Part shown: piece after piece, positions 1-64,000 of the stretch
Layout of the letters: each line of letters opens with the position of its first letter
Numbering within the stretch: the first letter of the stretch is position 1
Source of the DNA: a virus
Strand: one strand, 5' to 3'
Length of the DNA stretch: 64,000 bases
Virus record (IMG/VR): IMGVR_UViG_3300045988_154248
Program-made: the position numbers and the translations under genes
Notes under the pieces: generated by a model
Database searches by the model: none
Told to the model about the DNA's origin: nothing
Seen by the model: only the letters and a program-made list of their open reading frames with translations

Positions 1-337
1 TCATATCCCAAGGTGTCGTAATCATACAGTTTTTGTTGATATAAACTTCTGGTCGATATCCTAGATTGGTCAACTCATCATATTCCTGTTTGAAAATAAT
101 AGGATTTAAAATAAAATCTTCTGGCAGATATGTAGCTGCTCCATTAAATGTGCCAGATCCAAAATGATGAAAGACATGTCGAATGCCATCTGGTGACGTA
201 ACCGTATGTCCTCGTTGCGCTCCACCATTAGAACATATAACAATACTATTTTTCTTTTGAGAAAAATAATTTGTTATCAACCCTTTTCCCTCGTCGCCAA
301 ACGATCCACCAATCACAATCTTAATGTCTTTCATCAT
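1..337 (-). CDS. adenylosuccinate synthetase-like protein (PurA/PurZ family), N-terminal part; gene runs off the window start
   Basis: Own translation from ATG 337 (AGGAG SD upstream): MMKDIKIVIGGSFGDEGKGLITNYF..SNGGAQRGHT..HHFGSG. The GDEGKG P-loop and GHT motif are PurA-family hallmarks. Not in ORF track because there is no stop inside the window. Confidence 0.6.
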   Translation of the reverse strand, partial: MMKDIKIVIGGSFGDEGKGLITNYFSQKKNSIVICSNGGAQRGHTVTSPDGIRHVFHHFGSGTFNGAATYLPEDFILNPIIFKQEYDELTNLGYRPEVYINKNCMITTPWDM

Positions 338-350
338 TTTGTCTCCTATT

Positions 351-1232
351 CTACCAAACGATTTCTCCAGAAGTAGAAATCATTACATTCGTATTTGTCT
401 CATTATTTTCTACTTCACCAACAATAATATCAACAATAGCATCTGCGATATTATTCATATTTACATTTCTAAAATGTTTATCATCCATATATTCTTTGAA
501 CGAATTTTCAATTGACTCCTGCCGATAATTATATCCGCCATGTTCAACATTGAGATGATAGAGATTGAATTTCTCCGATGTTTCTTTATACAAATCTCTT
601 GTCTCTACATCTGCCTGTAAACTATCCCCTGTAATACTTTTCATACTACATCTAAGGCCTTCTAAAGGAAGATATGGGTTAAGCATTTCGTCTCCCATGG
701 TGATAATGATGCCTTTCCTATTGCGATTTAAACAATCGAGTTTTGTATGATGAAGACCAAAATACCATGCAGCAGTATAGGATTCAAATCTATTTCCGCC
801 ACCGCCAAATTCAAAATACAATTTATCAAGCTGCTCTGCGATTCTAATGTCAGACTCAAATTGAGACGCCTGGATCGGATATCTATCGTAAGCTAAATCT
901 CCAATACCCATAATCATAAACTCAACATCTGCAATTTTCTCATACAGCTTTGTCATTACTTCATTTAACGTTTTAGATACTTCAACTGCTGCGTCGCCCA
1001 TACTACCCGTAACGTCTAGCGCCAAGATAACAGGTAAAGTATTCGGGTGTTCTGCAGAATCACAGCACTCTCTAATTACATTCTTAGGATCTAAAGCATG
1101 ATCAAGCGTTACTGCCTTAAACATATCCTGGTTAGAATATAAACCTCTGATTTTACCATCGTCTGATACATCAAGACCTTTCGTTACTGAATAACTTACA
1201 AAATCATCTGACTTCCAACTTCCGCATCCCAT
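351..1232 (-). CDS. von Willebrand factor A (vWA) domain protein
   Basis: ORF track 293 aa; MIDAS-like DxTGS motif (LALDVTGSMGD); tightly packed with neighbours. Confidence 0.6.
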   Translation of the reverse strand: MGCGSWKSDDFVSYSVTKGLDVSDDGKIRGLYSNQDMFKAVTLDHALDPKNVIRECCDSAEHPNTLPVILALDVTGSMGDAAVEVSKTLNEVMTKLYEKIADVEFMIMGIGDLAYDRYPIQASQFESDIRIAEQLDKLYFEFGGGGNRFESYTAAWYFGLHHTKLDCLNRNRKGIIITMGDEMLNPYLPLEGLRCSMKSITGDSLQADVETRDLYKETSEKFNLYHLNVEHGGYNYRQESIENSFKEYMDDKHFRNVNMNNIADAIVDIIVGEVENNETNTNVMISTSGEIVW

Positions 1233-1234
1233 AA

Positions 1235-1846
1235 TTATTCTTCCCCCTCTGCTTCATCTGTATCATCTTCGTCACTCATATCAAAATCAAACATTCCATC
1301 AAACATTTCAGACATGCCATTTCCTCCACCCATCATCATAAAAGGAAGCATTGCGCTCATATTACCAAATGTCATAGAACCATTTGTCCCATCGTTACCA
1401 TTCATCATCTGAGAAAACATCATATATTTAAAAATGTTATTTGTTCCTTTTTTACTCTTAAACATATCGTTTCCAAACATGGAAACAATTTTTCCATAAA
1501 AATATGTATTTCCCATAAATACATGACGTTCTGGAAGAATCATATCTACCGCAGAGTCTTCATAATTAACGACTGTAATTTTATTTTTATCCGCTTCGAT
1601 GACACACTTTGGTTTACCATTAACAAGAATGATGTCCCCTTTTTCAACTTTGTTAGTTGGAATAACAAAGAAAAACTCTTCTCCGATGTCGAATACAAAG
1701 TTGTTACAATTTGTAAGTTTTCCTGTCTTTACGTTATAGGTTTTGTATCCAGTGCTTGTCTTAACAGCGATATCACCATTCATAGACAATCTGCACATTC
1801 CGTTTCCTACCTTGCCAAACATACCATTTAAAAAATTGTTCATCAT
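1235..1846 (-). CDS. hypothetical protein, Gly/Met/Asn-rich with acidic tail
   Basis: ORF track 203 aa; C-terminal half GNDGTNGSM..MMMGGGNGM ending DEDDTDEAEGEE; 2-nt gap to next gene. Confidence 0.55.
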   Translation of the reverse strand: MMNNFLNGMFGKVGNGMCRLSMNGDIAVKTSTGYKTYNVKTGKLTNCNNFVFDIGEEFFFVIPTNKVEKGDIILVNGKPKCVIEADKNKITVVNYEDSAVDMILPERHVFMGNTYFYGKIVSMFGNDMFKSKKGTNNIFKYMMFSQMMNGNDGTNGSMTFGNMSAMLPFMMMGGGNGMSEMFDGMFDFDMSDEDDTDEAEGEE

Positions 1847-1916
1847 ATTACTTTTCCTCCTAAAATTTTATTTGTTTTTATATTGTTCTCTCCTATGAAA
1901 ACAACATTCTATCGGA

Positions 1917-2393
1917 TTATTTTCGATCTTCCAACGGAATAACCATGTCTATATTCTTTAGAATTTGCATGATGTTCCAAGGTTTTCCAGTGAATTCCTT
2001 GTCTACATCAATAAATCTTTCTACTAAATCTCTAATTGGAACTGTTTTATTTTCGTCAAGCATTTTCTTTTCGTAATACATATCACTTTCAGTGTTTTTG
2101 TATAATCCAGTTAATGCCAAATAATCAATAATTTCTTTGTTTGTCATAGGCTCTTTATTTTCGTCGTCTTCTGTACTATTTTCATCTTCATTTATTTTTT
2201 CGATAAAATTTTGATACTTTTGAGCGATACCAAAGCATCTATTGCTTAATATGTTTGTTTCATTAAGGTGAGGCTTATATCCATTCTGCTCAAGATCCAT
2301 AAGGATTTTATTCTGATTTCGTAATACTCTGCTCAATGATTCAAACAATGTTTGTATTTCGTATTCTTCTAAATTTTCCATGCTTGTACTCAT
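1917..2393 (-). CDS. hypothetical protein
   Basis: ORF track 158 aa; co-directional, tightly packed. Confidence 0.55.
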   Translation of the reverse strand: MSTSMENLEEYEIQTLFESLSRVLRNQNKILMDLEQNGYKPHLNETNILSNRCFGIAQKYQNFIEKINEDENSTEDDENKEPMTNKEIIDYLALTGLYKNTESDMYYEKKMLDENKTVPIRDLVERFIDVDKEFTGKPWNIMQILKNIDMVIPLEDRK

Positions 2394-2395
2394 AT

Positions 2396-2599
2396 TTATG
2401 CTCCTGTATTTGCAATCAATACGACCTGTTCTTGATCTAAATTTATTTTCTGCACCACAACGTCCGTAGCTTTTCGAAAATCATCAGAACTCCATCTTGC
2501 TTTTCTTTCTGCATGTTTTTCGTCTTCTGCTATAACTACCATGGCATAATCTTGACACCATTCAGTTTGTTTAATTTTCACCAAATACACATTCATCAT
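2396..2599 (-). CDS. hypothetical protein
   Basis: ORF track 67 aa; its first ~25 codons have a degenerate second copy at 4165-4245. Confidence 0.55.
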   Translation of the reverse strand: MMNVYLVKIKQTEWCQDYAMVVIAEDEKHAERKARWSSDDFRKATDVVVQKINLDQEQVVLIANTGA

Positions 2600-2809
2600 T
2601 TATCTTACTATGTCCTCACTATTCATTGGTTTATTGTCTTCTTCAATCCTTTTATACAGTTCTCTTTCCAGATTTACAATACCTTTGACATAACCAGCAA
2701 TCTCATCATTTGATGATTCATCCGTAATATCAGATACTTTTCTCCTGATCTGTCGAAATGCTTCCAGCTGTAATTCTTCTACTGTCATATACATTAGTCC
2801 CTCTTTCAT
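2600..2809 (-). CDS. hypothetical protein
   Basis: ORF track 69 aa; abuts neighbours with no gap. Confidence 0.5.
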   Translation of the reverse strand: MKEGLMYMTVEELQLEAFRQIRRKVSDITDESSNDEIAGYVKGIVNLERELYKRIEEDNKPMNSEDIVR

Positions 2810-2810
2810 A

Positions 2811-3203
2811 TTAAGTTGGCATATTTATTTCTTTTGTATTTTCTTTAAAACAATATGCTTCGGCTTCTTCTCGTGTTTTGAAAAGATTCTTTTTTGAACG
2901 ATTACGAACTGGAAGATCGTATCTATTTTCTCCCAGTGCATGAACTCTATATTTGATCTTATCCGAACCATCACTGTAAAATGCTACGTCAATTCTATCG
3001 ACAACAGCTTTACATACATCAAGAACTGACTGTTTTTGATTAACTATATTACCAGTAGCATTGCAATTTCTGCATTGAATTTCATATCCATTATAGGTAA
3101 AATGTCCTTTACCTTCACATACAGGACATATGTACTGCGTTTTCTTTTTATACGTTGTCCAACATTCTTCTCCAATTTCAAAGCCATTATTTATTGTACG
3201 CAT
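2811..3203 (-). CDS. zinc-finger protein (DnaJ-type CxxCxGxG repeats)
   Basis: CPVCEGKGH..CRNCNATG motifs. Start moved to ATG 3203 behind AAGGAGAA SD; the track start 3239 would overlap the upstream gene. Confidence 0.55.
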   Translation of the reverse strand: MRTINNGFEIGEECWTTYKKKTQYICPVCEGKGHFTYNGYEIQCRNCNATGNIVNQKQSVLDVCKAVVDRIDVAFYSDGSDKIKYRVHALGENRYDLPVRNRSKKNLFKTREEAEAYCFKENTKEINMPT

Positions 3204-3217
3204 GATCGTTCTCCTTT

Positions 3218-3502
3218 TTATGCTACTTTGTTGACCCATTCTTTGAATCTTCGGAAATCCTCTTTACTCATACAGATATCTGCATAATAAAAATCTTTAT
3301 TACGGATAACAGCCCAAATTTTTCTCAGCTTTGTTGAAAAGGTATGACCTTGTTCTTTGTAAAAATTACCATTGGTAAATACCATAAAAACATAGTCATC
3401 AGTTTCAGTATCATGATCTAATTTAATATGAACTCCTTCATCACAACCACAACTGCAATTTACAACCAGTTCATCTTCTTCAAAATTTGTTAATACTGCC
3501 AT
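3218..3502 (-). CDS. hypothetical protein
   Basis: ORF track frame; start moved to ATG 3502 behind AGGAGA SD. Confidence 0.5.
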   Translation of the reverse strand: MAVLTNFEEDELVVNCSCGCDEGVHIKLDHDTETDDYVFMVFTNGNFYKEQGHTFSTKLRKIWAVIRNKDFYYADICMSKEDFRRFKEWVNKVA

Positions 3503-3516
3503 AATCTTGTTCTCCT

Positions 3517-3696
3517 TTAATTTGATTGATATTTTTTCTCCATACCACATTTCTTACAACGGTATGTTTTTTCATGATATCTTGGCATTGATTCTAGCCT
3601 TCCCCAAAAATCATAACCATAAATATTGGTATCGAATATTAATTCCCATTCATGCTTACAAAAACAGGATCGAATATAATTGATTAACCGTCGCAT
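3517..3696 (-). CDS. small Cys-containing hypothetical protein (59 aa)
   Basis: Own call below the track cut-off: MRRLINYIRSCFCKHEW..YRCKKCGMEKKYQSN; AGGAGA SD upstream of ATG 3696. Confidence 0.45.
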   Translation of the reverse strand: MRRLINYIRSCFCKHEWELIFDTNIYGYDFWGRLESMPRYHEKTYRCKKCGMEKKYQSN

Positions 3697-3700
3697 TTTA

Positions 3701-3916
3701 TTATTCTCCTAATGTTTTCGATATAATTTTAAAATCGTCCTCTTGCATAATGATTTCAAAAACTTTCTGTAGAACTTCTAAAGCTTCATAATTCGTATAC
3801 ATTAAGTCTCCTTCATCATTTAAAATCTTTGAAGGTGTCTCAGATAATTTATCTAAAAATAATTCAAGCAAATTATTTTCGAATTCTTCTGTAATATCAT
3901 CTTTTGTAAAATTCAT
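3701..3916 (-). CDS. hypothetical protein (acidic)
   Basis: ORF track 71 aa; 4-nt overlap with upstream gene. Confidence 0.55.
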   Translation of the reverse strand: MNFTKDDITEEFENNLLELFLDKLSETPSKILNDEGDLMYTNYEALEVLQKVFEIIMQEDDFKIISKTLGE

Positions 3917-4170
3917 GACTCATATCCACCAATATTTTTAGGATATGGTGGAGATTCCCATTTAGCACCGCATGTATGACATTCAAATTTTTTATACTTC
4001 CAAATTGTATTTTTCTCCCAAAATCTCAACCACGAAAATTTATTGTTATTTTTATCATGTTTTCCATACCAAGTAGTCTCCCAATCCCAGACACCTTTAG
4101 AACTATGGCTATTATCACAACCAAACCTTTCTTTTTCTCCACAAAAACGGGAAAATGCCATATTTTTCAA
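3913..4170 (-). CDS. hypothetical protein
   Basis: ORF track 85 aa (non-ATG start); first in-frame ATG at 4161 is the likelier start. Confidence 0.5.
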   Translation of the reverse strand: MKNMAFSRFCGEKERFGCDNSHSSKGVWDWETTWYGKHDKNNNKFSWLRFWEKNTIWKYKKFECHTCGAKWESPPYPKNIGGYES

Positions 4171-4248
4171 GAATTTTATCTTCTGCTACAACAACCATGG
4201 CGTAATCCTGACACCAGCTTTTTCGCTTAATACTTACTAGATATACAT

Positions 4249-4764
4249 TCAAAGTTTATATCCCCTTTCTTTACGATCAAAGATACGCTTTTGTTCACAA
4301 CTTCCGTTTGGATATCTTGCAGGATTTTCTACCGTTTTCATACATCTGCAAAAATATTTACATGTATCACATTCGCAATTTTTATCGAACTTATGTTTTT
4401 TGTAATAATTATTACCCCAATTGTTCTCGTTTAAAGGCAAACTCAATTCTTTAGAATATAAGCGATCAAATTTTTCCATAAATTCATCAACTTCTTTTCT
4501 AAATTCAGTTCTATGCGTATAATAATAATAGATATAATTGTCATCGTCCAAGATATCTGGCACCCAATGAGGGGATGACAATTTGTATTTACTTAGAACT
4601 TCAATGCCACAATTTATTCTAGTTTTGTCATTCAGTGACATTTTTTCCCCTCTCATATACCTCTCAATTGCTTCTTCATTAACACCAACTATTTTCATGA
4701 ATTGATCTATATCAATATTTTTGTCCCTTAAATATCCAGGCAAACTATTATACATGTCCATCAT
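4249..4764 (-). CDS. hypothetical protein with Cys-rich C-terminus
   Basis: ORF track 171 aa; CECDTCKYFCRC cluster. Confidence 0.55.
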   Translation of the reverse strand: MMDMYNSLPGYLRDKNIDIDQFMKIVGVNEEAIERYMRGEKMSLNDKTRINCGIEVLSKYKLSSPHWVPDILDDDNYIYYYYTHRTEFRKEVDEFMEKFDRLYSKELSLPLNENNWGNNYYKKHKFDKNCECDTCKYFCRCMKTVENPARYPNGSCEQKRIFDRKERGYKL

Positions 4765-4779
4765 AAAACCCTCCTTGTC

Positions 4780-5010
4780 TTAAACAAATGCTATAACAAC
4801 TTTTCGAGCCACAATATTTTCAAACTCTTGCGGAAACATTGATTTGCCATAGATGCTGTTTAGAAATTGATTTAATGACTTTGAATCTTTAAATTTATGA
4901 CATGTTCTAAATTCATCCATGAAATACAGCGTTCCTACAGAGTCATTTCTTGTATGCAAGAATTCTCCATCTTTATTTTGTAATACAAAATACTGTTCTC
5001 TAATTTCCAT
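4780..5010 (-). CDS. hypothetical protein
   Basis: ORF track 76 aa; co-directional. Confidence 0.5.
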   Translation of the reverse strand: MEIREQYFVLQNKDGEFLHTRNDSVGTLYFMDEFRTCHKFKDSKSLNQFLNSIYGKSMFPQEFENIVARKVVIAFV

Positions 5011-5030
5011 CTTCTTGCTAACCTTCGCCT

Positions 5031-5726
5031 CTATCTATATTTTCTCTTATCTTTCTTTTCTCTGGTACGAAGGATAAATTTCTTATAATCTTCATAGGAT
5101 GCAAACTGAATATATTTTCCTTCCATAACATCAAAACACTTACTCTCGTGTGCAAGTTCGTATTCATTAGAAGAAATCATAATATATAATTCGATGCCAA
5201 ATTCTTTTGCGTCCTTAATAACAAGATCAAAAAAATCCTTCATCTCAATTACATTATCAATTGAATAGCCAGAGTCCATTGCATCAAGTAGAATCCAGCG
5301 TTCGTTCGATACGTTATTCTCTTCGTTATCATCTTTTAACGCGAGCGTCTTTGCCAACGCATTGAATCTATCTCCATTATCACCAGTTTCAACAAATTTT
5401 CTTAACTTTGATGCAATCTTAGAAAGATTTAAAGAAATATTTTCCCCTTCAGAAGAACACAATGCTGTAGCCGTAAAAGAAAGATTTCCATAAAATATAC
5501 TTTCACTAATAGAATTATTCCCACCGTCTTTTTCATTATCATAATAAAATACTGGTATATCTTCTTTTTTAAGCTCAGATTTAATATTATGTAGAAGTGT
5601 TGTCTTGCCAGATCCGTTACAGCCAACCAGGACTGTTAATCCTTGTTGAATCTCAATCTGCTTTTTACGACATGTTGAAAATCCTGCGTCATATGGATCA
5701 CGCCATGTTTTGATTATTCTGCTCAT
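5031..5726 (-). CDS. ABC/SMC-type P-loop ATPase
   Basis: Walker A GCNGSGKTT, signature-like SSEGEN, Walker B WILLDAMDSG; 231 aa. Confidence 0.6.
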   Translation of the reverse strand: MSRIIKTWRDPYDAGFSTCRKKQIEIQQGLTVLVGCNGSGKTTLLHNIKSELKKEDIPVFYYDNEKDGGNNSISESIFYGNLSFTATALCSSEGENISLNLSKIASKLRKFVETGDNGDRFNALAKTLALKDDNEENNVSNERWILLDAMDSGYSIDNVIEMKDFFDLVIKDAKEFGIELYIMISSNEYELAHESKCFDVMEGKYIQFASYEDYKKFILRTREKKDKRKYR

Positions 5727-5738
5727 TTACATTCCTCT

Positions 5739-5996
5739 CTATTCAAAAATACAAATTATACCATTATTATCGACACCTGCAGTCTCATCAAAATAAATAT
5801 AGGGCCATGAAATCCCTGAAATAACGTCAAAATTCATATCATGTGTAGCAATTTCTTTATCACCATATTTCTCCATCGCTTTCTGTAGCAGTTCGATAAA
5901 GTCCGAAATTTTATATACATTGTCTTTATCGAATGTCAATGCTTTTGTTATATGTTTATCAAGACATTCGAAATCTTCCTCGATGATCTTATTCAT
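5739..5996 (-). CDS. hypothetical protein
   Basis: Track frame; start moved to ATG 5996 (GAGGAG SD), giving an 8-nt overlap with the upstream stop. Confidence 0.5.
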   Translation of the reverse strand: MNKIIEEDFECLDKHITKALTFDKDNVYKISDFIELLQKAMEKYGDKEIATHDMNFDVISGISWPYIYFDETAGVDNNGIICIFE

Positions 5997-6267
5997 CCAT
6001 ATCTCCTCTACAAATTTTATTAGCATTTTCTTTGCCGTACACAACTTCATCTGCCAGTTTTCGAGAAATACGGCTAACCTGCTTTAATCCCTCTCTGATA
6101 ATCGTTCCGCTTGGCTGCTGATGATTTTTGATAAATCCGATCCACTGATCTTCGTTTAGAATGTTTCTTTCACTTTCATATACTACTGCATAGCCTAGTT
6201 CCCGTTTTGCAAGGCAAAGTGTGTTGATCATGCAGTCGATATCATCTAATACATCTTTAATCGGCAT
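5989..6267 (-). CDS. hypothetical protein
   Basis: ORF track 92 aa; first gene after the terminator at 6344-6394. Confidence 0.5.
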   Translation of the reverse strand: MPIKDVLDDIDCMINTLCLAKRELGYAVVYESERNILNEDQWIGFIKNHQQPSGTIIREGLKQVSRISRKLADEVVYGKENANKICRGDMDE

Positions 6268-6343
6268 TGGTTTTTGTCCTCTCTTTATGTAAATAGTTAT
6301 ATGTTTCTATGTAAGATTATTCTCCTATGATCCGTTTATAAAA

Positions 6344-6394
6344 AGCGTTCTACAATTTATATTCTTAATAGGTTAGAATTGATTGTAGAACGCT
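6344..6394 (-). terminator. intrinsic terminator closing the NAD operon
   Basis: Perfect 13-bp stem agcgttctacaat / attgtagaacgct (6344-6356 / 6382-6394), followed on the minus strand by TTTTTAT, 39 nt after the nadE stop. Confidence 0.6.
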
Positions 6395-6432
6395 CATGAT
6401 GGTGAATTGTTGTGGTTATTTTAGAATGCAAA

Positions 6433-7191
6433 TCAGTCTAAATATGATTTCAGACCACTTTCAAAATATGGAATTGGTCTTCTCTTGAATCTGTATTTTT
6501 CAACCCTTGCATCGATAATAGCTTTTACTGCAGCATCATCAATTTCACCTGTTCTTGCATACCGATCGAATACAGAATATTTAAATCCAAGAGCGCTTTC
6601 ATCAGAAGATCCACATAATCCGTCTGACGGCGTTTTGTCAACCATCTTTTTCAGTAGAATCGTCTCATATCCAATAGCTTTTACTTCCTGTACTGTGAAA
6701 TCCTTTAATGGTGCAAAGTCTCCTACTGCATCGCCCCAGCGAGTTTCCCAAGATAAGAGTGTTTCCGAAAGATTGCATGTATTAGCAACTCGTCCATTCA
6801 TACTCTGTGAAATTGCATAAAGTGTTGCCATTCTGATTCGAGGAGGCAGATTAATTGATGTCTGTTTTGACCAATGATCACCAATTTGTGGTCTGATTTC
6901 GTGCTTTAGCGCAAGAATTGCTGGATGAATATCTACAGTACAGTATTCAATACCTAAATGTTTAGCAACTTCATAGGCATCTTCAATATCTGTCTGTTCT
7001 CCGTCTGGCATGAGCACACCTAAAACTCTATTCTTTCCAAGAGCTTCCACACAGAGAGCCGCAACAATGCTTGAATCTTTACCCCCTGAAAGACCTACTG
7101 TGGCAATACAATCTTTCCCATTCTGCTCAAAGAACATTTTAATCCACTCGACAATCTTATTTTTTGTTTCTTTTGCATCAAAAGTATACAT
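6433..7191 (-). CDS. nadE: NH3-dependent NAD+ synthetase
   Basis: PP-loop VGLSGGKDSS, then INLPPRIRMATLYA, GDFAPLKDF, KTPSDGL..SDE..LGF..Y. Start set at ATG 7191 behind AAAGGAGAGGAGAA. Confidence 0.85.
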   Translation of the reverse strand: MYTFDAKETKNKIVEWIKMFFEQNGKDCIATVGLSGGKDSSIVAALCVEALGKNRVLGVLMPDGEQTDIEDAYEVAKHLGIEYCTVDIHPAILALKHEIRPQIGDHWSKQTSINLPPRIRMATLYAISQSMNGRVANTCNLSETLLSWETRWGDAVGDFAPLKDFTVQEVKAIGYETILLKKMVDKTPSDGLCGSSDESALGFKYSVFDRYARTGEIDDAAVKAIIDARVEKYRFKRRPIPYFESGLKSYLD

Positions 7192-7208
7192 ATCTATTCT
7201 CCTCTCCT

Positions 7209-7715
7209 TTACTGATTTAATTTCCACAGTTCAACATGAGTATCAAGTTCATTAAAAATCTTCTGTATCATTGAATATACTTCGTCCCAATCTGCTCCAC
7301 CACGATCACAGCCGATCTTATATGGCATAGCAATTGTTGCACTAAAATTATTGTTCCTTTCATGTGCTTTCCAACACATAGTTCTAAAACACTTTTCTAA
7401 TGCTTCCAGAGAAGTATATTGTTTTCCGTCATATCCATAGTTATCTTGTGCAAAGAAATTACAAATCCACTGTTCATTACTTGGAATTGCAATCGATCCA
7501 CAGTCGTATCCAATATATTTTGGCTTGACTGGTACAATTTGTACTTTCCCCAGCATATCCGATGATGCTACCTTTTTATATTCTTCGTATACATGTGGAA
7601 ATCGCTGTCTGACCTGCAAAGCCACGCCAGATCCCATCTTTCCCATACAATTTACCTGATGACAAATAAATTTTGCATCCGTATCAAATAAATTTCCTTC
7701 GATAATTTCAATCAT
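7209..7715 (-). CDS. macrodomain protein (ADP-ribose binding/hydrolase fold)
   Basis: IEGNLFDTDAKFICHQVNCMGKMGSGVALQV is a typical macro/Appr-1''-p processing N-terminus. Start at ATG 7715 behind GGAGAA. Confidence 0.75.
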   Translation of the reverse strand: MIEIIEGNLFDTDAKFICHQVNCMGKMGSGVALQVRQRFPHVYEEYKKVASSDMLGKVQIVPVKPKYIGYDCGSIAIPSNEQWICNFFAQDNYGYDGKQYTSLEALEKCFRTMCWKAHERNNNFSATIAMPYKIGCDRGGADWDEVYSMIQKIFNELDTHVELWKLNQ

Positions 7716-9180
7716 GATTTTCTCCATTTAGTCTTTCACGAATCTCTTCAAAAGTCTGTTCTTTTACTAATTCTCCATCTTTAAAGACGAGTTTCAGTTC
7801 ATTTTCTTCTGGCATTGTATCTTCTGCATAACCATCATGACACACGAATTTATTTTCTTCTTTTACTACACAGCAAAGTCCTTTATGAGATTTCTTCAGA
7901 TTATTTTTATCTGTTTTTGGATTCTTCTGAATGGTATATTCTTTGCCATCAATTACACAATAAGTGCTCTTCATTGCAAATCCAAAAGTATCTCTTGTTA
8001 AGCAAACCATTCCATCTTCTGGCGTACACATTGCAGAGAAAGAAAACGCACCTACTCCAAAAAGAATCGCATCTGCTGCAAATCCTAATCCTTCAAGCTG
8101 TGTCCAAATCTCTTTGATCTTACTGTACTGACAACCATCTCCGTAAATGATTCCAATCTTTGGATTTAACTCCTTATAACCTTTTGAGTTTACAGTTCCA
8201 CCAAAAATCTGATATAATTTCTGAACAGTTTTTACTGAAATTTCAACGATATCGCCGCTATCAGGACGTACAAGGAATTTGCCATTATGCTCTTCGATTT
8301 CTTTTCTCAGTTTTGGAAGTGTTTCGTCAATAAGGTTCCAGTAATCAAATGTATCAGAGACATAACTGAAAGATGTATTCTTATATGTATCAGTCAGTAA
8401 TCTTCTTAACAGATTTTCTTCTGTCTCGCATACAGCCAGATTACTGCATACGGTTGCATGTTCCAGGCTAACTGCTCCAATACCAATATGGTTCTTAGCA
8501 CAATCAGCATCGTACATTTTATCAATATACTGAGTTGCAGGAATTGTAGAAGTTTTATTGAAAGATAGCAGCCATGAAGAACTTGCATGAACTCCGTTCT
8601 CAATGCCGAGTCCTCTGAATCCAAAATCCGCCATAGCCATTGCAGGATTAGCACCATCTGTAGTTTTCTCGTAAAATTCATTTGCAAGTGTTTTATATTT
8701 ATGACCTACAGTTGCCCAGTTGCATGTCCCAAAAATAAAAGACTGCATAATGCATTCCAGCCATTGTACCGTCCATGCGAAATCCGGATGTGCGTTACTC
8801 ATCTCAATACACGGGACTCCCATTGTTACAACAGATCCTTCTGGAAGAGCTTTGATCTCTACAGGTAAATACTGCAGATCCCATAATTTTTCGATACGTC
8901 CAAGATCATAACTCTGAGAACCGATCTGATTATCCAGATATTCTTTATATTCTGCAATAACTTCTTTTTTGGGTCTTTTGAAGAAAGTTTCATTTGCTAA
9001 ATCAATCATATATTCCTTAATAAAACCCTGTAATCCAAAGAATACAACTTCATTCAGATTTTTGAACATTGATTTTCTAGGAGTAATATAAGAAGTTAAT
9101 TTTGTAAGACCCTTTGGAAGAGCATCAGGATTTGTATTTTTATATGTATCTGCCATCAGCATAAAAGAAATGTTTCTCAT
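7708..9180 (-). CDS. nicotinamide phosphoribosyltransferase-like enzyme (NAMPT/NadV family; possible Namat)
   Basis: ADTYK, LVRPDSGD and IIYGDG motifs of the NAMPT family. Start set at ATG 9180 (GGAGG SD), directly after the upstream stop. Confidence 0.8.
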   Translation of the reverse strand: MRNISFMLMADTYKNTNPDALPKGLTKLTSYITPRKSMFKNLNEVVFFGLQGFIKEYMIDLANETFFKRPKKEVIAEYKEYLDNQIGSQSYDLGRIEKLWDLQYLPVEIKALPEGSVVTMGVPCIEMSNAHPDFAWTVQWLECIMQSFIFGTCNWATVGHKYKTLANEFYEKTTDGANPAMAMADFGFRGLGIENGVHASSSWLLSFNKTSTIPATQYIDKMYDADCAKNHIGIGAVSLEHATVCSNLAVCETEENLLRRLLTDTYKNTSFSYVSDTFDYWNLIDETLPKLRKEIEEHNGKFLVRPDSGDIVEISVKTVQKLYQIFGGTVNSKGYKELNPKIGIIYGDGCQYSKIKEIWTQLEGLGFAADAILFGVGAFSFSAMCTPEDGMVCLTRDTFGFAMKSTYCVIDGKEYTIQKNPKTDKNNLKKSHKGLCCVVKEENKFVCHDGYAEDTMPEENELKLVFKDGELVKEQTFEEIRERLNGENHD

Positions 9181-9181
9181 T

Positions 9182-9997
9182 TTAGACCTCCATAACTGTG
9201 ATTTTATCGTGTTTTCCTGTGAAAAGACTGTCTGTTGTAAATAATCTTTCAACTGTTCCATCTTCAAGTGATTTGATTAATGTTCCTTTTTCTCTATCAA
9301 GAACTGAATTTTCGGTATGTGATGCATAAGCATAAATTCTATCTACACCACGTTCTTTCAACGCTTTTGCACTATAATATAAAGAACCGCCATATGAAAT
9401 GATGTCATCAATCATCAAAACTTTTTTACCTTTAAGATCAATATCGTTATCTCTGATTTTGAGTCCAAGAATTTTTCCTGTATTCCAATCTCGATTTTTC
9501 TCACCATAGCAATACGGAATGTCAGAAAACAATCCAGAATATCTTTTCGAACTACCGGCATCCGGAAAATAAAGAATAAGATTTTCTTTACTAATCTGCT
9601 CAATTACTTCATCAATATATTCTCTTGGATTAAAAACATATACTCTATTCAAAAGCGCTGCTCCAACATTACTATGAACATCAAGTACCTCTACTCTATC
9701 AAATTCGAGCCAATTAATAACATCAGCGAACCCTTTTAATGTAAAAACCTCGCCCTGATCATGGATTCTGTCCATTCTGGCATTCGGAAGATAAAACATT
9801 GTAAGATCAATTGATTTAATATATGGAAAATTTTTTAAATGTTTTGTAATATAAATCAGCGCTGAAAGTTCTTCTTCTTTCTCATACTTCCATGTAATGT
9901 TGTTATATTTCTGATAAAAACAATCGTCTAATACGATTCTCTGTGTTCCATCTGGAAAGTGTTCTACTTTTACTTCTTTCCCATTTAAAATGATCAT
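9182..9997 (-). CDS. ribose-phosphate pyrophosphokinase-like enzyme (Prs family; possible ADPR-PP synthetase Adps)
   Basis: FPDAGSSKRY and PRPP-loop VLMIDDIISYGGSL; start at ATG 9997 behind GGAGAAT. Confidence 0.75.
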   Translation of the reverse strand: MIILNGKEVKVEHFPDGTQRIVLDDCFYQKYNNITWKYEKEEELSALIYITKHLKNFPYIKSIDLTMFYLPNARMDRIHDQGEVFTLKGFADVINWLEFDRVEVLDVHSNVGAALLNRVYVFNPREYIDEVIEQISKENLILYFPDAGSSKRYSGLFSDIPYCYGEKNRDWNTGKILGLKIRDNDIDLKGKKVLMIDDIISYGGSLYYSAKALKERGVDRIYAYASHTENSVLDREKGTLIKSLEDGTVERLFTTDSLFTGKHDKITVMEV

Positions 9998-10001
9998 ATC
10001 T

Positions 10002-10514
10002 TTATTCTCCAATCACATTAATCTGGCAGCTTTTCATGGCTTCGAGTGCCGCCTTATGTTTTTCTGGTGTAGATCCCGCGCAACAGCCTGCGTCTACTGT
10101 AATTTCCGTATTTGGAAACATAGCTTTAAGGACTAATGCATTTGAAATTACACATATATCCGTACACAAACCGACCAGATCGATATCACCATCTCCAATC
10201 CATGTCATATTTCTCCACTGCAAAGTTCCAAAAGTACTTTTGTTTACATATCTGCAGTTAGGAACCTCAATGTCGCTCACAACCTTCCATCCTCTTGTTC
10301 CAAAAACACAATGTTTTACTGGAAGTTTTCTTCCCTCCAGAGTATTTAAGTAATCGTCATAATGCGTATCTCTTGTAAAAATAATTTGATCTCCACGATT
10401 ATAATACTCTTCAATTTTCTTTTTCACATTCGGAATAATCGCCTGTGCTTCTTCCGATCCAAGGCTACCATTTACGAAATCATTCTGCACATCTACTACA
10501 ATTAAAGTTCTCAT
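10002..10514 (-). CDS. pncA: nicotinamidase / isochorismatase-family hydrolase
   Basis: LIVVDVQNDF..GSL N-terminus and catalytic-Cys context GLCTDICV; 170 aa. Confidence 0.75.
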   Translation of the reverse strand: MRTLIVVDVQNDFVNGSLGSEEAQAIIPNVKKKIEEYYNRGDQIIFTRDTHYDDYLNTLEGRKLPVKHCVFGTRGWKVVSDIEVPNCRYVNKSTFGTLQWRNMTWIGDGDIDLVGLCTDICVISNALVLKAMFPNTEITVDAGCCAGSTPEKHKAALEAMKSCQINVIGE

Positions 10515-10717
10515 TGTTTATTCTCCTCTCTTACTTCGTCAAATCTCTTTACCCAGTCCTCAAATGACACATCGTCTCCCACTGTGCCATCGTATTTACA
10601 CATCCAATATAGAGTTTTCTTTCTCTCGTATTCCAAGTCATCTCTTAAATTATGAATAATTGATTGAGCAAAATCTTTCATGTGATTGTATTCGCTTTTT
10701 AAGACTAATCCAAACAT
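10511..10717 (-). CDS. hypothetical protein
   Basis: ORF track 68 aa; 4-nt overlap with pncA-like start. Confidence 0.5.
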   Translation of the reverse strand: MFGLVLKSEYNHMKDFAQSIIHNLRDDLEYERKKTLYWMCKYDGTVGDDVSFEDWVKRFDEVREENKQ

Positions 10718-10854
10718 TAAATTTCCTCTTTATCTTCTGCAAGTTTATTCCAAACACTTGCAATCTCATCATTTACTTCACAGGTCGTTTTACCATCGAT
10801 TGAAATTCCAATTTCATCCAGATATTCCTTTAATTCAGACATCGTATTTTTCAT
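10717..10854 (-). CDS. small hypothetical protein (45 aa)
   Basis: Own call: MKNTMSELKEYLDEIGISIDGKTTCEV..; GGAGAA SD; TAATG overlap with next gene. Confidence 0.4.
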   Translation of the reverse strand: MKNTMSELKEYLDEIGISIDGKTTCEVNDEIASVWNKLAEDKEEI

Positions 10855-10879
10855 TATTTTTTCTCCTTTTTTCAATATT

Positions 10880-11044
10880 TTAGTAATAATTACTATTTTC
10901 TAATTTCGATTCTTTTTTATATCTTTCGATGTATTCTCGGACACGTTCATACGCTGCAGGAATGCTAATATGTTCTTGCAGTAAAAGTTTCTCTACAGCT
11001 GTTCGTTCCATAAGAATTTTTCGATCGTGTTCTTCTTGATTCAT
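10880..11044 (-). CDS. small hypothetical protein (54 aa)
   Basis: Own call: MNQEEHDRKILMERTAVEKLLLQEH..; GGTGA SD-like upstream. Confidence 0.4.
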   Translation of the reverse strand: MNQEEHDRKILMERTAVEKLLLQEHISIPAAYERVREYIERYKKESKLENSNYY

Positions 11045-11098
11045 ACTGATCACCTTATAAGTTTGGCTGACCAGTTTACACCAGCCAGCCGTTTCTTT

Positions 11099-11479
11099 TT
11101 AGTCTAATTCATCAAGCATTTTCTGCAGATCTTCTACGGAAGCGTTTTGAAGTGCCTCATCCTGCTTAGTAGCAATGATCTGCATAATTTTCTGTTTCTT
11201 CTCTTTACGTTCTGCAGCTTCCTGCTGATTTTTCTTTTCTTCAAGTTTCTCGTTAAAGATATATTTTACAATCTCAATCTTGGTCGCAAGAATATCATCT
11301 TCCGCAGATTTAGTCTGAAGCAGACTTTCTTCATCCGTCTTCTTTACTTCTGCATTCAGCGTCTTAAACACTGTATCCAGCGATCCAAGCGAAAGATCAT
11401 ATAAATCTTCTACTGCAATCTGTCCCTTATACGGGAAACGATATTTACCTTTTACTGCTTTTTCAAACATGTCACCCAT
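11099..11479 (-). CDS. hypothetical coiled-coil protein
   Basis: ORF track 126 aa; Lys/Glu-rich heptad-like sequence. Confidence 0.55.
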   Translation of the reverse strand: MGDMFEKAVKGKYRFPYKGQIAVEDLYDLSLGSLDTVFKTLNAEVKKTDEESLLQTKSAEDDILATKIEIVKYIFNEKLEEKKNQQEAAERKEKKQKIMQIIATKQDEALQNASVEDLQKMLDELD

Positions 11480-11496
11480 AATTTTATTCTCCTTTA

Positions 11497-13560
11497 TTAA
11501 AATTTAATTTTAATGGTTCTTTCTGTTGCACCTTTTACTTTAACGATAAGCTCATTACGCTGCGTCAGACTGAATCCAACTCCAGAGAGCTGATCATCGA
11601 CGTCTGTTACACTACACTTTGCGCCAAGTGCCTCAAATACTTTACGATGTGGAACTAATTCATTCTTAAGATATTCCACAAAGAAACCATTCGGCTGTTC
11701 TGGATTTACGCATCCATTCAGGAAGAAGAAAAGATGTTTATTCCCGATTCCATTCTGCTCATCAAAATAGTTCGGGCTGTAACTGATTACAGATACAGGT
11801 GTAAACTGATTTGTCTGCACTCCCCATACTTCTCTACTAGAAGTAGCCGAGTGACCAAAAAGTTTTTCTTTGATGGTAAAGTTTCCGTTCTTATCCATAA
11901 TTACTTCTGCGACGTCTACGTCTCCACGCACTGGGTTATTGTATTCAAACGAATAGATCTCGCCATCGAATTCAATTTCTGCTTTAAATCCTTTACTTCC
12001 TCGACTAGCAAACTGATTTACAAAAAATTTATAAACACCTGGCATCATTTTTAATTTATTCTGCCAAGTAATATTCTCTACTGCCGGTTTACCTGGCATC
12101 TGATTCATTGGCTGTGTAATATCAATATCAAGCTGACCACCAAGCTTCGACATAGATGGTTTTCTATCACTACCAAAATAGATTTCATGACCATTTGGTT
12201 CAATACAATGAGCATCAAGATCACTGTTATCGTTCTGATCCTCGTTCCACATAATAGAAAACCTAAGCACACCATCTACATTTCCACCAGCGTTCTTTAC
12301 ATTCTGTTTAATGTCAGAGTCAGTAATATTGCCTGTATATGCCCAGCTCAGACCATTATTCCACTTGAACATTGTTTTAGAATCAGGATCTTCTGGCGCA
12401 ATTAAAGAAACAAAATTCTTTTCATGTTTATTCTCTACAAATACTTCAACCTCTTTCGCAGTCGGAAGAACCTTTTCTACGAAATCCTGTGCAGTCACTT
12501 CTTCTACTCTAGAAAATTTCTTTGGATTAACTGCTACAGATTTTGACATCTCTGTAAAAATGTCTCCTCCACCAGAAATTCTCTTCGCTGCATCTTTATT
12601 AGAAAATAGAATATTATTTACTGTGATATCATCCAGATTTGCAAAGCGACGTTTCAGAGAATCCATATATCCAAGTTCTGTCAACGTTTTCTTTGCATCG
12701 TCCAGCATTCTCTGAGTATAAATTGGCTTACTCCTTTTATAGTTGCTGGGTGCTACAATCTGCTCGTATTTCTTTACTGCAAGATCGAGGCCCATTCCTT
12801 CGCTTACATTTACAAGTAGTGTTCCAATAGAATGATTTCTGATTTTACCAATAACGGCTCCTGCTTTTAGAGATTTCTCCCAGGCATAAAGATTTTTCTC
12901 TTCTTCCGGAATTTTGTCGTATTCCTTTTTGTATTTCTTGAATTCAACCAGCGGAATCCTCCACTCTGCTCCACGATACAGCGTATTGGAATTAATCAGC
13001 TCAAGAATTGTTTCCACAGAATCCATAGTGATCTCATCCAGAGAACGTTTAAATACGTTTTTAATATCTCTGTATTCACCATGGATATTACCTGCAGATC
13101 TACGAGAGTCAAATACAAACTTATCAGGAAGTCTCATATAAAAGTGATCCCACTGATGAGATTTTCCGTTGATCATTTCAAAGTTCTTATCTGTGCCAAT
13201 ATTTTTAAGCTGACTTACAAAAACATCGACTACCTCTTCGTTATGGATAAGTTTGGAAAGTGCCTTGACTACCGGCTCATAAATAGTTCCAGACATATCT
13301 ACATCCCAAATACTTTCCATTTTATTATCCTTGATTACAACCACAGCGCCGATTGTACGAATGAACTGGCGGCAGCAGGTACAGTCATGTTCTCTTCTCT
13401 CTCTAAAAATATTGTTCGTTCCTGGCGCAAAGCTATCGAGATATGTATCCCACAGCAGCTCCTTGTCTACGTCCACTTCGAATAACTTATCTGCATTTGC
13501 GGACATTTTATTGAAATGTTTCTGAAGCTTCTCCTTAAAAATTACGAACTGATCTAACAT
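11497..13560 (-). CDS. large hypothetical protein (687 aa)
   Basis: ORF track. N-terminal HDCTCCRQF Cys cluster. The C-terminal segment LRFSIMWNED..DLDAHCIEPNGHEIYF..GGQLDIDIT resembles, from memory only, YfaP/DUF2135-type beta-sandwich domains. Confidence 0.6.
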   Translation of the reverse strand: MLDQFVIFKEKLQKHFNKMSANADKLFEVDVDKELLWDTYLDSFAPGTNNIFRERREHDCTCCRQFIRTIGAVVVIKDNKMESIWDVDMSGTIYEPVVKALSKLIHNEEVVDVFVSQLKNIGTDKNFEMINGKSHQWDHFYMRLPDKFVFDSRRSAGNIHGEYRDIKNVFKRSLDEITMDSVETILELINSNTLYRGAEWRIPLVEFKKYKKEYDKIPEEEKNLYAWEKSLKAGAVIGKIRNHSIGTLLVNVSEGMGLDLAVKKYEQIVAPSNYKRSKPIYTQRMLDDAKKTLTELGYMDSLKRRFANLDDITVNNILFSNKDAAKRISGGGDIFTEMSKSVAVNPKKFSRVEEVTAQDFVEKVLPTAKEVEVFVENKHEKNFVSLIAPEDPDSKTMFKWNNGLSWAYTGNITDSDIKQNVKNAGGNVDGVLRFSIMWNEDQNDNSDLDAHCIEPNGHEIYFGSDRKPSMSKLGGQLDIDITQPMNQMPGKPAVENITWQNKLKMMPGVYKFFVNQFASRGSKGFKAEIEFDGEIYSFEYNNPVRGDVDVAEVIMDKNGNFTIKEKLFGHSATSSREVWGVQTNQFTPVSVISYSPNYFDEQNGIGNKHLFFFLNGCVNPEQPNGFFVEYLKNELVPHRKVFEALGAKCSVTDVDDQLSGVGFSLTQRNELIVKVKGATERTIKIKF

Positions 13561-13604
13561 GATATTTTCTCCTTCTTTATGTTTTTCTTCTATTTTGTTA
13601 TCTT

Positions 13605-13820
13605 TTACTCTACTTTGCTCTCTGTTTCCTTCATCTTATTGGTTGTTTCTTCTTTTACATTATTCTCCGAACTTTCTTCTTTATTATTTTCACCAACTAC
13701 ATTTGCTTTTTCTAGTTCTTTATTTTCCTTTGTACCTTCTGTAGTATTCTCTGCATCAGAAATCAGTCTTTCATTCAGAAGAAACTCTTCGATGTCGGAC
13801 ACCCAAAGCATGATACACAC
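13605..13820 (-). CDS. hypothetical acidic protein
   Basis: ORF track 71 aa; overlaps 13775-13972 in another frame, so the start is uncertain (ATG 13811 possible). Confidence 0.4.
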   Translation of the reverse strand: MCIMLWVSDIEEFLLNERLISDAENTTEGTKENKELEKANVVGENNKEESSENNVKEETTNKMKETESKVE

Positions 13821-13972
13821 TGTACTAAATCACACATGTGATGTTTTTTAATAAAGTCCTTATCTGCAGCCTGTTCGTCTGTAATTACTGTTCCACATTC
13901 ATCCATATTCTGGATCTCATGTTCTTCATAAACCTTTCCTGAATATTTTCCTAACCTTTTCATTTGTCTCAC
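13775..13972 (-). CDS. hypothetical Cys-containing protein
   Basis: ORF track 65 aa; C-terminal CDLVQCVSCFGC. Confidence 0.45.
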   Translation of the reverse strand: MRQMKRLGKYSGKVYEEHEIQNMDECGTVITDEQAADKDFIKKHHMCDLVQCVSCFGCPTSKSFF

Positions 13973-13979
13973 CTCCTTT

Positions 13980-14456
13980 TTATTTCGTTTTAATTTCGAT
14001 CTTTTTGTTGATCAGCACCTTACTGTATTCTCTCCCGTCAATAATATTCTCTGTTTGAATTTCTGTAACTTTGACTGGTTTTACACATTTTTTCGTAACA
14101 CATAATACTGCGTCACCAATCTGCAGATTATTGATGAATTTTCTCCATCCTTTAACTCTTGGCACTCGCCAAATGTATTCTTTCGTACCAATACCATCGT
14201 AATTGATATGAACACCTTTGATCAGCGCACCTGGCTGACCTTTATATACTGTCCGAATTGTTTTGGCACCATTTCTTTTCATGATAAGATATCGGATATA
14301 TCCATCTACGAGATAACCATTCTTATCCAAAATAATTGACTTGTCTTGATGATTTGTACGAAGCCAATATTTTTCAAATCGTTCCATCTTTTCTTGAGAT
14401 GGATGAGAATCAAGAAACTGATCTGAAATTTTGATGTCATCAATATTCATCTGCAT
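13980..14456 (-). CDS. ParB/sulfiredoxin-like N-terminal domain protein
   Basis: IILDKNGYLVDGYIRYLIMKRNG matches the ParB-N/Srx core (x-DG-x-xR); 158 aa. Confidence 0.5.
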   Translation of the reverse strand: MQMNIDDIKISDQFLDSHPSQEKMERFEKYWLRTNHQDKSIILDKNGYLVDGYIRYLIMKRNGAKTIRTVYKGQPGALIKGVHINYDGIGTKEYIWRVPRVKGWRKFINNLQIGDAVLCVTKKCVKPVKVTEIQTENIIDGREYSKVLINKKIEIKTK

Positions 14457-14474
14457 TATTTTATTCTCCTTTCT

Positions 14475-15977
14475 TTACGCTGCGTTTCCTTTCCCAACAA
14501 GAAAGTTTTCGAAATCTCGTTTCATGAATCTGAAATTAATACCCTGATTGGAACTATATTCATCATCTGCATTCTGATATTCTCCAATCCACTGTTCAAA
14601 TTCCTGATCCTGATTATTCTGCGCTGCATAAACCATCAATGCAATTAACGCTGTTTTACACTGCTGATAAACATTTGCAGACACTTTTGTATTCTGAAGA
14701 CACTCGTTGTAAAATTCGATGTCGTCTGGATCTACTTTCTCATTTACATGAGTATGTACAAAATCAATATCATTCTGATCAATACGATCATCAACACCAA
14801 TGATTGCAGATTCTTCACCCTCTGAATTTTCTGATGAGTCTTTGATACTTTCGCTCTCTGCATCTTCATTTGGTTTATTCTCTTTAATATGTAAAAAATC
14901 CACTAATAAAGTATGTAAATAATCAATCTTCTGCTGAATTACTTTTTTGTCCTTCGTGTGTTTATCCTGTTCTATTTCAATCCAATCAGTATCATTGACT
15001 TTGATTTCTTTCATGTCATTAAATGCAATCAGGAATTTTCCAAAATTTTCTGGTGAAACTCCTTCATCTAAGGCTCTTTTCATAAGAGTCATCCATGCCA
15101 TAAAATCTTTTGGCACAAATAATTCAGCTACTTCTGTATGATCGAGTTTATCTGCGTAAGGAATTAACATATTAAAGTATTTGTTCAGTGTATCAAATTC
15201 TTCTTCTGTTCCGTTCTCATTAAGATACTTGCAGATATCCCTTGGCGCCTTTTTCCATTCTTCTAAATGAAACATCGCCATAACGCATTCGATGATCACT
15301 CTTTCCCAGATGCCTTTTTTCTTGTCTAACTCATTCAGCATCGTACAATCTTTAAGAAAACGATTATTATCTTTAATCCGTTTAATTTTATCCGCAAATG
15401 TACCAATGTAAGTAAACGCCTTCTGGCTTACATTCATTGGAATAGTAGAGTTATACAACATGACAAGATCGCAGGTATCTTCTGGAGTACATTCCTGATA
15501 AATTGCAGCAGACAACTGACATGATCTCATTCTCTTTTTCAGTTCTGGTGGGAAATCATTATAAGTTTTATTAACCAGATCAAATGTTTTGATTTCTTTG
15601 ATCAGTTTTCCATTTTCATCTCTCATAGGTTTTCCATTTTTATCCAGTTTGTTTCCTTGATAAGTCACATATCTATTCCGGATTGATTTAGAGATCTTAT
15701 GCCCATCAAACACAAAACGTCTGAGCGCTTCTGTTCTCTGACCACCATCCACTACGTATGTAGTAGTAAGCCCATCTTCTCTTTTTTCTTCTGCAAGAAT
15801 AATGTTGGGAATGTAAATCCGTTTTGGAGATACAGTACTATAAATCAAATTATTGATCATTTCATTTGACCAACAAAACGCTCTCTGGACTGCCTGATCA
15901 ACAGTAATAACTTCCTCATCAATACTATCAACATAAGCTCCTACGCCCATCTGTTCGATTCTGTATTCATCTAACAT
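14475..15977 (-). CDS. DUF262 (GmrSD N-terminal, ParB-like) domain protein
   Basis: VVDGGQRTEALRRF is a DGQQR-type motif about 75 aa from the N-terminus; 500 aa; no obvious His-Me/HNH C-terminal nuclease motif seen. Confidence 0.55.
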   Translation of the reverse strand: MLDEYRIEQMGVGAYVDSIDEEVITVDQAVQRAFCWSNEMINNLIYSTVSPKRIYIPNIILAEEKREDGLTTTYVVDGGQRTEALRRFVFDGHKISKSIRNRYVTYQGNKLDKNGKPMRDENGKLIKEIKTFDLVNKTYNDFPPELKKRMRSCQLSAAIYQECTPEDTCDLVMLYNSTIPMNVSQKAFTYIGTFADKIKRIKDNNRFLKDCTMLNELDKKKGIWERVIIECVMAMFHLEEWKKAPRDICKYLNENGTEEEFDTLNKYFNMLIPYADKLDHTEVAELFVPKDFMAWMTLMKRALDEGVSPENFGKFLIAFNDMKEIKVNDTDWIEIEQDKHTKDKKVIQQKIDYLHTLLVDFLHIKENKPNEDAESESIKDSSENSEGEESAIIGVDDRIDQNDIDFVHTHVNEKVDPDDIEFYNECLQNTKVSANVYQQCKTALIALMVYAAQNNQDQEFEQWIGEYQNADDEYSSNQGINFRFMKRDFENFLVGKGNAA

Positions 15978-16687
15978 TAATAATCCCTCCTAAGTATTCT
16001 TGTATTTGAGTTGTTCCGGATAGCTTTTAAGCTATCGTTATAGAGTGACTTAGAAATATGTAAATTTTGAAGAATTTCTTCTTCATTAAATCCATCTGCA
16101 AGCATATGTAAAATTACACTCTGTACTCGTGATAATTTACTTGTATATTCTCTCATTAATGAAGACATTTCTTGATCATTTTGAAAGACGACATCTTCCA
16201 CGGTTTTCCCAGATACAAATGTCTCCCAGAGCTGCATTCCATCTTCGTCAATTTGAGAATAAATGGAAATATCAAATACAGGTTTCTCTTTAGGATTACC
16301 ATCTTTATCGAATTTCTGCTTTCCAGTCTCTTCGTCAATATCTGGAACAAAAACACAGCGTTTTTTACGTTCGATATCTCTTGTATATGTCCAATATTTT
16401 CTCCAAATATTTCCATATAAATACGTTTTAAAAGTGCATTTGACATCCGAATTGTATTTAAGTAAACTCGACAGAAAAACTTCTACTGCTAAACTTTCAA
16501 GTTCTGCATCATGAAGTGTCGGTAAATCTTGAGATGACTTTTTCTTTTTGTAAATCAAAGTTTTGCAGATTTTTTTAAGCTCGCGCATGTCGTTGTCTAA
16601 ATACGTTTGCTGGATCTCATCTGCTTCTTCTGGTGTAAGAAATTCTAATTTTTCTCTTTGAGTCTCTGTCAAATATTTGTATCTCAT
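15977..16687 (-). CDS. sigma-70-family (ECF-like) RNA polymerase sigma factor
   Basis: Region-2-like FKTYLYGNIWRKYWTYTRD and C-terminal region-4 HTH LSRVQSVILHMLADGFNEEEILQNLHISKSLY. Confidence 0.55.
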   Translation of the reverse strand: MRYKYLTETQREKLEFLTPEEADEIQQTYLDNDMRELKKICKTLIYKKKKSSQDLPTLHDAELESLAVEVFLSSLLKYNSDVKCTFKTYLYGNIWRKYWTYTRDIERKKRCVFVPDIDEETGKQKFDKDGNPKEKPVFDISIYSQIDEDGMQLWETFVSGKTVEDVVFQNDQEMSSLMREYTSKLSRVQSVILHMLADGFNEEEILQNLHISKSLYNDSLKAIRNNSNTRILRRDY

Positions 16688-16698
16688 TTTTGCTCACC

Positions 16699-17382
16699 CT
16701 ACCCTTCCAATATTTTCATCGCTTCGTCAAATTTTGCAGTTCTTGGTTTATAGTTTTCATATTCTCCATTGTCAGTTTTATTTAATTCAGTTTGCAGTTT
16801 TCCAAGAGAGTAATGGTACGTCAATGCATTTTTCATTGCCTGAAGTTTATAGATACATGCTTTCACATGTGCTCGATCAATAAGAATCCGCAAGAACAGA
16901 TATCCGATTTTAGCAATTCTATGTGCTTGTGGTAATTTTCCATCATGTTTATATGTATAAATAACGAGTGCATGTTTAATATCACTCTCTTCTGAATCAA
17001 GCTTAGACAAATATGTACTAAGAGATTCCAACATGTTGCTCAATTCAGATTCATCCCATGCAGCCAAACTTAAAAACTTTGTACACTCATCTTCAATCTG
17101 ATCGAGTAAGTTCAGATCAACTACAATGTCATTTTCATTTAAAAATACACCTCCATTCCCTTTTGCTTTAGGAGAAACTGTTGGCTTGTTTCCATCCTCT
17201 CCAACCATGGAATATCCATTCCGAATCCAACCTAGTTTTTTGCTACGTGCATTCAACAGATTTTTAGCCTGTTTGAATGTAAACTGTTTTGCATTGGATG
17301 ATTTTGTGGATTCCATGTACTCGCCAGGACGTATTGGATTTTCAATCACCCAATATTTTCCATTTGTGATAATGTAGTACAT
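16699..17382 (-). CDS. hypothetical protein
   Basis: ORF track 227 aa; AAGGAGTG SD before ATG 17382. Confidence 0.55.
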   Translation of the reverse strand: MYYIITNGKYWVIENPIRPGEYMESTKSSNAKQFTFKQAKNLLNARSKKLGWIRNGYSMVGEDGNKPTVSPKAKGNGGVFLNENDIVVDLNLLDQIEDECTKFLSLAAWDESELSNMLESLSTYLSKLDSEESDIKHALVIYTYKHDGKLPQAHRIAKIGYLFLRILIDRAHVKACIYKLQAMKNALTYHYSLGKLQTELNKTDNGEYENYKPRTAKFDEAMKILEG

Positions 17383-17538
17383 TTTCTGATCACTCCTTCT
17401 TTATTTAATTTTAAAAATAGGTAACTTTAATACAGGTTCTTATTTTCATTTAAAATAATAAGCACCTTTTCGTATTTGTTATTCTCCTATTCTCTTTTAA
17501 TGAAATTGTGAAATAATAGCGAACTGCTCAAGATAGAC

Positions 17539-17567
17539 TTGCAGAATTGCAAATTAATATGTATAAT
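17539..17567 (+). promoter_or_regulatory. sigma-70-type promoter on the plus strand
   Basis: TTGCAG (17539-17544), a 17-nt spacer, then TATAAT (17562-17567). Confidence 0.55.
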
Positions 17568-17573
17568 GATACT

Positions 17574-17714
17574 TAAGCAGGACATTGCCATTATTCGTTT
17601 AAGCTGCTCCAACACCTTAAACACATATGAATATTGCTTGTTTTGCTTGTTATGTACAGGAAGGGATTCATACCGTATGCGCTCCAACGCAGGTATGATT
17701 CCCTTCTTTTATTT
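17574..17714 (+). ncRNA. candidate ~140-nt small RNA (promoter-to-terminator unit, no SD-led ORF)
   Basis: Bounded by the promoter at 17539-17567 and the terminator at 17660-17714. The only internal ATG (17628) lacks an SD. Lies in a 477-nt gap between minus-strand genes. Confidence 0.45.
17660..17714 (+). terminator. intrinsic terminator (plus strand)
   Basis: Arms gaagggattcatacc (17660-17674) and ggtatgattcccttc (17692-17706) pair over 14 of 15 positions, followed by TTTTATTTT. The minus-strand reading has no T-run. Confidence 0.65.
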
Positions 17715-17859
17715 TGTTCGACAAAATTATAATACATCGAACTAATGTTCTTGTCAATATGTTTTCGAACATTTGTTTGTACTACTATAATTTTGTTTTT
17801 CCTTATATTTCCATTTTATACCTCTTGACATGTATATTCCAGCGGTAAATATTTCCATT

Positions 17860-18162
17860 TCATTCCTTTAAATGTGGTAAAATAATGTCATGCATAATAC
17901 CTTCTCGATTGATGTGTTCGATATCTTGTATCGTAGAATATAATTGCATATGTTCGATTATTTCATCTCTGTTAAGGAAAATAGTTTTTGCTTTTTTAAT
18001 TAACTTACACCCTTCTGCAGGTGTAGTTATTTTTTTACTTTCTTCATTTTGATCATAATCAATTGTATAAATAAGAATTTTGTACTTCTTGTTCTTTTTT
18101 TCAAGTTCTTTCATTTTCTGCATCGCTTGGTTGTAATCAGAGTATTCATATGCTTCTATCAT
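17860..18162 (-). CDS. hypothetical protein immediately downstream of mazF-like gene (candidate cognate antitoxin, unproven)
   Basis: ORF track 100 aa; starts 4 nt after the toxin stop. Confidence 0.5.
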   Translation of the reverse strand: MIEAYEYSDYNQAMQKMKELEKKNKKYKILIYTIDYDQNEESKKITTPAEGCKLIKKAKTIFLNRDEIIEHMQLYSTIQDIEHINREGIMHDIILPHLKE

Positions 18163-18166
18163 CTTA

Positions 18167-18538
18167 TCATCCCTCCATTAATAATGTCTGTAAACTAATC
18201 TGCATTGCTCTGTTCACTTCTTTTTGCTTTTTGGGACTAATCTCTCCGATCTTATCCAACAATCTAGCTTTATCTATTGTTTTAATTTGTTCACATGTTA
18301 CTAACGAATCGGAACTTAATCCATTCAACGCATCTTTTTCCAAAATGACATGAGTAGGAAGATTGGGCTTCCTTTTTGATGTGATTGCCACGACTATGGT
18401 TGTTGGAGAATGTTTATTCCCAATGTTATTTTGGACAACAAGTGCTGGGCGTTTTCCGCCTTGTTCAGATCCTTTCGTTTTCCCGAAATCTACCCAATAG
18501 ATTTCACCACGTTTAATTTCGCCACAATGTACATCCAT
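18167..18538 (-). CDS. mazF: MazF/PemK/EndoA-family mRNA interferase toxin
   Basis: GEIYWVDFGKTKGSEQGGKRPALVVQNNIGNKHSPTTIVVAITS matches the PemK-family core. Confidence 0.8.
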   Translation of the reverse strand: MDVHCGEIKRGEIYWVDFGKTKGSEQGGKRPALVVQNNIGNKHSPTTIVVAITSKRKPNLPTHVILEKDALNGLSSDSLVTCEQIKTIDKARLLDKIGEISPKKQKEVNRAMQISLQTLLMEG

Positions 18539-18581
18539 ACCCGGTTCCTCCTTTCTCTCTTGTTTTTCTTACGTTGAACTC

Positions 18582-18610
18582 ATTATATCAACATATCTTT
18601 AATATGTCAA
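18582..18610 (-). promoter_or_regulatory. consensus sigma-70 promoter for the mazF-like operon
   Basis: Minus strand reads TTGACA (18610-18605), a 17-nt spacer, then TATAAT (18587-18582), about 40 nt upstream of the SD. Confidence 0.65.
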
Positions 18611-18686
18611 TACTTAATATAAATATATCTTTATTATTTTCGCTATTATATTACAATTTATCTTTATTTACATAAACATATCTTTA
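18593..18686. repeat. four direct repeats (A/T)TATCTTTA, operator-like
   Basis: Copies at 18593-18601, 18625-18633, 18658-18666 (TTATCTTTA) and 18678-18686. The first lies inside the mazF promoter spacer and the last abuts the HTH-gene -35. Confidence 0.6.
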
Positions 18687-18715
18687 TGGATTTTCTTATT
18701 TAATTATGTTATAAT
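18687..18715 (+). promoter_or_regulatory. extended -10 promoter for the HTH gene
   Basis: TGtTATAAT at 18707-18715; weak -35 TGGATT at 18687-18692 with a 17-nt spacer. Confidence 0.5.
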
Positions 18716-18735
18716 CATTGACACGGAGGTGCAAT

Positions 18736-19065
18736 ATGATTAAATTAGATATCCAACATTTAATATTGACTAAGTATAAAAGTCAAGCTGCATTTGCAGA
18801 AGCTACTGATCTCTCTTTACCATCAGTGTCAAAAATTTGTTCTGGTAATATGGCAAGTATTCGCTTTGAAACTCTTGAAAAAATTTGTGAAGCATTAGAA
18901 TGCACCCCGAATGATCTACTTACTTCCGATAAAAACGAATGGGATACAAAAATTCCATCACATGTTACAGAATATATTGATCGAATGGAACATATCTCGC
19001 AAGAAATCCAGGATGCGAGTTTCCGTTATAGAGCTGCAGCATATCATAAAAAAAGCGATGACTAA
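18736..19065 (+). CDS. XRE/Cro-C1-type helix-turn-helix transcriptional regulator
   Basis: KSQAAFAEATDLSLPSVSKICSGNMASIRFETLEKICEALECTPNDLL is an HTH_3/HTH_26-like core. ATG 18736 sits behind GGAGG; divergent from mazF. Confidence 0.7.
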   Translation: MIKLDIQHLILTKYKSQAAFAEATDLSLPSVSKICSGNMASIRFETLEKICEALECTPNDLLTSDKNEWDTKIPSHVTEYIDRMEHISQEIQDASFRYRAAAYHKKSDD

Positions 19066-19081
19066 ACCAGCCATCGCTTTC

Positions 19082-19276
19082 TTACTGCTCATATTCAGAT
19101 CCGCTCAAATCCATTCGAAAATTGATTTCTTGTATACACCACCGATACAGTCTTTCTGCATTCTCATTATCTTTCCGATCTCGATCCGTAAAAATCATTA
19201 ATTCTATTACATTCTCTTCTGGCATATTCCTCAAATCTGCAGGTGTTACTGTATAGTCCAAATATTTTGGAATCAT
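19082..19276 (-). CDS. hypothetical protein
   Basis: Track frame; start set at ATG 19276 (ATGA overlap with upstream stop). Confidence 0.5.
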   Translation of the reverse strand: MIPKYLDYTVTPADLRNMPEENVIELMIFTDRDRKDNENAERLYRWCIQEINFRMDLSGSEYEQ

Positions 19277-19467
19277 TTTTCTTTCACACCGTTTCGTTTT
19301 AATATTTCTGTTACTTGAGACACGGGAATGCAAAATCTTCTGGAAACTGCTTTCTTATCATGATATTTATCGAAATCTTCTAATATATCTTTATCTGTCC
19401 ACTCTAACTGAATGGGAGCATTCATATAGTTTTCCATTGTTCTCTCCTTTTGAAATGTCTGATTCAT
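19273..19467 (-). CDS. hypothetical protein, possible HTH
   Basis: ORF track 64 aa; C-terminal KKAVSRRFCIPVSQVTEILKRNG. Confidence 0.45.
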   Translation of the reverse strand: MNQTFQKERTMENYMNAPIQLEWTDKDILEDFDKYHDKKAVSRRFCIPVSQVTEILKRNGVKEK

Positions 19468-19643
19468 TAATTGAAAACAAATTGAAAATCTTTATCGTTT
19501 ATTTCACATGTAATGAGTTCTTTGTTGTTGTCAAGAATATCTACAACAGCACTTTCATATCTTGAATAAGCTGCTGTACATTCATATTCTTTACCTTCCG
19601 TAAAATGTTCATCGGTTTTTCTACAAATAGCCTTATTGTTCAT
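19467..19643 (-). CDS. small hypothetical protein (58 aa)
   Basis: Own call: MNNKAICRKTDEHFTEGKEYECTAAYSRYES..; GGAGGG SD; TAATG overlap downstream. Confidence 0.45.
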   Translation of the reverse strand: MNNKAICRKTDEHFTEGKEYECTAAYSRYESAVVDILDNNKELITCEINDKDFQFVFN

Positions 19644-19733
19644 CTTATCCCTCCGTTTGAAGCCATTCTAACATAGTCTTTAAATTCTCCAAAGCTCATT
19701 GTAATTACTTTTACATTTTTCATATCGATCACT

Positions 19734-20267
19734 TTACCTTTCTAAATATTTTGTTGGTACTTCTTTGGTTAACCAAACATTATTCACAGACAGGAAAAAC
19801 TTGTATCCATCTCTGCACATTTGCCCTGAGTTTACTTGATATACGATTTCTTTTCCATGTCTCTTACCAACCTGTTCAGCCGTTTCCACATCTGTTGAAA
19901 GATGAACATATAACCGGCTTTTTGGAATTAACCCAATCTGATCGATTGACACTACGTATTTTTCGCCAGTTCCATGATATAAAAATTCTGGTGGCTGTTT
20001 CTCTTCTAACTCTACATCTACAGGAATCGAATGTCCTTGGTTGCATCTGATCAGTGTTTTATCTTCATTAAAAGAGTATCTTCCCTTCGAATCTGTTTCT
20101 ACGATCTCGTACAGATGATCCAGATCGAATCCAGGATTGTCTTTCCTAATCCCGTCAATCAGTTCGTCGACATTAGCCCACCCATGTTCATCCAAAGTAA
20201 TGCCAATTGCTTCTGGTTTATGTCTGAGAATCAAACACATGTATTTACTAATATTTTCTAAGTTCAT
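19734..20267 (-). CDS. kptA: RNA 2'-phosphotransferase (Tpt1/KptA family, NAD+-dependent)
   Basis: [48 protein letters not shown] and LYVHLS match the conserved Tpt1 blocks; 177 aa. Confidence 0.85.
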
Positions 20268-20281
20268 GCTTTTACTTCCTT

Positions 20282-20536
20282 TTATTTAATTTTATTTTTC
20301 AGATGCCAAACAAAATCTTTTGAATCAAGTAATGAACCTTCAAACAACTTTTCGCCTTCAGCTTCATAAATTCTCAACGATCCATCAAAACCAACCACAA
20401 TATATTTTCCGTTATATTTTTCCATGTCAATCAGTTTCCATTCAAGTGCTTGATACTGAGTTCCATCTTCCATCACATCTGCATATCCATCATATGTAAA
20501 TAACGGAATGTCAAACATATAAATTATATTATCCAT
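20282..20536 (-). CDS. hypothetical protein
   Basis: ORF track 84 aa. Confidence 0.5.
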
Positions 20537-20571
20537 ATTTTGTTTCTCCCTTTTGTTGTCTATATTAATTA

Positions 20572-20823
20572 TTATACTGTTTCTATATTTATTACTTCTA
20601 ATAAATTATCTTCCAGCCATTCGCAAATATCTTGTACTACTGCATAAGTATCTTCGTATCCATAGGAGGCATTGCTCCAGGTATAACAATCATTATATTC
20701 GTCAAACCAGATTTCTACAGATTCTCCATTTGACAAATCAAGCCTAATGGAAATTTTATCTTCTTGCTCTTCTGCATATCCCATTTCTTCGACAACATAT
20801 TTGTTAATATCTGCTTCAGTCAC
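20572..20823 (-). CDS. hypothetical acidic protein
   Basis: ORF track 83 aa; GTG start. Confidence 0.5.
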   Translation of the reverse strand: MTEADINKYVVEEMGYAEEQEDKISIRLDLSNGESVEIWFDEYNDCYTWSNASYGYEDTYAVVQDICEWLEDNLLEVINIETV

Positions 20824-20864
20824 AACATTTCACCTGCCTTCTGAAAACAATCTTTCATTTCATT

Positions 20865-21179
20865 TCATTTTATCTCGTTTATAATGTAGTCTGTTACAAT
20901 TTTACCAATAAAATACTCATAGTCACTATCATTATAATATTTTTTAAGACCTCTGAGTACTTTTTCTGCAGATTCAAAATCAGTAGCGATATCAATAGGC
21001 AATTTCCTCTTCCATATAGGCTGTTCTATCCATTTTGGTTCTTTGACTCTAAGTATACCTTCATTGTCTCGACCATACAAATTTATTCCTTTAAGATATT
21101 CCTCTTTCTTTGTGCTCTTGTTCTTTCTTTTTATAATATAATAATCAACTGTGTCTCTATATCTTTCTTCTCTGTACAT
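20865..21179 (-). CDS. hypothetical protein
   Basis: Track frame; start moved to ATG 21179 behind AAGGAGAA. Confidence 0.5.
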   Translation of the reverse strand: MYREERYRDTVDYYIIKRKNKSTKKEEYLKGINLYGRDNEGILRVKEPKWIEQPIWKRKLPIDIATDFESAEKVLRGLKKYYNDSDYEYFIGKIVTDYIINEIK

Positions 21180-21180
21180 A

Positions 21181-21540
21181 CTATTCTCCTTGCACAAAAT
21201 CACACACATTAATTTTATCTACGCATCCATAGCAATGACAGTATTTTTCACATTTCTTGCAAACGCAACTTCTTTTTCTACACTGTTTTTGTTTGGTCCA
21301 CGCAACATTTTCTCTTTCACGCTCTTCAATAAGATCTTTATGTTTTTCTATCCATCCTAGTTCCCGTTCATTCATCTTTCGAAGAATCGTTGTTCCTTCT
21401 GGATCAAGGCACCAATAATCACCATTTAGATAATATTTGACATCATAAACCCACTTATGAATATGATAATCATATCCAAAAACAAATCCAAAACTATCGT
21501 ATTTATAAGGAAGATCTTGCCATTTGTAGTTTCTGTTCAT
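21181..21540 (-). CDS. hypothetical protein with Cys-rich C-terminus
   Basis: ORF track 119 aa; CRKRSCVCKKCEKYCHCYGCVDKINVC. Confidence 0.55.
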   Translation of the reverse strand: MNRNYKWQDLPYKYDSFGFVFGYDYHIHKWVYDVKYYLNGDYWCLDPEGTTILRKMNERELGWIEKHKDLIEERERENVAWTKQKQCRKRSCVCKKCEKYCHCYGCVDKINVCDFVQGE

Positions 21541-21578
21541 CTAATACATCTCGTTTCTATATGAAAGTAAATTTTCAT

Positions 21579-21830
21579 CTATTCATAATACCCTTCTGCT
21601 TCTAGTTGCTTTTTTAAATTTTCAAAGAGTAATGCATCATTGAGCATATTTCCGAACATAATATAGTCTCCACATATGCCATCGATTTCGTATACTTCAT
21701 AGTTTTTGTCACGATCCATTGCATAATGCTCTTTAAAATATTGAGCTGCTTCAAATAAATCATTTGACATACATTCGGAAACCATTCTTGTATTGTCTGC
21801 TGTTAATTCGTTTAAACCAAATCTTTTCAT
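21579..21830 (-). CDS. hypothetical protein
   Basis: ORF track 83 aa; ATG directly follows the TAA of the upstream reading frame. Confidence 0.55.
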   Translation of the reverse strand: MKRFGLNELTADNTRMVSECMSNDLFEAAQYFKEHYAMDRDKNYEVYEIDGICGDYIMFGNMLNDALLFENLKKQLEAEGYYE

Positions 21831-22013
21831 TTATTCACTAACCTCACTCAAATCCTCCCAGCTTCCTGGTACACCAACTCTTTTTAAGTAATCATGTCAG
21901 CCATCCACAGCCACGGATTTACATTTACACCATTTAAAGTCATGTCGTGTTTCACTCTCTATAACATCGCCGCATTTATTGCAGCGAACTTTGTTCACTA
22001 AAATTTTCTTCAT
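21831..22013 (-). pseudogene. small zinc-ribbon gene interrupted by an in-frame TGA (21897-21899)
   Basis: Own translation: MKKILVNKVRCNKCGDVIESETRHDFKWCKCKSVAVDG-TGA-HDYLKRVGVPGSWEDLSEVSE-TAA. AAGGAGGG SD. The extended frame ends exactly at the next gene's ATG. Confidence 0.5.
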
Positions 22014-22045
22014 TTAAAACCCTCCTTTGAAAGCAATTTCTCATA

Positions 22046-22222
22046 CTAAAACATCTTTAATTCTGGCATATGTTTTTGAATAGCGTTACTTCCAATATTT
22101 TCCCAATCAATTTTATTTTCTGGATTAAATAAAATTTCTCTTAATACAGAAGCTCCTCCTTGGTCATTCATTTTATCTAAAATCTCCACAGCTATAATAT
22201 TTTTCACTTCTGATTCTCTCAT
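22046..22222 (-). CDS. small hypothetical protein (58 aa)
   Basis: Own call: MRESEVKNIIAVEILDKMNDQGGASVLREI..; GGAGGTG SD. Confidence 0.45.
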   Translation of the reverse strand: MRESEVKNIIAVEILDKMNDQGGASVLREILFNPENKIDWENIGSNAIQKHMPELKMF

Positions 22223-22252
22223 AATCTACACCTCCTTAGTGAAGTCTTTCAT

Positions 22253-22516
22253 CTACTCTCTAATTGTTTTATAATAACTTCCGAACCAGACATGTACCGG
22301 AGGATTTTTCGCCCCTGGCATTAAAGAACCACTTACCATTTCCATAACCTGGCCAGAATCATTCCATCCATTTGATTCCATTTCTTTTTTATGTTCCATT
22401 CTTTCTTCTTTTGAGTCGTAATAATACTGTTCTATAATCTCTGTGTACTTATCTACGCAGTTATCTCCATCCCACACAAATTTTGTTGTATTATCTTTCA
22501 TTTTAATTCTTTTCAT
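22253..22516 (-). CDS. hypothetical protein
   Basis: ORF track 87 aa. Confidence 0.5.
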   Translation of the reverse strand: MKRIKMKDNTTKFVWDGDNCVDKYTEIIEQYYYDSKEERMEHKKEMESNGWNDSGQVMEMVSGSLMPGAKNPPVHVWFGSYYKTIRE

Positions 22517-22553
22517 ATAATCATCTCCATTCTATATTAAAAACAACTTAATC

Positions 22554-22781
22554 TCATAACATTACCCATAGATTTCTCCCATAATATTCTCTTCTTATAT
22601 GAGAAATATCATTGTCAATTTTTGATAACTCAATCTTTTCAAAAGTTACATTTTTGCAGCCATCCATAGTTCTGTTTCCAAATCTATTTTTAGTACATTC
22701 AATTCCATTTGATGATTCCTCAACCATAACAGAAGTCACTTCTCGTAAATGTTTGATTTTTTGTGTTTCTTCATATGTCAT
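22554..22781 (-). CDS. hypothetical protein
   Basis: ORF track 75 aa. Confidence 0.5.
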   Translation of the reverse strand: MTYEETQKIKHLREVTSVMVEESSNGIECTKNRFGNRTMDGCKNVTFEKIELSKIDNDISHIRREYYGRNLWVML

Positions 22782-22828
22782 ATTATTCGCATCCTTTACA
22801 ATGAAAGCAATTTTTCATTTACCTCATT

Positions 22829-23521
22829 CTATTCTTTAAAATCTACAGGATTTTCAAGTTTCAAAATCTCATCCCTGTGTTCTACCAACGCTACACTTGC
22901 AATAGCATTAATCTTGTTCTGACAGAATGATTCGATTTCTCCTTTTGCTTCCATTACAGTTTTATCCATCTGTTCATTAAACGAATCAGCTATAAAATCC
23001 ATATTACATCCAAGATCCATGCTTAATTTTCTAAGCTTAGATATTATAGATTCTTTATCTGCCTTTGTTAGTGCTTTTTTCTGAGAAAATAAATCGGTTA
23101 CATCTTGGATTAACTGCTGTGATTCATTCATTGTATCTTCTGTTTTACTTTTGAATTCATCAGCGAACTGTTTCCTTTTGCTGATAAAATCACATTCAGG
23201 AATTTTGCCATCTTTTTCTGTATATCTAATAGTACAAGGTATTCCATTCCCTTGACCAAAAGATGTAATTGCCTCTGCAAACTGTGAATAACTCATCTCT
23301 ATTTCTACAATAGGACTTTTACCATAAACCCAATCTCTATTTAATCCACGTTCTATATCAGCATGTTTTACTTCCATTGTAATCACGTTACTATGTTCAA
23401 TACTACTTCCAAACAAACTTCTTTTACAACCGTTAGCTCTATTAAACATGATCGTTCCATATGCCGGATGGCTTGTTTTTGTTCCAAATTTTGTTTCTTC
23501 TACTTTATATTCTTTTTCCAT
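22829..23521 (-). CDS. hypothetical protein (230 aa)
   Basis: ORF track; co-directional; no family recognised. Confidence 0.55.
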   Translation of the reverse strand: MEKEYKVEETKFGTKTSHPAYGTIMFNRANGCKRSLFGSSIEHSNVITMEVKHADIERGLNRDWVYGKSPIVEIEMSYSQFAEAITSFGQGNGIPCTIRYTEKDGKIPECDFISKRKQFADEFKSKTEDTMNESQQLIQDVTDLFSQKKALTKADKESIISKLRKLSMDLGCNMDFIADSFNEQMDKTVMEAKGEIESFCQNKINAIASVALVEHRDEILKLENPVDFKE

Positions 23522-23576
23522 ATATGTTACCTCACTTCCTATTAGATTATTCTCCGTTTAAAGTAGGAATAAATCG

Positions 23577-23792
23577 TCATTTTATCTTGTCTGCTATTTC
23601 TCTAATTTTATCTGCGTTTAAAGGTGCTACTGCATCTGCGAGCTTTCCTTTTGTTTCCTTATAATCTTTGCTATAAGGATCAAATCCAGAAAGACAACAC
23701 CAATTATCTATTTCTTTTTTTAACTTTGCAACTTTAAAACATGCTTCATTTTGTTATTTAATTTTATTCTGTATATACTTGGGTATTTCCAT
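23577..23792 (-). pseudogene. small gene interrupted by an in-frame TAA (23754-23756)
   Basis: Own translation from ATG 23792 (GGAGAATAA SD): MEIPKYIQNKIK-TAA-QNEACFKVAKLKKEIDNWCCLSGFDPYSKDYKETKGKLADAVAPLNADKIREIADKIK-TGA. The 58 open codons after the stop contain no Met. Confidence 0.45.
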
Positions 23793-23836
23793 ACGATTTA
23801 TTCTCCTTTTCAACATCTGAAAGAAAGTTAATTTTG

Positions 23837-23932
23837 TCACCATTTAATTACATATTTTAGCTTTCCATCTTTAAACTGATACGTTCTATTTCCGACTGTC
23901 ACAAAATCATATTTATATTTTTTATTATTCAT
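23837..23932 (-). CDS. small hypothetical protein (31 aa), paralogue of 25105-25200
   Basis: Own call: MNNKKYKYDFVTVGNRTYQFKDGKLKYVIKW. A second copy reads MNNRKYKCDFVTVGNKTYQFVNGKLKWIIKW. Confidence 0.45.
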   Translation of the reverse strand: MNNKKYKYDFVTVGNRTYQFKDGKLKYVIKW

Positions 23933-23943
23933 AAAAATACCTC

Positions 23944-24216
23944 TTATTTCAACGCACCAAGATTTCTCTTGTAACTACGTTCTACTCTACCCCATAATTC
24001 TTTCAAGTAATTTTCTGCATCAACTTTAGCTTCATCAATATTAGATGACTTCATTTTAACTTTTAATTCTGTCGCTGCATCAGTCAACTGAAAATCCTTA
24101 TATCTTAATACTGCTACATTTTCACTTATTTCTTCGATGAATAATGCACTATTTTCTCCATATTCTTTCCCATTATTTTCGTTATGTATAATTTTAACTA
24201 ATTTAATTGTTTTCAT
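23944..24216 (-). CDS. hypothetical protein
   Basis: ORF track 90 aa; its C-terminal ~20 codons recur as a truncated remnant at 25211-25270. Confidence 0.55.
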   Translation of the reverse strand: MKTIKLVKIIHNENNGKEYGENSALFIEEISENVAVLRYKDFQLTDAATELKVKMKSSNIDEAKVDAENYLKELWGRVERSYKRNLGALK

Positions 24217-24574
24217 GTTGTTGTCTAATGTTCATACAACCAATCAAAGCAGAATTTAAGGACTCAAAAGATTTATTACTATCCTTATAATCAATATATC
24301 CATGCCATAAAAGTTTATTTGTAAAATTTCTTTCAAATTCAACAATCTGATAATTATCAATGCAATGTATATCAATTACTCTACCCCATGGAAATTCTTC
24401 TTTGATCAATTTGATTTTTTCTTCGTGTGTTGTTTCTTCTATATAATCTTCAGTTATTATATCTAAATTATTAGATGCATCCCAATTGATAGGACGAAAA
24501 GCAAAATCTCCACCAATATGAATAACTGTTCCGACTATCTCTTTATATTTTACAATGTCTCCAGCTTTTATAAT
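24203..24574 (-). CDS. hypothetical protein; reading frame open well upstream of the track start, no canonical start codon
   Basis: Track ORF 24203-24409 begins at TTG, but the frame stays open to 24583 (IKAGDIVKYKEIVGTVIHIGGDFAFRPINWD..). The only SD (GTGAGGT) is followed by ATT 24574 / ATA 24571. Confidence 0.45.
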   Translation of the reverse strand: MIKAGDIVKYKEIVGTVIHIGGDFAFRPINWDASNNLDIITEDYIEETTHEEKIKLIKEEFPWGRVIDIHCIDNYQIVEFERNFTNKLLWHGYIDYKDSNKSFESLNSALIGCMNIRQQHENN

Positions 24575-24588
24575 ATCTACCTCACTTT

Positions 24589-24792
24589 CTATGCTATCAA
24601 TTCAGCATTTTCATCTATTTTAACAAACTCATTTTGCTTAAACTGTTCTAATGCTATATAAATTTCTGAAATAGACTTACACCAAACAGTATCTTCATAT
24701 CCAACAAAATGTACACTGAAAATATTATCAGGATGCTCGAAGATATTATCTATAAGATTTCTGTCTTGTGTTTGCAATACAATTTTCGACAT
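24589..24792 (-). CDS. hypothetical protein
   Basis: ORF track 67 aa; GGAGGT SD. Confidence 0.5.
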   Translation of the reverse strand: MSKIVLQTQDRNLIDNIFEHPDNIFSVHFVGYEDTVWCKSISEIYIALEQFKQNEFVKIDENAELIA

Positions 24793-24814
24793 ATAAACAT
24801 ACCTCCAGTAAAAA

Positions 24815-24928
24815 TGTGGGCGACAGGACTCGAACCTGTTCTTACTTCTGTCGGCTTGTTTCCGATTTACGAGACTTGCACTCGTTTTACCTCGTCATGT
24901 CAACGCCAGCTTATGCAAATACACCCAC
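24815..24928 (-). tRNA. tRNA-like element, atypically long (114 nt); possible degenerate or insert-bearing tRNA
   Basis: Minus strand: 7-bp acceptor stem GTGGGTG/CGCCCAC (one G-U). Canonical T-arm ACAGG-TTCGAGT-CCTGT. Discriminator A; no encoded CCA. Candidate anticodon hairpin ACGAG-TGCAAGT-CTCGT would read CAA but has G at position 33. About 40 nt more than any standard tRNA. Confidence 0.4.
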
Positions 24929-24942
24929 TTAAAACCGTCACT

Positions 24943-25068
24943 CTAAAATAATTCTTTTAAATGTTTTACCGTTAAGTCCTTGTATTCGTCTACATAATAT
25001 TCATATCCCATATCTGAAAAAAGTTCTATTCTATCTAAATCAACTTTCAAATTACGAATTATATTCAC
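24943..25068 (-). CDS. small hypothetical protein (41 aa, GTG start)
   Basis: Own call: (M)NIIRNLKVDLDRIELFSDMGYEYYVDEYKDLTVKHLKELF; GAGGAGA SD. Confidence 0.4.
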   Translation of the reverse strand: MNIIRNLKVDLDRIELFSDMGYEYYVDEYKDLTVKHLKELF

Positions 25069-25104
25069 AAATATCTCCTCTCTCCCTTTGAAAGTTAAAT
25101 TTCA

Positions 25105-25200
25105 TTACCATTTGATAATCCATTTTAATTTTCCGTTTACGAACTGATATGTTTTATTTCCAACTGTCACAAAATCACATTTATATTTTCTATTATTCAT
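25105..25200 (-). CDS. small hypothetical protein (31 aa), paralogue of 23837-23932
   Basis: Own call; lies inside the second copy of the ~190-bp direct repeat. Confidence 0.45.
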   Translation of the reverse strand: MNNRKYKCDFVTVGNKTYQFVNGKLKWIIKW

Positions 25201-25210
25201 AAGTACCTCT

Positions 25211-25315
25211 TTATTTTAATGTATCAAGATTTCTCTTATAATTACGTTCTACTCTACCCCATAACTCTTTCAACTCTCTATCTGTTTTATCTTTAAAGAA
25301 ATTTTTCAAAAATAA
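25211..25315 (-). pseudogene. truncated remnant of a 23944-24216 paralogue
   Basis: Frame reads ..KDKTDRELKELWGRVERNYKRNLDTLK-TAA, compared with ..ELWGRVERSYKRNLGALK in the full-length gene. No ATG; bounded upstream by TGA. Confidence 0.5.
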
Positions 25316-25341
25316 TCATCTCCTATCATAAAAATTAAATC

Positions 25342-25562
25342 TTAGATTTGATGTGATTTTACATAATCCCAAGTTACAATTTCTGGTAGTTTATTGTATT
25401 TAAAAATTGTAACATTTTTACACCATTGCCGAATTAACTCATTTGCCTTGATTTTACACTTCTTTAAATCGTTTCCAAAGTCGCTTATAATCCACGGTTC
25501 TATTTTAGAAAATCCATTATTATACTTATCATTATAAGCAACTGAATATATTTCAATTTCAT
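25342..25562 (-). pseudogene. small gene whose ATG is out of frame with its long ORF (1-nt indel or frameshift)
   Basis: GAGGAGGA SD, then ATG 25562 opens a 20-codon junk frame. The adjacent frame encodes 72 codons (EIEIYSVAYNDKYNNGFSKIEPWIISDFGNDLKKCKIKANELIRQWCKN..) with no Met, Val or Leu start. Confidence 0.45.
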
Positions 25563-25602
25563 AAAAGTATCCTCCTCTTCATGAAAACTTGGTTTCATTT
25601 TA

Positions 25603-25824
25603 TTATTCTTCAAATTTTCTGTTATTTATAATGTCATATTTTCCATAATTTTGTTCAATTCCATTCCATAAAAATGTAAGTTTTCCATCTGGATATAGAC
25701 TTATACAAGTATTCGTAACTAGATCTGGATTTTCTTTTGAATAATAATACATTCCACCTTTTTCATGTTCGTACATTTGTACATATGTATAACCGTCCAA
25801 ATATATTTCTTTTGGATATTTCAT
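25603..25824 (-). CDS. hypothetical protein
   Basis: ORF track 73 aa. Confidence 0.5.
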   Translation of the reverse strand: MKYPKEIYLDGYTYVQMYEHEKGGMYYYSKENPDLVTNTCISLYPDGKLTFLWNGIEQNYGKYDIINNRKFEE

Positions 25825-25897
25825 ATAATCACCTCAATATTATATTCTCTATTATACCAGAAAAGGAACTGCCTTACGACAATTCCACTTCAAAAAA

Positions 25898-26140
25898 TTA
25901 TTTTACTTTTACAATTAAAATAGCGGTTCCATTATCTACATCCGGATAAATAGAAATTATTTTCATATTCCAATATTTTTCCGGCACAGAAAATTTTGTG
26001 TCGCCAATTCCTTCAATCAATCCTTGGTATAAAATATTTTCTTTTCTAAGCACATTATCATCAGTTGTAATTACAACGGAGCCTTCCCATATTGCATCAT
26101 CAAATTTCAAATCTGCCAATTCCATATATACCGCCTCCAA
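25898..26140 (-). CDS. hypothetical protein
   Basis: ORF track 80 aa. Confidence 0.5.
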   Translation of the reverse strand: MEAVYMELADLKFDDAIWEGSVVITTDDNVLRKENILYQGLIEGIGDTKFSVPEKYWNMKIISIYPDVDNGTAILIVKVK

Positions 26141-26161
26141 ATAAATTTTATCTTACAAACT

Positions 26162-26371
26162 TCATCGATCTTCGCTAACATTATAATAGGCATTATCGCT
26201 GCCGGATACTTCTTTCATTTTCCTTTCAATCAATTCTTCTCCATATCCGCAATGACATGATAAAAAATTATACATATCGAGATCTGATCCACAATAAGAA
26301 TAAACATCTCTCAGGGATATTTTTCCATCATCGTACAGTTCTTCAATATTGTCGAAATTTAATTCAGGCAT
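26162..26371 (-). CDS. hypothetical protein
   Basis: Track frame; start moved to ATG 26371, an 8-nt overlap with the upstream gene. Confidence 0.5.
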   Translation of the reverse strand: MPELNFDNIEELYDDGKISLRDVYSYCGSDLDMYNFLSCHCGYGEELIERKMKEVSGSDNAYYNVSEDR

Positions 26372-26597
26372 TTTTAATAGCTCCTTTCGCTTGCTTGTAA
26401 TCAGAATAAAACATATCATATTCTTCTTTATTGCAAACAGCTACACCAGCACACTCTTCTTCACACTCTAATTTCCATCCTTTGTCACAAAGAATATCAT
26501 ACATTTTATTAAATTTCTCTTCTTCATTAGAATTATAGGTTATATATGCTTCTCTATAATCGTGTTCTTCGTTTTTTCCTATATATTGACATTTCAT
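26364..26597 (-). CDS. hypothetical protein
   Basis: ORF track 77 aa. Confidence 0.5.
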   Translation of the reverse strand: MKCQYIGKNEEHDYREAYITYNSNEEEKFNKMYDILCDKGWKLECEEECAGVAVCNKEEYDMFYSDYKQAKGAIKNA

Positions 26598-26630
26598 AAT
26601 AGCCTACCTCTCATGAAACAATTCTTTCAG

Positions 26631-26813
26631 CTACCGTTCGCATTCCATGCAAACGTCTTTCCCATTATAGTCATCTGGCTGCTCATAATGTCCAGGAAAA
26701 CAATGCATACAACTATAACATGATTGATCCCATCCCATTGGACATTTCTTTGTCTCTTTTGCTTCATGCGTATAAATATATTTTTCTTCATAATAACTCA
26801 TAGGTTTTGACAT
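26631..26813 (-). CDS. hypothetical Cys-rich protein
   Basis: ORF track 60 aa; CPMGWDQSCYSCMHC..CMEC. Confidence 0.5.
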   Translation of the reverse strand: MSKPMSYYEEKYIYTHEAKETKKCPMGWDQSCYSCMHCFPGHYEQPDDYNGKDVCMECER

Positions 26814-26814
26814 A

Positions 26815-27123
26815 TTATACTTCCTCTTTTTCCGCTAAATCGTAATCTGAACCATTCACAAATTCTCCATCTGTATTTGTGTCACAATATTCAAGTGCAT
26901 ATTCTTCTACATCAACGCAATCAGAATGCTCGTCATATGTACATTTATATTTTGCCAATTCTGCTTTTGCTTCATTGAGCTGATCGTATGTCCATCGTTT
27001 TAATTCTTCTGGATCAGTATTTGGTCCATAAATACAATCTCCTTCAGAGTAATTTTTGAATTGCTTTTTCGTATAAGATCCTTCAGCATGTCGTAAAATA
27101 ATTGTATTATAATATTCTCCCAT
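26815..27123 (-). CDS. hypothetical acidic protein
   Basis: Track frame; start at ATG 27123 behind GGAGGAAAA. Confidence 0.5.
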   Translation of the reverse strand: MGEYYNTIILRHAEGSYTKKQFKNYSEGDCIYGPNTDPEELKRWTYDQLNEAKAELAKYKCTYDEHSDCVDVEEYALEYCDTNTDGEFVNGSDYDLAEKEEV

Positions 27124-27192
27124 TCTATTTTCCTCCAACTTTTATATAATTATTTATATTATATCATATTCCTCAGCAATAACATAGTTTTT

Positions 27193-28158
27193 CTATGCAG
27201 TTTCACCCAACAGAATTTTTCTAAACAGGCTTTCAAAAATTGGAACACAAATACTATTGCCAGCCTGTTTATATAATGCTATTTTATATCTTCCTCGTTT
27301 CTGTTGTACAGATGCAGCTGCTTCATAATCCTGATCCGTATATCCCATAAGTCGCCAGCATTCTCTTTCTGTAAGATATCTATACTTTCCATTATGTAAG
27401 TCAATTACCTGTGCAGGTGTCCGATCCTGGCGAGTCGTGATTGTATAAGCATATTGGTCAATTACAGTTGCTCTTCTAATTCCGGATGCGCCAATACATT
27501 CCAGAATGCTCGGTTGTGTTACCTCATATACTGGATCAACTTTCTGTTCCAAAAACTCGTGAATATCTCTCATTGGCGTTCTAATCAAATCAGAAAAATC
27601 AAATTTCTTTCCTTTTAAACAACTTACAGTGAAATAGCGTTCTCTTGCTTGTGGAATACCAAACTCTCTTGCGTCTAATAGTTCATATGTACTTGTATAT
27701 CCAAGTTTACTTAATTCTTCCATATATCTGTCGTGATTATGCACCATATATTTACTTCTGACATTTTTAACATTTTCCCAAATCACATATTTTGGTTTCC
27801 ATTCTCCCATCTGTTTAATAATATTAATTGTTTCCCACATAAGACTCGATCTTGTCCCAGACCCTTCTTCTGCGCCAGCTCCATGATTTGTTCTTCCATT
27901 TCCAGTAGCTGTGCCTTGATGCCCAGCGACAGACATATCCTGGCAAGGAGAACCATGTATCAGAATATCTGGACGAAGATTGTATCCGACCACTGTTTGC
28001 GTTTTATACGAAAGATCTTTTGCGAACATTGCATTATATGATCTGACTGCTGCTTCGTCAATTTCAACATAATCAATTGATTTAACAGGAATACCGATAT
28101 TCCGTAATGCGCACCGTGGACTTCCAATTCCACCGAATAATTCTAAAATTTGTACCAT
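27193..28158 (-). CDS. DNA (cytosine-5)-methyltransferase
   Basis: Motif I ELFGGIG, motif IV GSPCQDMS, motif VI WENVKNV, motif X QAGNSI; no adjacent restriction endonuclease recognised. Confidence 0.85.
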   Translation of the reverse strand: MVQILELFGGIGSPRCALRNIGIPVKSIDYVEIDEAAVRSYNAMFAKDLSYKTQTVVGYNLRPDILIHGSPCQDMSVAGHQGTATGNGRTNHGAGAEEGSGTRSSLMWETINIIKQMGEWKPKYVIWENVKNVRSKYMVHNHDRYMEELSKLGYTSTYELLDAREFGIPQARERYFTVSCLKGKKFDFSDLIRTPMRDIHEFLEQKVDPVYEVTQPSILECIGASGIRRATVIDQYAYTITTRQDRTPAQVIDLHNGKYRYLTERECWRLMGYTDQDYEAAASVQQKRGRYKIALYKQAGNSICVPIFESLFRKILLGETA

Positions 28159-28215
28159 AATAATTTCCTTTCTTATATAAGGCGGTAAACAGGAAGTCTA
28201 CCGCCTCGTTGATGT

Positions 28216-29220
28216 TTAGATAATATTTTTCATGATTTCTACAGATTCTTTTTGTGCTTTTTCTTCCATTCCTCTTACATATAACAGCGTTGTATTAATT
28301 GATGCATGATGTAAATTTTTCTGTACAAGCACAATATCACCCGTTGCGTTGTACAATGTAGTACCATATGTTGCCCTTAGTTTATGTGGACTAATTGTTT
28401 TTCCTTTTATATTACAAGCATATTTTTTTGTAATATCTGAAATTGCACTTGTTGACAATCTCTTCCCGGTTTTCCCAAGAAATAGAGCCGGTGTATCGCA
28501 TACTGTTACAAGTTGATCTCTGTATGATAACCATTTCTGCAATTCATCCAAAACTTTCGGAATTAAAATGAATGTATGAACTTTTTTCCCCTTGTCTGTT
28601 ACAATCAAAGTTCCTTTATCCATATTTAAGTTTTCTATATCCATATTAGATAACGCTGCACAACGCACACCTGTAGAAAGGAAAAGTTTTATGACTGCAA
28701 TATCCCTTTGTGACCAAATAGCTGATGGTTTTCTTGTTTTTCCTGTTAGCTTATGATCAACATTATAAAGATACGTTTGTGTTTCTTCTAGTGTCAAATA
28801 GCTCTTTTCTCTTCTTTCTATTGTTCTCTGTTGCTCTCTCTTTTTTGGCTTCGCAATTTCTTCCATATAATTTTTCGAAAAAATTTTATATGCAAACATA
28901 CATTTTGAAAAAAGTTTTAGTGCAGAATAAACTGCAATTTGATAAGAAGAAACTGTTTCTAATCCATTGTCTTTATCTTGTATTTTTGCCATATAGGATA
29001 CAAAATCTCTCAGTTCAAGATCTTCTTCTTTTTCTTTTTCTGTGAACTTTAGAAATTTTAATACATCACACATGTAAACATATTTTGTCTTTTCTGATAA
29101 ATCATGCATATATAAAAGGAAGTCTTGTAGATTCTTAGACTTCCCTTTCATAATATTTTCGATTTTTCGTTTATATTTAAGTTTTTCTTCCTCTAAGCCT
29201 GTCTGGACTCTTTCATTCAT
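28216..29220 (-). CDS. tyrosine recombinase / phage integrase family
   Basis: TGVRCAAL (Arg I region), HKLRATYGT, LHHASINTTLLYV (His..Tyr). Start at ATG 29220 behind GGAGGAATAAA. Confidence 0.8.
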   Translation of the reverse strand: MNERVQTGLEEEKLKYKRKIENIMKGKSKNLQDFLLYMHDLSEKTKYVYMCDVLKFLKFTEKEKEEDLELRDFVSYMAKIQDKDNGLETVSSYQIAVYSALKLFSKCMFAYKIFSKNYMEEIAKPKKREQQRTIERREKSYLTLEETQTYLYNVDHKLTGKTRKPSAIWSQRDIAVIKLFLSTGVRCAALSNMDIENLNMDKGTLIVTDKGKKVHTFILIPKVLDELQKWLSYRDQLVTVCDTPALFLGKTGKRLSTSAISDITKKYACNIKGKTISPHKLRATYGTTLYNATGDIVLVQKNLHHASINTTLLYVRGMEEKAQKESVEIMKNII

Positions 29221-29233
29221 TTTATTCCTCCAA

Positions 29234-29326
29234 TCATAAATCGGCAATTGCAGCAATAATTATAATAATAATGACTCCAATTGCGACAAAGGTTCCATAG
29301 TATCCAACGGCATATTCAAGTGACAT
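29234..29326 (-). CDS. small membrane peptide (30 aa)
   Basis: Own call: MSLEYAVGYYGTFVAIGVIIIIIIAAIADL; GGAGGAAG SD. Confidence 0.4.
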   Translation of the reverse strand: MSLEYAVGYYGTFVAIGVIIIIIIAAIADL

Positions 29327-29349
29327 AATATCTTCCTCCTAGAATTCAA

Positions 29350-29652
29350 CTATTCAAAAATGTATGACGGAAATATCAGCTCTAACTCTTCTTTTGAAAT
29401 TTCCATATTTTTGTTTTGGCTTTTAAATTCTTCATCGAACTGATGATTTAATTTCAAAACATTATAAGCACTTTCAATCACCCACTCCCTGATGAACTCC
29501 ATATCTGATTCCGACAAATCATATCCATATAGTTCTACATATCTTATCAACTTCTTTCTTATACTTGTTTGTGTTGGGTGCCATTTCTTTTCTAAATTCT
29601 CGAACTTACGCACATCTGTTTGACAATATTCCTTGAACGTTTTTCTTTTCAT
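29350..29652 (-). CDS. hypothetical protein
   Basis: Track frame; start at ATG 29652 behind AAAGGAGAA. Confidence 0.5.
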   Translation of the reverse strand: MKRKTFKEYCQTDVRKFENLEKKWHPTQTSIRKKLIRYVELYGYDLSESDMEFIREWVIESAYNVLKLNHQFDEEFKSQNKNMEISKEELELIFPSYIFE

Positions 29653-29671
29653 ACATTCTCCTTTCTTTGCA

Positions 29672-29701
29672 ACAAAAAACCGGCACATTTCTGTACCGGT
29701 T
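29672..29701 (-). terminator. intrinsic terminator (minus strand)
   Basis: Stem aaccggcaca / tgtaccggtt (one mismatch), 4-nt loop, followed on the minus strand by TTTTTTG. Confidence 0.55.
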
Positions 29702-29881
29702 AATAACGTTTCTCTTTTCTGATTTTATTCAATTTTTCTTTCTTTTGATTGATGTGTCGTACTTTTGCTCGTGATTTATACTTATCACAATGTTGACAAT
29801 AATGATTGTGATCTGCTTCTCTCCCTTTACTACATTATCCTGCACAAATATAGTATAAGCATGGCGTTTCTCTTGTCTTAC

Positions 29882-30145
29882 TCATCTTTTATCTACACCT
29901 ATCGGCATGATAATATAACCAGAAATACGGAATCCTCTGGACGCAAGTTCTTTTAAATCTGTTGCAATTCTACCTTCTTTCAATAATTTATGCATATTAC
30001 AATGGATAGTGCCTTTGCTTTTAATTCCAACACCTTTTCCAATCTCGTCATAAGACGGAGCATAACCATGCTCAAAAATGTAGTCTTTGCAAAATTCATA
30101 GATTTTATCTGTTGTGTCCTGTATGTTATCATATTTGTTTACCAT
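29882..30145 (-). CDS. LexA-like winged-helix DNA-binding protein (no peptidase domain)
   Basis: IFEHGYAPSYDEIGKGVGIKSKGTIHCNMHKLLKEGRI resembles the LexA N-terminal DNA-binding domain; 87 aa. Confidence 0.45.
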   Translation of the reverse strand: MVNKYDNIQDTTDKIYEFCKDYIFEHGYAPSYDEIGKGVGIKSKGTIHCNMHKLLKEGRIATDLKELASRGFRISGYIIMPIGVDKR

Positions 30146-30147
30146 AA

Positions 30148-30918
30148 TTATTCTCCCTTCTTTTTAAAAACATCACTGACCTGCCACGAAATCATCTCAT
30201 TTCCAAGCTCAATAATTCTATCCTTGAAATTTTGAACAAAATCCGCTGTAATAACTTTTGCAATATTTACATTGGTTGGTTCTATACCATCTTCGACCAA
30301 TGCATTTATAATATCATCTTTTGTCCATGTAGTGTTCATATCTTTACATTTTTCTAGTTCATATCTCAAAATCGTTTCTTCAATAGTGTCAAAATCAACA
30401 CATCCATAACCAATTCTCTCTCCGTTTTCAGCTAAATATAACATATAAAACATTCCTTCATTTTCGCCATTACCCCGCAACTCATCAATGTTATTGCCAT
30501 ACACAATATCAATTAAATTCCCTTCCCATGGATGCTCTGTATAAAAATCACAATCATATCCATCTTCTGTATCGTATCTGTCATCTTCTTCTGTTACAAT
30601 CATCATATACTTTTTATCTGTTTTCATATTCTTTACCTCCGTTTGATGAATATTTTTTATAACACAACGCTGGACAAATCTTTTATACCATCCGCCATTT
30701 ATAATTTGTTCTTGAATCACATAATCGGATTCTGAATTTTCTTGAAATGATTTACTGGCTTCATACCCCATATTATATAAAGTTTCTTCTAAACTATTGG
30801 CTGCAATTTCACTATCTGTGAATGCATATGCTCGTCCATAAGAATCAATACCAGATCCACAGAAGTTATCACCCAAATGTGTTAAAATGTATTTTAGCAT
30901 TCTTTGCTTTTCATTCAT
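30148..30918 (-). CDS. hypothetical protein (256 aa)
   Basis: ORF track; 2-nt gap to the downstream gene (29882-30145). Confidence 0.55.
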   Translation of the reverse strand: MNEKQRMLKYILTHLGDNFCGSGIDSYGRAYAFTDSEIAANSLEETLYNMGYEASKSFQENSESDYVIQEQIINGGWYKRFVQRCVIKNIHQTEVKNMKTDKKYMMIVTEEDDRYDTEDGYDCDFYTEHPWEGNLIDIVYGNNIDELRGNGENEGMFYMLYLAENGERIGYGCVDFDTIEETILRYELEKCKDMNTTWTKDDIINALVEDGIEPTNVNIAKVITADFVQNFKDRIIELGNEMISWQVSDVFKKKGE

Positions 30919-30945
30919 TTATAATCCTCCAATCAAATTCGACTT

Positions 30946-31380
30946 TCATCTCTCTATTATAATTTTGTTTGCATGATCATAACTGTATCCCTTCTTGTTT
31001 ACAAACTTATCGAGCGCTTTGAACATATCCATTTCAAGCTGTTCTACCCAATTATTCGCATTCCAGTCCACACAAACAGTGTAATTAAGATATTCGCCAA
31101 GATCCCAGCTTTCATCGTCTTCTCCTGTTTTAATGCACGTAAAATAATCAATTGCAGGTCTCTTGTCTTCTGGAACTGCTTTCTCACTACACTGACAATA
31201 TGCATAAATATTTACTTCCACATCCATATAACCGATTTCCAAAACAGCTTCACTTAAATATGGCTCGTTTTCTGGATATAAACCTTTCATACAGTTGTTC
31301 CGAATATCATCAATAAGATCTTCAATACCATTCAGCCGGAATCTATAATCATTTCTATGTTTCGCTTCTTCGAATGTCAT
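30946..31380 (-). CDS. hypothetical protein
   Basis: ORF track 144 aa. Confidence 0.55.
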   Translation of the reverse strand: MTFEEAKHRNDYRFRLNGIEDLIDDIRNNCMKGLYPENEPYLSEAVLEIGYMDVEVNIYAYCQCSEKAVPEDKRPAIDYFTCIKTGEDDESWDLGEYLNYTVCVDWNANNWVEQLEMDMFKALDKFVNKKGYSYDHANKIIIER

Positions 31381-31641
31381 TTATTCCTCCACCTTTCTCA
31401 TAGCAATTTCAATCCGTGAACCGTCTGGAAAATTCCATAACTTTTCAAAAATCGAAAAATCGAAATCTGCGAATGTCAGATATTTTGTATTTTTATCTCC
31501 AGCTATCCTTATGTAAATTGTCTTTCTTTTTAAAATTGCTCCTCTTGTACTCTCTTTCATTAGATTAAGTTCTTGATACTGATTTCCGTTATAATTATTG
31601 ATTCCAACAGGTGTTATATACTGATTCCACATTCTTTTCAT
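31381..31641 (-). CDS. hypothetical protein
   Basis: Track frame; start at ATG 31641 behind AGGGGTG. Confidence 0.5.
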   Translation of the reverse strand: MKRMWNQYITPVGINNYNGNQYQELNLMKESTRGAILKRKTIYIRIAGDKNTKYLTFADFDFSIFEKLWNFPDGSRIEIAMRKVEE

Positions 31642-31652
31642 ATTATTCACCC

Positions 31653-31871
31653 CTAACAAATTCCGTTTTCTCTAAATTCTACAAGTAGCCCATACATCCG
31701 TCCTTTCTTTTCAAAGAAATCGTTCCAATTAGATAATTCTTCGATCGAATAATTCTGATTGTACATATCTGCTTGCCATTCAATTGCTTTATCTCTCCAC
31801 TTTACTTTTTGTTTTACATAACTTTCATGTCGTGATAACGCTCTATGTTTTGTATAATCTGACTGTCTCAT
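31653..31871 (-). CDS. hypothetical protein
   Basis: ORF track 72 aa. Confidence 0.5.
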   Translation of the reverse strand: MRQSDYTKHRALSRHESYVKQKVKWRDKAIEWQADMYNQNYSIEELSNWNDFFEKKGRMYGLLVEFRENGIC

Positions 31872-31925
31872 AATCTATTCTCCTTTTCTGCAATTAAAAA
31901 ACAGACAACATATAGTTATCTGTTT

Positions 31926-32129
31926 CTACACATCAAAATTATATTCTGGATAAAGATATTCCAAATTCAAATCTTCCTCGAACCAGCAATGATCTGAAAT
32001 ATCCGGAATATCTACAATTACATGATCTGAGTGTGTTTCTTTTATTTCTCCATTATGCCATTTACCTGTGTCTGGATCATGATACTTAACTTTTTGTTTT
32101 ACCTTGAATAAATGTGTTAAATTTGCCAT
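31926..32129 (-). CDS. hypothetical protein
   Basis: ORF track 67 aa. Confidence 0.5.
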   Translation of the reverse strand: MANLTHLFKVKQKVKYHDPDTGKWHNGEIKETHSDHVIVDIPDISDHCWFEEDLNLEYLYPEYNFDV

Positions 32130-32350
32130 AATTTCTCATCTCCGTTTCTTGGGTCAATATAATCATCGCCATATTCTTCTTGATCTTCTTTATTGTAGAT
32201 AATGCTTACATCACATTTTGGAATGTTATATTTATTATCATGTTTCCATTCTGAGAATAGTTTTCTTGCTTCATTTTCACTTGATGCGCAAAATTGAATC
32301 GACCCATAGCCATCTACATTTTCATCATAACAAAATTGATATGTATACAT
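32117..32350 (-). CDS. hypothetical protein
   Basis: ORF track 77 aa. Confidence 0.5.
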   Translation of the reverse strand: MYTYQFCYDENVDGYGSIQFCASSENEARKLFSEWKHDNKYNIPKCDVSIIYNKEDQEEYGDDYIDPRNGDEKLWQI

Positions 32351-32379
32351 ACATTTAGACCTCCGTTATAAAAATAATT

Positions 32380-32775
32380 CTATAATATAAAGTGCAATTT
32401 TGTTCCAGTAATTTTTCCATTTTTATATGATGAATCAAGTAATCTATATAATCCTGTTTCTTTTTCTTTTCCATTGTAGCTTTCTAGAAAATCTTTATAA
32501 TTACCTTCATACATCTCATTATAAATTTCATCAAAATCACGATTATCCACATCTCCAGTTACCTCAACATAACCGCCTTTCTCTTTGTAAGACACATTAT
32601 GTAACAATACAACTTCATCACTGTTAATTGTATTTTGAATATCGGCATATGCTTTAAGTAACATGCCTTTCTTACCACAAACATCAAAATCAAAATAATA
32701 TGCATCTAGTTCTAATGTTCCTTGTATATAATCCTCGTATACTTGCTCTTTAATTTCGCTTTTTGTATATAGCAT
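32380..32775 (-). CDS. hypothetical protein
   Basis: ORF track 131 aa. Confidence 0.55.
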   Translation of the reverse strand: MLYTKSEIKEQVYEDYIQGTLELDAYYFDFDVCGKKGMLLKAYADIQNTINSDEVVLLHNVSYKEKGGYVEVTGDVDNRDFDEIYNEMYEGNYKDFLESYNGKEKETGLYRLLDSSYKNGKITGTKLHFIL

Positions 32776-32847
32776 ATAATAACCTCCACTTTTTCATATT
32801 TGGTTTTATCTGTGTTATAATACTATTTAAATCTCCGTTTTTATGTA

Positions 32848-33087
32848 TTATCTTTGTTTTATATATACGTTCTCCATATTTTCAATCCGTCCACATAGTA
32901 AGTTCAATACCAATTTCAATTTTTCCATATCATTATATTCGAATGCCAATATAAGACCTTGAAGTGTTTTATTTCTATATTCTTCATCATCATATACATC
33001 TGACAAACATGAGCAAATTCTTTTTGCTAACTTTTTCGTCATTCGCTTCTTTTTCCCAGTCATACACCGGAATGTCATCAATAACAT
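32848..33087 (-). CDS. hypothetical protein (start uncertain; ATG 33042 possible)
   Basis: ORF track 79 aa; overlaps the 3' end of 32990-33325 in another frame. Confidence 0.4.
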   Translation of the reverse strand: MLLMTFRCMTGKKKRMTKKLAKRICSCLSDVYDDEEYRNKTLQGLILAFEYNDMEKLKLVLNLLCGRIENMENVYIKQR

Positions 33088-33325
33088 CTGCGTCTCTATC
33101 CATTCGGATCAAGTCAATTCCATTTATCCATGCATACTGAAGTAAGATCCGTAAATCTTTTGGCATATCACTGATATTGGTTTCGTTTTTATCTGGAACA
33201 CTCATAAAAATACCTTCTTCATATTCATAGGTATATGGTGGTTCCATGGCACTGAGTCCTTCAAGTGTTTTCTGTTTTAAATGTGCTGTACTAATTTCTA
33301 GATATTTTCTTTCATTTGTTTTCAT
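32990..33325 (-). CDS. hypothetical protein
   Basis: ORF track 111 aa; first gene after the terminator at 33376-33412. Confidence 0.55.
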   Translation of the reverse strand: MKTNERKYLEISTAHLKQKTLEGLSAMEPPYTYEYEEGIFMSVPDKNETNISDMPKDLRILLQYAWINGIDLIRMDRDADVIDDIPVYDWEKEANDEKVSKKNLLMFVRCI

Positions 33326-33375
33326 ATTTTGATTCTCCCTTCTGAAATCCTTGTTTCATTTTTCTATTATTCTCC

Positions 33376-33412
33376 AACAAAAAGGAACCATACACTATTT
33401 TGTATGATTCCT
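33376..33412 (-). terminator. intrinsic terminator (minus strand)
   Basis: Stem aggaaccataca / tgtatgattcct (one mismatch), then TTTTTG on the minus strand. Confidence 0.6.
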
Positions 33413-33437
33413 TCGTTAATTTTATTCTGGCAATATT

Positions 33438-33677
33438 TTATAAGTTAATTGGTTCATCATTCTCATCATATTCAATCGGATAAATCTTCGCTGCATAACC
33501 AATATTTTTTAATTTATCATAAATTTCCATTGTAATTGTTTCGCCACCTACTGACCATTCAAGCGAAAATCTACTATCATTGTTTTCAATGATTTCAATC
33601 AAATGATCTAATAATTCTTCTGTATTACTTGCTCTTTCCATCTGTTCTTTAATATTATTCATAATCATAAATAGCAC
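33438..33677 (-). CDS. hypothetical acidic protein
   Basis: ORF track 79 aa. Confidence 0.5.
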   Translation of the reverse strand: MLFMIMNNIKEQMERASNTEELLDHLIEIIENNDSRFSLEWSVGGETITMEIYDKLKNIGYAAKIYPIEYDENDEPINL

Positions 33678-33695
33678 CTCCTTGAAATGCGGTTT

Positions 33696-33989
33696 TCATT
33701 TACTCAATACTTTCCATTTATCAATATTTTCAGTATCAAAAAACGAATGTAATTCCTCTTCTGATAATGGTGTAATTCCATAAACACCATCATATCCAAA
33801 TTTTTTCAAATCATCTTTTATAAACTCTTCTGCTTCTTCAAAAGTTGGATAATGATCTGCTTTGATTGCTATACTATACTCCGTATCAATAAGACCTCTA
33901 TTGATTTCACATCCATTTTCTGCTCCATTTTTAATTTCTTCTTCTGTTGCCTTTACTCCGCAATTTAATTCGTAATATTTAATCTTCAT
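33696..33989 (-). CDS. hypothetical protein
   Basis: Track frame; start at ATG 33989 behind GGGAGGAA. Confidence 0.5.
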   Translation of the reverse strand: MKIKYYELNCGVKATEEEIKNGAENGCEINRGLIDTEYSIAIKADHYPTFEEAEEFIKDDLKKFGYDGVYGITPLSEEELHSFFDTENIDKWKVLSK

Positions 33990-34362
33990 AATATTCCTCC
34001 CAATCTTCTTCACTTAACGATTTCCATAATTCAAGACTCATTTCCTCGCACGCTTCCATATCCTCATAAACATCTTTCATATCATATGGTGCGCCATTTG
34101 TTCCATGCCCTGTATTGTCTAGCCACAAATAAGCCTCATAGCTGCAATCATAATTATCATAATAATCTTTAATGTTATTTAATAGTGCGTATACATTATT
34201 ATCTTCCATCTCTGCCTCAAAATTGAAATCTTGACCTGCCGGACTATATTTAGAAAATTCATAAGAAAAATTATCTCCGTCATTTGATTCAACATCAACT
34301 TCCCATCCGTTTTCTTCTGCAATTTCTACAATTCTATCTCTCATGGCTTGTAATTTATTCAT
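33979..34362 (-). CDS. hypothetical acidic protein
   Basis: ORF track 127 aa. Confidence 0.55.
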   Translation of the reverse strand: MNKLQAMRDRIVEIAEENGWEVDVESNDGDNFSYEFSKYSPAGQDFNFEAEMEDNNVYALLNNIKDYYDNYDCSYEAYLWLDNTGHGTNGAPYDMKDVYEDMEACEEMSLELWKSLSEEDWEEYYED

Positions 34363-34389
34363 ACCATCTACCTCCGATCAAATATATTG

Positions 34390-34551
34390 TTATTCACATT
34401 CTATACAATTATTTTCAATTTCTTCTTCTGTTTTCCATTCTTCAAGTCCAACGCATCTGCATTCACAACTATCTTTTTCATCACAGTAAAAGCAACATTT
34501 AGAGCATTTACTATCTTCTGGAACAGAAACATCAATTAAACATTTCAACAT
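34390..34551 (-). CDS. small Cys-rich protein (53 aa)
   Basis: Own call: MLKCLIDVSVPEDSKCSKCCFYCDEKDSCECRCVGLEEW..NNCIECE; GAGGTG SD. Confidence 0.45.
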   Translation of the reverse strand: MLKCLIDVSVPEDSKCSKCCFYCDEKDSCECRCVGLEEWKTEEEIENNCIECE

Positions 34552-34580
34552 ATTATCACCTCACCAAAATAATTAATCTT

Positions 34581-35906
34581 CTATAAATGAGCAAATCCAA
34601 AATATTGCACAAAAGAAAGACACCCTCTGTAGAAGGATGTATAATTGAAGTACCAACAAACAACATACTCACTCAAACAAGGGGGTGTCCGTTGCAAACA
34701 GTATACATCATTCCAAACATATTTACAATTACCTGAAAGCATTAAATCTCGGATTATTTTTATCCGATGTGTATCTGAACCACTTATTGACCATCATCCT
34801 GTCTGTTTTTCTCCGGGGATACCGGGGAAAAACAGTTGATTTCCAAGAAGTCAGCCATTGCCACAGGACAACGACCGCTTATTTCCTGAATCACGGAAAA
34901 TGGAAGGACGATGCATTGCAGGATGTTTTAAAAAGCAGCATCCTCCAAGCCATTTATAGGGAAGCACAGCGTTCCGGACAACCGATTTACTGTATTGTGG
35001 ATGATACGATTGCTTCACATACCCGGCCTTCGTCACAGGCGGTTCATCCAATCGAAGCTGCGTATTTTCATCAATCACATTTAAAAGGCTGTCAGGATTA
35101 TGGGCATCAGGTTGTCTCCGTTATGCTTTCCTGCAACGGGATTACCCTGAATTATGCAGTCATCCTGTACGATAAATCAAGATCAAAGATCCAGATTGTA
35201 CAGGAGATCGCGGAAGAACTTCCCGCTGCGCCGGTCATTTCCTACTTTCTTTGTGACAGCTGGTATACTACTGCAAAAGTGATGGACCGTTTTATTCGGA
35301 AAGGATTCTATACGGTTGGGGCATTAAAGACCAACCGAATCCTTTATCCATGCGGGATCCGTCAAAAAGCCAGTGCATTTGCCCTTCATTTGCGGAAAAC
35401 AGACCCGGATGTCAGCCTCGTGACCGTTGGCAGCCGTGAATTCTATGTATACCGCTATGAAGGGGAGTTGAATGGCATTCCAAATGCAGCGGTGATCCTC
35501 AGCTATCCGAAGGATGGATTTGGGAATCCCAAAGCATTGCGTGTATTTCTCTCTACAAATGCAGAGTTATCCACGCAGGAGATCCTGGACACCTATACGA
35601 AACGGTGGCCGATTGAATTATTTTTCCGGCAGAGCAAAAGTAAACTTGCGCTGGATAGTTATCAAATCCGATCCCGTCAGGGAATCCAAAGGTATTGGCT
35701 GATCATGTCGTTGGTCCACTATTTGTGCTGTATGCATTCTGGAAACTACTGCACATTCGAAGAGGGATACGCATCCTTGAAGCAGCAGCTAAAGCAGGAA
35801 CAGTTTGCAAACCTGTACCGCCTCATAAAAAGCAGCGCCTCATTCGAAGAAGCTTTTAAGTTTGTGGGATAAGTTTGTGCAAAATTCGATATTTGCTCAT
35901 TTATAG
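34581..35906 (+). mobile_element. insertion sequence, IS4/IS701-like, 1326 bp, intact
   Basis: Terminal inverted repeats CTATAAATGAGCAAAT (16/16, extending imperfectly to ~33 nt). 7-bp direct target duplication TAATCTT at 34574-34580 and 35907-35913. Single DDE transposase ORF. Visibly higher G+C than the flanks. Confidence 0.85.
34685..35872 (+). CDS. DDE transposase (IS4/IS701 family)
   Basis: 395 aa; IVDDT, CDSWY and the Y-x2-R-x3-E-x6-K block YTKRWPIELFFRQSK. Confidence 0.8.
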   Translation: MSVANSIHHSKHIYNYLKALNLGLFLSDVYLNHLLTIILSVFLRGYRGKTVDFQEVSHCHRTTTAYFLNHGKWKDDALQDVLKSSILQAIYREAQRSGQPIYCIVDDTIASHTRPSSQAVHPIEAAYFHQSHLKGCQDYGHQVVSVMLSCNGITLNYAVILYDKSRSKIQIVQEIAEELPAAPVISYFLCDSWYTTAKVMDRFIRKGFYTVGALKTNRILYPCGIRQKASAFALHLRKTDPDVSLVTVGSREFYVYRYEGELNGIPNAAVILSYPKDGFGNPKALRVFLSTNAELSTQEILDTYTKRWPIELFFRQSKSKLALDSYQIRSRQGIQRYWLIMSLVHYLCCMHSGNYCTFEEGYASLKQQLKQEQFANLYRLIKSSASFEEAFKFVG

Positions 35907-36223
35907 TAATCTTCATAAACTCTATACATTTCCTCATATTCTTCCGACAAACTTCTCAATACATCTTTATAGATGTAAAGTTGATTATTTTCTAAATAGT
36001 TACGCAATCCTGTTTCCGTATCAAAGAATTCCTCAACTGCTGTCGAATTCGCCCATCTGTCAAAAGATACCAACGCAGCTACTCTTAACATCCATTTTCC
36101 ATTTGTTCCGCTATGTGGTTCTACAACCAGGAATAAAATTGTATCTGTTTTCGCTTGTAGTATGGCTTCGTATTCATCGACTTCATAACCGTTATCTTTG
36201 AACCAATTCTTTATAATATCCAT
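35897..36223 (-). CDS. hypothetical protein whose stop codon was replaced by the IS insertion
   Basis: The last 3 codons (YYK) and the TGA lie in the IS right end and target duplication. Removing the IS and one TSD copy restores ..RVYED-TAA. Confidence 0.55.
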   Translation of the reverse strand: MDIIKNWFKDNGYEVDEYEAILQAKTDTILFLVVEPHSGTNGKWMLRVAALVSFDRWANSTAVEEFFDTETGLRNYLENNQLYIYKDVLRSLSEEYEEMYRVYEDYYK

Positions 36224-36250
36224 GATTTTTTCCTCATTGAAATGTGCTTT

Positions 36251-36514
36251 TCATTGTGTTATTCTCGCATATTTTAATGGATATTTCGAAAAATCCAAAT
36301 ATTCAGAATTATATACACTAGGAATAAATTTTCTAAAATCATCATAGTACCATGCTTTCCATAATTCTGTTCCGGTCTTTGCAAATTCCCTAGTGGCTTC
36401 TTGAAATGCGTCATATAACGTCATGTTATATACTTCCATATTTTCTTTTGTTCTTTCTTTTACCTTTTTAGGAACTCTACCAATTATCAAATCATCGTCA
36501 TAAAACATATTCAT
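36251..36514 (-). CDS. hypothetical protein
   Basis: Track frame; start at ATG 36514 behind AAAGGAG. Confidence 0.5.
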   Translation of the reverse strand: MNMFYDDDLIIGRVPKKVKERTKENMEVYNMTLYDAFQEATREFAKTGTELWKAWYYDDFRKFIPSVYNSEYLDFSKYPLKYARITQ

Positions 36515-36543
36515 ACTCCTTTTTTTATGAGAAGTTTTCATTG

Positions 36544-36747
36544 CTATTTTACTTTGTCCAATCCAAATAAAGCATCAGGAAAACTTCTCTTTATTTCTTC
36601 AAAATTTTCAAAGCAATCTGCATATCTATCTGTGCCATCTTCTATGTTCAATACGAGAAAACTTCTATCTCCATCATTCCATAATGTTCTTGCATCATGT
36701 TCTGAAATAATATCAAACCATTTTGAAAAATATTCTTCTGTAAACAT
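36544..36747 (-). CDS. hypothetical protein
   Basis: ORF track 67 aa. Confidence 0.5.
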   Translation of the reverse strand: MFTEEYFSKWFDIISEHDARTLWNDGDRSFLVLNIEDGTDRYADCFENFEEIKRSFPDALFGLDKVK

Positions 36748-36840
36748 TTCAATTCCTCCAATCTTTTAATTTATTAGTTTATCAAACCCTATCTTATTAT
36801 TCTCTGTCTTGTTGTACTAAAAAAGCAGATAACTTTTTCG

Positions 36841-37002
36841 TCACCTGCTTTCCTTAAATATTACGAAACTGCATCTCCGTATCATTTCATAATCTCTACA
36901 TCCTTTATAATTATCACACATCCAATTATAAATCTCTGTATCAGACATATTATGAAATTTTAGAATATGTTTTCTGCATTCATCTAAGATATATTCTTCC
37001 AT
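36841..37002 (-). CDS. small hypothetical protein (53 aa)
   Basis: Own call: MEEYILDECRKHILKFHNMSDTEIYNWMCDNYKGCRDYEM..; GGAGTAAAAT SD. Confidence 0.4.
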   Translation of the reverse strand: MEEYILDECRKHILKFHNMSDTEIYNWMCDNYKGCRDYEMIRRCSFVIFKESR

Positions 37003-37005
37003 ATT

Positions 37006-37173
37006 TTACTCCTCAATTTCTTCAACATCACTTTCATCATAATGAGTATCTGCTATTGGAATACATCTATCAGATTCCAATTTTCCTTCCGCTATTCTAA
37101 GTGCTTCAGTTTCATTTTCTGCCTCTACTTCATATTCTTCATATGTTGTAAATGTCACACTATACTTCTTCAT
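37006..37173 (-). CDS. small hypothetical acidic protein (55 aa)
   Basis: Own call: MKKYSVTFTTYEEYEVEAENETEALRIAEGKLESDRC..; GGAGGAATG SD. Confidence 0.45.
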   Translation of the reverse strand: MKKYSVTFTTYEEYEVEAENETEALRIAEGKLESDRCIPIADTHYDESDVEEIEE

Positions 37174-37175
37174 AA

Positions 37176-37382
37176 TCATTCCTCCATCATTTCATTAAAT
37201 TCTATCCAACTTTCAAAAGACTCTTCCAATCCTCTCGATCGAATGGTTTCCATTTCGTCTTCTGTCATTTCATAATTTTTATCTTCACAATATTGTTGGA
37301 CTGTATCATGCTCTGCTTCTAACCACTTATCATCGTCTTCAATTTTATCGACTTCTACTAATAATTTATCAAGTTCATTCAT
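37176..37382 (-). CDS. hypothetical acidic protein
   Basis: Track frame; start at ATG 37382 behind GGAGG. Confidence 0.5.
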   Translation of the reverse strand: MNELDKLLVEVDKIEDDDKWLEAEHDTVQQYCEDKNYEMTEDEMETIRSRGLEESFESWIEFNEMMEE

Positions 37383-37476
37383 AGTAGTCAACCTCCAATT
37401 CATGTCAACAATCAATAAAGAAAATCGTTCCGTTAAATATTTATTCTCTCTTTTTTTAATGAAATTTCCGTTTCAA

Positions 37477-37629
37477 TTATATTCCAAACGCCATAAATAC
37501 AATCGCACACAGCAACATACCAAATGCTGTAATCGCTAAAGCTCCTTTAATTGTCAAGTTAACTCTTGACATATGACTTCTCATATACCAACATGTCAAA
37601 CTAATTAATGCACATGTAATTCCTCTCAT
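37477..37629 (-). CDS. small membrane protein (50 aa)
   Basis: Own call: MRGITCALISLTCWYMRSHMSRVNLTIKGALAITAFGMLLCAIVFMAFGI; overlaps the upstream stop. Confidence 0.4.
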   Translation of the reverse strand: MRGITCALISLTCWYMRSHMSRVNLTIKGALAITAFGMLLCAIVFMAFGI

Positions 37630-37808
37630 TTTTTATCTCCTTTGTTCTCAAAACCTTTCTCTTTATAAGCATATTCTCTGTCATAAACTTCTTTATAGAA
37701 TTGAATATCCTGTGCTGTTGCTCTTTTTGCTTTCTCTATACAATTTTGTAAAAAAGCCAAACTTTCTTCCTTATTCAAATGTTTTCCTCCTGATACTTTC
37801 CGTTTCAT
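37626..37808 (-). CDS. hypothetical protein
   Basis: ORF track 60 aa. Confidence 0.45.
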   Translation of the reverse strand: MKRKVSGGKHLNKEESLAFLQNCIEKAKRATAQDIQFYKEVYDREYAYKEKGFENKGDKK

Positions 37809-38122
37809 TACAACTCATAATCTCTGCATAAATCCAACACTGTATCAATAATATTCTGTACGGAATCAATTCCATACCCGCTTAACATATCGAACGAAAC
37901 GTTGTCAGATGCGTATACTAAATCACAATAATGACACCATCCATCTTCTTCGTTATTAACAAATGTAATCTCAAGATTCACTTCGTTTGTTAATGGATAT
38001 TGCCAAGCTCTGTCATCAAATGATATTGGTCTATTTCCATTTCCGCTCCACATTTCAGGGTTCATCTGATTAAAAAAATTTTTTACAATTTTTTCTGCCG
38101 TTTCTCTTTTCATTATCATCAC
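37808..38122 (-). CDS. hypothetical protein
   Basis: ORF track 104 aa; AGGAGTGATG leader. Confidence 0.55.
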   Translation of the reverse strand: MMIMKRETAEKIVKNFFNQMNPEMWSGNGNRPISFDDRAWQYPLTNEVNLEITFVNNEEDGWCHYCDLVYASDNVSFDMLSGYGIDSVQNIIDTVLDLCRDYEL

Positions 38123-38149
38123 TCCTAATTTTGAATTTTCTATTTCATT

Positions 38150-38344
38150 CTAATAAAAACATAAGACACCATCATATAAGTCCGGTGTAAATTCCTCAAT
38201 TCCCCATCGTGTAATATCTAATGGCAATCCTAAAGTTTCTAATAATTTTTTTCTTTGACATTTCATTTTTTCAAATGCATCGTTTTCATTATCTGCATAG
38301 ACAACACATCCGAAATTCTCTTGTGCTAAATAAAATACTTTCAT
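38150..38344 (-). CDS. hypothetical protein
   Basis: Track frame; start at ATG 38344 behind GGAGGAAAG. Confidence 0.5.
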   Translation of the reverse strand: MKVFYLAQENFGCVVYADNENDAFEKMKCQRKKLLETLGLPLDITRWGIEEFTPDLYDGVLCFY

Positions 38345-38371
38345 ATTGCTTTCCTCCACATAAATTTGTTT

Positions 38372-38719
38372 TCATAGATTTATTTTATCCTTGCATAAGT
38401 TATAAATAATTCCTCGTAGATCTTCAATTTCTGTTTCCGAAAGATATTCGCTTCTGTTAGTCTCCGGAATGTCATAAATATTACAACTATCATTTTCAAA
38501 CCATATTTCAAAAATATAATACCATATTCCATTATCACAATTGTATTCACAGTGGATAAAATATGAATTTCCATCTTTATCAATCAACTCTCCATCACCA
38601 ATGTCCAATGCAAAAGAAGTATCATCATTCCAATATGAATTGCATTTGAATTTTCTTCCATTTCCCCAATCTATTTCATAAAGGAGATTTTCGGTTTCTA
38701 TATATTTCATTTCTATCAC
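38372..38719 (-). CDS. hypothetical protein
   Basis: ORF track 115 aa; AGGAGTGAT leader identical to that of 37808-38122. Confidence 0.55.
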   Translation of the reverse strand: MIEMKYIETENLLYEIDWGNGRKFKCNSYWNDDTSFALDIGDGELIDKDGNSYFIHCEYNCDNGIWYYIFEIWFENDSCNIYDIPETNRSEYLSETEIEDLRGIIYNLCKDKINL

Positions 38720-38741
38720 TCCTAATTTTGAAATCTACGTT

Positions 38742-38960
38742 TCATTTAGCTGCTTCTATTACAATGGTAGAATCTTGTGTTGTGATAGACTTTATTTTCA
38801 TATCAAGAATACGATCCAATGGTTTATTAAAACCGTCTCTTTGTGTGCAAAAAACCAATTCTGCTCCATCACCATATTGCTTTCCGTCTGAGCAATCATA
38901 AATATCATAATTACAATTACAATCAAAATCATCATTATAAACTAAATCGCCAACAACCAT
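38742..38960 (-). CDS. hypothetical protein
   Basis: ORF track 72 aa. Confidence 0.5.
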   Translation of the reverse strand: MVVGDLVYNDDFDCNCNYDIYDCSDGKQYGDGAELVFCTQRDGFNKPLDRILDMKIKSITTQDSTIVIEAAK

Positions 38961-39166
38961 TCTTGTATCCTCCGATCATCAATTTCTTGTTTCTCTTTTT
39001 CGTGGATCTGTTCAAGCTCTTCATAAGTTACAGTTCGAGAATTATAACCTATACTTCTATAATATTTGGTATAATGATTTGCATTCTCTCTATCACAGCT
39101 TGTACATGTTTTTATAAATCCAGTATGCTTTTCTGTTGCAATCACGCAGACAACATTATCTTCCAT
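38942..39166 (-). CDS. hypothetical protein
   Basis: ORF track 74 aa. Confidence 0.5.
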   Translation of the reverse strand: MEDNVVCVIATEKHTGFIKTCTSCDRENANHYTKYYRSIGYNSRTVTYEELEQIHEKEKQEIDDRRIQEWLLAI

Positions 39167-39224
39167 AATTGTTTCCTCTCTTTTCTCTTTCCGTTTTCGT
39201 TTCTGAAATCATCGTTTCTTATGG

Positions 39225-39512
39225 CTAAATAAATTCTTCAACATATCCCATCGCTAACACATCTTGCATATAATTATAAAAATTTCTAGTTACAATTATT
39301 TTTTCAGGCGAATAAATAATATGTCTTTCATCGTATAATCTGTTTAGAATTTCAATTTCTTCTTCATCCATTTTTGAATAGCTCCATCCTTGACATGCAT
39401 TTTTTATTGAATAGTCTATATACGGATATAATCTAAGTTCCTTTTGTGAAATTGTTCTATTCAAGAATGCCACCGCTTTTTCTTGAATGCTATCTGTTAG
39501 TATTCCTCTCAT
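39225..39512 (-). CDS. hypothetical protein
   Basis: ORF track 95 aa. Confidence 0.5.
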   Translation of the reverse strand: MRGILTDSIQEKAVAFLNRTISQKELRLYPYIDYSIKNACQGWSYSKMDEEEIEILNRLYDERHIIYSPEKIIVTRNFYNYMQDVLAMGYVEEFI

Positions 39513-39540
39513 ATAAAAACCTCTCTTTCCTAGTAAATCC

Positions 39541-40398
39541 TCATTTCATTGTCTCAATTTTTATTAATGGTTTTATTCTTCTCCTACCAACATTTTTCCC
39601 TTGTCGTTTAAGTAACGATAAAGTTTTATTATATGTTTCAACATCTATAATTGGCTCAAAATTTCCTTTATAAGTTTCTCCACAAAAAATATTGTACCCA
39701 CAATATTGTGTTCGTGTAAGAATTTTTTGAACACTATAAGCTGTTGGGACTTTGCCTCTCTTACCTTTAAATCCTCTTTCTCTTGCTTCTTTCGCAACTT
39801 CTGATAAATTTTTTCTTAACGAATACTCAGAAAAACAAAAACGCACATATTCTGCTTCTTTTTTATTGATTTTAAATGAATCCTTTCCATCTAAATCATA
39901 TCCTAATATTTCAGAACAAGTACGTTTTCCTTGTGCGGCTCTCTCTGCCATAGCTGCACTAACTCTTTCACTTGTTAATTCTCTTTCTAGCTGTGCGAAT
40001 ACACCAACAATGCCAATCATTGCTCTACCCATTGGAGTAGATGTATCAAAAGCTTCAGTATATGAAACCATAGATATATTCCATTGTTGGAATTTTTCCA
40101 TTGTCGAATATAAATCCGATACACTTCTTGTAAATCTACTAAGTGCCCAAAATAAAACTAAATCAAATTTCCCATTTTTTGCATCATATAATAATCTATT
40201 TATATCTGGTCTATGTTCAATATCCTTTCCTGAAATTCCTTTGTCTGCATACAAATCATAAACATTATATTTCCGTTCCTCACACCATTTCCTAAGCGTT
40301 TTTTCTTGTGCATCTAAAGAATATCCTTCACGGACTTGATCGAGTGTGCTTACACGTATGTATATTGCTACTTGTTTTTTATTCTCCACATACAACAC
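39541..40398 (-). CDS. serine recombinase (resolvase catalytic domain plus recombinase domain, short form)
   Basis: VAIYIRVSTLDQ (catalytic Ser), DLVLFWALSRFTRS, GVFAQLERELTSERV. At 285 aa it lacks the zinc-ribbon/coiled-coil of large serine integrases. Confidence 0.8.
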   Translation of the reverse strand: MLYVENKKQVAIYIRVSTLDQVREGYSLDAQEKTLRKWCEERKYNVYDLYADKGISGKDIEHRPDINRLLYDAKNGKFDLVLFWALSRFTRSVSDLYSTMEKFQQWNISMVSYTEAFDTSTPMGRAMIGIVGVFAQLERELTSERVSAAMAERAAQGKRTCSEILGYDLDGKDSFKINKKEAEYVRFCFSEYSLRKNLSEVAKEARERGFKGKRGKVPTAYSVQKILTRTQYCGYNIFCGETYKGNFEPIIDVETYNKTLSLLKRQGKNVGRRRIKPLIKIETMK

Positions 40399-40400
40399 CT

Positions 40401-40718
40401 CTATTCCTTTTTTATTCCAAATTCAAAACAAGCAGCACATCCCATTTTATCAGGGTACATGCCATCATTGTCAGCCACAATTTCCCATCCATATTCAAAA
40501 GATACTATGTTATCATATACTGCTTGTGGATTATCTTCATTACCATCCCAATCCGTAACTGGATTATCTCCATTTTTTAATGCTTCTAAATCACATATTA
40601 ACCTTCCATGTTTCCCATATTCATATCCGCTATGTAAATAATCGACTTTACCATTTTTATTAAAAACAACTAAAGTTAACCCACCGCCATTATCCTCAAT
40701 AACTTCATATTTCCTCAT
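40401..40718 (-). CDS. hypothetical protein
   Basis: Track frame; start at ATG 40718 behind GGAGGGG. Confidence 0.5.
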   Translation of the reverse strand: MRKYEVIEDNGGGLTLVVFNKNGKVDYLHSGYEYGKHGRLICDLEALKNGDNPVTDWDGNEDNPQAVYDNIVSFEYGWEIVADNDGMYPDKMGCAACFEFGIKKE

Positions 40719-40760
40719 AATATTTTTCCCCTCCAATCTTCAAATGAAAATCTTGTTTCA

Positions 40761-41012
40761 TTAATTTTCACAAATAATCTGATAACATTCTGCCTGATCT
40801 TCTGTCAATTCATACATTCCGTTCTTATCTGCATATTCACTTGGATATGTATTACACTCTGCATCTTCATCAAGCAAGATAATTGTGCAATCTTCAACAG
40901 CAGCATCTACTATTTCTTCTGCCTGTTCAATATTTTCTACTTCTTCAATTGGGACTAATATCGTTTTCTTAAAAACCATTTCCGTTGTAATTGCGTAATA
41001 TTTCTTTTTCAT
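40761..41012 (-). CDS. hypothetical acidic protein
   Basis: ORF track 83 aa. Confidence 0.5.
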   Translation of the reverse strand: MKKKYYAITTEMVFKKTILVPIEEVENIEQAEEIVDAAVEDCTIILLDEDAECNTYPSEYADKNGMYELTEDQAECYQIICEN

Positions 41013-41066
41013 AAAAACTATCTCCTTTCCTGAAATTCATATACAGAAAATACTTTTCTCTTCTTT

Positions 41067-41171
41067 TCAGTTACAAGGATTTTCCGCAATTTTCACTGCC
41101 TGTTCCTTTGTTTTTGCGTCTACAGATATACCTAATTCTTCATTTTCAAAACCAACACACCATGTTTTCAT
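41067..41171 (-). CDS. small hypothetical protein (34 aa)
   Basis: Own call: MKTWCVGFENEELGISVDAKTKEQAVKIAENPCN; GGAGAAAATA SD. Confidence 0.35.
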   Translation of the reverse strand: MKTWCVGFENEELGISVDAKTKEQAVKIAENPCN

Positions 41172-41200
41172 ATTATTTTCTCCTTTGAAATTGCTATCTC

Positions 41201-41545
41201 TTAACAATAAAGCTCCCATCCTTTTCTTTGACTTCCAAGTTTCCGTTCAATTACAATACTTTCACCTTCACCTATTAAATATCCTTCTCTGCAAATTTCT
41301 GTATCTCCTAAACGAATCCATGGATAAATATAAAACTGCGTGATCTCTTTATAATTTGATAGATCATCTTTAAATCCATTTTCTCTGTTTTCTTTCAAGC
41401 ATTCCTTCCAGATCTTTTCAAATTCAGTTCTACATTTCCGCTTAGACATTCGATTTGACTTAGTAACCTCATTTCCAGCATAATAATAACCACCTTCTGC
41501 TGGTTCATAAATCGGATATTCTGAATAAAATGTTAGATATCTCAT
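41201..41545 (-). CDS. hypothetical protein
   Basis: ORF track 114 aa. Confidence 0.55.
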   Translation of the reverse strand: MRYLTFYSEYPIYEPAEGGYYYAGNEVTKSNRMSKRKCRTEFEKIWKECLKENRENGFKDDLSNYKEITQFYIYPWIRLGDTEICREGYLIGEGESIVIERKLGSQRKGWELYC

Positions 41546-41645
41546 ATTATTTTCCTTCTCTCACACAATCATCCTGCTTCTATTCCCTGATATGATAAGA
41601 TTTTGTCTTCATAATCATTTTCCCAATGTTCCATTTCCGTTCCTC

Positions 41646-41885
41646 CTAAATCCCGAGTAAATCTTCTAATTCTCTCATCCGATCATGCTTAAAACCAATA
41701 CATACAAGTGTCTGAAGAATACCTTCTGCATATCCTCTGTGATTTTCAGCTTTCATCCGTAAAGTTTCAAAATGCACTCTGTTATCGGTTTCATTTGCTT
41801 CTGTAAATTCTTTAATCGCCTGATTTGCATTTCGAATTCCTTCTTCCATAACTCTTTTACAATTTTCACATTCTGTTTTATTCAT
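41646..41885 (-). CDS. hypothetical protein
   Basis: ORF track 79 aa. Confidence 0.5.
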   Translation of the reverse strand: MNKTECENCKRVMEEGIRNANQAIKEFTEANETDNRVHFETLRMKAENHRGYAEGILQTLVCIGFKHDRMRELEDLLGI

Positions 41886-41963
41886 TTACATCGCTCTCAC
41901 TTTCTGTTATAATAACTACTCAAGGAGTTGGGGACTTACATGGAATTTCCATTGCCCCATTTG

Positions 41964-42056
41964 TTATTCATTGATATATTCCCAGGCTTCTCGTTCTGTT
42001 GGAAAAGCAATGCTGCATCCTGGGATATACCAGTTTCCGTATTTCATGTACGGCAT
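41964..42056 (-). CDS. small hypothetical protein (30 aa)
   Basis: Own call: MPYMKYGNWYIPGCSIAFPTEREAWEYINE; GGAGGTG SD. Confidence 0.35.
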   Translation of the reverse strand: MPYMKYGNWYIPGCSIAFPTEREAWEYINE

Positions 42057-42086
42057 AGCTACACACCTCCTTGTATGTATTTATAG

Positions 42087-42116
42087 AAAAAGCAGAGATG
42101 GCGTTCTCTGCTTTTA
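42087..42116 (-). terminator. intrinsic terminator (A-tract/T-tract flanked, potentially bidirectional)
   Basis: Stem agcagag / ctctgct (7 bp), 8-nt loop, TTTTT on the minus strand after the 42157-42327 gene. Confidence 0.55.
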
Positions 42117-42156
42117 TCTATCTCGTTATGTTATTCTCTCTTTTGGAATTGCTATT

Positions 42157-42327
42157 TCATCGCCATGACAAAACCGGTTCATAAACCGTATCAATCCATT
42201 TACATAAATCATCGAATTCTCTTTCCGTGATAGACCCATCATCATAGCAATCATGAACATAATCCTCAATATCTCCCTTATGTTTTCCGCGCATATTGTT
42301 TATGATATAGTTCATAATTTCTCTCAT
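42157..42327 (-). CDS. hypothetical protein
   Basis: Track frame; start at ATG 42327 (AGGAGG SD, ATGA overlap with the upstream stop). Confidence 0.5.
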   Translation of the reverse strand: MREIMNYIINNMRGKHKGDIEDYVHDCYDDGSITEREFDDLCKWIDTVYEPVLSWR

Positions 42328-42707
42328 AAAATCGCCTCCTGTTTTATCATCTTTCCATCTTCCCAATGACAAATTGGCGTACTTGAAGAAATTTCAAGAC
42401 TATCGTCGTTATTCAAATACACCTTTTCTCTCCGTAACGTAACTACTTCAAATTTATTTTCGCTTAAAGCTTTTCTGATTGCGTTTAATGCACCAGACTT
42501 CGATTTATAACTTCTATTAAATGTTGCATTTTTATTTTTATCATCAAACCCAACCACCAAATAAGAGATTTTGTAGGTTGCCTTCCAAAAATTCTTTGCG
42601 AGTGGTTCAAGAACATAATGCTCTTTCATCCATTTGAAGCTTTTTTCTGTTTTACAAATATACGGGTTGCTTCCATCAATAAAAGTAATATGCTGATATA
42701 CATTCAT
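42324..42707 (-). CDS. hypothetical protein
   Basis: ORF track 127 aa. Confidence 0.55.
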   Translation of the reverse strand: MNVYQHITFIDGSNPYICKTEKSFKWMKEHYVLEPLAKNFWKATYKISYLVVGFDDKNKNATFNRSYKSKSGALNAIRKALSENKFEVVTLRREKVYLNNDDSLEISSSTPICHWEDGKMIKQEAIL

Positions 42708-42719
42708 ATTTCTCTCCTT

Positions 42720-43118
42720 TCACACATCAACCGAAATGCAATGGTAAGCCCACCATCTTCCGTTTCTTTCAACAAGCTTGTACCAACTCGTAAATCTCTG
42801 TCCTGTGCAATCAAATGCAGAAGGAACATATTCCATATATTTATTATATTGAAACCATTCATCCGCTGTTTCCCTTGTAGTGATTTCTTCTGGAAGTTGA
42901 AGTAATTCAATATACCCGTCAATTCCATTATCATGCACAATATGTCTTTCTGGTTTTTCGTTTTCTTGTTTATAGATATCACGGATTTTTCTTTTCTTTT
43001 TGATAATTTCATCTTTAGCTATTTCATTCACGTCATATCCATAAAGCTCACACATTTCTTTACAAATTTGAAGCCAATCGTAAAGCTCATGTAATCGTTG
43101 TCTTATTATATGATCCAT
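42720..43118 (-). CDS. hypothetical protein
   Basis: ORF track 132 aa; preferred over the overlapping frame 42704-43012. Confidence 0.55.
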   Translation of the reverse strand: MDHIIRQRLHELYDWLQICKEMCELYGYDVNEIAKDEIIKKKRKIRDIYKQENEKPERHIVHDNGIDGYIELLQLPEEITTRETADEWFQYNKYMEYVPSAFDCTGQRFTSWYKLVERNGRWWAYHCISVDV

Positions 43119-43146
43119 ACTCTACACCTCCATTTTATCTATTGTC

Positions 43147-43332
43147 TTAATCTACCAGATCCGCATAGCCGCCATCATAATTCTGTTTCCACGACCTATA
43201 AACTCCGTTTGTATCAAGAAACTCTAAATAATATGCCTCTCTCCATTCCCACGGCTCCTGCCATACAATCTCTTTAATTGTACATACAATTCCTTGGCAA
43301 TGAACTACATCACCTGGTCTTAAATCTCTCAT
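43147..43332 (-). CDS. hypothetical protein
   Basis: ORF track 61 aa. Confidence 0.5.
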   Translation of the reverse strand: MRDLRPGDVVHCQGIVCTIKEIVWQEPWEWREAYYLEFLDTNGVYRSWKQNYDGGYADLVD

Positions 43333-43363
43333 TTTCTTTACTCCTTTTAAAATCTTAGTTTCT

Positions 43364-43678
43364 TCAATTTTCTACTTCCACGAGAACAGTGTATTCAATT
43401 CCATTATGTTCAAAGTTCCATTCACCGTCATATGTACAATCTGGTTCTGTGCATGTCAGTTCAAATCCATTATGGAATAATACACCTTCTGTATATGGAG
43501 CTTCTTCACAAAGTACTAACTTAATATCTGCTTCAATTCCGTTTGGAAATTTTGCGGTGTGCGTAATTGTTTCATCTCTCTTATATCCATATTTCTGATA
43601 AATTTCATCTCCTGTAAGATTGAGTAAATCATTAATTAAATTCATTTCCTCGCTTGATATTTTTATTGTTTGTACCAT
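43364..43678 (-). CDS. hypothetical protein
   Basis: ORF track 104 aa. Confidence 0.55.
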   Translation of the reverse strand: MVQTIKISSEEMNLINDLLNLTGDEIYQKYGYKRDETITHTAKFPNGIEADIKLVLCEEAPYTEGVLFHNGFELTCTEPDCTYDGEWNFEHNGIEYTVLVEVEN

Positions 43679-43724
43679 AAAATTTCCTCCAATCTACTTT
43701 TGAAATGCGAATTTCTTACTTATG

Positions 43725-44291
43725 TCACTCTTTTTCAAATTTAGTTCCCTTCCAATCTAACCCATCAATCAGATAATTGGATAACTCGTCAAGTACATCG
43801 TCGGGTGTTTCATTGATGAATCTATTCATATTTACTGTAGTTCTGTCGTGTGTATATTCATCAATAAAGTCCATGATTTCCTTTACTGTAATATCCGTTC
43901 TCTGAATTTTATAAAAATCAGGATACCATCTATCAGAAAATCTGCCGTTAAAGTAGTCTGTTGCATACTGACCTGTTTTCATAGGAACTTTAATCCCGTG
44001 ACTGTAAAAAATTTCTTCTACTGCCTTTTCTTTCTCATTTTCCTTAAATGTATCTGTATTGATTACTTTATCTTCGTATGAAGAAAAATCTGCCGAATAC
44101 ATTTCATAACAATCTTTTGATGGATCGTCCCAATCAGGCGAAATATCTGCACCAATCAGAGTTGCATTTCCACATGCTGCACAAATAAGAAGGAAGTTTT
44201 TATCAGCATCTAATGCCTTTTCAATCCTCTCATTTGGGATAGCATGAATCCGTCCACATTTACAAATTCTAATATCATACTTTCTACTCAT
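43725..44291 (-). CDS. hypothetical protein with N-terminal zinc ribbon
   Basis: ORF track 188 aa; CKCGRIH..CAACGN. Confidence 0.55.
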   Translation of the reverse strand: MSRKYDIRICKCGRIHAIPNERIEKALDADKNFLLICAACGNATLIGADISPDWDDPSKDCYEMYSADFSSYEDKVINTDTFKENEKEKAVEEIFYSHGIKVPMKTGQYATDYFNGRFSDRWYPDFYKIQRTDITVKEIMDFIDEYTHDRTTVNMNRFINETPDDVLDELSNYLIDGLDWKGTKFEKE

Positions 44292-44360
44292 ATCTTACCT
44301 TTCCTTTCCAATGAAACACGCATTTTTTATATTATATGTCCATTGTATTATTTGAAATAA

Positions 44361-44666
44361 TTATGTCGCCTTATCTAGCAAAATGTTACCGACTTCTTCC
44401 TCTGTAAGTTCTCTGATTATCTTCATTTTCTGTGTAAGAATCCAACTTCCGCCCTGGCTTTCTGGTCTGTTATAGCTTGTCCAATCTTCTACTTCACATT
44501 CGACCCATACACGCTGCTCTCCGTTTGCAAGCTTCTTGCGCCCCAAAGATTTTTGTCTAAATCTAATTTTTCTCCATACCGTAACATCACAAGTCCTCCT
44601 TTTTATAAAAACAAAGGAACAAGATTTCTCTTGTCCATTTATCATTCTCCTTTTAAATTCGGACAT
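44361..44666 (-). CDS. hypothetical protein
   Basis: ORF track 101 aa. Confidence 0.5.
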   Translation of the reverse strand: MSEFKRRMINGQEKSCSFVFIKRRTCDVTVWRKIRFRQKSLGRKKLANGEQRVWVECEVEDWTSYNRPESQGGSWILTQKMKIIRELTEEEVGNILLDKAT

Positions 44667-44815
44667 AAGTTAAGTCCACCATCAATTTCAGGAACTCTTC
44701 TATATGCATCTCTGTGAATACATTTTTCTCTTTCACATTCTGTGCAATCACATTTCTGATACTCTTCATAAGTCATTTTCCAATTTGTTTCTGCAAATCT
44801 TTCTCTTGTCATCAT
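44642..44815 (-). CDS. small Cys-rich protein (57 aa)
   Basis: Own call: MMTRERFAETNWKMTYEEYQKCDCTECEREKCIHRDAYRRVPEIDGG..; GGAGAG SD. Confidence 0.45.
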   Translation of the reverse strand: MMTRERFAETNWKMTYEEYQKCDCTECEREKCIHRDAYRRVPEIDGGLNLCPNLKGE

Positions 44816-44830
44816 ATTGTTCGCTCTCCT

Positions 44831-45280
44831 TTAAACAAAATCTTTTGCAATATCTTCTCGACTCCCACAACTTGAACAACCTTCTGTGCCATGCTTTTCA
44901 AGTATCTTCCATATTGCATTTTCCTCTTCTTCTAAAAGATTAAAACCTTCCCAATATTCTACAGTTCCGTTCTTATGTGTTTGAAGAATTCCGCTAATCC
45001 ATGTATCATTTGTCATTTTTCTTACATAATCTTCAGGATTTTTGAGTGCAATATAATCTGGTTTAATCATCACAACTGCACCATATCCATTTACACACAA
45101 GCCAAAAGCAATATCTTCTGCATAAGATTTACTATCAAACACCTTTGCTTCCTTGTTTGATTCCCACTTTGCAACATTTGTATTTGTATCAATGCTTGTT
45201 ACATATTTAATCGTATTTACGTTATCATTACCGCCAATAACTCCTATTACATATTTAATTTTCTTTGCCATATTTATCAT
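44831..45280 (-). CDS. hypothetical protein
   Basis: ORF track 149 aa. Confidence 0.55.
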   Translation of the reverse strand: MINMAKKIKYVIGVIGGNDNVNTIKYVTSIDTNTNVAKWESNKEAKVFDSKSYAEDIAFGLCVNGYGAVVMIKPDYIALKNPEDYVRKMTNDTWISGILQTHKNGTVEYWEGFNLLEEEENAIWKILEKHGTEGCSSCGSREDIAKDFV

Positions 45281-45324
45281 CCTTTCTCTTTAAGAAATCG
45301 TTCTTTCATTAGGTATCATGCAAT

Positions 45325-45594
45325 CTATAATTCCAAAATATTTATCATTGAATCCTTATAAATCTGTGTTCCGTCTGTTCTTATTTCTTTTACAAATTCT
45401 ACAAGTGGAATTCTTTTATTTCTTTCCATTTGCCATGAGTACATTTGTATCCAATCGCTTAACAGATTAAACATTGAATAATCATAAAATGGACAGCCCT
45501 TTGGTTTTACACTTTCCAAAAATTCTTTGGTCTTTGTCAATATTAATACATGAGTTGTGCCATTAAAATCAACTATAATATAATTACCTTCCAT
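45325..45594 (-). CDS. hypothetical protein
   Basis: ORF track 89 aa. Confidence 0.5.
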   Translation of the reverse strand: MEGNYIIVDFNGTTHVLILTKTKEFLESVKPKGCPFYDYSMFNLLSDWIQMYSWQMERNKRIPLVEFVKEIRTDGTQIYKDSMINILEL

Positions 45595-45607
45595 TTACAT
45601 CGCTTCC

Positions 45608-45886
45608 TTATGTTGTCACAAATACTTCATTTCCATTTGTATCAAAATATCTTTCATGAAATTTTCCATCCACATAATCAATATCCATTCTAACGTCTTC
45701 GCAACCTGTAATAAGTTCCGCATATCTCTGATCTGCCAAAGCTTGCCAGCTTTTAATTCCGTGGTCACTCTTTACATTCTTAACAAGTTTACGAACTTCA
45801 TCATAAAATGTTTCTGCATTTGTAAGTTTATTCAGTTTATCAATTCTTGTACAATCTCTCTTTTCAAAAGCAAATTTGTATGTCAT
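45608..45886 (-). CDS. hypothetical protein
   Basis: Track frame; start at ATG 45886 behind AAGGAG. Confidence 0.5.
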   Translation of the reverse strand: MTYKFAFEKRDCTRIDKLNKLTNAETFYDEVRKLVKNVKSDHGIKSWQALADQRYAELITGCEDVRMDIDYVDGKFHERYFDTNGNEVFVTT

Positions 45887-45888
45887 AT

Positions 45889-46136
45889 TCACTCGCTCCT
45901 TTTAAACCACTCAAATTCATTTGTCACATAATTCCATCTAATAAATCCATTTTTATCTTCTCTTATATTTTCACGATTTTCTAATATACATTTGAGCAAT
46001 TCTTTTGCCAACTTGTCATTCAGTCGTTTTTTATGACATTTCAAATCATTGTTAACATAGTCAAACACTTCGGAAATATCTGAATTGCCTTTGTGTATCC
46101 TCTAATAAATTCACCAGATAATTTTTCAATTTTCAT
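45889..46136 (-). pseudogene. small gene split by a frameshift near 46085-46095
   Basis: ATG 46136 gives MKIEKLSGEFIRGYTKA.., which then stops after 31 codons. The adjacent frame continues ..KGNSDISEVFDYVNNDLKCHKKRLNDKLAKELLKCILENRENIREDKNGFIRWNYVTNEFEWFKRSE-TGA (ends 45889) and has no start of its own. Confidence 0.5.
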
Positions 46137-46138
46137 AA

Positions 46139-46510
46139 CTATCCCTCCATTGTGTAATACAGATATTTGTATCTTGTATCATCCACATTTCCATTCCAAT
46201 CAATATCAAGCCATTTCAGTTCTACAACCAGGATATTGTCATCTGTTGCATAGCACTTTATAAAGGTATGTGGTCTTACATCTTTGAGTTCCAAATGACT
46301 ATCTCCATCAAATACTAAATGATTATTTGATTTTGCCACACATGTTCTTGCATGTGATTTATAATTTTCAAGCCTTCTTTGTCTTACAGCACCAATTTCT
46401 CCATCATCCATAGCAGGGCTAATCCCAATCAATAATGACTTACCACTTGTAATTCTTCTAACAAATTCTGCCTTACTAATCTCTTTAATGTTATCTCTCA
46501 TATCAATCAC
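46139..46510 (-). CDS. hypothetical protein
   Basis: ORF track 123 aa. Confidence 0.55.
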   Translation of the reverse strand: MIDMRDNIKEISKAEFVRRITSGKSLLIGISPAMDDGEIGAVRQRRLENYKSHARTCVAKSNNHLVFDGDSHLELKDVRPHTFIKCYATDDNILVVELKWLDIDWNGNVDDTRYKYLYYTMEG

Positions 46511-46519
46511 CCTCGCTTT

Positions 46520-47158
46520 CTACGCTATCTGCTTTGCTATATCTTCAATGTTTCCATTCATTACAATTACCGCATCTTTGTTGTCAGGATACTCATTCAT
46601 AAAATCTCTCAATCCCTCAAACTGCTTATTATCTGCATTTTCAATCATCTGCCTTACATTTTCGTTATGCAACTTAATCAAATAAGCTTTTTTATAATAC
46701 TGTTTGAATAAAAGATTTTCCTTTTCGCAATACTGCTTAATCACGTCAATCTGTCTCTGTTCCTCTTTCTTGATTACTTCGACTCTTGCCTTCTCATTAG
46801 CTTCTGCCTGTTCTTTTCGTTTGCGATTTCCAATTAGATAATTGAATAATGAATCTGATGCACATAAACTTTTATAAACCGCCTTTTCAATGTCGTATTC
46901 ATCTGGTTTGTCTTTTTCAATCCACCACAAGAAATTATCAATTGTTCTGTTGAAATTCTCTTCAAAGATGCACCTATTGCCAAGCTTGATATCTAAAATA
47001 TTCTTTCCATCTTTTTCGATCCGTAATGATGTATATACGTTTTCATCCGGTTTATCTGGATAAATACTCCATGTATACCTATCTTGTGTTCCATATACAA
47101 TCATTCCATATGCTTCATAAATCCGTTTCTCTTCATTTTTCAAATATACAAGTCCCAT
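46520..47158 (-). CDS. hypothetical protein
   Basis: ORF track 212 aa. Confidence 0.55.
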   Translation of the reverse strand: MGLVYLKNEEKRIYEAYGMIVYGTQDRYTWSIYPDKPDENVYTSLRIEKDGKNILDIKLGNRCIFEENFNRTIDNFLWWIEKDKPDEYDIEKAVYKSLCASDSLFNYLIGNRKRKEQAEANEKARVEVIKKEEQRQIDVIKQYCEKENLLFKQYYKKAYLIKLHNENVRQMIENADNKQFEGLRDFMNEYPDNKDAVIVMNGNIEDIAKQIA

Positions 47159-47177
47159 TTTTTACTTGCCTCCTACA

Positions 47178-47456
47178 TCATTCTAAATTTGCATTTGTAT
47201 ATTTCAACCATTTTCCTGTATAAGTTCCGTTTAATCTCTCTTCGAAAGTTCTTTTTCTCATTCCGTAGATTTCTGTAGCAACTTTATACATGTCATATAC
47301 AAGATCCTTTTTCATATCTACAATCATAAAATCTTTTGGGTTATCCATACTATCCAATACATACTGCATGAAGTCTCTAAAAGTAACCAATCTATTTGTC
47401 GTACACCAAACAATTACTTCATCTTTTTCCTTCGTTACAAATTTTACTATCTGCAT
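47178..47456 (-). CDS. hypothetical protein
   Basis: Track frame; start at ATG 47456 behind GGAAGGAGTG. Confidence 0.5.
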   Translation of the reverse strand: MQIVKFVTKEKDEVIVWCTTNRLVTFRDFMQYVLDSMDNPKDFMIVDMKKDLVYDMYKVATEIYGMRKRTFEERLNGTYTGKWLKYTNANLE

Positions 47457-47542
47457 AATATTCACTCCTTCCATTACAAAAAGCAGACACAATTCTGCAT
47501 CTGCCTTATTATTCTCCGCTCATGAAACTAATATTTTATGTA

Positions 47543-47887
47543 CTACCACTCAGGTTCTTTATCTGTTAAACCCAAGTAAAACGCATCCTTTTCGCTGTTC
47601 CAAAAATGTTCTTGCAAATCAGCAAACGATTTAGTTCCATTTTTCAACGCCTCATAATCTGCAAGTACCATATCATCTGTGTAATTTGCATATTCATTTC
47701 TGGCAATAGCAAGTCTGAACGTTTCACCCTTTCTTATCCAACCAAATCTACTTGTATTTTTCGCTATCGGATAAGCACTAATTGTATACCCATGCAAATC
47801 TGGATATTCTTCTGAATTTTCACTATGCCAATCTTCAAGCTGTATTTTTGTTCCATCTGCCATTACTGCTCTATCAATAGTCTGCAT
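47543..47887 (-). CDS. hypothetical protein
   Basis: Track frame; start at ATG 47887, just after the upstream stop. Confidence 0.5.
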   Translation of the reverse strand: MQTIDRAVMADGTKIQLEDWHSENSEEYPDLHGYTISAYPIAKNTSRFGWIRKGETFRLAIARNEYANYTDDMVLADYEALKNGTKSFADLQEHFWNSEKDAFYLGLTDKEPEW

Positions 47888-47888
47888 A

Positions 47889-48068
47889 TCAATCACTAAT
47901 CCTTTCTCTCCACTTTTTAATTCGCACAGGGTAAATTACGTTTTCTCTGTATGTTTTCAATTGTGCTTTTGCATCTGCTCTATCTTCACAATTGCACTCA
48001 ATATCCCATCCATAACCACAATTTCCTTCGATTGCATAACAATCTTTCGTCTTTCTTTTATATGCCAT
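47889..48068 (-). CDS. hypothetical protein
   Basis: Track frame; start at ATG 48068. Confidence 0.45.
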   Translation of the reverse strand: MAYKRKTKDCYAIEGNCGYGWDIECNCEDRADAKAQLKTYRENVIYPVRIKKWRERISD

Positions 48069-48070
48069 AA

Positions 48071-48475
48071 TCAATATACCTCTTCATAAAATTTAATTGT
48101 TCTTTCCTTTTCAGCTTTATATTTCGCTTTATCAGTAAATAATGTGAGATAAATATCTCCCTCACAATATGTAAATACCGCCATCTGTTCATCTGAATAA
48201 GCATAAGAGCTATAACCATTTACCTGCACTAAATCGAATTTGCATTTCTTTGCGAACTGATAGCTCAAATCAGACATCCAATGTCCACTCAACATATAGT
48301 TTCCATTTCTATCTTCTGTCTCTTCCATGAAGTTTACGTTCGCAATCCGTTTTGTATCTTCGTTCAATGGATACACTGACAAATCTAAATCGGCAATGTC
48401 ATATTCTTCTTTATCTGGGATTCTTCCAGTTTCTCTAATCATCTGATAGTATTTGTTTCTTGGTATATATTTCAT
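48071..48475 (-). CDS. hypothetical protein
   Basis: Track frame; start at ATG 48475 (TAATG overlap with the upstream stop). Confidence 0.5.
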   Translation of the reverse strand: MKYIPRNKYYQMIRETGRIPDKEEYDIADLDLSVYPLNEDTKRIANVNFMEETEDRNGNYMLSGHWMSDLSYQFAKKCKFDLVQVNGYSSYAYSDEQMAVFTYCEGDIYLTLFTDKAKYKAEKERTIKFYEEVY

Positions 48476-48918
48476 TATTTCATCCTCACTTTCATCATTT
48501 CTTTTCTGTATTCTTTTATCTGTTCCAAAGTCAACCATTCCGGTTTCTCTTCCAGTGATTTCCAAATCCGTTCCATTTCGTCACAGATTGCTTCTACACT
48601 GCCACCCCACAGATGACCTTCATAACCGTTTCCATTTCCGAGGAAATAGTTACAATCACTTCTCATTCTGTCTAATAACATGTAATCCTTTTCTCTTGGA
48701 TGCCGAATAAAAGGATCATCGCACTCAACTGGTTCTGTTACTCTATTACATGGCTCACCACAGATTTCATCCCATTCGGTTCTATAAGCACCTGTGTAGA
48801 GATTAAGTCCGTTTTCTCCATTGTTCTCGTCAAAATACAACTTCCCATTTTCATCTTCGTAGCATGGAACTTCCATGTATCCACCAAACCCAACATATTT
48901 TACTTTCATACTTTTCAA
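48475..48918 (-). CDS. hypothetical protein
   Basis: ORF track 147 aa. Confidence 0.55.
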   Translation of the reverse strand: MKSMKVKYVGFGGYMEVPCYEDENGKLYFDENNGENGLNLYTGAYRTEWDEICGEPCNRVTEPVECDDPFIRHPREKDYMLLDRMRSDCNYFLGNGNGYEGHLWGGSVEAICDEMERIWKSLEEKPEWLTLEQIKEYRKEMMKVRMK

Positions 48919-48927
48919 CCTGCCTTT

Positions 48928-49137
48928 CTATCCGATCCACTGTTTTGTTACTGTGTTATAAATCGCCCCGTTTGCATCCTGATATTCTTTGTATCTGGAA
49001 TATGTAAACCGTAAACATTTATGACCGTTCGCATAAACAATGGTCTTATTTCCATTATCAATGGCAAATCTTTCACGCCACCCAGCAGCTTCCCATGCTT
49101 CTTTCATTTCACCTCTGAATCTTCTTGCCTTCTCCAT
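48928..49137 (-). CDS. hypothetical protein
   Basis: Track frame; start at ATG 49137 behind AGGAGGAG. Confidence 0.5.
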   Translation of the reverse strand: MEKARRFRGEMKEAWEAAGWRERFAIDNGNKTIVYANGHKCLRFTYSRYKEYQDANGAIYNTVTKQWIG

Positions 49138-49139
49138 TT

Positions 49140-49394
49140 TTACTCCTCCTGTTTTCTCTTCATAATTCCATTTGCTGCCTGTACACATCCGTATAACCAA
49201 CCATTCAGGTAATCAATGTTGTAGCAATACTGCGTCCAATCTCCGTTTTTTGCCCTTTCTTCACTGGTAAAAACATAAAATCCATTACCATAATCAGCAT
49301 CTTCAATTTTAATAAAGTCGAAGTTTGCCTTATAAGACCGCAAGTTATCTTTAATAATTTCTTCCTGACGTTTTGTCATCTTCTTTTTCTCCAA
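49140..49394 (-). CDS. hypothetical protein
   Basis: ORF track 84 aa. Confidence 0.5.
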   Translation of the reverse strand: MEKKKMTKRQEEIIKDNLRSYKANFDFIKIEDADYGNGFYVFTSEERAKNGDWTQYCYNIDYLNGWLYGCVQAANGIMKRKQEE

Positions 49395-49400
49395 TTAAAT

Positions 49401-49434
49401 AAGGCAGCTAGGTATTTATTCTCCTAACTGCCTT
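49401..49434 (-). terminator. putative terminator hairpin
   Basis: 12-bp stem aaggcagctagg / cctaactgcctt (one mismatch), 10-nt loop; a similar hairpin lies at 49698-49727. Confidence 0.4.
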
Positions 49435-49441
49435 GCTGCGT

Positions 49442-49663
49442 TTAATTACTATGAATCGAATAGCGAGCATTCACTTCTTTCAAACATTCCATCATCAAAC
49501 CGAAATCATTAAATCTGTCAATATCTTTAATAACAGCTGTACTACCACATACATTAATAAAAATGCATTTTGCGTTTTCACAATAATCTACGGTCACTCT
49601 CTTATCATCCGTATACTCATTCGCTTCGAACATCTCATTCATTTTCTTAATCCAGTCATTCAT
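49442..49663 (-). CDS. hypothetical protein
   Basis: ORF track 73 aa. Confidence 0.5.
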   Translation of the reverse strand: MNDWIKKMNEMFEANEYTDDKRVTVDYCENAKCIFINVCGSTAVIKDIDRFNDFGLMMECLKEVNARYSIHSN

Positions 49664-49761
49664 GATATTTTCCTCATTACTTTCTTGTAATAAAACAGAT
49701 AGTTAGGTTTTTATTCTCCTGACTACCTTTGTTTTGCGTTGTTTTGTTTAGTTGCTAGAGC

Positions 49762-50046
49762 TTACAGACACTCTGCAAAAATCTGAAGGTTAAATTTGTT
49801 GCTTAACTTTTCAATGGTCATATCTTTGAGTTTCTTTGCAAGAGATAATTCATTTGCATCGTAAGTCCATTCCATTTCGTATCCATTTGGTGTCGCAGGG
49901 AATTTCACTTCTACACAAATTCCATTTCCATAATCCGTAACTTCTGTTACAGTTCCAAAGAAACTTTTATGATACCGTACACCATATTCTTCTTCATACT
50001 TCGTATCTGGGTTAGATACATATACTAAATCACCAACTTTAAACAT
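49762..50046 (-). CDS. hypothetical protein
   Basis: ORF track 94 aa. Confidence 0.5.
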   Translation of the reverse strand: MFKVGDLVYVSNPDTKYEEEYGVRYHKSFFGTVTEVTDYGNGICVEVKFPATPNGYEMEWTYDANELSLAKKLKDMTIEKLSNKFNLQIFAECL

Positions 50047-50078
50047 TTGCCTTCACTCCTTTTCTTGAAATCTTAATT

Positions 50079-50384
50079 TCATTGGGTTATGTTATCAAAA
50101 AAATCTAATATCTTCGTTTTTTCATAATACTGTTTCCAGTTACCGCTTAAAGTTACGCCTATACAAGTACACGGATCTGTATTATGACTTTTCGGTATCT
50201 GAAAAACGGCAATACATTCATCGTCAGTAACAGTCATATCCGAAAATATCAACTTTTCTAAGCTACATTTTGTTGCGCAGTTTTCTTTTACACCTGTACA
50301 AATTCTGTCATACTCCGACTTACACTCATCAAAAGATTTTCCTTTAATCACAACAGAATGATTTAAAACTTTAATTTCTGTCAT
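50079..50384 (-). CDS. hypothetical protein
   Basis: ORF track 101 aa. Confidence 0.5.
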   Translation of the reverse strand: MTEIKVLNHSVVIKGKSFDECKSEYDRICTGVKENCATKCSLEKLIFSDMTVTDDECIAVFQIPKSHNTDPCTCIGVTLSGNWKQYYEKTKILDFFDNITQ

Positions 50385-50420
50385 ACAATTATACCTTTCC
50401 TATGAAACACGTATTTCTAA

Positions 50421-50951
50421 CTACTTGCTAATATAAATTCTTACTGAGTTTTCGTCATCAAATGCCTTTATGACATCATCTTCCGTTTCTAAGAATGTAT
50501 AATTGATTCTGTATCTAATTCTTGCATTACTATAAAGTTTCTTGTAGAAATAATCGTCAAACTCCTTCATTGTCATTTCCGTTGGCTTGTCATTTTCAAA
50601 TACTGTCACACCATCAATTCTATTGAATGACACATATTTTCCAGAATGAATTAACTCATCGTAAGTAACTGACTTTTTCAGCATTCTCAACAAGTGCATT
50701 CCATAATCATAATAATTACAATATCTACTTCCGATTTTCAAGTCAAAGCCCTCTGATTCTTTGGATGGTTTACTATCATTTTTGAATCCTTCTGCAAACT
50801 TGATAAAATCTTCTTTTGTATAAATTTTCCCTTGCCAATCATCGTTTTTTCTGCCTTCATTGTCATTGTTACAACCTTGTAAACTCAGATGTAAAATTCT
50901 CCCATCTGATAAGTTCACAATTTTTGTTTTAAAGATAATACCATATCCCAT
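50421..50951 (-). CDS. hypothetical protein
   Basis: ORF track 176 aa. Confidence 0.55.
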   Translation of the reverse strand: MGYGIIFKTKIVNLSDGRILHLSLQGCNNDNEGRKNDDWQGKIYTKEDFIKFAEGFKNDSKPSKESEGFDLKIGSRYCNYYDYGMHLLRMLKKSVTYDELIHSGKYVSFNRIDGVTVFENDKPTEMTMKEFDDYFYKKLYSNARIRYRINYTFLETEDDVIKAFDDENSVRIYISK

Positions 50952-51015
50952 ATAATCACCATTTGTCTTTCTGATCTTCCTATGAAATGTTGCTTTCTTA
51001 CACTAAGCTATAATT

Positions 51016-51243
51016 TTAGTAACTTTTAATTGAGCCATCTGCGTTTACATGCCATTTTTCAGATGGTCTAAAGTTCTTTCCGTTGTTGATATGCAAAATC
51101 CATATGTCACCCTTCGGACAAAACCAATTAGCATGTTCCATCCGATGCTCCATACATTCTTCAAAAGAAGAAAATATATCTACAACTTCACCGCTTCTTT
51201 CGCTTGTTTCAACATATATTGCATAAAAATCAAACTTAACCAT
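51016..51243 (-). CDS. hypothetical protein
   Basis: Track frame; start at ATG 51243 behind GGGAGAATA. The track start would bury the TGAAA-N6-TTTCA motif inside the ORF. Confidence 0.5.
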   Translation of the reverse strand: MVKFDFYAIYVETSERSGEVVDIFSSFEECMEHRMEHANWFCPKGDIWILHINNGKNFRPSEKWHVNADGSIKSY

Positions 51244-51334
51244 TATTCTCCCTTCTGAAATTTCTCTTTCATCCGATGAATCCATAGAAATAACCAAAAA
51301 CTTTTTCTGGTTTATGAATAGTTACTGTGCTACA

Positions 51335-51517
51335 TTAACCATGTTTTATTACCTCAGTTTCAATTTCATTCCCATCATCATCTTCCAGCCAATATTTCAA
51401 ACCGAGATAATCTGTATCCTGTAAATTTTTCACTAACATTTTCGCTTTCGGTAAGGAAACAGTTGGCTTTAATTTTCTGGCTTGTGTTTCTACACCATTA
51501 CTTGCTACAATGTACAC
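51335..51517 (-). CDS. hypothetical protein (GTG start)
   Basis: ORF track 60 aa; GGAGG 9 nt upstream of the GTG. Confidence 0.45.
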   Translation of the reverse strand: MYIVASNGVETQARKLKPTVSLPKAKMLVKNLQDTDYLGLKYWLEDDDGNEIETEVIKHG

Positions 51518-51699
51518 ATTCCCTTGCCTCCTTCTCTTACAGATTTTCTTGTTGCAAATAATCGACCGTCAAGACTCATATATACATCAACCATTGTATT
51601 TTTTGTTCTTACATACAAGACGGTCATATGCCGCAAAGCGTCTTTCTGTACATATAGTACGGGTTCGTACCGATCAAAGATTTTTATCCAAATCACCAT
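51505..51699 (-). CDS. hypothetical protein
   Basis: ORF track 64 aa. Confidence 0.45.
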   Translation of the reverse strand: MVIWIKIFDRYEPVLYVQKDALRHMTVLYVRTKNTMVDVYMSLDGRLFATRKSVREGGKGMCTL

Positions 51700-51995
51700 A
51701 AAATCGCTTTCCTTTCTGTGATTACTAACAGCCCAAATAAAATGAACGTTACCCCTAACGGCCAGGTATCGCTTGCATATCTAATAAGTAGATACCCAAC
51801 GCCCATAAGCATCACGCAAAAGATTTTTTGTGCTATAAGTTTTTTACGCTGCCGTTCTCTTTTGCGTTTGGCTTTCGCTTTCTGGATTTCCATTTGCCGT
51901 TGTTCTTCAATATGCTGACGGTATTTTTCGTAGTTGGTAATATCAATTATGTTGTAATGATCTGGATCAAATACAGCACATTGTTGCGTTCTCAA
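51693..51995 (-). CDS. membrane protein (basic linker plus two C-terminal hydrophobic segments), TTG start
   Basis: ORF track 100 aa; AAAGGAG SD; KIFCVMLMGVGYLLI and PLGVTFILFGLLVI. Confidence 0.5.
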   Translation of the reverse strand: MRTQQCAVFDPDHYNIIDITNYEKYRQHIEEQRQMEIQKAKAKRKRERQRKKLIAQKIFCVMLMGVGYLLIRYASDTWPLGVTFILFGLLVITERKAILW

Positions 51996-52236
51996 TTCTT
52001 TTCGCTCCTTTCACTTTTTTATTCGACATAAGGTTATTCTCTTTAATCAGTCTTGCTTTTACTTCTCTGTTCAGCCGTGTGTTTACTTCAATTCTCTTGT
52101 GAGTTACACGGTTTAAATAATGTAAGTGTGATCCAGTACCATCTCTTCCGTTTACTCTTGTTTCTCTGAATCCATTAGGAAATAAATATTCCCTTTCAAA
52201 ATCCAGAACTTCCTTTGGCTTTCGTCGTCTCGACAT
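51967..52236 (-). CDS. hypothetical protein, weak HicA-like (YcfA) resemblance
   Basis: GFRETRVNGRDGTGSHLHYLNRVTHKRIEVNTRLNREVKARLIKENNL recalls the HicA GSH core. Judged from memory of the family only. Confidence 0.3.
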   Translation of the reverse strand: MSRRRKPKEVLDFEREYLFPNGFRETRVNGRDGTGSHLHYLNRVTHKRIEVNTRLNREVKARLIKENNLMSNKKVKGAKRIENATMCCI

Positions 52237-52637
52237 TATTCATCACCTCTTTTTAATAATCCGAAAAATTCTAATTCTGCATCATCCATAGCACATTCAT
52301 TCATGAAATATTCATACTGTTCTTCGTCTGTCATATTACATTCTTCCAGAAGAGTATCTTTCCATTGCGTTGCAAGTTCTTCCAGGCGTGAACGTGGAAT
52401 GTATGTAATTTCCGTTCTAGCACGAAATGAATCAATCGCATTCTGCATAACCAGATATTCTTCTCTACCATATTTTCCATACATCCATGAGCAGACAGTG
52501 TAAGCCCAACTTCCATCAGCACAGATGTCAGATACGATCTTGTACTCTTCTGTACTTTCCATTTTGATGAGTGCGTACTCTTTCTTTTGGGCAATGATTT
52601 CATAATCAAAGCCAGCTGGATTATGTCGTTTTTCCAT
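52236..52637 (-). CDS. hypothetical protein
   Basis: ORF track 133 aa; TAATG overlap with the downstream gene. Confidence 0.55.
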   Translation of the reverse strand: MEKRHNPAGFDYEIIAQKKEYALIKMESTEEYKIVSDICADGSWAYTVCSWMYGKYGREEYLVMQNAIDSFRARTEITYIPRSRLEELATQWKDTLLEECNMTDEEQYEYFMNECAMDDAELEFFGLLKRGDE

Positions 52638-52847
52638 TTTATTTTCCTCTCTTTCTTGTGATTTAAGTAATCACATTGGAACGGACAAGTTTCCTTATCC
52701 GCTCTGTCTAACTACTTAATTTTCACTTTCGCTTTCGGACAGATATTCTTCTAATCCTGCATATTCATCATCCGAAAGCAGATTCCGTAAATCATCCATT
52801 GACATAATCGTTATTCTCCTTTCTCGTTTGCGTTTTTGAGTGAAAGA

Positions 52848-52880
52848 AAACACCATCAGTTAGCTAGGCTGACGGTGTTT
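52848..52880 (-). terminator. intrinsic terminator after the HTH-ParB gene
   Basis: 12-bp stem aaacaccatcag / ctgacggtgttt (one mismatch), then TTTTCTTTC on the minus strand. Confidence 0.6.
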
Positions 52881-52984
52881 CTTCCTATATATATGTGGAG
52901 GGATAAGGTGGTGCTTTCTTATTCCGAACTCCCTATGTAAAATATGTATATGTATTGCTTGCTATGTATTATGTAAGATATGTA

Positions 52985-54100
52985 TTATTTATTGACTTCG
53001 CTTTCCAGAATGTCAAACAACTGTGCATTACTCTTAACAGGAAATACCTTACTTTCGTAGAAAGCTGCTCCGCTACAATGTTTCTTCAAAAGATTTAATG
53101 TTTCCGTTCCGTGAATGCTTTCCATCTTCAGAAGAACATTGATATTTCGCTGTGTGAATGCATTCTTTTCTGTAGATCCGCACCAATTCAATTCTTTAAT
53201 CATAACGATTGCATGTTTAAGCGATTCAGGTCTGCGCTTTGCCATTCTTAACAGATTCATGGTTGGTGTAACTTTCCCAATAGGATTTTCTTTCCGATTC
53301 AGGTCAGCCGAGATCTGGATGTTGTATGCATCGAAAATCATTTTGAAATTAATATAATCTTCTTCGTTCGCTTCAATACCAGCTCTATACATATCACTAA
53401 CCGACATAGGTTTCCTTCCTGCCTGCTGTCCTAAGAAAACTAATACGGCCTCACACATTGTTTTACAATCAATAATCTCAACCAGAATTTTTAATTTTTC
53501 TGCTTTTCCTAACAGATTGTTTTTCATAATGAATGCAGCTAATCTATGTGCGCCATCGGCTACATATAATTTTCCATCAATAAGGAACACTTTGATCGGA
53601 TCGAATTTCGATTCATTGAAATTTTCTTCAATCTCTTTTGCCTTTACCATGTCCGTACTTCTCTGCCAGTCTGGAATATGTACAAACAGTGGGTTGATTG
53701 TTATATATTTTTTATTTCCTACTGTCAAAGGATACCGTAATGCATTGCTTACTTCCGATGTTTCCATTTCTGCATCAAAATCCCTCTGTTCATTAATCCA
53801 ATTTTCGAAATCGACTGATGTCATATAATGCCGAAATCCTTTTGCTCTTCTATATTTTTCATATGTCTTTCCCATCGAATCTGAAAAGCTGTATCCTACA
53901 TCATGAATTTCGATGTCATCTTTATTAATTTTCAGGATAAAGCACAGCTTTTTCACTTTTCCTTCCGATGGGTTACTTTTGCCTGTTTCATAATTGGAAA
54001 TTGTGTTTTCAGTCACACCGAGTTCTTTTGCAAGTGCTTTCTGTGACATGCCGGCTTTCTCTCTCATCTCTGTTAATTTTACTCCATTGATTTTACACAT
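52985..54100 (-). CDS. XRE-type HTH fused to a ParB-like N-terminal (nuclease/CTPase-fold) domain
   Basis: N-terminus LTEMREKAGMSQKALAKELGVTENTISNYETGKSNPS; mid-region PIKVFLIDGKLYVADGAHRLAAF (ParB-N core). Confidence 0.65.
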   Translation of the reverse strand: MCKINGVKLTEMREKAGMSQKALAKELGVTENTISNYETGKSNPSEGKVKKLCFILKINKDDIEIHDVGYSFSDSMGKTYEKYRRAKGFRHYMTSVDFENWINEQRDFDAEMETSEVSNALRYPLTVGNKKYITINPLFVHIPDWQRSTDMVKAKEIEENFNESKFDPIKVFLIDGKLYVADGAHRLAAFIMKNNLLGKAEKLKILVEIIDCKTMCEAVLVFLGQQAGRKPMSVSDMYRAGIEANEEDYINFKMIFDAYNIQISADLNRKENPIGKVTPTMNLLRMAKRRPESLKHAIVMIKELNWCGSTEKNAFTQRNINVLLKMESIHGTETLNLLKKHCSGAAFYESKVFPVKSNAQLFDILESEVNK

Positions 54101-54203
54101 AATTTTTATCTCCTTTTTCTATGTTTTATTATTTTGAATTTCCCTTTGATTTTGAGCATAAAAATAACAGGTATATTTCAACCTGCTTTTCTATGCTCTG
54201 TGT

Positions 54204-54521
54204 TCAGTTTTCGAAACCACATAATGTATATGGTTCTAGCGTACATACCATATAACAATATATAGCATTATCATATAGTATGTCATCTTCGGCAATTCGC
54301 TTCCAATTTTCAAGCGTTGCCTTTTCATTTTCTCTTAGTCCTCCTCCGTATTCTTTCCAGATCGTATCACGACTTGCAATGTTTAGTTCTGCTAATCTAC
54401 GATCCATTTGCCTTAAAGATTCTATACGACGGTTTAGTGACCATGATTCTATTTTGCGTTGCGGAATGTAATCACCTTCTTTCTGTGGTTTTGCCTTACC
54501 GAATTTTGTAAAGAATTTCAT
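54204..54521 (-). CDS. hypothetical protein
   Basis: ORF track 105 aa. Confidence 0.5.
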   Translation of the reverse strand: MKFFTKFGKAKPQKEGDYIPQRKIESWSLNRRIESLRQMDRRLAELNIASRDTIWKEYGGGLRENEKATLENWKRIAEDDILYDNAIYCYMVCTLEPYTLCGFEN

Positions 54522-54990
54522 CCCAACCAGGAAGAAGAAATTCTGTCAGCCGATTATTGTTCATCATCGCATCGAATCCGATTTTTGTTACAATATCAAC
54601 AATTTCTTTTTTAGTAAGGATAAATTCTGGCGTTGTCTTTTTAATAGTTCTTACACAGATTTCCGCAAGTTCCCTTCCTGCTTCTTTCTGTTCATAAAAT
54701 GCATGACGGCTGATGTCATGAAACAGATCGTCTAATATTTCCTTTACCTTCTGAAGAGTAATATATTCTTCATGCAGTTTTTTGTATTTTCGTACAGACT
54801 CGTTGAATTTCCGTTCTTCCGCCAGCTTGTTGCAATACTGGACTGCTGCCGCGAACTCTGCGTCTGTCATATCACAGGTAAAGATGATAACTTCCGGTTT
54901 CTCTTTTGCTTCAAAGTCGATTCCTGACAATGCAAGATAAGAATAAAAGCTTGCACTATTTGCCACTTTGATTTCAAATACTTTTCTCAT
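54496..54990 (-). CDS. hypothetical protein
   Basis: ORF track 164 aa. Confidence 0.55.
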   Translation of the reverse strand: MRKVFEIKVANSASFYSYLALSGIDFEAKEKPEVIIFTCDMTDAEFAAAVQYCNKLAEERKFNESVRKYKKLHEEYITLQKVKEILDDLFHDISRHAFYEQKEAGRELAEICVRTIKKTTPEFILTKKEIVDIVTKIGFDAMMNNNRLTEFLLPGWDEILYKIR

Positions 54991-55073
54991 GATTTTTAAT
55001 TTCCTTTCTTAATTAATTTGATTATGTATATATTATGCATAATTATAAGTGCATAACTTATAATTCATAGTTC

Positions 55074-55247
55074 TTAGTGCGGCGAAATGATCCAGTTTCC
55101 GTTGTTCGCTTCGCCAAAAGCTACGACATAAGTAAGACATAAAGCTCCCGGAACTAGATACCAAAGACTGCTTTCTGAACTGAGCAAGAACCAGATTGCT
55201 CCGATCCATGCCAGGATATAACTTACTTTTAATAATTTGTCTCTCAT
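55074..55247 (-). CDS. small membrane protein (57 aa)
   Basis: Own call: MRDKLLKVSYILAWIGAIWFLLSSESSLWYLVPGALCLTYVVAFGEANNGNWIISPH. AAAGGAGAAAAAGGA SD; ATGA overlap with the upstream stop. Preferred over track ORF 55033-55293. Confidence 0.5.
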   Translation of the reverse strand: MRDKLLKVSYILAWIGAIWFLLSSESSLWYLVPGALCLTYVVAFGEANNGNWIISPH

Positions 55248-55624
55248 TCCTTTTTCTCCTTTGCCTTTTTGTTTTTTCTCTGGAAATAATCAAGCGGAAG
55301 CGGAATATCTTCTTTACCTTCTTCTTGAAAGAATTTAAATTCTCTTCCTTTCCATCTTCCGGTGATAGAAAGAATCAGTCTTTCCGTTCCGTCAAGCCAA
55401 TGACCTGCACCCAGGCTATAATAGTTCTTATCATTCGGAAGCATGAACAGAATGACTACTTCATCATCCCAGTCAAGCGGGATTTCATAGATTTCTGCAT
55501 TCTGTGGAATGTTTACGAGATTCATAAGTTCCCTTGCAAGTTTCGATTTATTTAAGGATCTGCAATCAGTTGCTTCTATGTTACAAATTTCCTTTACAAG
55601 TGGCATAAACTTTTCTGGTTTCAT
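55244..55624 (-). CDS. hypothetical protein
   Basis: ORF track 126 aa. Confidence 0.55.
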   Translation of the reverse strand: MKPEKFMPLVKEICNIEATDCRSLNKSKLARELMNLVNIPQNAEIYEIPLDWDDEVVILFMLPNDKNYYSLGAGHWLDGTERLILSITGRWKGREFKFFQEEGKEDIPLPLDYFQRKNKKAKEKKE

Positions 55625-55659
55625 TTTTTGGTTTCCTTTCTGTGTAGTTTCTTTTTTCT

Positions 55660-56052
55660 TTATTCTCCGAACACCTGATAGATTGTTCCATCTTTGGTGT
55701 AAATCCGAATTTTGCCTTCTGCCTTTTCTACGTCGGTGATGTCGTCCAACGCAACGTATGCCTTGTTAAAATCGTACTCGTCGGCTGATTTATAAGAGTA
55801 GAACTCATAACCGTCGGAAGTCATAAGAGACAGTTCTTCTCCGTTTGTATTCCAGTCTACAATGTCACAGACGAACGCATCGGCGTAGCTGTAGTCCTGT
55901 TCCTGGCTGTAATCGAGCTTCTGAGTTTCGCTTGTGATTTCCGTTGCGGAGTTCTGCCGTGATTCTGATGCTGTTTTGGTGGTTTTGTAAGCAGAGATTC
56001 CGGAAAAGATGGTGGTAAGGGTGAGAAGTGTTACTGTTATTTTTTTGAACAT
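55660..56052 (-). CDS. exported protein (N-terminal signal peptide)
   Basis: MFKKITVTLLTLTTIFSGISAYK is a Sec-type leader; 130 aa. Confidence 0.55.
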   Translation of the reverse strand: MFKKITVTLLTLTTIFSGISAYKTTKTASESRQNSATEITSETQKLDYSQEQDYSYADAFVCDIVDWNTNGEELSLMTSDGYEFYSYKSADEYDFNKAYVALDDITDVEKAEGKIRIYTKDGTIYQVFGE

Positions 56053-56165
56053 AGTAGTTCCTCCTTATTTTGAGTTTGCCTTGTGAAATTGAAAACTTTT
56101 GCATCAAAAAAAGACATTCTTGCTTTGCATTGCAAAAACGCCTTTTTCGGTTCTGTTATTTTGTT

Positions 56166-56402
56166 TTACAAATAGAATGTAACTTCTACTTGTGTAGGAA
56201 TCCCGAATGCAATTACATTACATACACGAGTTTCCATTGTGTTATCTTCCAGATATTTCCGTTGTTGGATTCTGGAATCATACATTCCTGTCAGTTTCCG
56301 CAAAGTATCTTCTACGTTTTCCGGTATGAACTGTTCCGCAATTTCTCTGTGACGCCGTGAAAATTTTGTCATCGGAATACAAGTAATATCATTTCTTTTC
56401 AT
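56166..56402 (-). CDS. hypothetical protein
   Basis: ORF track 78 aa. Confidence 0.45.
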   Translation of the reverse strand: MKRNDITCIPMTKFSRRHREIAEQFIPENVEDTLRKLTGMYDSRIQQRKYLEDNTMETRVCNVIAFGIPTQVEVTFYL

Positions 56403-56631
56403 TTGTGTTTCCTCCTAAGATCATTCTTGATGCTTTCAGCGCATTGTTTGCCTTGAAATTTCCAGTTTTGATAAACACAGATAATAAAGCAGGTGCTAAT
56501 TCTTCTACTAATTCTGTAGTATATAACATATTACAGATAGCATTGAAAATACCCATGGTTGCCTTGTCATTTTCTAAATGATTGCTTTTAATTGTAACCA
56601 TCATTGCGTTTTCTGCCTGGATTGCGTTCAT
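56389..56631 (-). CDS. hypothetical protein
   Basis: ORF track 80 aa. Confidence 0.5.
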   Translation of the reverse strand: MNAIQAENAMMVTIKSNHLENDKATMGIFNAICNMLYTTELVEELAPALLSVFIKTGNFKANNALKASRMILGGNTNEKK

Positions 56632-56670
56632 GTTATTCTACCTCCTGTTTTACCTTTTTACATTCTCTGC

Positions 56671-57204
56671 TTAATAGTCATAACCACAAGATAATGAAAT
56701 CATTGATGCATTACCAGAAAATTCCCAATGAGCATAAGTTGTGTGTTCTTTCCATTCCGGTTCTGACCGTCCAAAATCTCGTGCTTCCATTCCAGGAATT
56801 AATCGCTGCCCAGATCCACCGCCTTTCTTTCTTGTAACCGCGCTTTTCATCATTTTATCGAAATTTTCCGGTTTGCATTCTCTGATTGGGTGAACTGATT
56901 TCGCTTTACTTTCTTTATGAGCTTTCCAGATGCTGCACGCAAGTTTCCGTTCGAACTCATTCTTGCTATAGGTGGCGATTATATCTCGTTCCCATTCGTT
57001 ATAAACCGAATTGAAAGCCCACACATACAAATAAACGCGGTTTCCTTTATAGTTTGGGAACGAGTCACACACGTACCGAACGCCGTCATATTGAGTATAT
57101 ACGGCATTTACTGGGAAAAGTTTTCCCGCCATTCTGAATTGTTTTCTTGCAATGAGATAACGCGTATCTGAGCATTTTTTAAACACTTCTGAAATTTTAC
57201 ACAT
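56671..57204 (-). CDS. hypothetical protein
   Basis: Track frame; start at ATG 57204 behind AAGAGGG. Confidence 0.5.
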   Translation of the reverse strand: MCKISEVFKKCSDTRYLIARKQFRMAGKLFPVNAVYTQYDGVRYVCDSFPNYKGNRVYLYVWAFNSVYNEWERDIIATYSKNEFERKLACSIWKAHKESKAKSVHPIRECKPENFDKMMKSAVTRKKGGGSGQRLIPGMEARDFGRSEPEWKEHTTYAHWEFSGNASMISLSCGYDY

Positions 57205-57379
57205 GGTTTTCCCTCTTTTCTTTCTTATTTTCATTGCAAAGCTGGAAATTTAAGTACGCAAAAAAGACGTTGCACACACAACGCCCATTTTCGGGTATCA
57301 AAAAGCACTTAAAAAAATAAGTGTTGAAAATCGCCCGTAACTTTTGACGGTCACGGGCGATTATATTGCGATTGCGTGG

Positions 57380-58342
57380 TTATTTCTGTTTCTTCTGTTC
57401 AAAAGTCAGATTGCCCTTAATTTCGAACTTTCCACCCTGTTTTTTCAGGACGATTGCTTTTACAAGAACTCGTTCAAATTTCTTGTAGTTCACTGTCTTG
57501 AACAGGAATTTTCCGTTTCCGTCCTGTTCAATGTTGAAACCAGAAACAAGGGTCGCCAGGTTATTTAATTCCGTTGGGGTCATTCTGATGGAACGAGACG
57601 CAAGTACCTTATTCCCGTCCGATTTTGTGACAGAAAACCGCGAAAACAGGTTTTCCATCTCAGCGCGGAATGACAGATAAAGTTTTTTTGTATCTTCCGT
57701 TGTTTCACCTCCTGTTCGTCCTAATTCGTGACGGTAAAGCTGGGCACTCTGTAAAGGTTTTTCAAAAACCTTTTTCCAGTCCGAAACGTTGCCGGACGCA
57801 AGCGAACAGAACAGTTCAAAATGGAGCAGCTGTTTTCCAGTTCCTTTTACCTGGGCAACGTATACCGGAGAAATAATACCGGAAATTTTTTCGCACGCGT
57901 CACGCAACGCGTCACGGCGGTTAGTGAGATCCATTCTCACATCTTCTGCCGTCAGAAGAAACGCGCGGAGCTTTAAATATTCCGTACTTTCTTCCGTATC
58001 CAATTCGAATACATCACGCTTGTTTTCAAGCTCTTTTGCGCGCGCTTCAGACTTTTCAACCGTTTTCAGAAAACTTTCTAACTTGTTTTCTGAAGCGGTT
58101 TTTTCCTGTTCCATACAAGCCGCGAAAACGGCGTTTTTGTAAAGAACCGGAGTGAGAACTACACCGACAAGTGAAAGTTCATTAAAATCGGTATAAGACC
58201 GTGAGATAATCCCGTCCGAAACGAGATCGAAAACAACGCGGTTATAGACAAGCGCGGTTTCATCTACTACAAGACGAGTTCCGGAAACAAGGTTGATAGA
58301 AGCAAGTTCGTTGCGGGTTACTTTCAGAATGTTATACATCAT
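57380..58342 (-). CDS. hypothetical protein (about 320 aa, central coiled coil)
   Basis: Track frame; start at ATGATG 58342 behind AAGGAGG. A 7-bp hairpin at 58362-58380 lies just upstream. G+C clearly above the window average. Confidence 0.55.
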   Translation of the reverse strand: MMYNILKVTRNELASINLVSGTRLVVDETALVYNRVVFDLVSDGIISRSYTDFNELSLVGVVLTPVLYKNAVFAACMEQEKTASENKLESFLKTVEKSEARAKELENKRDVFELDTEESTEYLKLRAFLLTAEDVRMDLTNRRDALRDACEKISGIISPVYVAQVKGTGKQLLHFELFCSLASGNVSDWKKVFEKPLQSAQLYRHELGRTGGETTEDTKKLYLSFRAEMENLFSRFSVTKSDGNKVLASRSIRMTPTELNNLATLVSGFNIEQDGNGKFLFKTVNYKKFERVLVKAIVLKKQGGKFEIKGNLTFEQKKQK

Positions 58343-58429
58343 GGTTTTTTCCTCCTTAAATGCCGTGTACTTGACACGGCGAAACAAAATTGATAAGATA
58401 TGTATTGAAACAATTTCGGCGCTCATAAA

Positions 58430-59010
58430 CTCACGTTTTCGTCAATATTTCAAGCGGGCGACTTGAGCGCCACGACTTACGGGAAACGTCCCGCGACGTA
58501 TTTTAATGGAACACGTAAACCGAAAAGGGAGCGACTTGAGCGCCACCACTTTTTTTATTGCAATTTGTAGGGAGCGACTTGAGCGCCACCGCTACGAAAA
58601 GGTGTTTCGTTCGAATGTAGTCTGTATATCCCGTGTACAGGTGGGAAAACGCATATCATCACACGCGCCCACTTTGTTTACCACTCAAGTGCTGCTGATT
58701 TTAAGCAGATATTTGAAGACGGTTACTCGTGTTACCCGTTCGCGTACATCTCACGACGTTCGCGCGCTCAACTGGGAATAGTCCTATTCGGTATGGACTT
58801 TGTACCGGGCAAATTAGTTTGCCGAACTCATGCAAGAATAGAATGCAGATGGATTTTCCGCCATCCGCGGAGCGGTTACACGTCCGCGTAATAGATACTG
58901 AGACTAAGGTTGACAGTTACAATCCCGGGCGGTGTCCGGTATACAGAAGAAGAAACACCGCGAACGAAACGACCGTTCGCGTACCGTTTAGGCTATCACC
59001 CTTTCGGTAA
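58430..59010. other. GC-rich, hairpin-dense non-coding region (candidate large structured RNA or protein-binding array)
   Basis: No minus-strand ORF of 60 aa or more. The two plus-strand track ORFs lack an SD and are Arg/Ser/Thr-rich. GC-rich hairpins at 58480-58493, 58808-58823, 58848-58865, 58929-58961 and 58959-58981. 12-nt repeat ccgttcgcgtac at 58736 and 58973. Confidence 0.5.
58456..58590 (+). repeat. three direct repeats, core GCGACTTGAGCGCCAC
   Basis: 58527-58547 and 58570-58590 are identical 21-mers GGGAGCGACTTGAGCGCCACC; 58456-58473 shares the 16-nt core. Core-to-core spacing is 73 and 43 nt. Partial inverted copies (ccactcaagtgc at ~58681, gcgcgctcaactg at ~58761) lie downstream. 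Confidence 0.8.
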
Positions 59011-59022
59011 TTGTATTATCTC

Positions 59023-59208
59023 ATAAACATGCATAGATTGCAAGTGTTTTTTAGTGAAATTATACACAAATTATAAACATGCATAGAACTATTTTTAGTG
59101 CATATTGCTAGTTGATTAATTGTCGTTGTGTAATATACACAATAGATGCGGTATAAGTAATAGTATTATGCAGCATATTGGCAAATAGTAATATTACACA
59201 ATAGATGC
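59023..59208 (+). repeat. two pairs of direct repeats upstream of the RHH-like gene
   Basis: ATAAACATGCATAGA at 59023-59037 and 59073-59087, each followed by TTTTTAGTG. GTAATAT(T)ACACAATAGATGC at ~59129-59149 and ~59188-59208. Confidence 0.7.
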
Positions 59209-59244
59209 AATAGTTTATTGTGCAAAGTGCTGAAAATAAAATAA

Positions 59245-59460
59245 TTGAAAGAAGGTATCATATTGTCAGAAACTAACGAGTCACAATTAAAAGCTGTCAG
59301 AAAATATAACTCGCAATGTAAAAGTGTCGCAATACGCTACACTCCAAAAGAATTATCAGAATTTGAAAGGTTAGAAAGATATATTTCAGAAAATAATGTA
59401 AATAAAGCCGAATATATTAAAAATTTAATAAAAGCAGATCTGGACAAAAAGGGCTATTGA
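59245..59460 (+). CDS. small DNA-binding-like protein, possibly ribbon-helix-helix
   Basis: ORF track 71 aa (TTG start). KSVAIRYTPKELSEFERLERYISENNVNKAEYIKNLI has a beta-strand then two-helix pattern typical of CopG/Arc-type proteins. Confidence 0.4.
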   Translation: MKEGIILSETNESQLKAVRKYNSQCKSVAIRYTPKELSEFERLERYISENNVNKAEYIKNLIKADLDKKGY

Positions 59461-59486
59461 CTGCAAAGTGTACCAGAATAGAAGGT

Positions 59487-59524
59487 TGACTATTGGTCAG
59501 TTTAGAATGACTATTGGTCAGTTT
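59487..59524 (+). repeat. two perfect 17-nt iterons TGACTATTGGTCAGTTT, 21-bp period
   Basis: 59487-59503 and 59508-59524; each contains the internal palindrome TGAC-N5-GTCA. Confidence 0.8.
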
Positions 59525-59530
59525 GTAAAT

Positions 59531-59670
59531 TAGGAATGATTACTATTATTGATTTTATGGAAATGTGAGGTTTAGTACTGGTAAACTTTTTGTTTAGTAT
59601 TTGTATATGTGGAAATTGTGGATAATGTGGAAAACTTATGTAGATAACTTGATAATAGTAATCATTCCTA
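59531..59670. repeat. 19-bp perfect inverted repeat enclosing the DnaA-box cluster
   Basis: taggaatgattactattat (59531-59549) pairs with ataatagtaatcattccta (59652-59670). Confidence 0.8.
59608..59634 (+). promoter_or_regulatory. three contiguous head-to-tail DnaA-box-like 9-mers (origin-like)
   Basis: TGTGGAAAT-TGTGGATAA-TGTGGAAAA. The middle box is the exact complement of consensus TTATCCACA; the flanking boxes differ at 2 positions each. Confidence 0.6.
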
Positions 59671-59965
59671 TTTTCGATATATAAAATTTTTACATATGAC
59701 CTTACGTCACACTTTACCACCCTTTTTCAACTTGCCACCGGAACAGCGCGCGCCATGGTCAAAAATTTTTATTTTACCAAACAATAGAAAAAATTTTATC
59801 TATTGTCAAAATATTTTAAATTGTACTGAAATTGTGTTATGCCATGTAAAATACCTGTTTTTCGGGGTAAAATGACGTTGTGATCTGTTTATTGTCTGAG
59901 TAGTCAGACGGGGGGTAGTTAAAATCAGCAAATTGTCTGAATTTTCTGAAATCTCACATAGCTGG

Positions 59966-60420
59966 TTCATCTACACACTAACTCCAAAATCCATCACTCC
60001 ACCCAATCTCCCTATCTCACCACCCTCCCATTCCACCCATCCAAAAACAATCCACATTTTACCTAATAATCAAGCCCAAAACCCCATCATATCACCATAA
60101 AACCCCATATCGTACCCCTTATCGTAAACCTCAGTAATCAAGCCTTAAAATCACTCTGCCCTTCAAATTTTACTCTCCACTTTTTCACCCTCAATCAAAA
60201 ATACCCCATATAAATTCTGGCCTCAAACGATAAACATTTTACGGATTAAAAATTGCACTCTTCCTCTCTCCTTCACTATTTCAACACTCACCTATCTAAA
60301 CCATATCATATCATCACAAATCATCCTTACTATTGATCTAAGGACAAAACAGTATTATAATCAACCTAGAATCCATTCAAACACATACACCCTATAAACT
60401 GTCCACCAATACAAGAAAAG
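59966..60420 (+). other. G-depleted, C/A-rich tract (plus strand); G-run-rich on the minus strand
   Basis: Hand count: 20 G in 450 nt (59971-60420), and a 108-nt stretch with no G at all (59966-60073). The minus strand at 60002-60038 reads GGGtggaatGGGaGGGtggtgagataGGGagattGGG. Confidence 0.85.
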
Positions 60421-60429
60421 AGGAAAATC

Positions 60430-60948
60430 ATGTCATTTCGTGATGAATTGTCCAGCCTTACACCAACGCAAGAACAGTTCCAGACTAAAGCAACATCTGA
60501 AGCACAAACAAATGCCAGACTTGATTATTCTGGTGTAAAAGATCTTTTACGCTCCAAAGCACAGCATAATGAGTACACAACTATAGGCAATCATAAATAT
60601 ATCTCTTGCTATTATCCGGATTCCTATTCGGGCGAACCAGAAGCTGCAGAATATGTCAGACGAGTCTGTGAAACAAGAACAACCATGCATAGAAGAGGAT
60701 TATTTTCTGGACAAGTACAAGAAACATCATGCATAATCTCTTATGTTATTACAAACCAATCTGCATATGATGAATATTTAAAAGAATTACAAAGACTTGC
60801 TGCAGAAGATGATATTCGTATATCTGTAGTAGGATATAATAAATTAGAAAAACGCACCGAAATATCAATTCCCTGTTGTCTCGGATCAACTTTACTGGCA
60901 AACAATTATATGTACAGAATCAAACTTAGTGTCAGCATCACATTTTAA
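60430..60948 (+). CDS. hypothetical protein
   Basis: ORF track 172 aa; AGAGGAAAATC SD. Confidence 0.55.
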   Translation: MSFRDELSSLTPTQEQFQTKATSEAQTNARLDYSGVKDLLRSKAQHNEYTTIGNHKYISCYYPDSYSGEPEAAEYVRRVCETRTTMHRRGLFSGQVQETSCIISYVITNQSAYDEYLKELQRLAAEDDIRISVVGYNKLEKRTEISIPCCLGSTLLANNYMYRIKLSVSITF

Positions 60949-61303
60949 ATAGGAAATAACTCAAATAAAATAAGGGTAGATGACCATAAAAATCACCTAC
61001 CCTATACAAAAAGATACTTCTACAGATTTTAAATCAATTTTATATCCATACCCTAACAACTATCCACTAAGCACATTAAAATTTGTTCTAAACAAATAAT
61101 CTCACATACTCTCCTACGATCATACCCAAGAAATGATCTGTATCCTCTTATACCAGACACACCATGGGGGCTACTTTTAAACTCCAGCATAAAAAGATCT
61201 TCTATTTCATATATACCTATATAATATACAGAATTTACCATTTGAATGTTTGTTCGAATTATGCTAAAATTATTAATATCAAAAATATAAAGGACTGTTG
61301 GGC

Positions 61304-62074
61304 ATGAATGATTTATATAGCTTTTTCTATTGGGGAGATTACAATGCTCAGATGGCGGAATTAGCAAAAAGAGCACAGTCAGAGCCGTGGTCTTTTGGAA
61401 ATATAAACGATTATTCAATTTTAAAAAATTATATGAAACATACTTTCCAAAAACTGCAGAGTGAAGGGAAAATCGTTACAGCAAAATATTATTGTATTTT
61501 TAATACAGGCCTATATGATAATTATAACGAACCAATTTATGTATATGCAGAACCTAATAATAGATTAGGCTATTCAAGTTGGATATTTAAAGGATTCAAA
61601 GATTGTTATGAGCTAGGCGATTTAAAAATCATTGATTTACCAGAAAGAGCTGATTACTTTTTTGATCCAGGCAAACTCATATTCAACTGGCATTATCCCG
61701 TTAATGTTCATTATGAACACATCTTAGATGACCTTAATACAGCGCAGCGTTTACCAGAACGTATTCGGACAAGTGATCTTGCATTGGAAACACTAAAAGG
61801 AGTAATCGATTCTTCAATTCAAAAGGTTACTGCGAATTATAAGCTTGCTATTCCTCATTACTACAATAACAGGATTCAGCTAATGATTCCATTATATTTC
61901 AACAAAAATAATATTCCTGACGTTGCATTGGTGCTTAATGAAATAGATGGAAAGTGTTACCAAGCAAGAACATGTCTTTCCATGAAGATGGCATACATTG
62001 ATGCAAGGATTATTTCTAAGCCTGATGTGTTCTGGTTATCCTTTGATACAATTAATGCAAGAGAAGAAGAATAA
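61304..62074 (+). CDS. DUF3825-like protein (tentative)
   Basis: C-terminal YKLAIPHYYNNRIQLMIPLYF..DVALVLNEIDGKCYQARTCLSMKMAYIDARIISKPDVFWL matches my recollection of the DUF3825 core; ATG 61304. Confidence 0.45.
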   Translation: MNDLYSFFYWGDYNAQMAELAKRAQSEPWSFGNINDYSILKNYMKHTFQKLQSEGKIVTAKYYCIFNTGLYDNYNEPIYVYAEPNNRLGYSSWIFKGFKDCYELGDLKIIDLPERADYFFDPGKLIFNWHYPVNVHYEHILDDLNTAQRLPERIRTSDLALETLKGVIDSSIQKVTANYKLAIPHYYNNRIQLMIPLYFNKNNIPDVALVLNEIDGKCYQARTCLSMKMAYIDARIISKPDVFWLSFDTINAREEE

Positions 62075-62098
62075 AATAATATATGAAAATACATTCCT

Positions 62099-62135
62099 AT
62101 AGCAGATGAGAGAAATCTTGTCTGCTATTTTTTTA
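62099..62135 (+). terminator. intrinsic terminator
   Basis: 8-bp stem atagcaga / tctgctat, 14-nt loop, then TTTTTTT. Confidence 0.65.
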
Positions 62136-62455
62136 TGCTCAAAATCAAAAATTGACAAATCATAAAACACAAAAACGATTCAAATCGTATGGAGAATAAG
62201 TGAATACCAAAGCAAATCATAAATAAAAAAGGAGATATTTACTATAAATAATAATTTGAAACTGATTACAACAGAAAAATTTGTTACAGAACAGAGAATG
62301 AACAGATAGACGAACTTGGACTCCGAAAGGAGTGCAATTAATCTCATATAATAATTATATATTTATATAATAATTAATTAAGTGCAAAAAGTGGTCAAAA
62401 TCTACCCACTTAGTGGGAGTGTTTTGGAGTGTAGTGGTCAAAATCGATACACTTT

Positions 62456-63451
62456 TTGCACCATGTAAAAAATGGAGGTAAAATTATTAACGATCAAAAT
62501 TTAAAATCAATTCAAATTTCTATACCAAAAGATATACTTCACTCTTCTGCTTTTTCAAATTATGAAATTGCAGCGTACTGTTTTTTAAAAACTGTAGTGA
62601 CTGTCACATACACAACAGAACATTGTATATCTTATTCTCAGGCCAGCTATTATCTAACTGGATCTACAAAATATTCTAAACGATTCCCTGTATATATAAA
62701 AAACGGAATAGATAGACTTATTCAAAAAGGAATTATTATCCAAAAAGGAGTCGCTCAAAAAGAATATATTTTAGACTGTTCTTGCTTATGGGATGATACA
62801 AAAGATGCTCCGTTTGTTATTATTGATTTTTTTGAAATAAGAAAAATATTTCAAATAACAGACTGTAATAATTTTCAATTGCTTAGATATTTTTCAATTC
62901 TTATTGGTACGATCAGCTCTTCTATCGATGTGTGGCTCGATTCATTAGAACACAAAAGTCGTGTCGTTGGCAATATGACGATCGAATATCTGTCCGATTT
63001 ATCTGGAATTTCCATAAGAAGTATAAAAGAATATAATCGCGTTTTGGAGAAAAATCAGTTGATCTATATTTTTCGCCAAGATGATTTTTTACTATCACCT
63101 GATGAAAAAAATATTTCTCGTATGACAAACGTGTATGGTCGGCCTGCAGATAAATTATACATTGATTCTTATGCTGGATCACAGAAAAAAGAAAAGAAAT
63201 CTTACAAATGGATTAATAGTGAAGTTGAAAATGCGAATCGTAAACGTAAGCTGGCCCAAATGTATAACCAGATTGCAAAGGGTAAGGGTCAAAAATACTC
63301 TTTGGAAGAAATTCAGCAGGTATATGATTATATTCATTCTGAAAATAGCAAATATAAAGCTATGTATAAAGAGAATAAATACGAGGAGTACTTAACAAAA
63401 CAAAGAGATGAAACTGTTTTTGAAAAATTGAATTTAAAGAAAGAAGGATAA
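62456..63451 (+). CDS. hypothetical protein, possible replication-organiser/winged-helix protein; start codon uncertain
   Basis: ORF track 331 aa from TTG 62456 (no SD). The only SD (GGAGG 62474-62478) is followed in frame by ATT 62483/62486. TIEYLSDLSGISIRSIKEYNRVLEKNQLIYIF looks like a wHTH. Confidence 0.5.
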   Translation: MHHVKNGGKIINDQNLKSIQISIPKDILHSSAFSNYEIAAYCFLKTVVTVTYTTEHCISYSQASYYLTGSTKYSKRFPVYIKNGIDRLIQKGIIIQKGVAQKEYILDCSCLWDDTKDAPFVIIDFFEIRKIFQITDCNNFQLLRYFSILIGTISSSIDVWLDSLEHKSRVVGNMTIEYLSDLSGISIRSIKEYNRVLEKNQLIYIFRQDDFLLSPDEKNISRMTNVYGRPADKLYIDSYAGSQKKEKKSYKWINSEVENANRKRKLAQMYNQIAKGKGQKYSLEEIQQVYDYIHSENSKYKAMYKENKYEEYLTKQRDETVFEKLNLKKEG

Positions 63452-63452
63452 A

Positions 63453-64000
63453 ATGTCAGATACTAAACATTATTTAAAATTACTACTCACGAATATTCAT
63501 AAAAAATATTCACTAAAAGATACCATTGATAAAAACGAATATTCTTTTACTATGATGAAACTAAGTCAAAACAACATAACTCCGCAAGAGGCTTTAATGT
63601 GTTATTTAGATCAAGAATCGTCAATTCTCGACCCATCGAATGAAGTGTTGGACAATACAATTTCTTTATTGAATTATCTTTTATCTTATATTACTGCAAA
63701 TTTTAATATAAAAACCATTGCAGGTTGTTACAAAATTACGAATAGAGAAACTGGTGAAATATACATTGGAGAAACAGTCAATATGTTTGCAAGGTTCTCG
63801 CAACATATCAGTATGTTGTATAACGGTACACATCATTGCATAGCTCTTCAAGAATCATTTAATAAAAACAAAGACATTGACCGTTTTTCTTTTAAGCCTA
63901 TTTTCTTTTTTGAAACATCCTATTACAAAGGCAGAGCAGTAACAAAAACAAGAACACTATATTTAGAAGCTGCATATTATTTAACTTATCGTTATAAAAA
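63453..64000 (+). CDS. GIY-YIG domain protein, runs off the window end
   Basis: Own translation from ATG 63453: ..IAGCYKITNRETGEIYIGETVNMFARFSQH.. (GIY..YIG..R motifs about 95 aa from the N-terminus). Confidence 0.6.
   Translation, partial: MSDTKHYLKLLLTNIHKKYSLKDTIDKNEYSFTMMKLSQNNITPQEALMCYLDQESSILDPSNEVLDNTISLLNYLLSYITANFNIKTIAGCYKITNRETGEIYIGETVNMFARFSQHISMLYNGTHHCIALQESFNKNKDIDRFSFKPIFFFETSYYKGRAVTKTRTLYLEAAYYLTYRYK

Follow-up and report, generated by a model that had tools for sequence, protein, structure and literature searches.

Depletion of NAD+ is a major anti-phage strategy of bacteria, and reconstitution of NAD+ is the main metabolic counter-measure known. In NARP1 (SpbetaL1, Bas63; Osterman et al. 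2024) this involves Adps, a Prs-like enzyme, and Namat, a Nampt-like enzyme with structures 9W5X/9W5W, whose genes are neighbours with no Nmnat. NARP1-AP (Adps-Adpp-Namat; Vibrio phage Gary) also has a Poa1p-like Macro protein, of a class (Adpp) shown to be an ADPR-1''-phosphate phosphatase (Osterman et al. 2026, bioRxiv 10.64898/2026.01.28.702374). NARP2 instead combines Nampt with Nmnat, and Preiss-Handler salvage runs through PncA, PncB, NadD and NadE. NARP1-type pairs also occur in bacterial chromosomes; the one tested, from Paenibacillus foliorum, is canonical, with 72% identity to SpbetaL1 Namat (PMC12774641).

The operon and its enzymes

The locus considered here lies in a window of 64 kb (the whole stretch of phage DNA that was analysed, from a genome of ~200 kb). 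It comprises five minus-strand ORFs, each abutting or overlapping the next, with a small ORF upstream and a terminator at the end:

10511..10717, minus strand: 68-aa ORF immediately upstream of the PncA gene, with a 4-nt overlap; outside the conserved core
10002..10514, minus strand: PncA-type nicotinamidase, 170 aa (PF00857, E 2e-27); first conserved gene of the operon
9182..10012, minus strand: Adps-like PRPP-synthetase homologue, 276 aa (phrog_619, E 1e-61)
7708..9180, minus strand: Namat-like (Nampt-family) transferase, 490 aa (phrog_448, E 3e-147)
7209..7727, minus strand: Macro-domain protein, Adpp-like, 172 aa (PF01661, E 3.6e-6; phrog_335 'phosphatase', E 7e-45)
6433..7227, minus strand: single-domain NH3-dependent NAD synthetase NadE, 264 aa (PF02540, E 6e-46)
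6343..6395 (approximate), minus strand: intrinsic terminator, a 14-bp stem followed by UUUUUAU, ending the operon

The initial annotation had described a five-gene run closed by a terminator and lacking Nmnat in the window, and on each count our checks agree. All five ORFs are present, and every motif then cited is found in their translations. The terminator folds with a dG of -22.3 kcal/mol (z = -5.4), a stability reached by none of 200 shuffled sequences. A Pfam scan of all non-overlapping window ORFs of at least 70 aa gave no cytidylyltransferase/NMNAT, Nudix, PnuC or NadR domain at E <= 1e-4 in the 64 kb, and tblastn with a phage NadD, as well as NMNAT motif scans, likewise found no Nmnat there. 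The window thus has the neighbouring Prs-like and Nampt-like genes without Nmnat that characterise NARP1, and lacks the Nmnat partner of NARP2. PncB and NadD are also absent from these 64 kb of the ~200-kb genome, so that only the first and last enzymes of Preiss-Handler salvage are shared. We conclude that the five-gene set is a genuine NAD+ rebuilding unit of a gut phage.

The range first annotated, 6344-10717, takes in the sixth, 68-aa ORF, which has no match in Pfam, NCBIfam or PHROG and is confined to close relatives (L004-L011).

The central pair had been read as NARP1-type rather than Prs/NadV-type, and this reading holds. The Namat-like enzyme matches SpbetaL1 Namat (9W5X/9W5W) at E 2e-98, with ~41% identity, compared with ~1e-40 for true NAMPTs including the human enzyme, and it groups with Namats in a tree. 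Its partner scores 91.7 bits against TIGR01251, under the 113-bit cut-off and below the NCBIfam cut-offs for Prs, and phage Adps proteins match it better (Bacillus phage Zuko, 3e-32; ABurr gp178, 9e-26) than does any Prs of solved structure (1.4e-15 at best). The residues equivalent to published Adps positions, F19, R79/R82, F90, H113, D151, K172 and D202/D203, are invariant; the published R87, H121, D161, K185 and D212/D213 correspond to R79/R82, H113, D151, K172 and D202/D203 and are invariant in both groups, a test that discriminates weakly because most of these residues are common to Prs. The predicted reaction is ADPR + ATP -> ADPR-PP + AMP. Enzyme families, adjacency and catalytic cores are those of NARP1.

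For PncA, alignment to its nearest solved relative, P. horikoshii PncA (1ILW), shows that the catalytic Asp/Lys/Cys (VVDVQ, NKSTF, GLCTDICV) and the metal site Asp-His...His (RDTH...KHC) are kept, and the homologue in Phass-1 is annotated as a nicotinamidase. NadE scores 151 bits against TIGR00552 (cut-off 63.65), also exceeds the PF02540 cut-off, and has the SGGKDSS P-loop and an NAD_synthase domain without a CN-hydrolase domain; translation may in truth begin at the ATG at 7191. Its top PDB match is 2E18 and its second-best solved relative is Francisella NadE, an enzyme that prefers NaMN; its own predicted reaction is NaAD + ATP + NH3 -> NAD+. The addition of PncA and NadE to a NARP1 core appears to be new, as the initial annotation had supposed of all three extra enzymes. 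The Macro protein, however, is already published as part of NARP1-AP and is no longer novel, because its guessed role, freeing ADPR from ADPR-1''-phosphate, matches what was later demonstrated for NARP1-AP/Adpp.

The pyridine pocket and its gene context

In the crystal structure of SpbetaL1 Namat, nicotinamide is hydrogen-bonded by Asp215, and A242 is counted as a residue of the same pocket; the mutation D215A lowers nicotinamide-dependent NAD+ synthesis 8-fold. For human NAMPT, Asp219 is reported to define specificity, and a review lists D219S as switching substrate affinity. The window enzyme departs from NARP1 in this pocket (D215S, A242S and G213K in SpbetaL1 numbering), through two sites confirmed by translation:

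8545..8559, minus strand: specificity motif N-K-T-S-T in the Namat-like gene
8467..8469, minus strand: codon for S238, which replaces an invariant pocket Ala (SpbetaL1 A242, human A244)

Within the motif, K209 stands where Gly is otherwise invariant (SpbetaL1 G213, human G217), and S211 takes the place of the Asp that binds nicotinamide (SpbetaL1 D215, human NAMPT D219). These changes are shared by a whole group of proteins, here called S/A-type: in 43/43, D215 is replaced by Ser or Ala, A242 by Ser and G213 by Lys, Arg or Asn, and H187 is replaced by Ala in 39 of them; position 242 is Ala in all 69 canonical proteins. In contrast, the stacking and catalytic residues are unchanged in both groups, with D11, Y13, F186, R189, H241, R305, D307, R396 and D397 invariant in the catalytic core. 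The remodelling is thus limited to the pocket's carboxamide side, and the reaction we predict is nicotinate + ADPR-PP -> NaAD + PPi. The biochemical anchors for this analogy are mutants of other enzymes only, and since Ser can still hydrogen-bond an amide, use of nicotinamide, or of both substrates, is possible.

The donor side differs too. In Namat the selectivity-clamp helix (SCH) reads GSXphiXphiXphiTRD, its third and seventh positions being aromatic, whereas the window enzyme has GAFSFSAM, 10 further residues and TRD, with aromatics at 3 and 5 and Ala at 7. Of the clamp aromatics, F379 and F381 remain (clamp positions 392 and 394, which are Gly and Leu in NAMPT), and the equivalent of Y396 is Ala, followed by the 10-aa insertion; among S/A-type proteins this insertion is of 8-10 aa. 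Specificity for ADPR-PP as donor is therefore uncertain, and Namat itself keeps PRPP activity in vitro.

The state of the pocket follows the company that the gene keeps. At canonical viral Namat loci the pocket position is Asp or Glu in 80/80, and PncA, NadE, PncB or NadD lies within 8 kb of the Namat gene in none of the 80. Ser or Ala is found there in all of 43 distinct phage proteins linked to PncA/NadE, in 119/119 metagenome homologues and in 80/80 loci of Clostridia genomes, 66 of which have Ala. Across these three datasets the pocket state tracks the presence of PncA/NadE perfectly. As the S/A-type proteins form one deep clade, sister to all canonical Namats, with a separate Phass-1 branch, this covariation counts as no more than one or two evolutionary events and may be due in part to common descent.

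The proposed route and its alternatives

Why should a NARP1 pair travel with a nicotinamidase and an NAD synthetase? Sister phages offer a pointer. They are 88-99% identical to one another through PncA and again from NadE onward, the NadE genes of the two types having 98.8% DNA identity, and between these flanks they carry either Adps-Namat-Macro or DUF5662-PncB-NadD. In the latter the same PncA gene heads a complete PncA-PncB-NadD-NadE cassette at the same locus; none of the 80 matches listed of 94 NadD-carrying contigs is of the Adps-Namat-Macro type. Such a swap implies that the two segments have the same input, nicotinate, and the same output, NaAD. Where Preiss-Handler salvage has PncB and NadD, Adps and the Namat-like enzyme would take their place, with the ribose-phosphate-adenylate moiety coming from ADPR instead of PRPP + ATP.

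On balance we think it probable, if only modestly so, that the operon encodes a deamidated form of NARP1, making NAD+ from ADPR by way of nicotinate and NaAD (deamido-NAD). Starting from NAD+ cleaved to ADPR and nicotinamide, PncA would convert nicotinamide to nicotinate and NH3, and the Adps-like enzyme would pyrophosphorylate ADPR to ADPR-PP. The Namat-like enzyme, its amide-reading Asp gone and Ser211, Ser238 and Lys209 gained, would then join ADPR-PP to nicotinate, not nicotinamide, to give NaAD, which the NH3-dependent NadE would amidate to NAD+. The Adpp-like Macro protein may serve as an optional feeder, producing ADPR from ADPR-1''-phosphate. We infer both this nicotinate/NaAD chemistry and an anti-defence role for the operon. 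By comparison with NARP1-AP, PncA and NadE are here constant extra partners, Macro is dispensable in relatives, the nicotinamide-binding Asp is missing, the adenine clamp is modified, and the transferase is predicted to yield NaAD, not NAD+. Counting against the deamidated route are its cost of one more ATP than NARP1, for no evident gain, and the kinship of its NadE with the NaMN-preferring Francisella enzyme.

The initial annotation had instead envisaged parallel branches: a nicotinamide-using NARP1-AP, with PncA and NadE boosting a Preiss-Handler route for which the host supplies PncB and NadD; in another form of this view, the Namat-like enzyme takes both nicotinamide and nicotinate. We consider this rather unlikely, although several points speak for it. 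The catalytic core of Namat is fully intact, amide binding by Ser is conceivable, NadD is near-universal among bacteria, host Nudix hydrolases, if they remove ADPR, might leave surplus nicotinamide, and PncA and NadE may have been inherited from a Preiss-Handler ancestor. It leaves unexplained, however, why all linked enzymes lack Asp/Glu and all unlinked ones have it, and why Ala is found at 66 of 80 Clostridia loci, a state that is costly to SpbetaL1 Namat with nicotinamide. Parallel branches would also have PncA contesting the substrate of Namat, the paradox that the initial annotation itself had raised, and they sit poorly with four genes that remain contiguous, and often overlapping, over deep divergence. 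With the Asp lost wherever PncA/NadE is present, and with Adps-Namat occupying the PncB-NadD slot of sister phages, neither the host-dependent branch as first stated nor the competition is supported. A single serial route through nicotinate and NaAD is more economical, and with it the paradox disappears.

The identity of the Macro protein is a separate matter. We predict from its sequence that it is an ADPR-1''-phosphate phosphatase filling an accessory slot. The gene lies directly downstream of the Namat-like gene, no more than two genes from the NARP1 core; the protein has 41% identity to its counterpart at L094, a canonical Adps-Macro-Namat operon, and 25% to ABurr gp179 (E 2e-9), and its PDB matches include Poa1p (6LFU, E 7e-5). 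A glycohydrolase of DarG/TARG1 type, undoing the ADP-ribosylation of DNA or protein, as in countering DarT, seems improbable. The top PDB match of the Macro protein is indeed the DarG macrodomain (5M31, E 9e-12), NADAR genes accompany some operons, and NCBIfam antitoxin_DarG matches at E 1.8e-21, though with 76.8 bits, far under the 250-bit cut-off. In this family the residue aligned with the catalytic Lys of DarG (K80 in TaqDarG) varies among D, N, K, S and M. The Macro protein, moreover, has motifs in common with the Macros of canonical Adps-Macro-Namat operons, the class with demonstrated phosphatase activity, and relatives either lack a gene in this slot or carry there NADAR or a HAD-like ORF, a putative phosphatase.

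Very doubtful is a last alternative, in which ADPR is not a substrate and a true Prs makes PRPP, an NAPRT-like enzyme turns nicotinate and PRPP into NaMN, host NadD yields NaAD and the operon NadE acts last: the altered pocket would suit nicotinate equally, the adenine clamp is conserved only in part, the Adps residues checked are largely common to Prs, Namat retains activity with PRPP, and prs-nadV operons under NrtR control were classically annotated on the assumption that they supply PRPP, but the Prs-like protein falls under the Prs cut-offs and has its nearer relatives among phage Adps, not among solved Prs, the transferase is far nearer to Namat than to Nampt and keeps the aromatics at 392/394, the operon companions are Macro, NADAR and an ADPR-responsive repressor, and the sister-phage cassette substitutes PncB and NadD jointly and not PncB alone.

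Clostridial relatives and significance

The smallest conserved unit is PncA-Adps-Namat-NadE, which is retained without Macro. These four genes are contiguous, and often overlapping, over deep divergence; they are kept in MT835544 despite an altered gene order, and in Phass-1 at identities down to 29%. Among 80 Clostridia loci, NadE is present in 75 and PncA in 73. Some of these operons have a long two-domain Gln-dependent NadE instead (NF002730, 780 bits), a paralogue replacement that NadE function apparently survives. An NrtR-like ADPR-responsive repressor adjoins 56 of the 80 loci, which implicates ADPR as the substrate of the pathway. Unlike the chromosomal NARP1 of Paenibacillus foliorum, these operons are S/A-type and come with PncA, NadE and NrtR. 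The four-gene core may thus be native to gut Clostridia, usually beside the NrtR-like repressor, and may have been captured by their phages.

In our judgement there is an even chance that the Ser/Ala homologue of Namat is an undescribed nicotinate:ADPR-PP transferase making NaAD, and that PncA-Adps-Namat*-NadE (the asterisk marking this homologue) constitutes a fourth reconstitution route, native to Clostridia, controlled by NrtR, captured by phages and interchangeable with the full Preiss-Handler cassette. If so, routing through nicotinate and NaAD would give an intensively studied enzyme family a new activity, and would explain why PncA and NadE travel with the NARP1 pair. The two kinds of transferase could be told apart in annotation by the pocket, Gly-Thr/Ser-Asp/Glu in one and Lys/Asn/Arg-Thr-Ser/Ala in the other. 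Besides being a phage weapon, the pathway would then be a regulated chromosomal salvage system in abundant Clostridia of the human gut.

A five-gene operon with a NARP1-type core

The initial annotation proposed a five-gene NAD+ operon closed by a terminator with a 13-bp stem, and this is borne out. The ORFs lie end-to-end with short overlaps, all on the minus strand, every family was confirmed by profile search, and the closing hairpin has a 14-bp stem followed by a U-run (dG -22.3 kcal/mol, z -5.4).

NAD+ operon of the window
10511-10717, sixth small ORF within the range first annotated; no family in profile searches, close relatives only
10002-10514, minus strand, PncA
9182-10012, minus strand, Prs-like (Adps-like) gene
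7708-9180, minus strand, NAMPT-like (Namat-like) gene
7209-7727, minus strand, Macro gene
6433-7227, minus strand, NadE
~6343-6395, terminator hairpin closing the operon

The promoter/terminator scanner overlooked this hairpin because its loop is long. A sigma-70 promoter scan found 18 promoters against 22 expected from shuffles, with no enrichment, and no promoter is claimed; a tRNA scan of the window found none. The operon genes are identical in IMG/VR contig 3300045988_147192 (199,892 bp). At the nucleotide level, megablast found no counterpart of the locus among GenBank phages, so that protein-level searches were needed. The proposed absence of an Nmnat was upheld for the 64-kb window, which is about one third of the genome: domain searches of the window ORFs of at least 70 aa show no NMN adenylyltransferase, Nudix, PnuC or NadR domain, and neither tblastn with a phage NadD nor motif scans for Nmnat gave a match.

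The Prs-like/NAMPT-like pair is, judged by its sequence, of the NARP1 type (Adps + Namat), as first suggested. The NAMPT-like protein matches SpbetaL1 Namat (9W5X/9W5W) with an E-value of 2e-98, compared with ~1e-40 for true NAMPTs. Its partner scores under the NCBIfam Prs cut-offs, and no solved Prs is as close to it as the Adps homologues of phages. Every functional residue published for Adps has its counterpart here, although most of them are also common to Prs. The PDB copy searched contains no solved Adps structure, so Adps membership is argued from alignment with the phage proteins and from the residues given in the publication.

The extra enzymes had been placed outside described NARP1. 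For PncA and NadE this stands: our literature search found no publication joining NARP1 with nicotinamidase or NaAD chemistry, and the paper on the Phass-1 genome is silent on that phage's operon. For Macro it does not, since NARP1-AP, described in January 2026, already includes it: a Poa1p-like Macro protein, Adpp, converts ADPR-1''-P, the product of aRES defence, to ADPR, and is present in 15% of 859 NARP1 operons (bioRxiv 10.64898/2026.01.28.702374). The suggestion that the macrodomain releases ADPR was thus correct but is no longer new. RyDEP and NARP3 are further published extensions or routes, and the sole bacterial NARP1 tested to date is of the canonical type. The window Macro is 41% identical to that of a canonical Adps-Macro-Namat operon, with conserved motifs in common; its homologue at the equivalent position in Vibrio phage ABurr aligns with it from end to end (E 2e-9). 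A DarG-type function was judged unlikely, the conserved Lys being missing from the DarG catalytic position.

Other genes of the window
11497-13560, minus strand, 687-aa protein with no Pfam match; homologue labelled DUF8224
14478-15977, minus strand, GmrSD_N (DUF262) protein
18170-18517, minus strand, MazF/PemK toxin
18736-19062, plus strand, adjoining HTH gene
19737-20267, minus strand, Tpt1/KptA RNA 2'-phosphotransferase (PF01885, E 4e-42)
27196-29220, minus strand, C5 DNA methylase beside tyrosine integrase
34691-35869, plus strand, DDE transposase
39544-40389, minus strand, serine recombinase

Tpt1/KptA consumes NAD+ and frees nicotinamide and ADPR-1'',2''-cyclic phosphate, from which the Macro/Adpp substrate can be formed. 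The enzyme was rejected as a Macro-specific partner because it is present in NARP1-type and PncB-NadD-type sister phages alike. The position of the DUF8224 homologue next to the operon, on its upstream side, is conserved across independent contigs. The transposase, on the strand opposite to the operon and with a local GC rise (0.397 compared with ~0.32), probably represents an inserted IS element. The 64 kb yielded no structural genes.

The pyridine pocket and its gene context

Ser211 of the window protein, in the motif NKTST (8545-8559), aligns with Asp215 of SpbetaL1 Namat and hence with Asp219 of human NAMPT. In the SpbetaL1 crystal structure Asp215 makes a hydrogen bond to nicotinamide, and the D215A change reduces NAD+ synthesis from nicotinamide 8-fold. 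In NAMPT, Asp219 defines specificity, and according to sources citing Khan et al. (2006) the D219S change 'switches the substrate affinity'. When 69 canonical Namats were compared with 43 distinct proteins linked to PncA/NadE, the ring-stacking and catalytic residues (D13', Y15', F189, R192, H245, R306, D308, R399, D400) proved invariant in both groups, and the changes in the linked group fall on the carboxamide side of the pocket: D215 to S/A, A242 to S and G213 to K/R/N in 43/43, and H187 to A in 39/43. In human NAMPT the last three positions correspond to A244, G217 and H191, which border the tunnel beside the nicotinamide site. The net effect is the loss of one negative charge and the gain of two hydroxyls and, usually, one positive charge, a shift of the kind that a carboxylate ligand would require.

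This pocket covaries with gene context. Of the canonical Namats at 80 IMG/VR loci, 51 have Asp and 29 have Glu, in each case after Gly, and none has PncA, NadE, PncB or NadD within 8 kb. The Glu form (G-S-E-T), found in one gut-phage group (L128-L163) and others, goes without mention in the accessible part of the Namat structure paper. Metagenomic homologues that could be classified (55-99% identity) have K-T-S-T in 119/119 cases, and independent NCBI, ENA and Logan contigs carry a contiguous four-gene core, PncA-Adps-Namat-NadE. An alignment-based scan of species-representative genomes gave, in its best 80 loci, Ala in 66 and Ser in 14; nearly all are from Lachnospiraceae or other Clostridia, cultured isolates included. 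NAD synthetase accompanies 75 of these 80, a count that includes long glutamine-dependent NadE (NF002730, 780 bits), and PncA 73; several of the exceptions end at contig ends. Since 74 of the 80 loci have no further gene in common with the window, they are chromosomal operons and not copies of the window phage. At 56 of the 80, an adjacent gene encodes an NrtR-like Nudix/wHTH repressor of ADPR-responsive type (for example L272, 9434-10324; NF050029, E 4e-41, below cut-off); phage loci of the S/A-type operon lack it. A neighbour-joining tree places the S/A proteins in a single deep clade, the sister group of all canonical Namats, and Phass-1 branches deeper still, implying that the covariation reflects one or two events kept over long divergence and not many independent ones.

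The Namat clamp motif is partly present in these proteins, with aromatics at positions 3 and 5, Ala at position 7 and an insertion of 8-10 aa. We infer ADPR-PP as their donor, given an Adps partner and a gene context linked to ADPR. The second-best solved relative of the window NadE is Francisella NadE. One type-A locus, in Ruminococcus sp. AM36-2AA (QTYB01000001.1), has a Namat of 56% identity and, in addition, homologues of the genes that occupy 2-1867 of the window; possibly a related prophage, it may hint at the host.

Interchangeable cassettes in related phages

Related gut-phage contigs of 90-208 kb differ in the interior of the operon. The window has type A, PncA-Adps-Namat-Macro-NadE. 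In type B, as in Phass-1, a small HAD-motif (DFDDT) ORF of phrog_1238 replaces Macro, and in some relatives this accessory slot is empty. Type C, PncA-(radical-SAM-like)-DUF5662-PncB-NadD-NadE, encodes a complete Preiss-Handler pathway (PncB, NF003704, 480 bits; NadD, TIGR00482, 102 bits). Type A and type C DNA is 88-99% identical up to where PncA ends and again from where NadE begins, whereas the stretch between is unalignable; Adps-Namat(-Macro) and PncB-NadD are thus cassettes that can replace each other, while the flanking PncA and NadE stay constant. NadD occurs on at least 94 IMG/VR contigs, and none of the 80 matches listed is type A. MT835544 has the same five genes in another order, and Phass-1 has them with identities of only 29-48%.

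The complete pathway is seen in sister phages L052 (7105-10771), L012 and L079, as in the 94 or more IMG/VR contigs, and our literature search found no description of PncA-DUF5662-PncB-NadD-NadE as a phage NAD+ pathway. DUF5662 (PF18907; L052, 7607-8173) also lies directly upstream (~550 nt) of the Glu-type canonical Namats of L128-L163, at 45% identity, and could be an as yet uncharacterised protein linked to NAD salvage. In L011 (10001-11741), closely related to the window phage, PncA is followed by PncB split into ORFs of 301 and 108 aa, and NadD and NadE are absent, which looks like a decaying Preiss-Handler cassette. The HAD-motif protein (135-139 aa; L039, 9630-10035, and Phass-1, 4784-5203) sits between Namat and NadE, exactly the position of Macro, and may be a non-homologous phosphatase replacement. 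Some operons have an extra NADAR-domain gene (PF08719, E 3e-27; L016, 13261-13692, also L252, L256, L261 and others).

A proposed nicotinate-routed pathway

Why should a nicotinamidase share an operon with an enzyme that competes for nicotinamide? The initial annotation, which noted this paradox, made PncA and NadE a parallel branch needing host PncB/NadD. The covariation of pocket and context and the cassette swap are better explained by a serial pathway, a nicotinate-routed rebuilding of NAD+, which we predict with somewhat better than even confidence; the earlier interpretation, taken as a whole, is partly supported. PncA would convert nicotinamide to nicotinate and NH3, Adps would convert ADPR and ATP to ADPR-PP, the S-type Namat would join nicotinate and ADPR-PP to give NaAD, and NH3-dependent NadE would complete NAD+. 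Macro, the HAD-like protein or NADAR would act as an accessory feeder yielding free ADPR.

An ordinary or dual-specificity NARP1-AP, with a host-dependent Preiss-Handler boost, would leave the covariation of pocket and context unexplained; we think it unlikely, though a serious competitor. A Prs acting with a NAPRT-like enzyme is improbable beside the Namat and Adps affinities of the pair, for all the residues that Adps shares with Prs.

On the serial reading the paradox disappears, host PncB/NadD would not be needed, and the equivalence of the cassette with PncB-NadD follows. Many Firmicutes salvage nicotinamide only through PncA, and a serial, nicotinate-routed pathway would agree with hosts of this kind.

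Follow-up and report, generated by a model that had tools for sequence, protein, structure and literature searches.

A 16-base palindrome recurring between small accessory genes of a large gut phage: putative operator sites and anchors at mosaic breakpoints

A 16-base palindrome, TGAAA-N6-TTTCA with its near variants, recurs about 25 times between small accessory genes of a large gut phage. We consider it quite possible, if a little short of probable, that these sites are distributed operators of one phage regulator and at the same time act as boundaries between modules. The window, by which we mean the whole 64-kb stretch that was analysed, comes from a human gut phage of ~200 kb with a Firmicutes-type host.

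Occurrence and placement of the palindrome

Across the window, exact TGAAA-N6-TTTCA occurs 15 times against 0.49 expected (0/100 shuffles reach 15), in keeping with an earlier estimate of less than one chance copy per 64 kb, and copies with at most one mismatch number 36 against 12.7 expected. Enrichment is seen at a spacer of six bases only, with 15 copies in the window and 118 across the loci, compared with 0-2 and 0-7, respectively, at each other length in the range 0-14. The 14 exact copies that the earlier note had placed in 20842-51271 are all there, the fifteenth (10801-10816) falling outside that range and probably being a chance match outside the system, and where at least seven one-mismatch copies had been reported we find 11 at junctions (Table 1).

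The motif is confined to one ~32-kb array and hence is not "genome-wide," as had been proposed. Between 1 and 19 kb its sole occurrence lies inside coding sequence, and L020 beyond the left end has none; in the plus-strand block, where none had been seen, the 10 exact matches over 80 loci of at most 22.6 kb each are at about the level we estimate for chance. By our gene calls, non-coding DNA makes up 15% of 19-52 kb and contains 14/14 exact and 24/27 copies with at most one mismatch.

Neighboring array genes meet in one of three ways: coupled, with a gap of <20 nt; across a linker of 27-50 nt that holds the motif; or across a longer spacer that includes a terminator or promoter. Only ~30% of array genes bear a site. 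Each junction site follows a stop codon and precedes the next Shine-Dalgarno sequence (SD), giving on the minus (coding) strand the order stop/motif/SD/ATG that had been described correctly. Among distinct downstream flanks, the motif ends mostly 11-29 nt before the start codon (three outliers at 37-44 nt) and mostly 0-16 nt before the SD, a placement that simple genome compaction would also produce. The upstream stop, as noted earlier, often lies within the motif, being its own TGA in 12/44 distinct left flanks and lying 0-3 nt upstream in 17 more. Dereplicated sites share the consensus (A/G)A-TGAAA-N6-TTTCA, best conserved in the core AAA-N6-TTT, with an A directly before the motif in 52/61; their half-sites are invariant and their spacers variable, and we found no conservation outside the 16-mer past positions -2/-1. 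Spacer composition is asymmetric on the coding strand (C common at spacer position 1, A at position 6), which could point to a role tied to one strand or to common descent of the sites.

Table 1. Palindrome sites, the gene array and candidate proteins in the window
Feature	Position	Strand	Remarks
Candidate trans factor, 371 aa	52985..54100	-	N-terminal Xre-type HTH + DUF6551; just upstream of array
Leftward array of ~90 small genes holding the motif	19451..51271	-	~32 kb
Exact, spacer GAGAAA (coding strand)	51256..51271	-	12 nt before ATG of gene 51016-51243; terminator-like hairpin precedes
One mismatch, AGAAA..TTTCA	50983..50998	-	upstream of ORF 50421-50951
One mismatch, AGAAA-tacgtg-TTTCA	50403..50418	-	18 nt before gene 50079-50384
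Exact, spacer TTAAGA	50066..50081	-	19 nt before gene 49762-50046
One mismatch, TAAAA-tattag-TTTCA	47523..47538	-	exact (anchor TATTAG) in close relatives; terminator hairpin follows here
One mismatch, TGAAA-gaacga-TTTCT	45293..45308	-	exact (anchor GAACGA) in relatives; 21 nt before gene 44831-45271
One mismatch, AGAAA-ttcgca-TTTCA	43701..43716	-	22 nt before gene 43364-43678
One mismatch, TGAAA-tagcaa-TTCCA, anchor TAGCAA	42144..42159	-	terminator-like hairpin precedes; mosaic breakpoint
Exact, anchor CAAGAT	40745..40760	-	26 nt before gene 40401-40718; breakpoint in 9 loci
Serine recombinase (Resolvase + Recombinase domains)	39541..40389	-	inside array
One mismatch, AGAAA-cgatga-TTTCA, anchor CGATGA	39204..39219	-	upstream of ORF 38942-39166; breakpoint
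Exact, anchor CGTAGA	38729..38744	-	18 nt before gene 38372-38710; breakpoint
One mismatch, TGAAA-tagaaa-ATTCA	38132..38147	-	18 nt before gene 37808-38113
Exact, anchor CGGAAA	37460..37475	-	abuts stop of gene 37477-37629; atypical, next start codon 77 nt downstream; breakpoint
Exact, anchor AGCACA	36238..36253	-	14 nt before gene 35897-36223; breakpoint in 11 loci
Exact, anchor ACCGCA	33683..33698	-	14 nt before gene 33438-33668
Exact, anchor CAAGGA	33343..33358	-	17 nt before gene 32990-33325; in 112-nt spacer next to SD, after terminator-like hairpin
One mismatch, TGAAA-gtcgaa-TTTGA	30933..30948	-	exact in L026; 14 nt before 256-aa gene 30148-30918
Candidate trans factor, 87 aa	29882..30145	-	LexA DNA-binding (winged-helix) domain alone; conserved core of array
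Xer-like tyrosine recombinase	28216..29220	-	conserved core of array
Exact, anchor GAATTG	26614..26629	-	16 nt before gene 26364-26597; breakpoint
Exact, anchor CCAAGT	25582..25597	-	19 nt before small ORF; relatives show 6 left and 9 right flank classes
Exact, anchor TTTAAC	25089..25104	-	20 nt before gene 24943-25068; breakpoint
Exact, anchor AATTGC	22802..22817	-	20 nt before gene 22554-22781; breakpoint; same spacer again 774 bp downstream
One mismatch, TGAGA-aattgc-TTTCA	22028..22043	-	14 nt before gene 21897-22013
Exact, anchor ATTTAC	21562..21577	-	21 nt before gene 21181-21540
Exact, anchor GATTGT	20842..20857	-	18 nt before gene 20572-20823; breakpoint in 14 HSP ends
One mismatch, TGAAT-cagaca-TTTCA, anchor CAGACA	19451..19466	-	exact in relatives; 13 nt before gene 19273-19437; array's last site
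Exact match inside coding sequence	10801..10816	.	outside array; probably chance

Anchors and mosaic breakpoints among related phages

Enrichment of the motif holds for every close relative. In relatives at 73-80% identity the exact count is 57 against 1.6 expected; allowing up to one mismatch, it is 295 against 77. Many anchors persist in diverged relatives as imperfect forms (e.g., TTTAC, TTTCT, AGAAA), such that a perfect palindrome is not strictly required. The 6-bp spacer of each copy is unique within its genome and spacer order is nearly the same in every genome compared, while the genes flanking these anchors differ between relatives. Because spacers stay collinear as their flanking genes change, these genome comparisons show the 16-mers to be the fixed scaffold of the array, individually addressed anchors at mosaic breakpoints. 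Among site pairs with only one homologous flank, the spacer was identical in 128 versus 13, and a further 93 pairs have the 16-mer in common with neither flank homologous. Each side of an anchor shows up to 11-12 alternative flanks, and what lies between one anchor and the next also varies, with 2-9 alternatives per slot.

The earlier suggestion of a recombination hotspot gains support from these comparisons, in a more specific form, that of fixed anchors at breakpoints: 14/15 motif junctions are broken versus 21/48 others (Fisher p = 7.5e-4), with a mean of 6.1 versus 1.6 loci with a break per junction. One 0.85-kb module, flanked by two oppositely oriented copies of the same anchor, is found inverted, and direct repeats of the AATTGC anchor bracket a 3-gene module. 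Gene modules have been replaced or deleted, and in at least one case inverted, with the anchors as end points. The array also encodes an Xer-like tyrosine and a serine recombinase, which are candidate enzymes for a recombination-site reading only. Precise breakpoints also occur at many motif-free junctions. We found no four-gamete quartets, so that frequent reciprocal crossing-over is not demonstrated.

Regulator binding and its alternatives

Operators for a dimeric regulator are the most likely mechanism, and of the three roles that the earlier note left side by side this is the best supported, through the N6 spacing, the variable spacer and the dyad-symmetric substitutions. Single-mismatch variants mirror the dyad (position 1 vs 16, 10 vs 10; 2 vs 15, 6 vs 9; 5 vs 12, 3 vs 2), with two at position 4 and 0 at positions 3, 13 and 14. 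An RNA hairpin or processing site at each junction, also raised before, is disfavored: the stem is weak (-0.5 to -1.8 kcal/mol, about -0.8; mean pair probability 0.36) and present in 44% of in-context minimum-energy folds, with neither covariation between paired positions nor wobble bias among substitutions. This weak hairpin, the lack of covariation and the dyad-symmetric substitutions together point to a symmetric dimer recognizing DNA sequence. As for a promoter at the sites, we found no positive evidence, since recognizable sigma-70-type promoters do not overlap them and promoter-like matches are no commoner than in shuffles. The earlier note had dismissed a sigma-70 promoter because a transcript would lose the SD, an argument that is wrong as the SD lies downstream of the motif and so would be kept in any RNA begun there; its exclusion of a terminator was correct. 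Without promoter overlap, a repressor-at-promoter mechanism is unsupported, and the operator reading must suppose that the protein works as a roadblock or at the level of translation. Also weighing against operators that double as boundaries are the small share of array genes bearing a site, the asymmetric spacer, the imperfect anchors of diverged relatives, a placement that compaction would also give, the breakpoints at motif-free junctions and the lack of four-gamete quartets.

One site heads each independently translated gene module of the array. Under the operator reading, each would be bound by one phage-encoded symmetric dimer, which would thereby act at many places to regulate the array as a whole, either as a roadblock to elongating RNA polymerase or by occluding the adjacent ribosome-binding region. 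The conserved site would presumably also provide a selected boundary and the sole shared sequence between otherwise unrelated neighbors. Two proteins may be the trans factor (Table 1), of which the LexA-domain protein is restricted to this phage group, its gene following the 256-aa gene at a 2-nt gap.

In Clostridioides phage pCD1602_4, a TAAAA-N6-TTTTA variant occupies the same stop/motif/SD position as the window phage's motif and is enriched (21 vs 5.4 expected) in an N6-specific manner, whereas ordinary C. difficile phage phiCD119 shows no enrichment of it, which argues for a phage-lineage factor and against a general host signal. Dimers of the Xre/Cro-type HTH or winged-helix kind typically recognize 5-6-5 palindromes whose spacer they do not contact, and similar operators include those of phage 434 (ACAA-N6-TTGT) and CRP (TGTGA-N6-TCACA). 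The multi-point control proposed here for the array resembles the "stoperators" of mycobacteriophage L5/Bxb1.

A spaced palindrome at the gene junctions of one array

Where dinucleotide-preserving shuffles led us to expect 0.49 exact copies of TGAAA-N6-TTTCA, the window has 15, a number that not one of 100 shuffles reached; allowing up to one mismatch gave 36 matches against 12.7 expected. These counts bear out both the dispersed intergenic palindrome described in an earlier note on this DNA and its estimate of less than one chance occurrence per 64 kb. In a scan of spacer lengths from 0 to 14 nt, N6 yielded 15 matches in the window and 118 in the related loci, with other lengths yielding 0–2 and 0–7, respectively, such that the shuffle counts and the N6-only enrichment together rule out a chance origin of the motif copies. 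Using gene calls from a simple ORF plus Shine-Dalgarno (SD) heuristic, with 70 nt inspected 5' of each minus-strand gene, we found the same 14 exact copies between 20842 and 51271 that the note had counted, all of them in short spacers between minus-strand genes; the remaining exact copy looks like a chance match (see table). Non-coding sequence makes up 15% of bases at 19–52 kb, yet it houses all 14 of the exact copies and 24 of the 27 copies with up to one mismatch there, rather than the motif being equally frequent in coding sequence. Among the regions examined (the window, related loci L020 and L021, and the divergent plus-strand block), the motif is confined to a leftward array of ~32 kb and ~90 small genes at 19.4–51.3 kb: it is absent over the 10 kb past the left end (L020), L020 and L021 stand at chance level, and the plus-strand block gave 10 exact matches in 80 loci (≤22.6 kb each), judged approximately chance level and in keeping with the earlier report of none in that block.

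Within the array, a GGAG-type SD lies just 3' of 13 of the 14 exact copies (37460 is the exception). Counted over distinct downstream flanks, most SDs lie 0–16 nt past the motif and most start codons 11–29 nt past it, with 3 start-codon outliers at 37–44 nt; on the other side, 12 of 44 distinct left flanks take their stop from the TGA of the motif, and in 17 more the stop lies 0–3 nt 5' of it. An upstream ORF, in the form of an ATG-AAA mini-ORF beginning with the A before the motif, was rejected because the frames were inconsistent when checked by eye. A different short sequence, GGAGAATAA, recurs at or just past gene 3' ends, often followed by a terminator-like hairpin or the next start codon, and may represent either an SD combined with a stop or another repeated junction element.

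GenBank phages included no close relative of the window at the DNA level, and exact or near-exact window proteins occur on many human-gut metagenome contigs of 100–209 kb that IMG/VR flags as viral. A host search in GTDB genomes found no relative; strong SDs of the GGAGG type and a G+C content of 33% point towards a host in the Firmicutes. The window's gene classes include toxin-antitoxin-like genes, an Xer-like tyrosine recombinase, a serine recombinase, DNA methyltransferases, an IS701-like insertion sequence and Xre-type HTH proteins, a combination that we take to suit an episomal temperate life style. Conservation in related phages, a check that the note had called for, was evident at two depths. 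All related loci at a 256-aa gene, whose product occurs in 597 indexed blocks, carry 5–12 exact copies per 20 kb and the loci at a 212-aa gene in close relatives carry 45 copies per 152 kb, and relatives at 73–80% protein identity carry 57 exact copies against 1.6 expected and 295 against 77 with up to one mismatch. Many sites are imperfect in the diverged relatives, where variation falls in the two outer positions of each arm and leaves AAA-N6-TTT as the stable core. Naming each copy, or anchor, by its own 6-bp spacer on the coding strand, we also observed that anchor AGCACA has the right arm TTTCG upstream of homologues of window gene 31926–32129 (L003, L007 and L017; also L001, L009 and L013) and that in some genomes it is reduced to a 5-nt spacer, TGAAA-GCACA-TTTCG, which shows that point mutation and 1-nt deletion can erode a single anchor without removing it from its junction.

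Other features were seen in and around the array (see table). An IS701/IS4-family transposase gene lies in a ~1.3-kb G+C-richer segment whose ends carry ~30-bp terminal inverted repeats (TATAAATGAGCAAAT...TTGCACAAA); the segment is absent from relatives, in which homology blocks stop at 34587 and restart at 35907, and it looks like an IS insertion specific to the window genome. A stretch upstream of gene 24589–24792, GGTTCGAGTCCTGTC...CCA, resembles the 3' part of a tRNA and may be a tRNA fragment, with ARAGORN reporting no tRNA in the window. A local duplication of ~83% identity spans a 31-aa ORF together with its leader, and a PemK/MazF-type toxin gene with a divergent Xre-type HTH gene sits exactly at the downstream end of the array. 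Downstream of the array, in the window and in L020, is an NAD-related cluster (NAMPT, NAD synthase, phosphoribosyltransferase, isochorismatase-type and Macro-like genes), which together with an RNA 2'-phosphotransferase-like gene and, in relatives, an AcrIC5-like gene and a Lar-like restriction alleviation gene (L020) suggests that the array arm of the genome is a counter-defence arsenal. Two relatives have inserted elements of their own, namely an intein in a C5 DNA methyltransferase gene (683 aa versus 321 aa) and an IS605 OrfB/TnpB-type gene beside the LexA-like gene.

Coordinates of motif copies, rearranged modules and accompanying features
Feature	Position	Strand	Sequence	Remark
Fifteenth exact motif copy	10801		window	inside coding sequence, outside the array
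Same-spacer anchors AATTGC	22028-22043 and 22802-22817		window	direct orientation, 774 bp apart; bracket three-gene module 22046-22781
TAAAA-N6-TTTTA copies (examples)	95818, 98031, 98185, 100369, 101863, 102053, 115448		CP069348.1 (L078-L080, unannotated)	variant motif of pCD1602_4
Inverted two-gene module	4772-5659		L001	
IS701/IS4-family transposase gene	34685-35872	+	window	
G+C-richer IS segment	34588-35906		window	
tRNA-like 3' part	~24795-24850	-	window	
Local duplication	23823-24006 / 25090-25273		window	
GGAGAATAA (examples)	33375-33383, 47500-47515, 49400-49420, 49700-49720		window	
NAD-related cluster	6433-10514		window	
RNA 2'-phosphotransferase-like gene	19734-20267		window	
PemK/MazF-type toxin gene and divergent Xre-type HTH gene	18167-19065	- and +	window	
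AcrIC5-like gene	4215-4418		L001	
C5 DNA methyltransferase gene with intein	12761-14812		L003	
IS605 OrfB/TnpB-type gene	9784-10902		L026	

Arm symmetry, RNA folding and a variant motif

A logo of 61 dereplicated exact sites held extra information only at position -1 (A in 52 of 61) and position -2 (A or G), in part because the stop codon abuts the motif, and 3' of the motif only the SD was conserved. The palindrome ends at 16 bp, with conservation stopping 1–2 nt outside the 5-bp arms, and the spacer is free except that C is preferred at its first and A at its last position on the coding strand. Among distinct single-mismatch sites with an SD and start codon 3', variants at positions 1 and 16 number 10 and 10, those at positions 2 and 15 number 6 and 9, and those at positions 5 and 12 number 3 and 2, while positions 3, 13 and 14 have none and position 4 has two. 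The substitutions are symmetric about the dyad.

The corresponding RNA stem has 5 bp, -0.5 to -1.8 kcal/mol and no T-run, and the hairpin is present in 44% of in-context minimum-energy folds with a mean pair probability of 0.36, and a stable RNA hairpin was rejected on energy and context folding. Single-mismatch sites showed no preference for wobble-compatible changes (8 versus 5). Symmetric Watson-Crick double variants appeared in excess in a first count (29 versus ~11.5) because the outer positions are the tolerant ones, and contingency analysis found no association between paired positions. The window had no Rfam match at gathering thresholds. Taken together, strict spacing, conserved arms, a free spacer, symmetric tolerance and the lack of selection for pairing argue for a symmetric dimer reading duplex DNA rather than a structural RNA. 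An intrinsic terminator was rejected, as it had been in the note, because the stem is not G+C-rich and is followed by no T-run. Sigma-70 promoter-like and terminator-like matches in the window were not above the shuffled level, and the sites are not associated with either, save for a few upstream hairpins; two sites lie directly 3' of a TATAAT-like hexamer (37460 and a 2-mismatch site before gene 43725–44291), and most are without a sigma-70-type promoter.

The nearest deposited relative of a 687-aa window protein, at 60% amino-acid identity, belongs to Clostridioides phage pCD1602_4, whose 132.5-kb genome has the size of the extrachromosomal "big plasmidial" phage phiCD5763 (PMC5786514) and which may be of that type. 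Only four proteins are detectably common to pCD1602_4 and the window. TGAAA-N6-TTTCA has no copy in pCD1602_4; TAAAA-N6-TTTTA has 21 against 5.4 expected (other spacings, 0–8), of which at least 10 stand in the same stop, motif, SD and ATG layout as in the window, with spacers that usually start with T. The element class is thus wider than the window's phage group, and because the ordinary C. difficile phage phiCD119 showed no enrichment, we judged a general host signal unlikely. Relative to the window, the arms in pCD1602_4 have changed in parallel, G to A and C to T, as would be expected if a symmetric binder had shifted its specificity, a pattern that retention of pairing would fit equally. 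The phiCD5763 paper makes no mention of such a repeat (PMC5786514). Through its variant motif, pCD1602_4 makes the element accessible in a cultivable system.

Unique-spacer anchors and mosaic breakpoints

Comparing the window with its relatives by blastn, we saw homology blocks end repeatedly at motif coordinates, and at the nucleotide level the same 16-mer, spacer included, has unrelated flanks in different genomes. Among the first 19 loci, anchor CCAAGT combined 4 left with 7 right flank classes in 10 different ways; in the larger set the classes numbered 6 on the left and 9 on the right. Site pairs with only one homologous flank had an identical spacer in 128 cases versus 13, and in 93 site pairs the 16-mer is common to both sites with no homology in either flank. 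Within each genome the spacers are unique, same-spacer pairs in direct or inverted orientation being no commoner than chance (4 seen against ~7 expected; the three cases that involve known anchors are anecdotal), and the anchors follow an order common to the genomes: CAAGAT, CGATGA, CGTAGA, CGGAAA, AGCACA, ACCGCA, CAAGGA, GAATTG, CCAAGT, TTTAAC, TGACGT, AATTGC, ATTTAC, GATTGT, CAGACA. A single anchor pair was seen in both orders across genomes. Slots between successive anchors hold 2–9 alternative contents, and alignments cross an anchor so seldom that a comparison of orthologous sites for purifying selection lacked alignments. The distinctive property of the element is that each copy is individually addressed and that the copies are collinear across a population of highly mosaic gene content.

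Breakpoints fell at 14 of 15 motif junctions versus 21 of 48 other junctions of the window (Fisher p = 7.5e-4), with a mean of 6.1 versus 1.6 loci broken per junction out of 19. Deletions between neighbouring anchors leave one anchor's left flank and spacer attached to the right flank of its neighbour, as where AGCACA is joined to the gene normally 3' of ACCGCA. Many motif-free junctions also break precisely, at the stop, SD or ATG, and several of these carry degenerate copies. Alternatively, the breakpoint enrichment could reflect the motif heading functional modules, with selection keeping breaks between modules. A four-gamete test, of low power, found no quartet among 49 anchors and 253 instances, and frequent reciprocal crossing-over at anchors is therefore not supported. 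The recombination hotspot suggested in the note is supported by the excess of broken motif junctions, in the more specific form of fixed anchors, and finds no counterpart in the four-gamete test.

Two inverted copies of one anchor in L001, TAAAA-TGCGAG-TTTTA and TGAAA-CTCGCA-TTTCA, enclose a 0.85-kb module of two genes (201 aa and 69 aa) that runs in the reverse orientation. Its forward orientation is found for both genes in L028, for the 201-aa gene in L042 and for the 69-aa gene in L075, and the junction seen in L028 is what an inversion ending within the 16-mer would predict. One palindrome in L001 serves two divergent genes, with motif, SD and ATG in that order on each strand of a 60-nt spacer. 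The direct pair of AATTGC anchors in the window may record an insertion or an unequal exchange at the anchor.

Readings of the element and known systems

What has to be explained is a conserved, dyad-symmetric and strictly spaced element that stands at module heads, is confined to one array, and coincides with the end points of replacements, deletions and one inversion while keeping collinear unique spacers. We interpret it, tentatively and at somewhat less than an even chance, as an operator recognised by a single symmetric dimer that the phage encodes. Its 5-6-5 geometry agrees with that of Xre/Cro-type or winged-helix dimers (434 and CRP operators), and candidate binder genes are those for a 371-aa Xre-HTH protein at the array head, at 52985–54100, and an 87-aa LexA-domain protein in the conserved core, at 29882–30145; the LexA-like protein is limited to the motif-bearing clade, and hence its co-occurrence carries no information. 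A small HTH_26 protein near 56.2–56.6 kb and a 109-aa HTH protein at 18736–19065 may also be considered as candidates. The proposed phage dimer would occupy each 16-mer as an operator, and because the sites have no recognisable promoter overlap, the bound dimer would block elongating transcription or occlude the adjacent ribosome-binding region in a stoperator-like manner. The same sites would serve as boundaries, being both selected and the sole sequence common to unrelated neighbours. The note had proposed an operator acting genome-wide, of which the operator part gains from the fixed 5-6-5 spacing and symmetric tolerance and the genome-wide part falls with the confinement of sites to the ~32-kb array; its proposal of an RNA hairpin or processing site is disfavoured by the weak stem and by the absence of both covariation and wobble preference.

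An operator acting at the RNA level is unlikely, although several features of the layout would suit it. There, a hairpin 5' of the SD would be bound by a phage protein that represses or times translation, or would be a processing site, with possible parallels in the T4 RegA/gp43 operators and in the anti-CRISPR regulator Aca2, which is reported to bind both DNA and RNA. Each module has one site, near the SD even in long spacers (33343, 51256), the upstream stop often overlaps the left arm so that ribosomes terminating there would open the hairpin, the spacer has an asymmetric composition along the coding strand, and the L001 palindrome stands before an SD and start codon on both strands. Against this, the hairpin is marginal, it is the stem sequence and not its pairing that is conserved, changes follow the dyad without favouring wobble, no Rfam family matches, and a fixed loop length with a free loop sequence is the opposite of most RNA-protein hairpin recognition. 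We give very little credence to a promoter for a phage-specific transcription apparatus, in which transcription would start just 3' of the palindrome with a 10–25-nt leader containing the SD and the elements would be functional analogues of T4-type PeSLs. The note's objection that such a transcript would lose the SD fails, since the SD lies 3' of the motif; moreover, the motif marks the heads of separately inherited modules, the sites at 51256, 33343 and 42144 directly follow terminator-like hairpins that leave no space for another promoter, and in L001 the motif is the sole conserved element between the two divergent SDs. Against it, the motif has no sigma-70-type similarity (the left arm is without the essential A2 and T6 of a -10 box), nothing is conserved at a fixed distance 5' or 3', the start-codon distance varies, a palindromic core would fire both ways, and the sequence examined revealed neither a phage RNA polymerase nor a sigma factor.

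The mosaic junctions bring in two readings of another kind. Dedicated recombination sites, with 5-bp arms around a 6-bp crossover spacer for the array's Xer-like tyrosine or serine recombinase, are quite improbable; unique spacers would then allow only allelic sites of co-infecting relatives to recombine, with no self-deletion, as a natural analogue of heterospecific lox/FRT cassette exchange. A 6-bp spacer between inverted arms matches the core geometry of tyrosine recombinases, the array encodes two conserved recombinases, each genome has unique spacers in an order shared with the other genomes, flank exchanges keep the identical spacer, breakpoints lie at 16-mer edges, and one module is inverted between inverted anchor copies and another bracketed by direct ones. 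However, the conserved arms measure 5 bp plus 1–2 bp versus 9–13 bp in known tyrosine and serine recombinase sites, and the fixed place beside the SD is left unexplained. The motif and the Xer-like recombinase co-occur in the close clade, but a 41%-identity homologue in L022 has no palindrome array within 10 kb on either side, and the recombinase scores below the NCBIfam cut-offs for integron integrase or Xer proteins. The lack of four-gamete quartets (at low power), the chance-level frequency of same-spacer pairs within genomes and the equally precise breaks at many motif-free junctions also count against it. We doubt strongly that the 16-mers are heterospecific recombination sites and the array a multiplexed cassette-exchange rack for co-infecting relatives, which, if true, would let relatives swap defined slots of accessory, probably counter-defence, genes while keeping their own. 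As with the promoter, very little credence goes to a passive linker without a trans factor, one ancestral leader spread by cassette duplication whose sites persist only as short homologies and by hitch-hiking with the SD region. Similar spacers (CGATGA, CGTAGA, CGGAAA, CAGACA, CAAGAT) suggest common descent, imperfect forms survive in diverged relatives and the four-gamete test was negative, but the half-sites are invariant over ~49 differently spaced sites whose spacers have fully diverged, N6 is strictly kept, the consensus is upheld at 73–80% identity, and a symmetric variant occurs in another phage, which together argue for selection on the arms.

How arrays of small, fast-changing accessory genes in large phages are controlled and reshuffled is poorly understood. 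With the operator reading, one cis-element appears to give one factor a handle on at least ~25 points of a 32-kb array, and the same element appears to supply fixed, addressed boundaries between exchangeable modules. In the old modular theory of phage evolution, modules were expected to be joined by conserved linkers; the anchors make this idea testable in an abundant human-gut phage, and they also offer reference points when the variable genes of the phage group are aligned and catalogued.

No description of TGAAA-N6-TTTCA turned up when the literature was searched for the string. We compared the element with known systems by role, distribution and form. In role, its closest analogue is the PeSL (promoter-early stem-loop) of T4-type phages, a composite of terminator and sigma-70 early promoter that, like the motif, is a short repeat at small-ORF junctions in hypervariable regions of large phages where indels and replacements end (PMC2839356, PMC4122927). 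The motif shares this placement between small ORFs, with breakpoints at the repeats, and differs in being a bare 16-bp palindrome with no promoter consensus (the logo lacks -35 and -10 elements), no stable stem and usually no terminator, separate terminator-like hairpins preceding only a few copies, and in that its copies have their own spacers and a conserved rank order. In distribution, the closest analogue is the stoperator, an asymmetric 13-mer that lies in one orientation to transcription over the whole genome and is bound by the phage repressor to stop transcription. Both occur in tens of copies in short intergenic gaps inside long operons and away from promoters, whereas the predicted operators here are dyad-symmetric with a variable spacer and are restricted to one array, with none of the whole-genome spread, late operon included, in L020, L021 and the 80 plus-strand loci. 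Stoperators are mentioned for L5/Bxb1 and cluster A mycobacteriophages (PMC4351075, PMC3203893).

In form, the closest analogue is a 17-bp dyad repeat, 5'-TGTTCGGNNNCCGAACA, found throughout the genomes of Cluster O mycobacteriophages, which shares with the motif more than 30 copies, invariant inverted arms, a variable centre, many copies in small ORF gaps and an unknown function; in that cluster, a 17-bp direct repeat flanks one gene insertion (PMC4351075). It differs in its unrelated sequence, 7-3-7 versus 5-6-5 geometry and other host phylum, and no SD link or collinear, addressed copies are reported for it (PMC4351075). The SAS/ESAS of Cluster K mycobacteriophages are likewise conserved sequences just 5' of the start codons of a gene subset (PMC3203893). 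Our motif is a palindrome that stands apart from the SD. SAS, by contrast, is said to contain the SD itself and to be asymmetric, and some copies reportedly have inverted repeats upstream, with a proposed role in translation initiation. Operators of HTH dimers, such as ACAA-N6-TTGT of phage 434 and TGTGA-N6-TCACA of CRP/FNR, overlap promoters and are present in few copies per phage. The motif departs from them in copy number and in half-site sequence and, with most sites lacking a sigma-70-type promoter, perhaps in promoter overlap, and resembles them in its 5-6-5 layout over 16 bp, half-site centres one helical turn apart, fixed spacing of a free spacer, and symmetric tolerance without selection for pairing. 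Integron attC sites measure 57–141 bp and travel with their own cassette. With attC and lox/FRT systems the array shares palindromic sites at cassette boundaries, a one-directional and largely promoter-less arrangement, a nearby tyrosine recombinase and a spacer whose identity could in principle limit partner choice; the geometry is that of a dif/lox-type core site (inverted arms around a 6–8-bp crossover spacer), though with arms too short for the 9–13 bp conserved in such sites. Here, moreover, the sites stay while genes change, and the recombinase is no IntI (40.8 and 29.4 bits against NCBIfam integron integrase cut-offs of 265 and 435). Set beside these systems, the element is a dispersed intergenic dyad repeat of phage genomes that falls outside the defining features of the PeSL, stoperator, Cluster O and attC classes.
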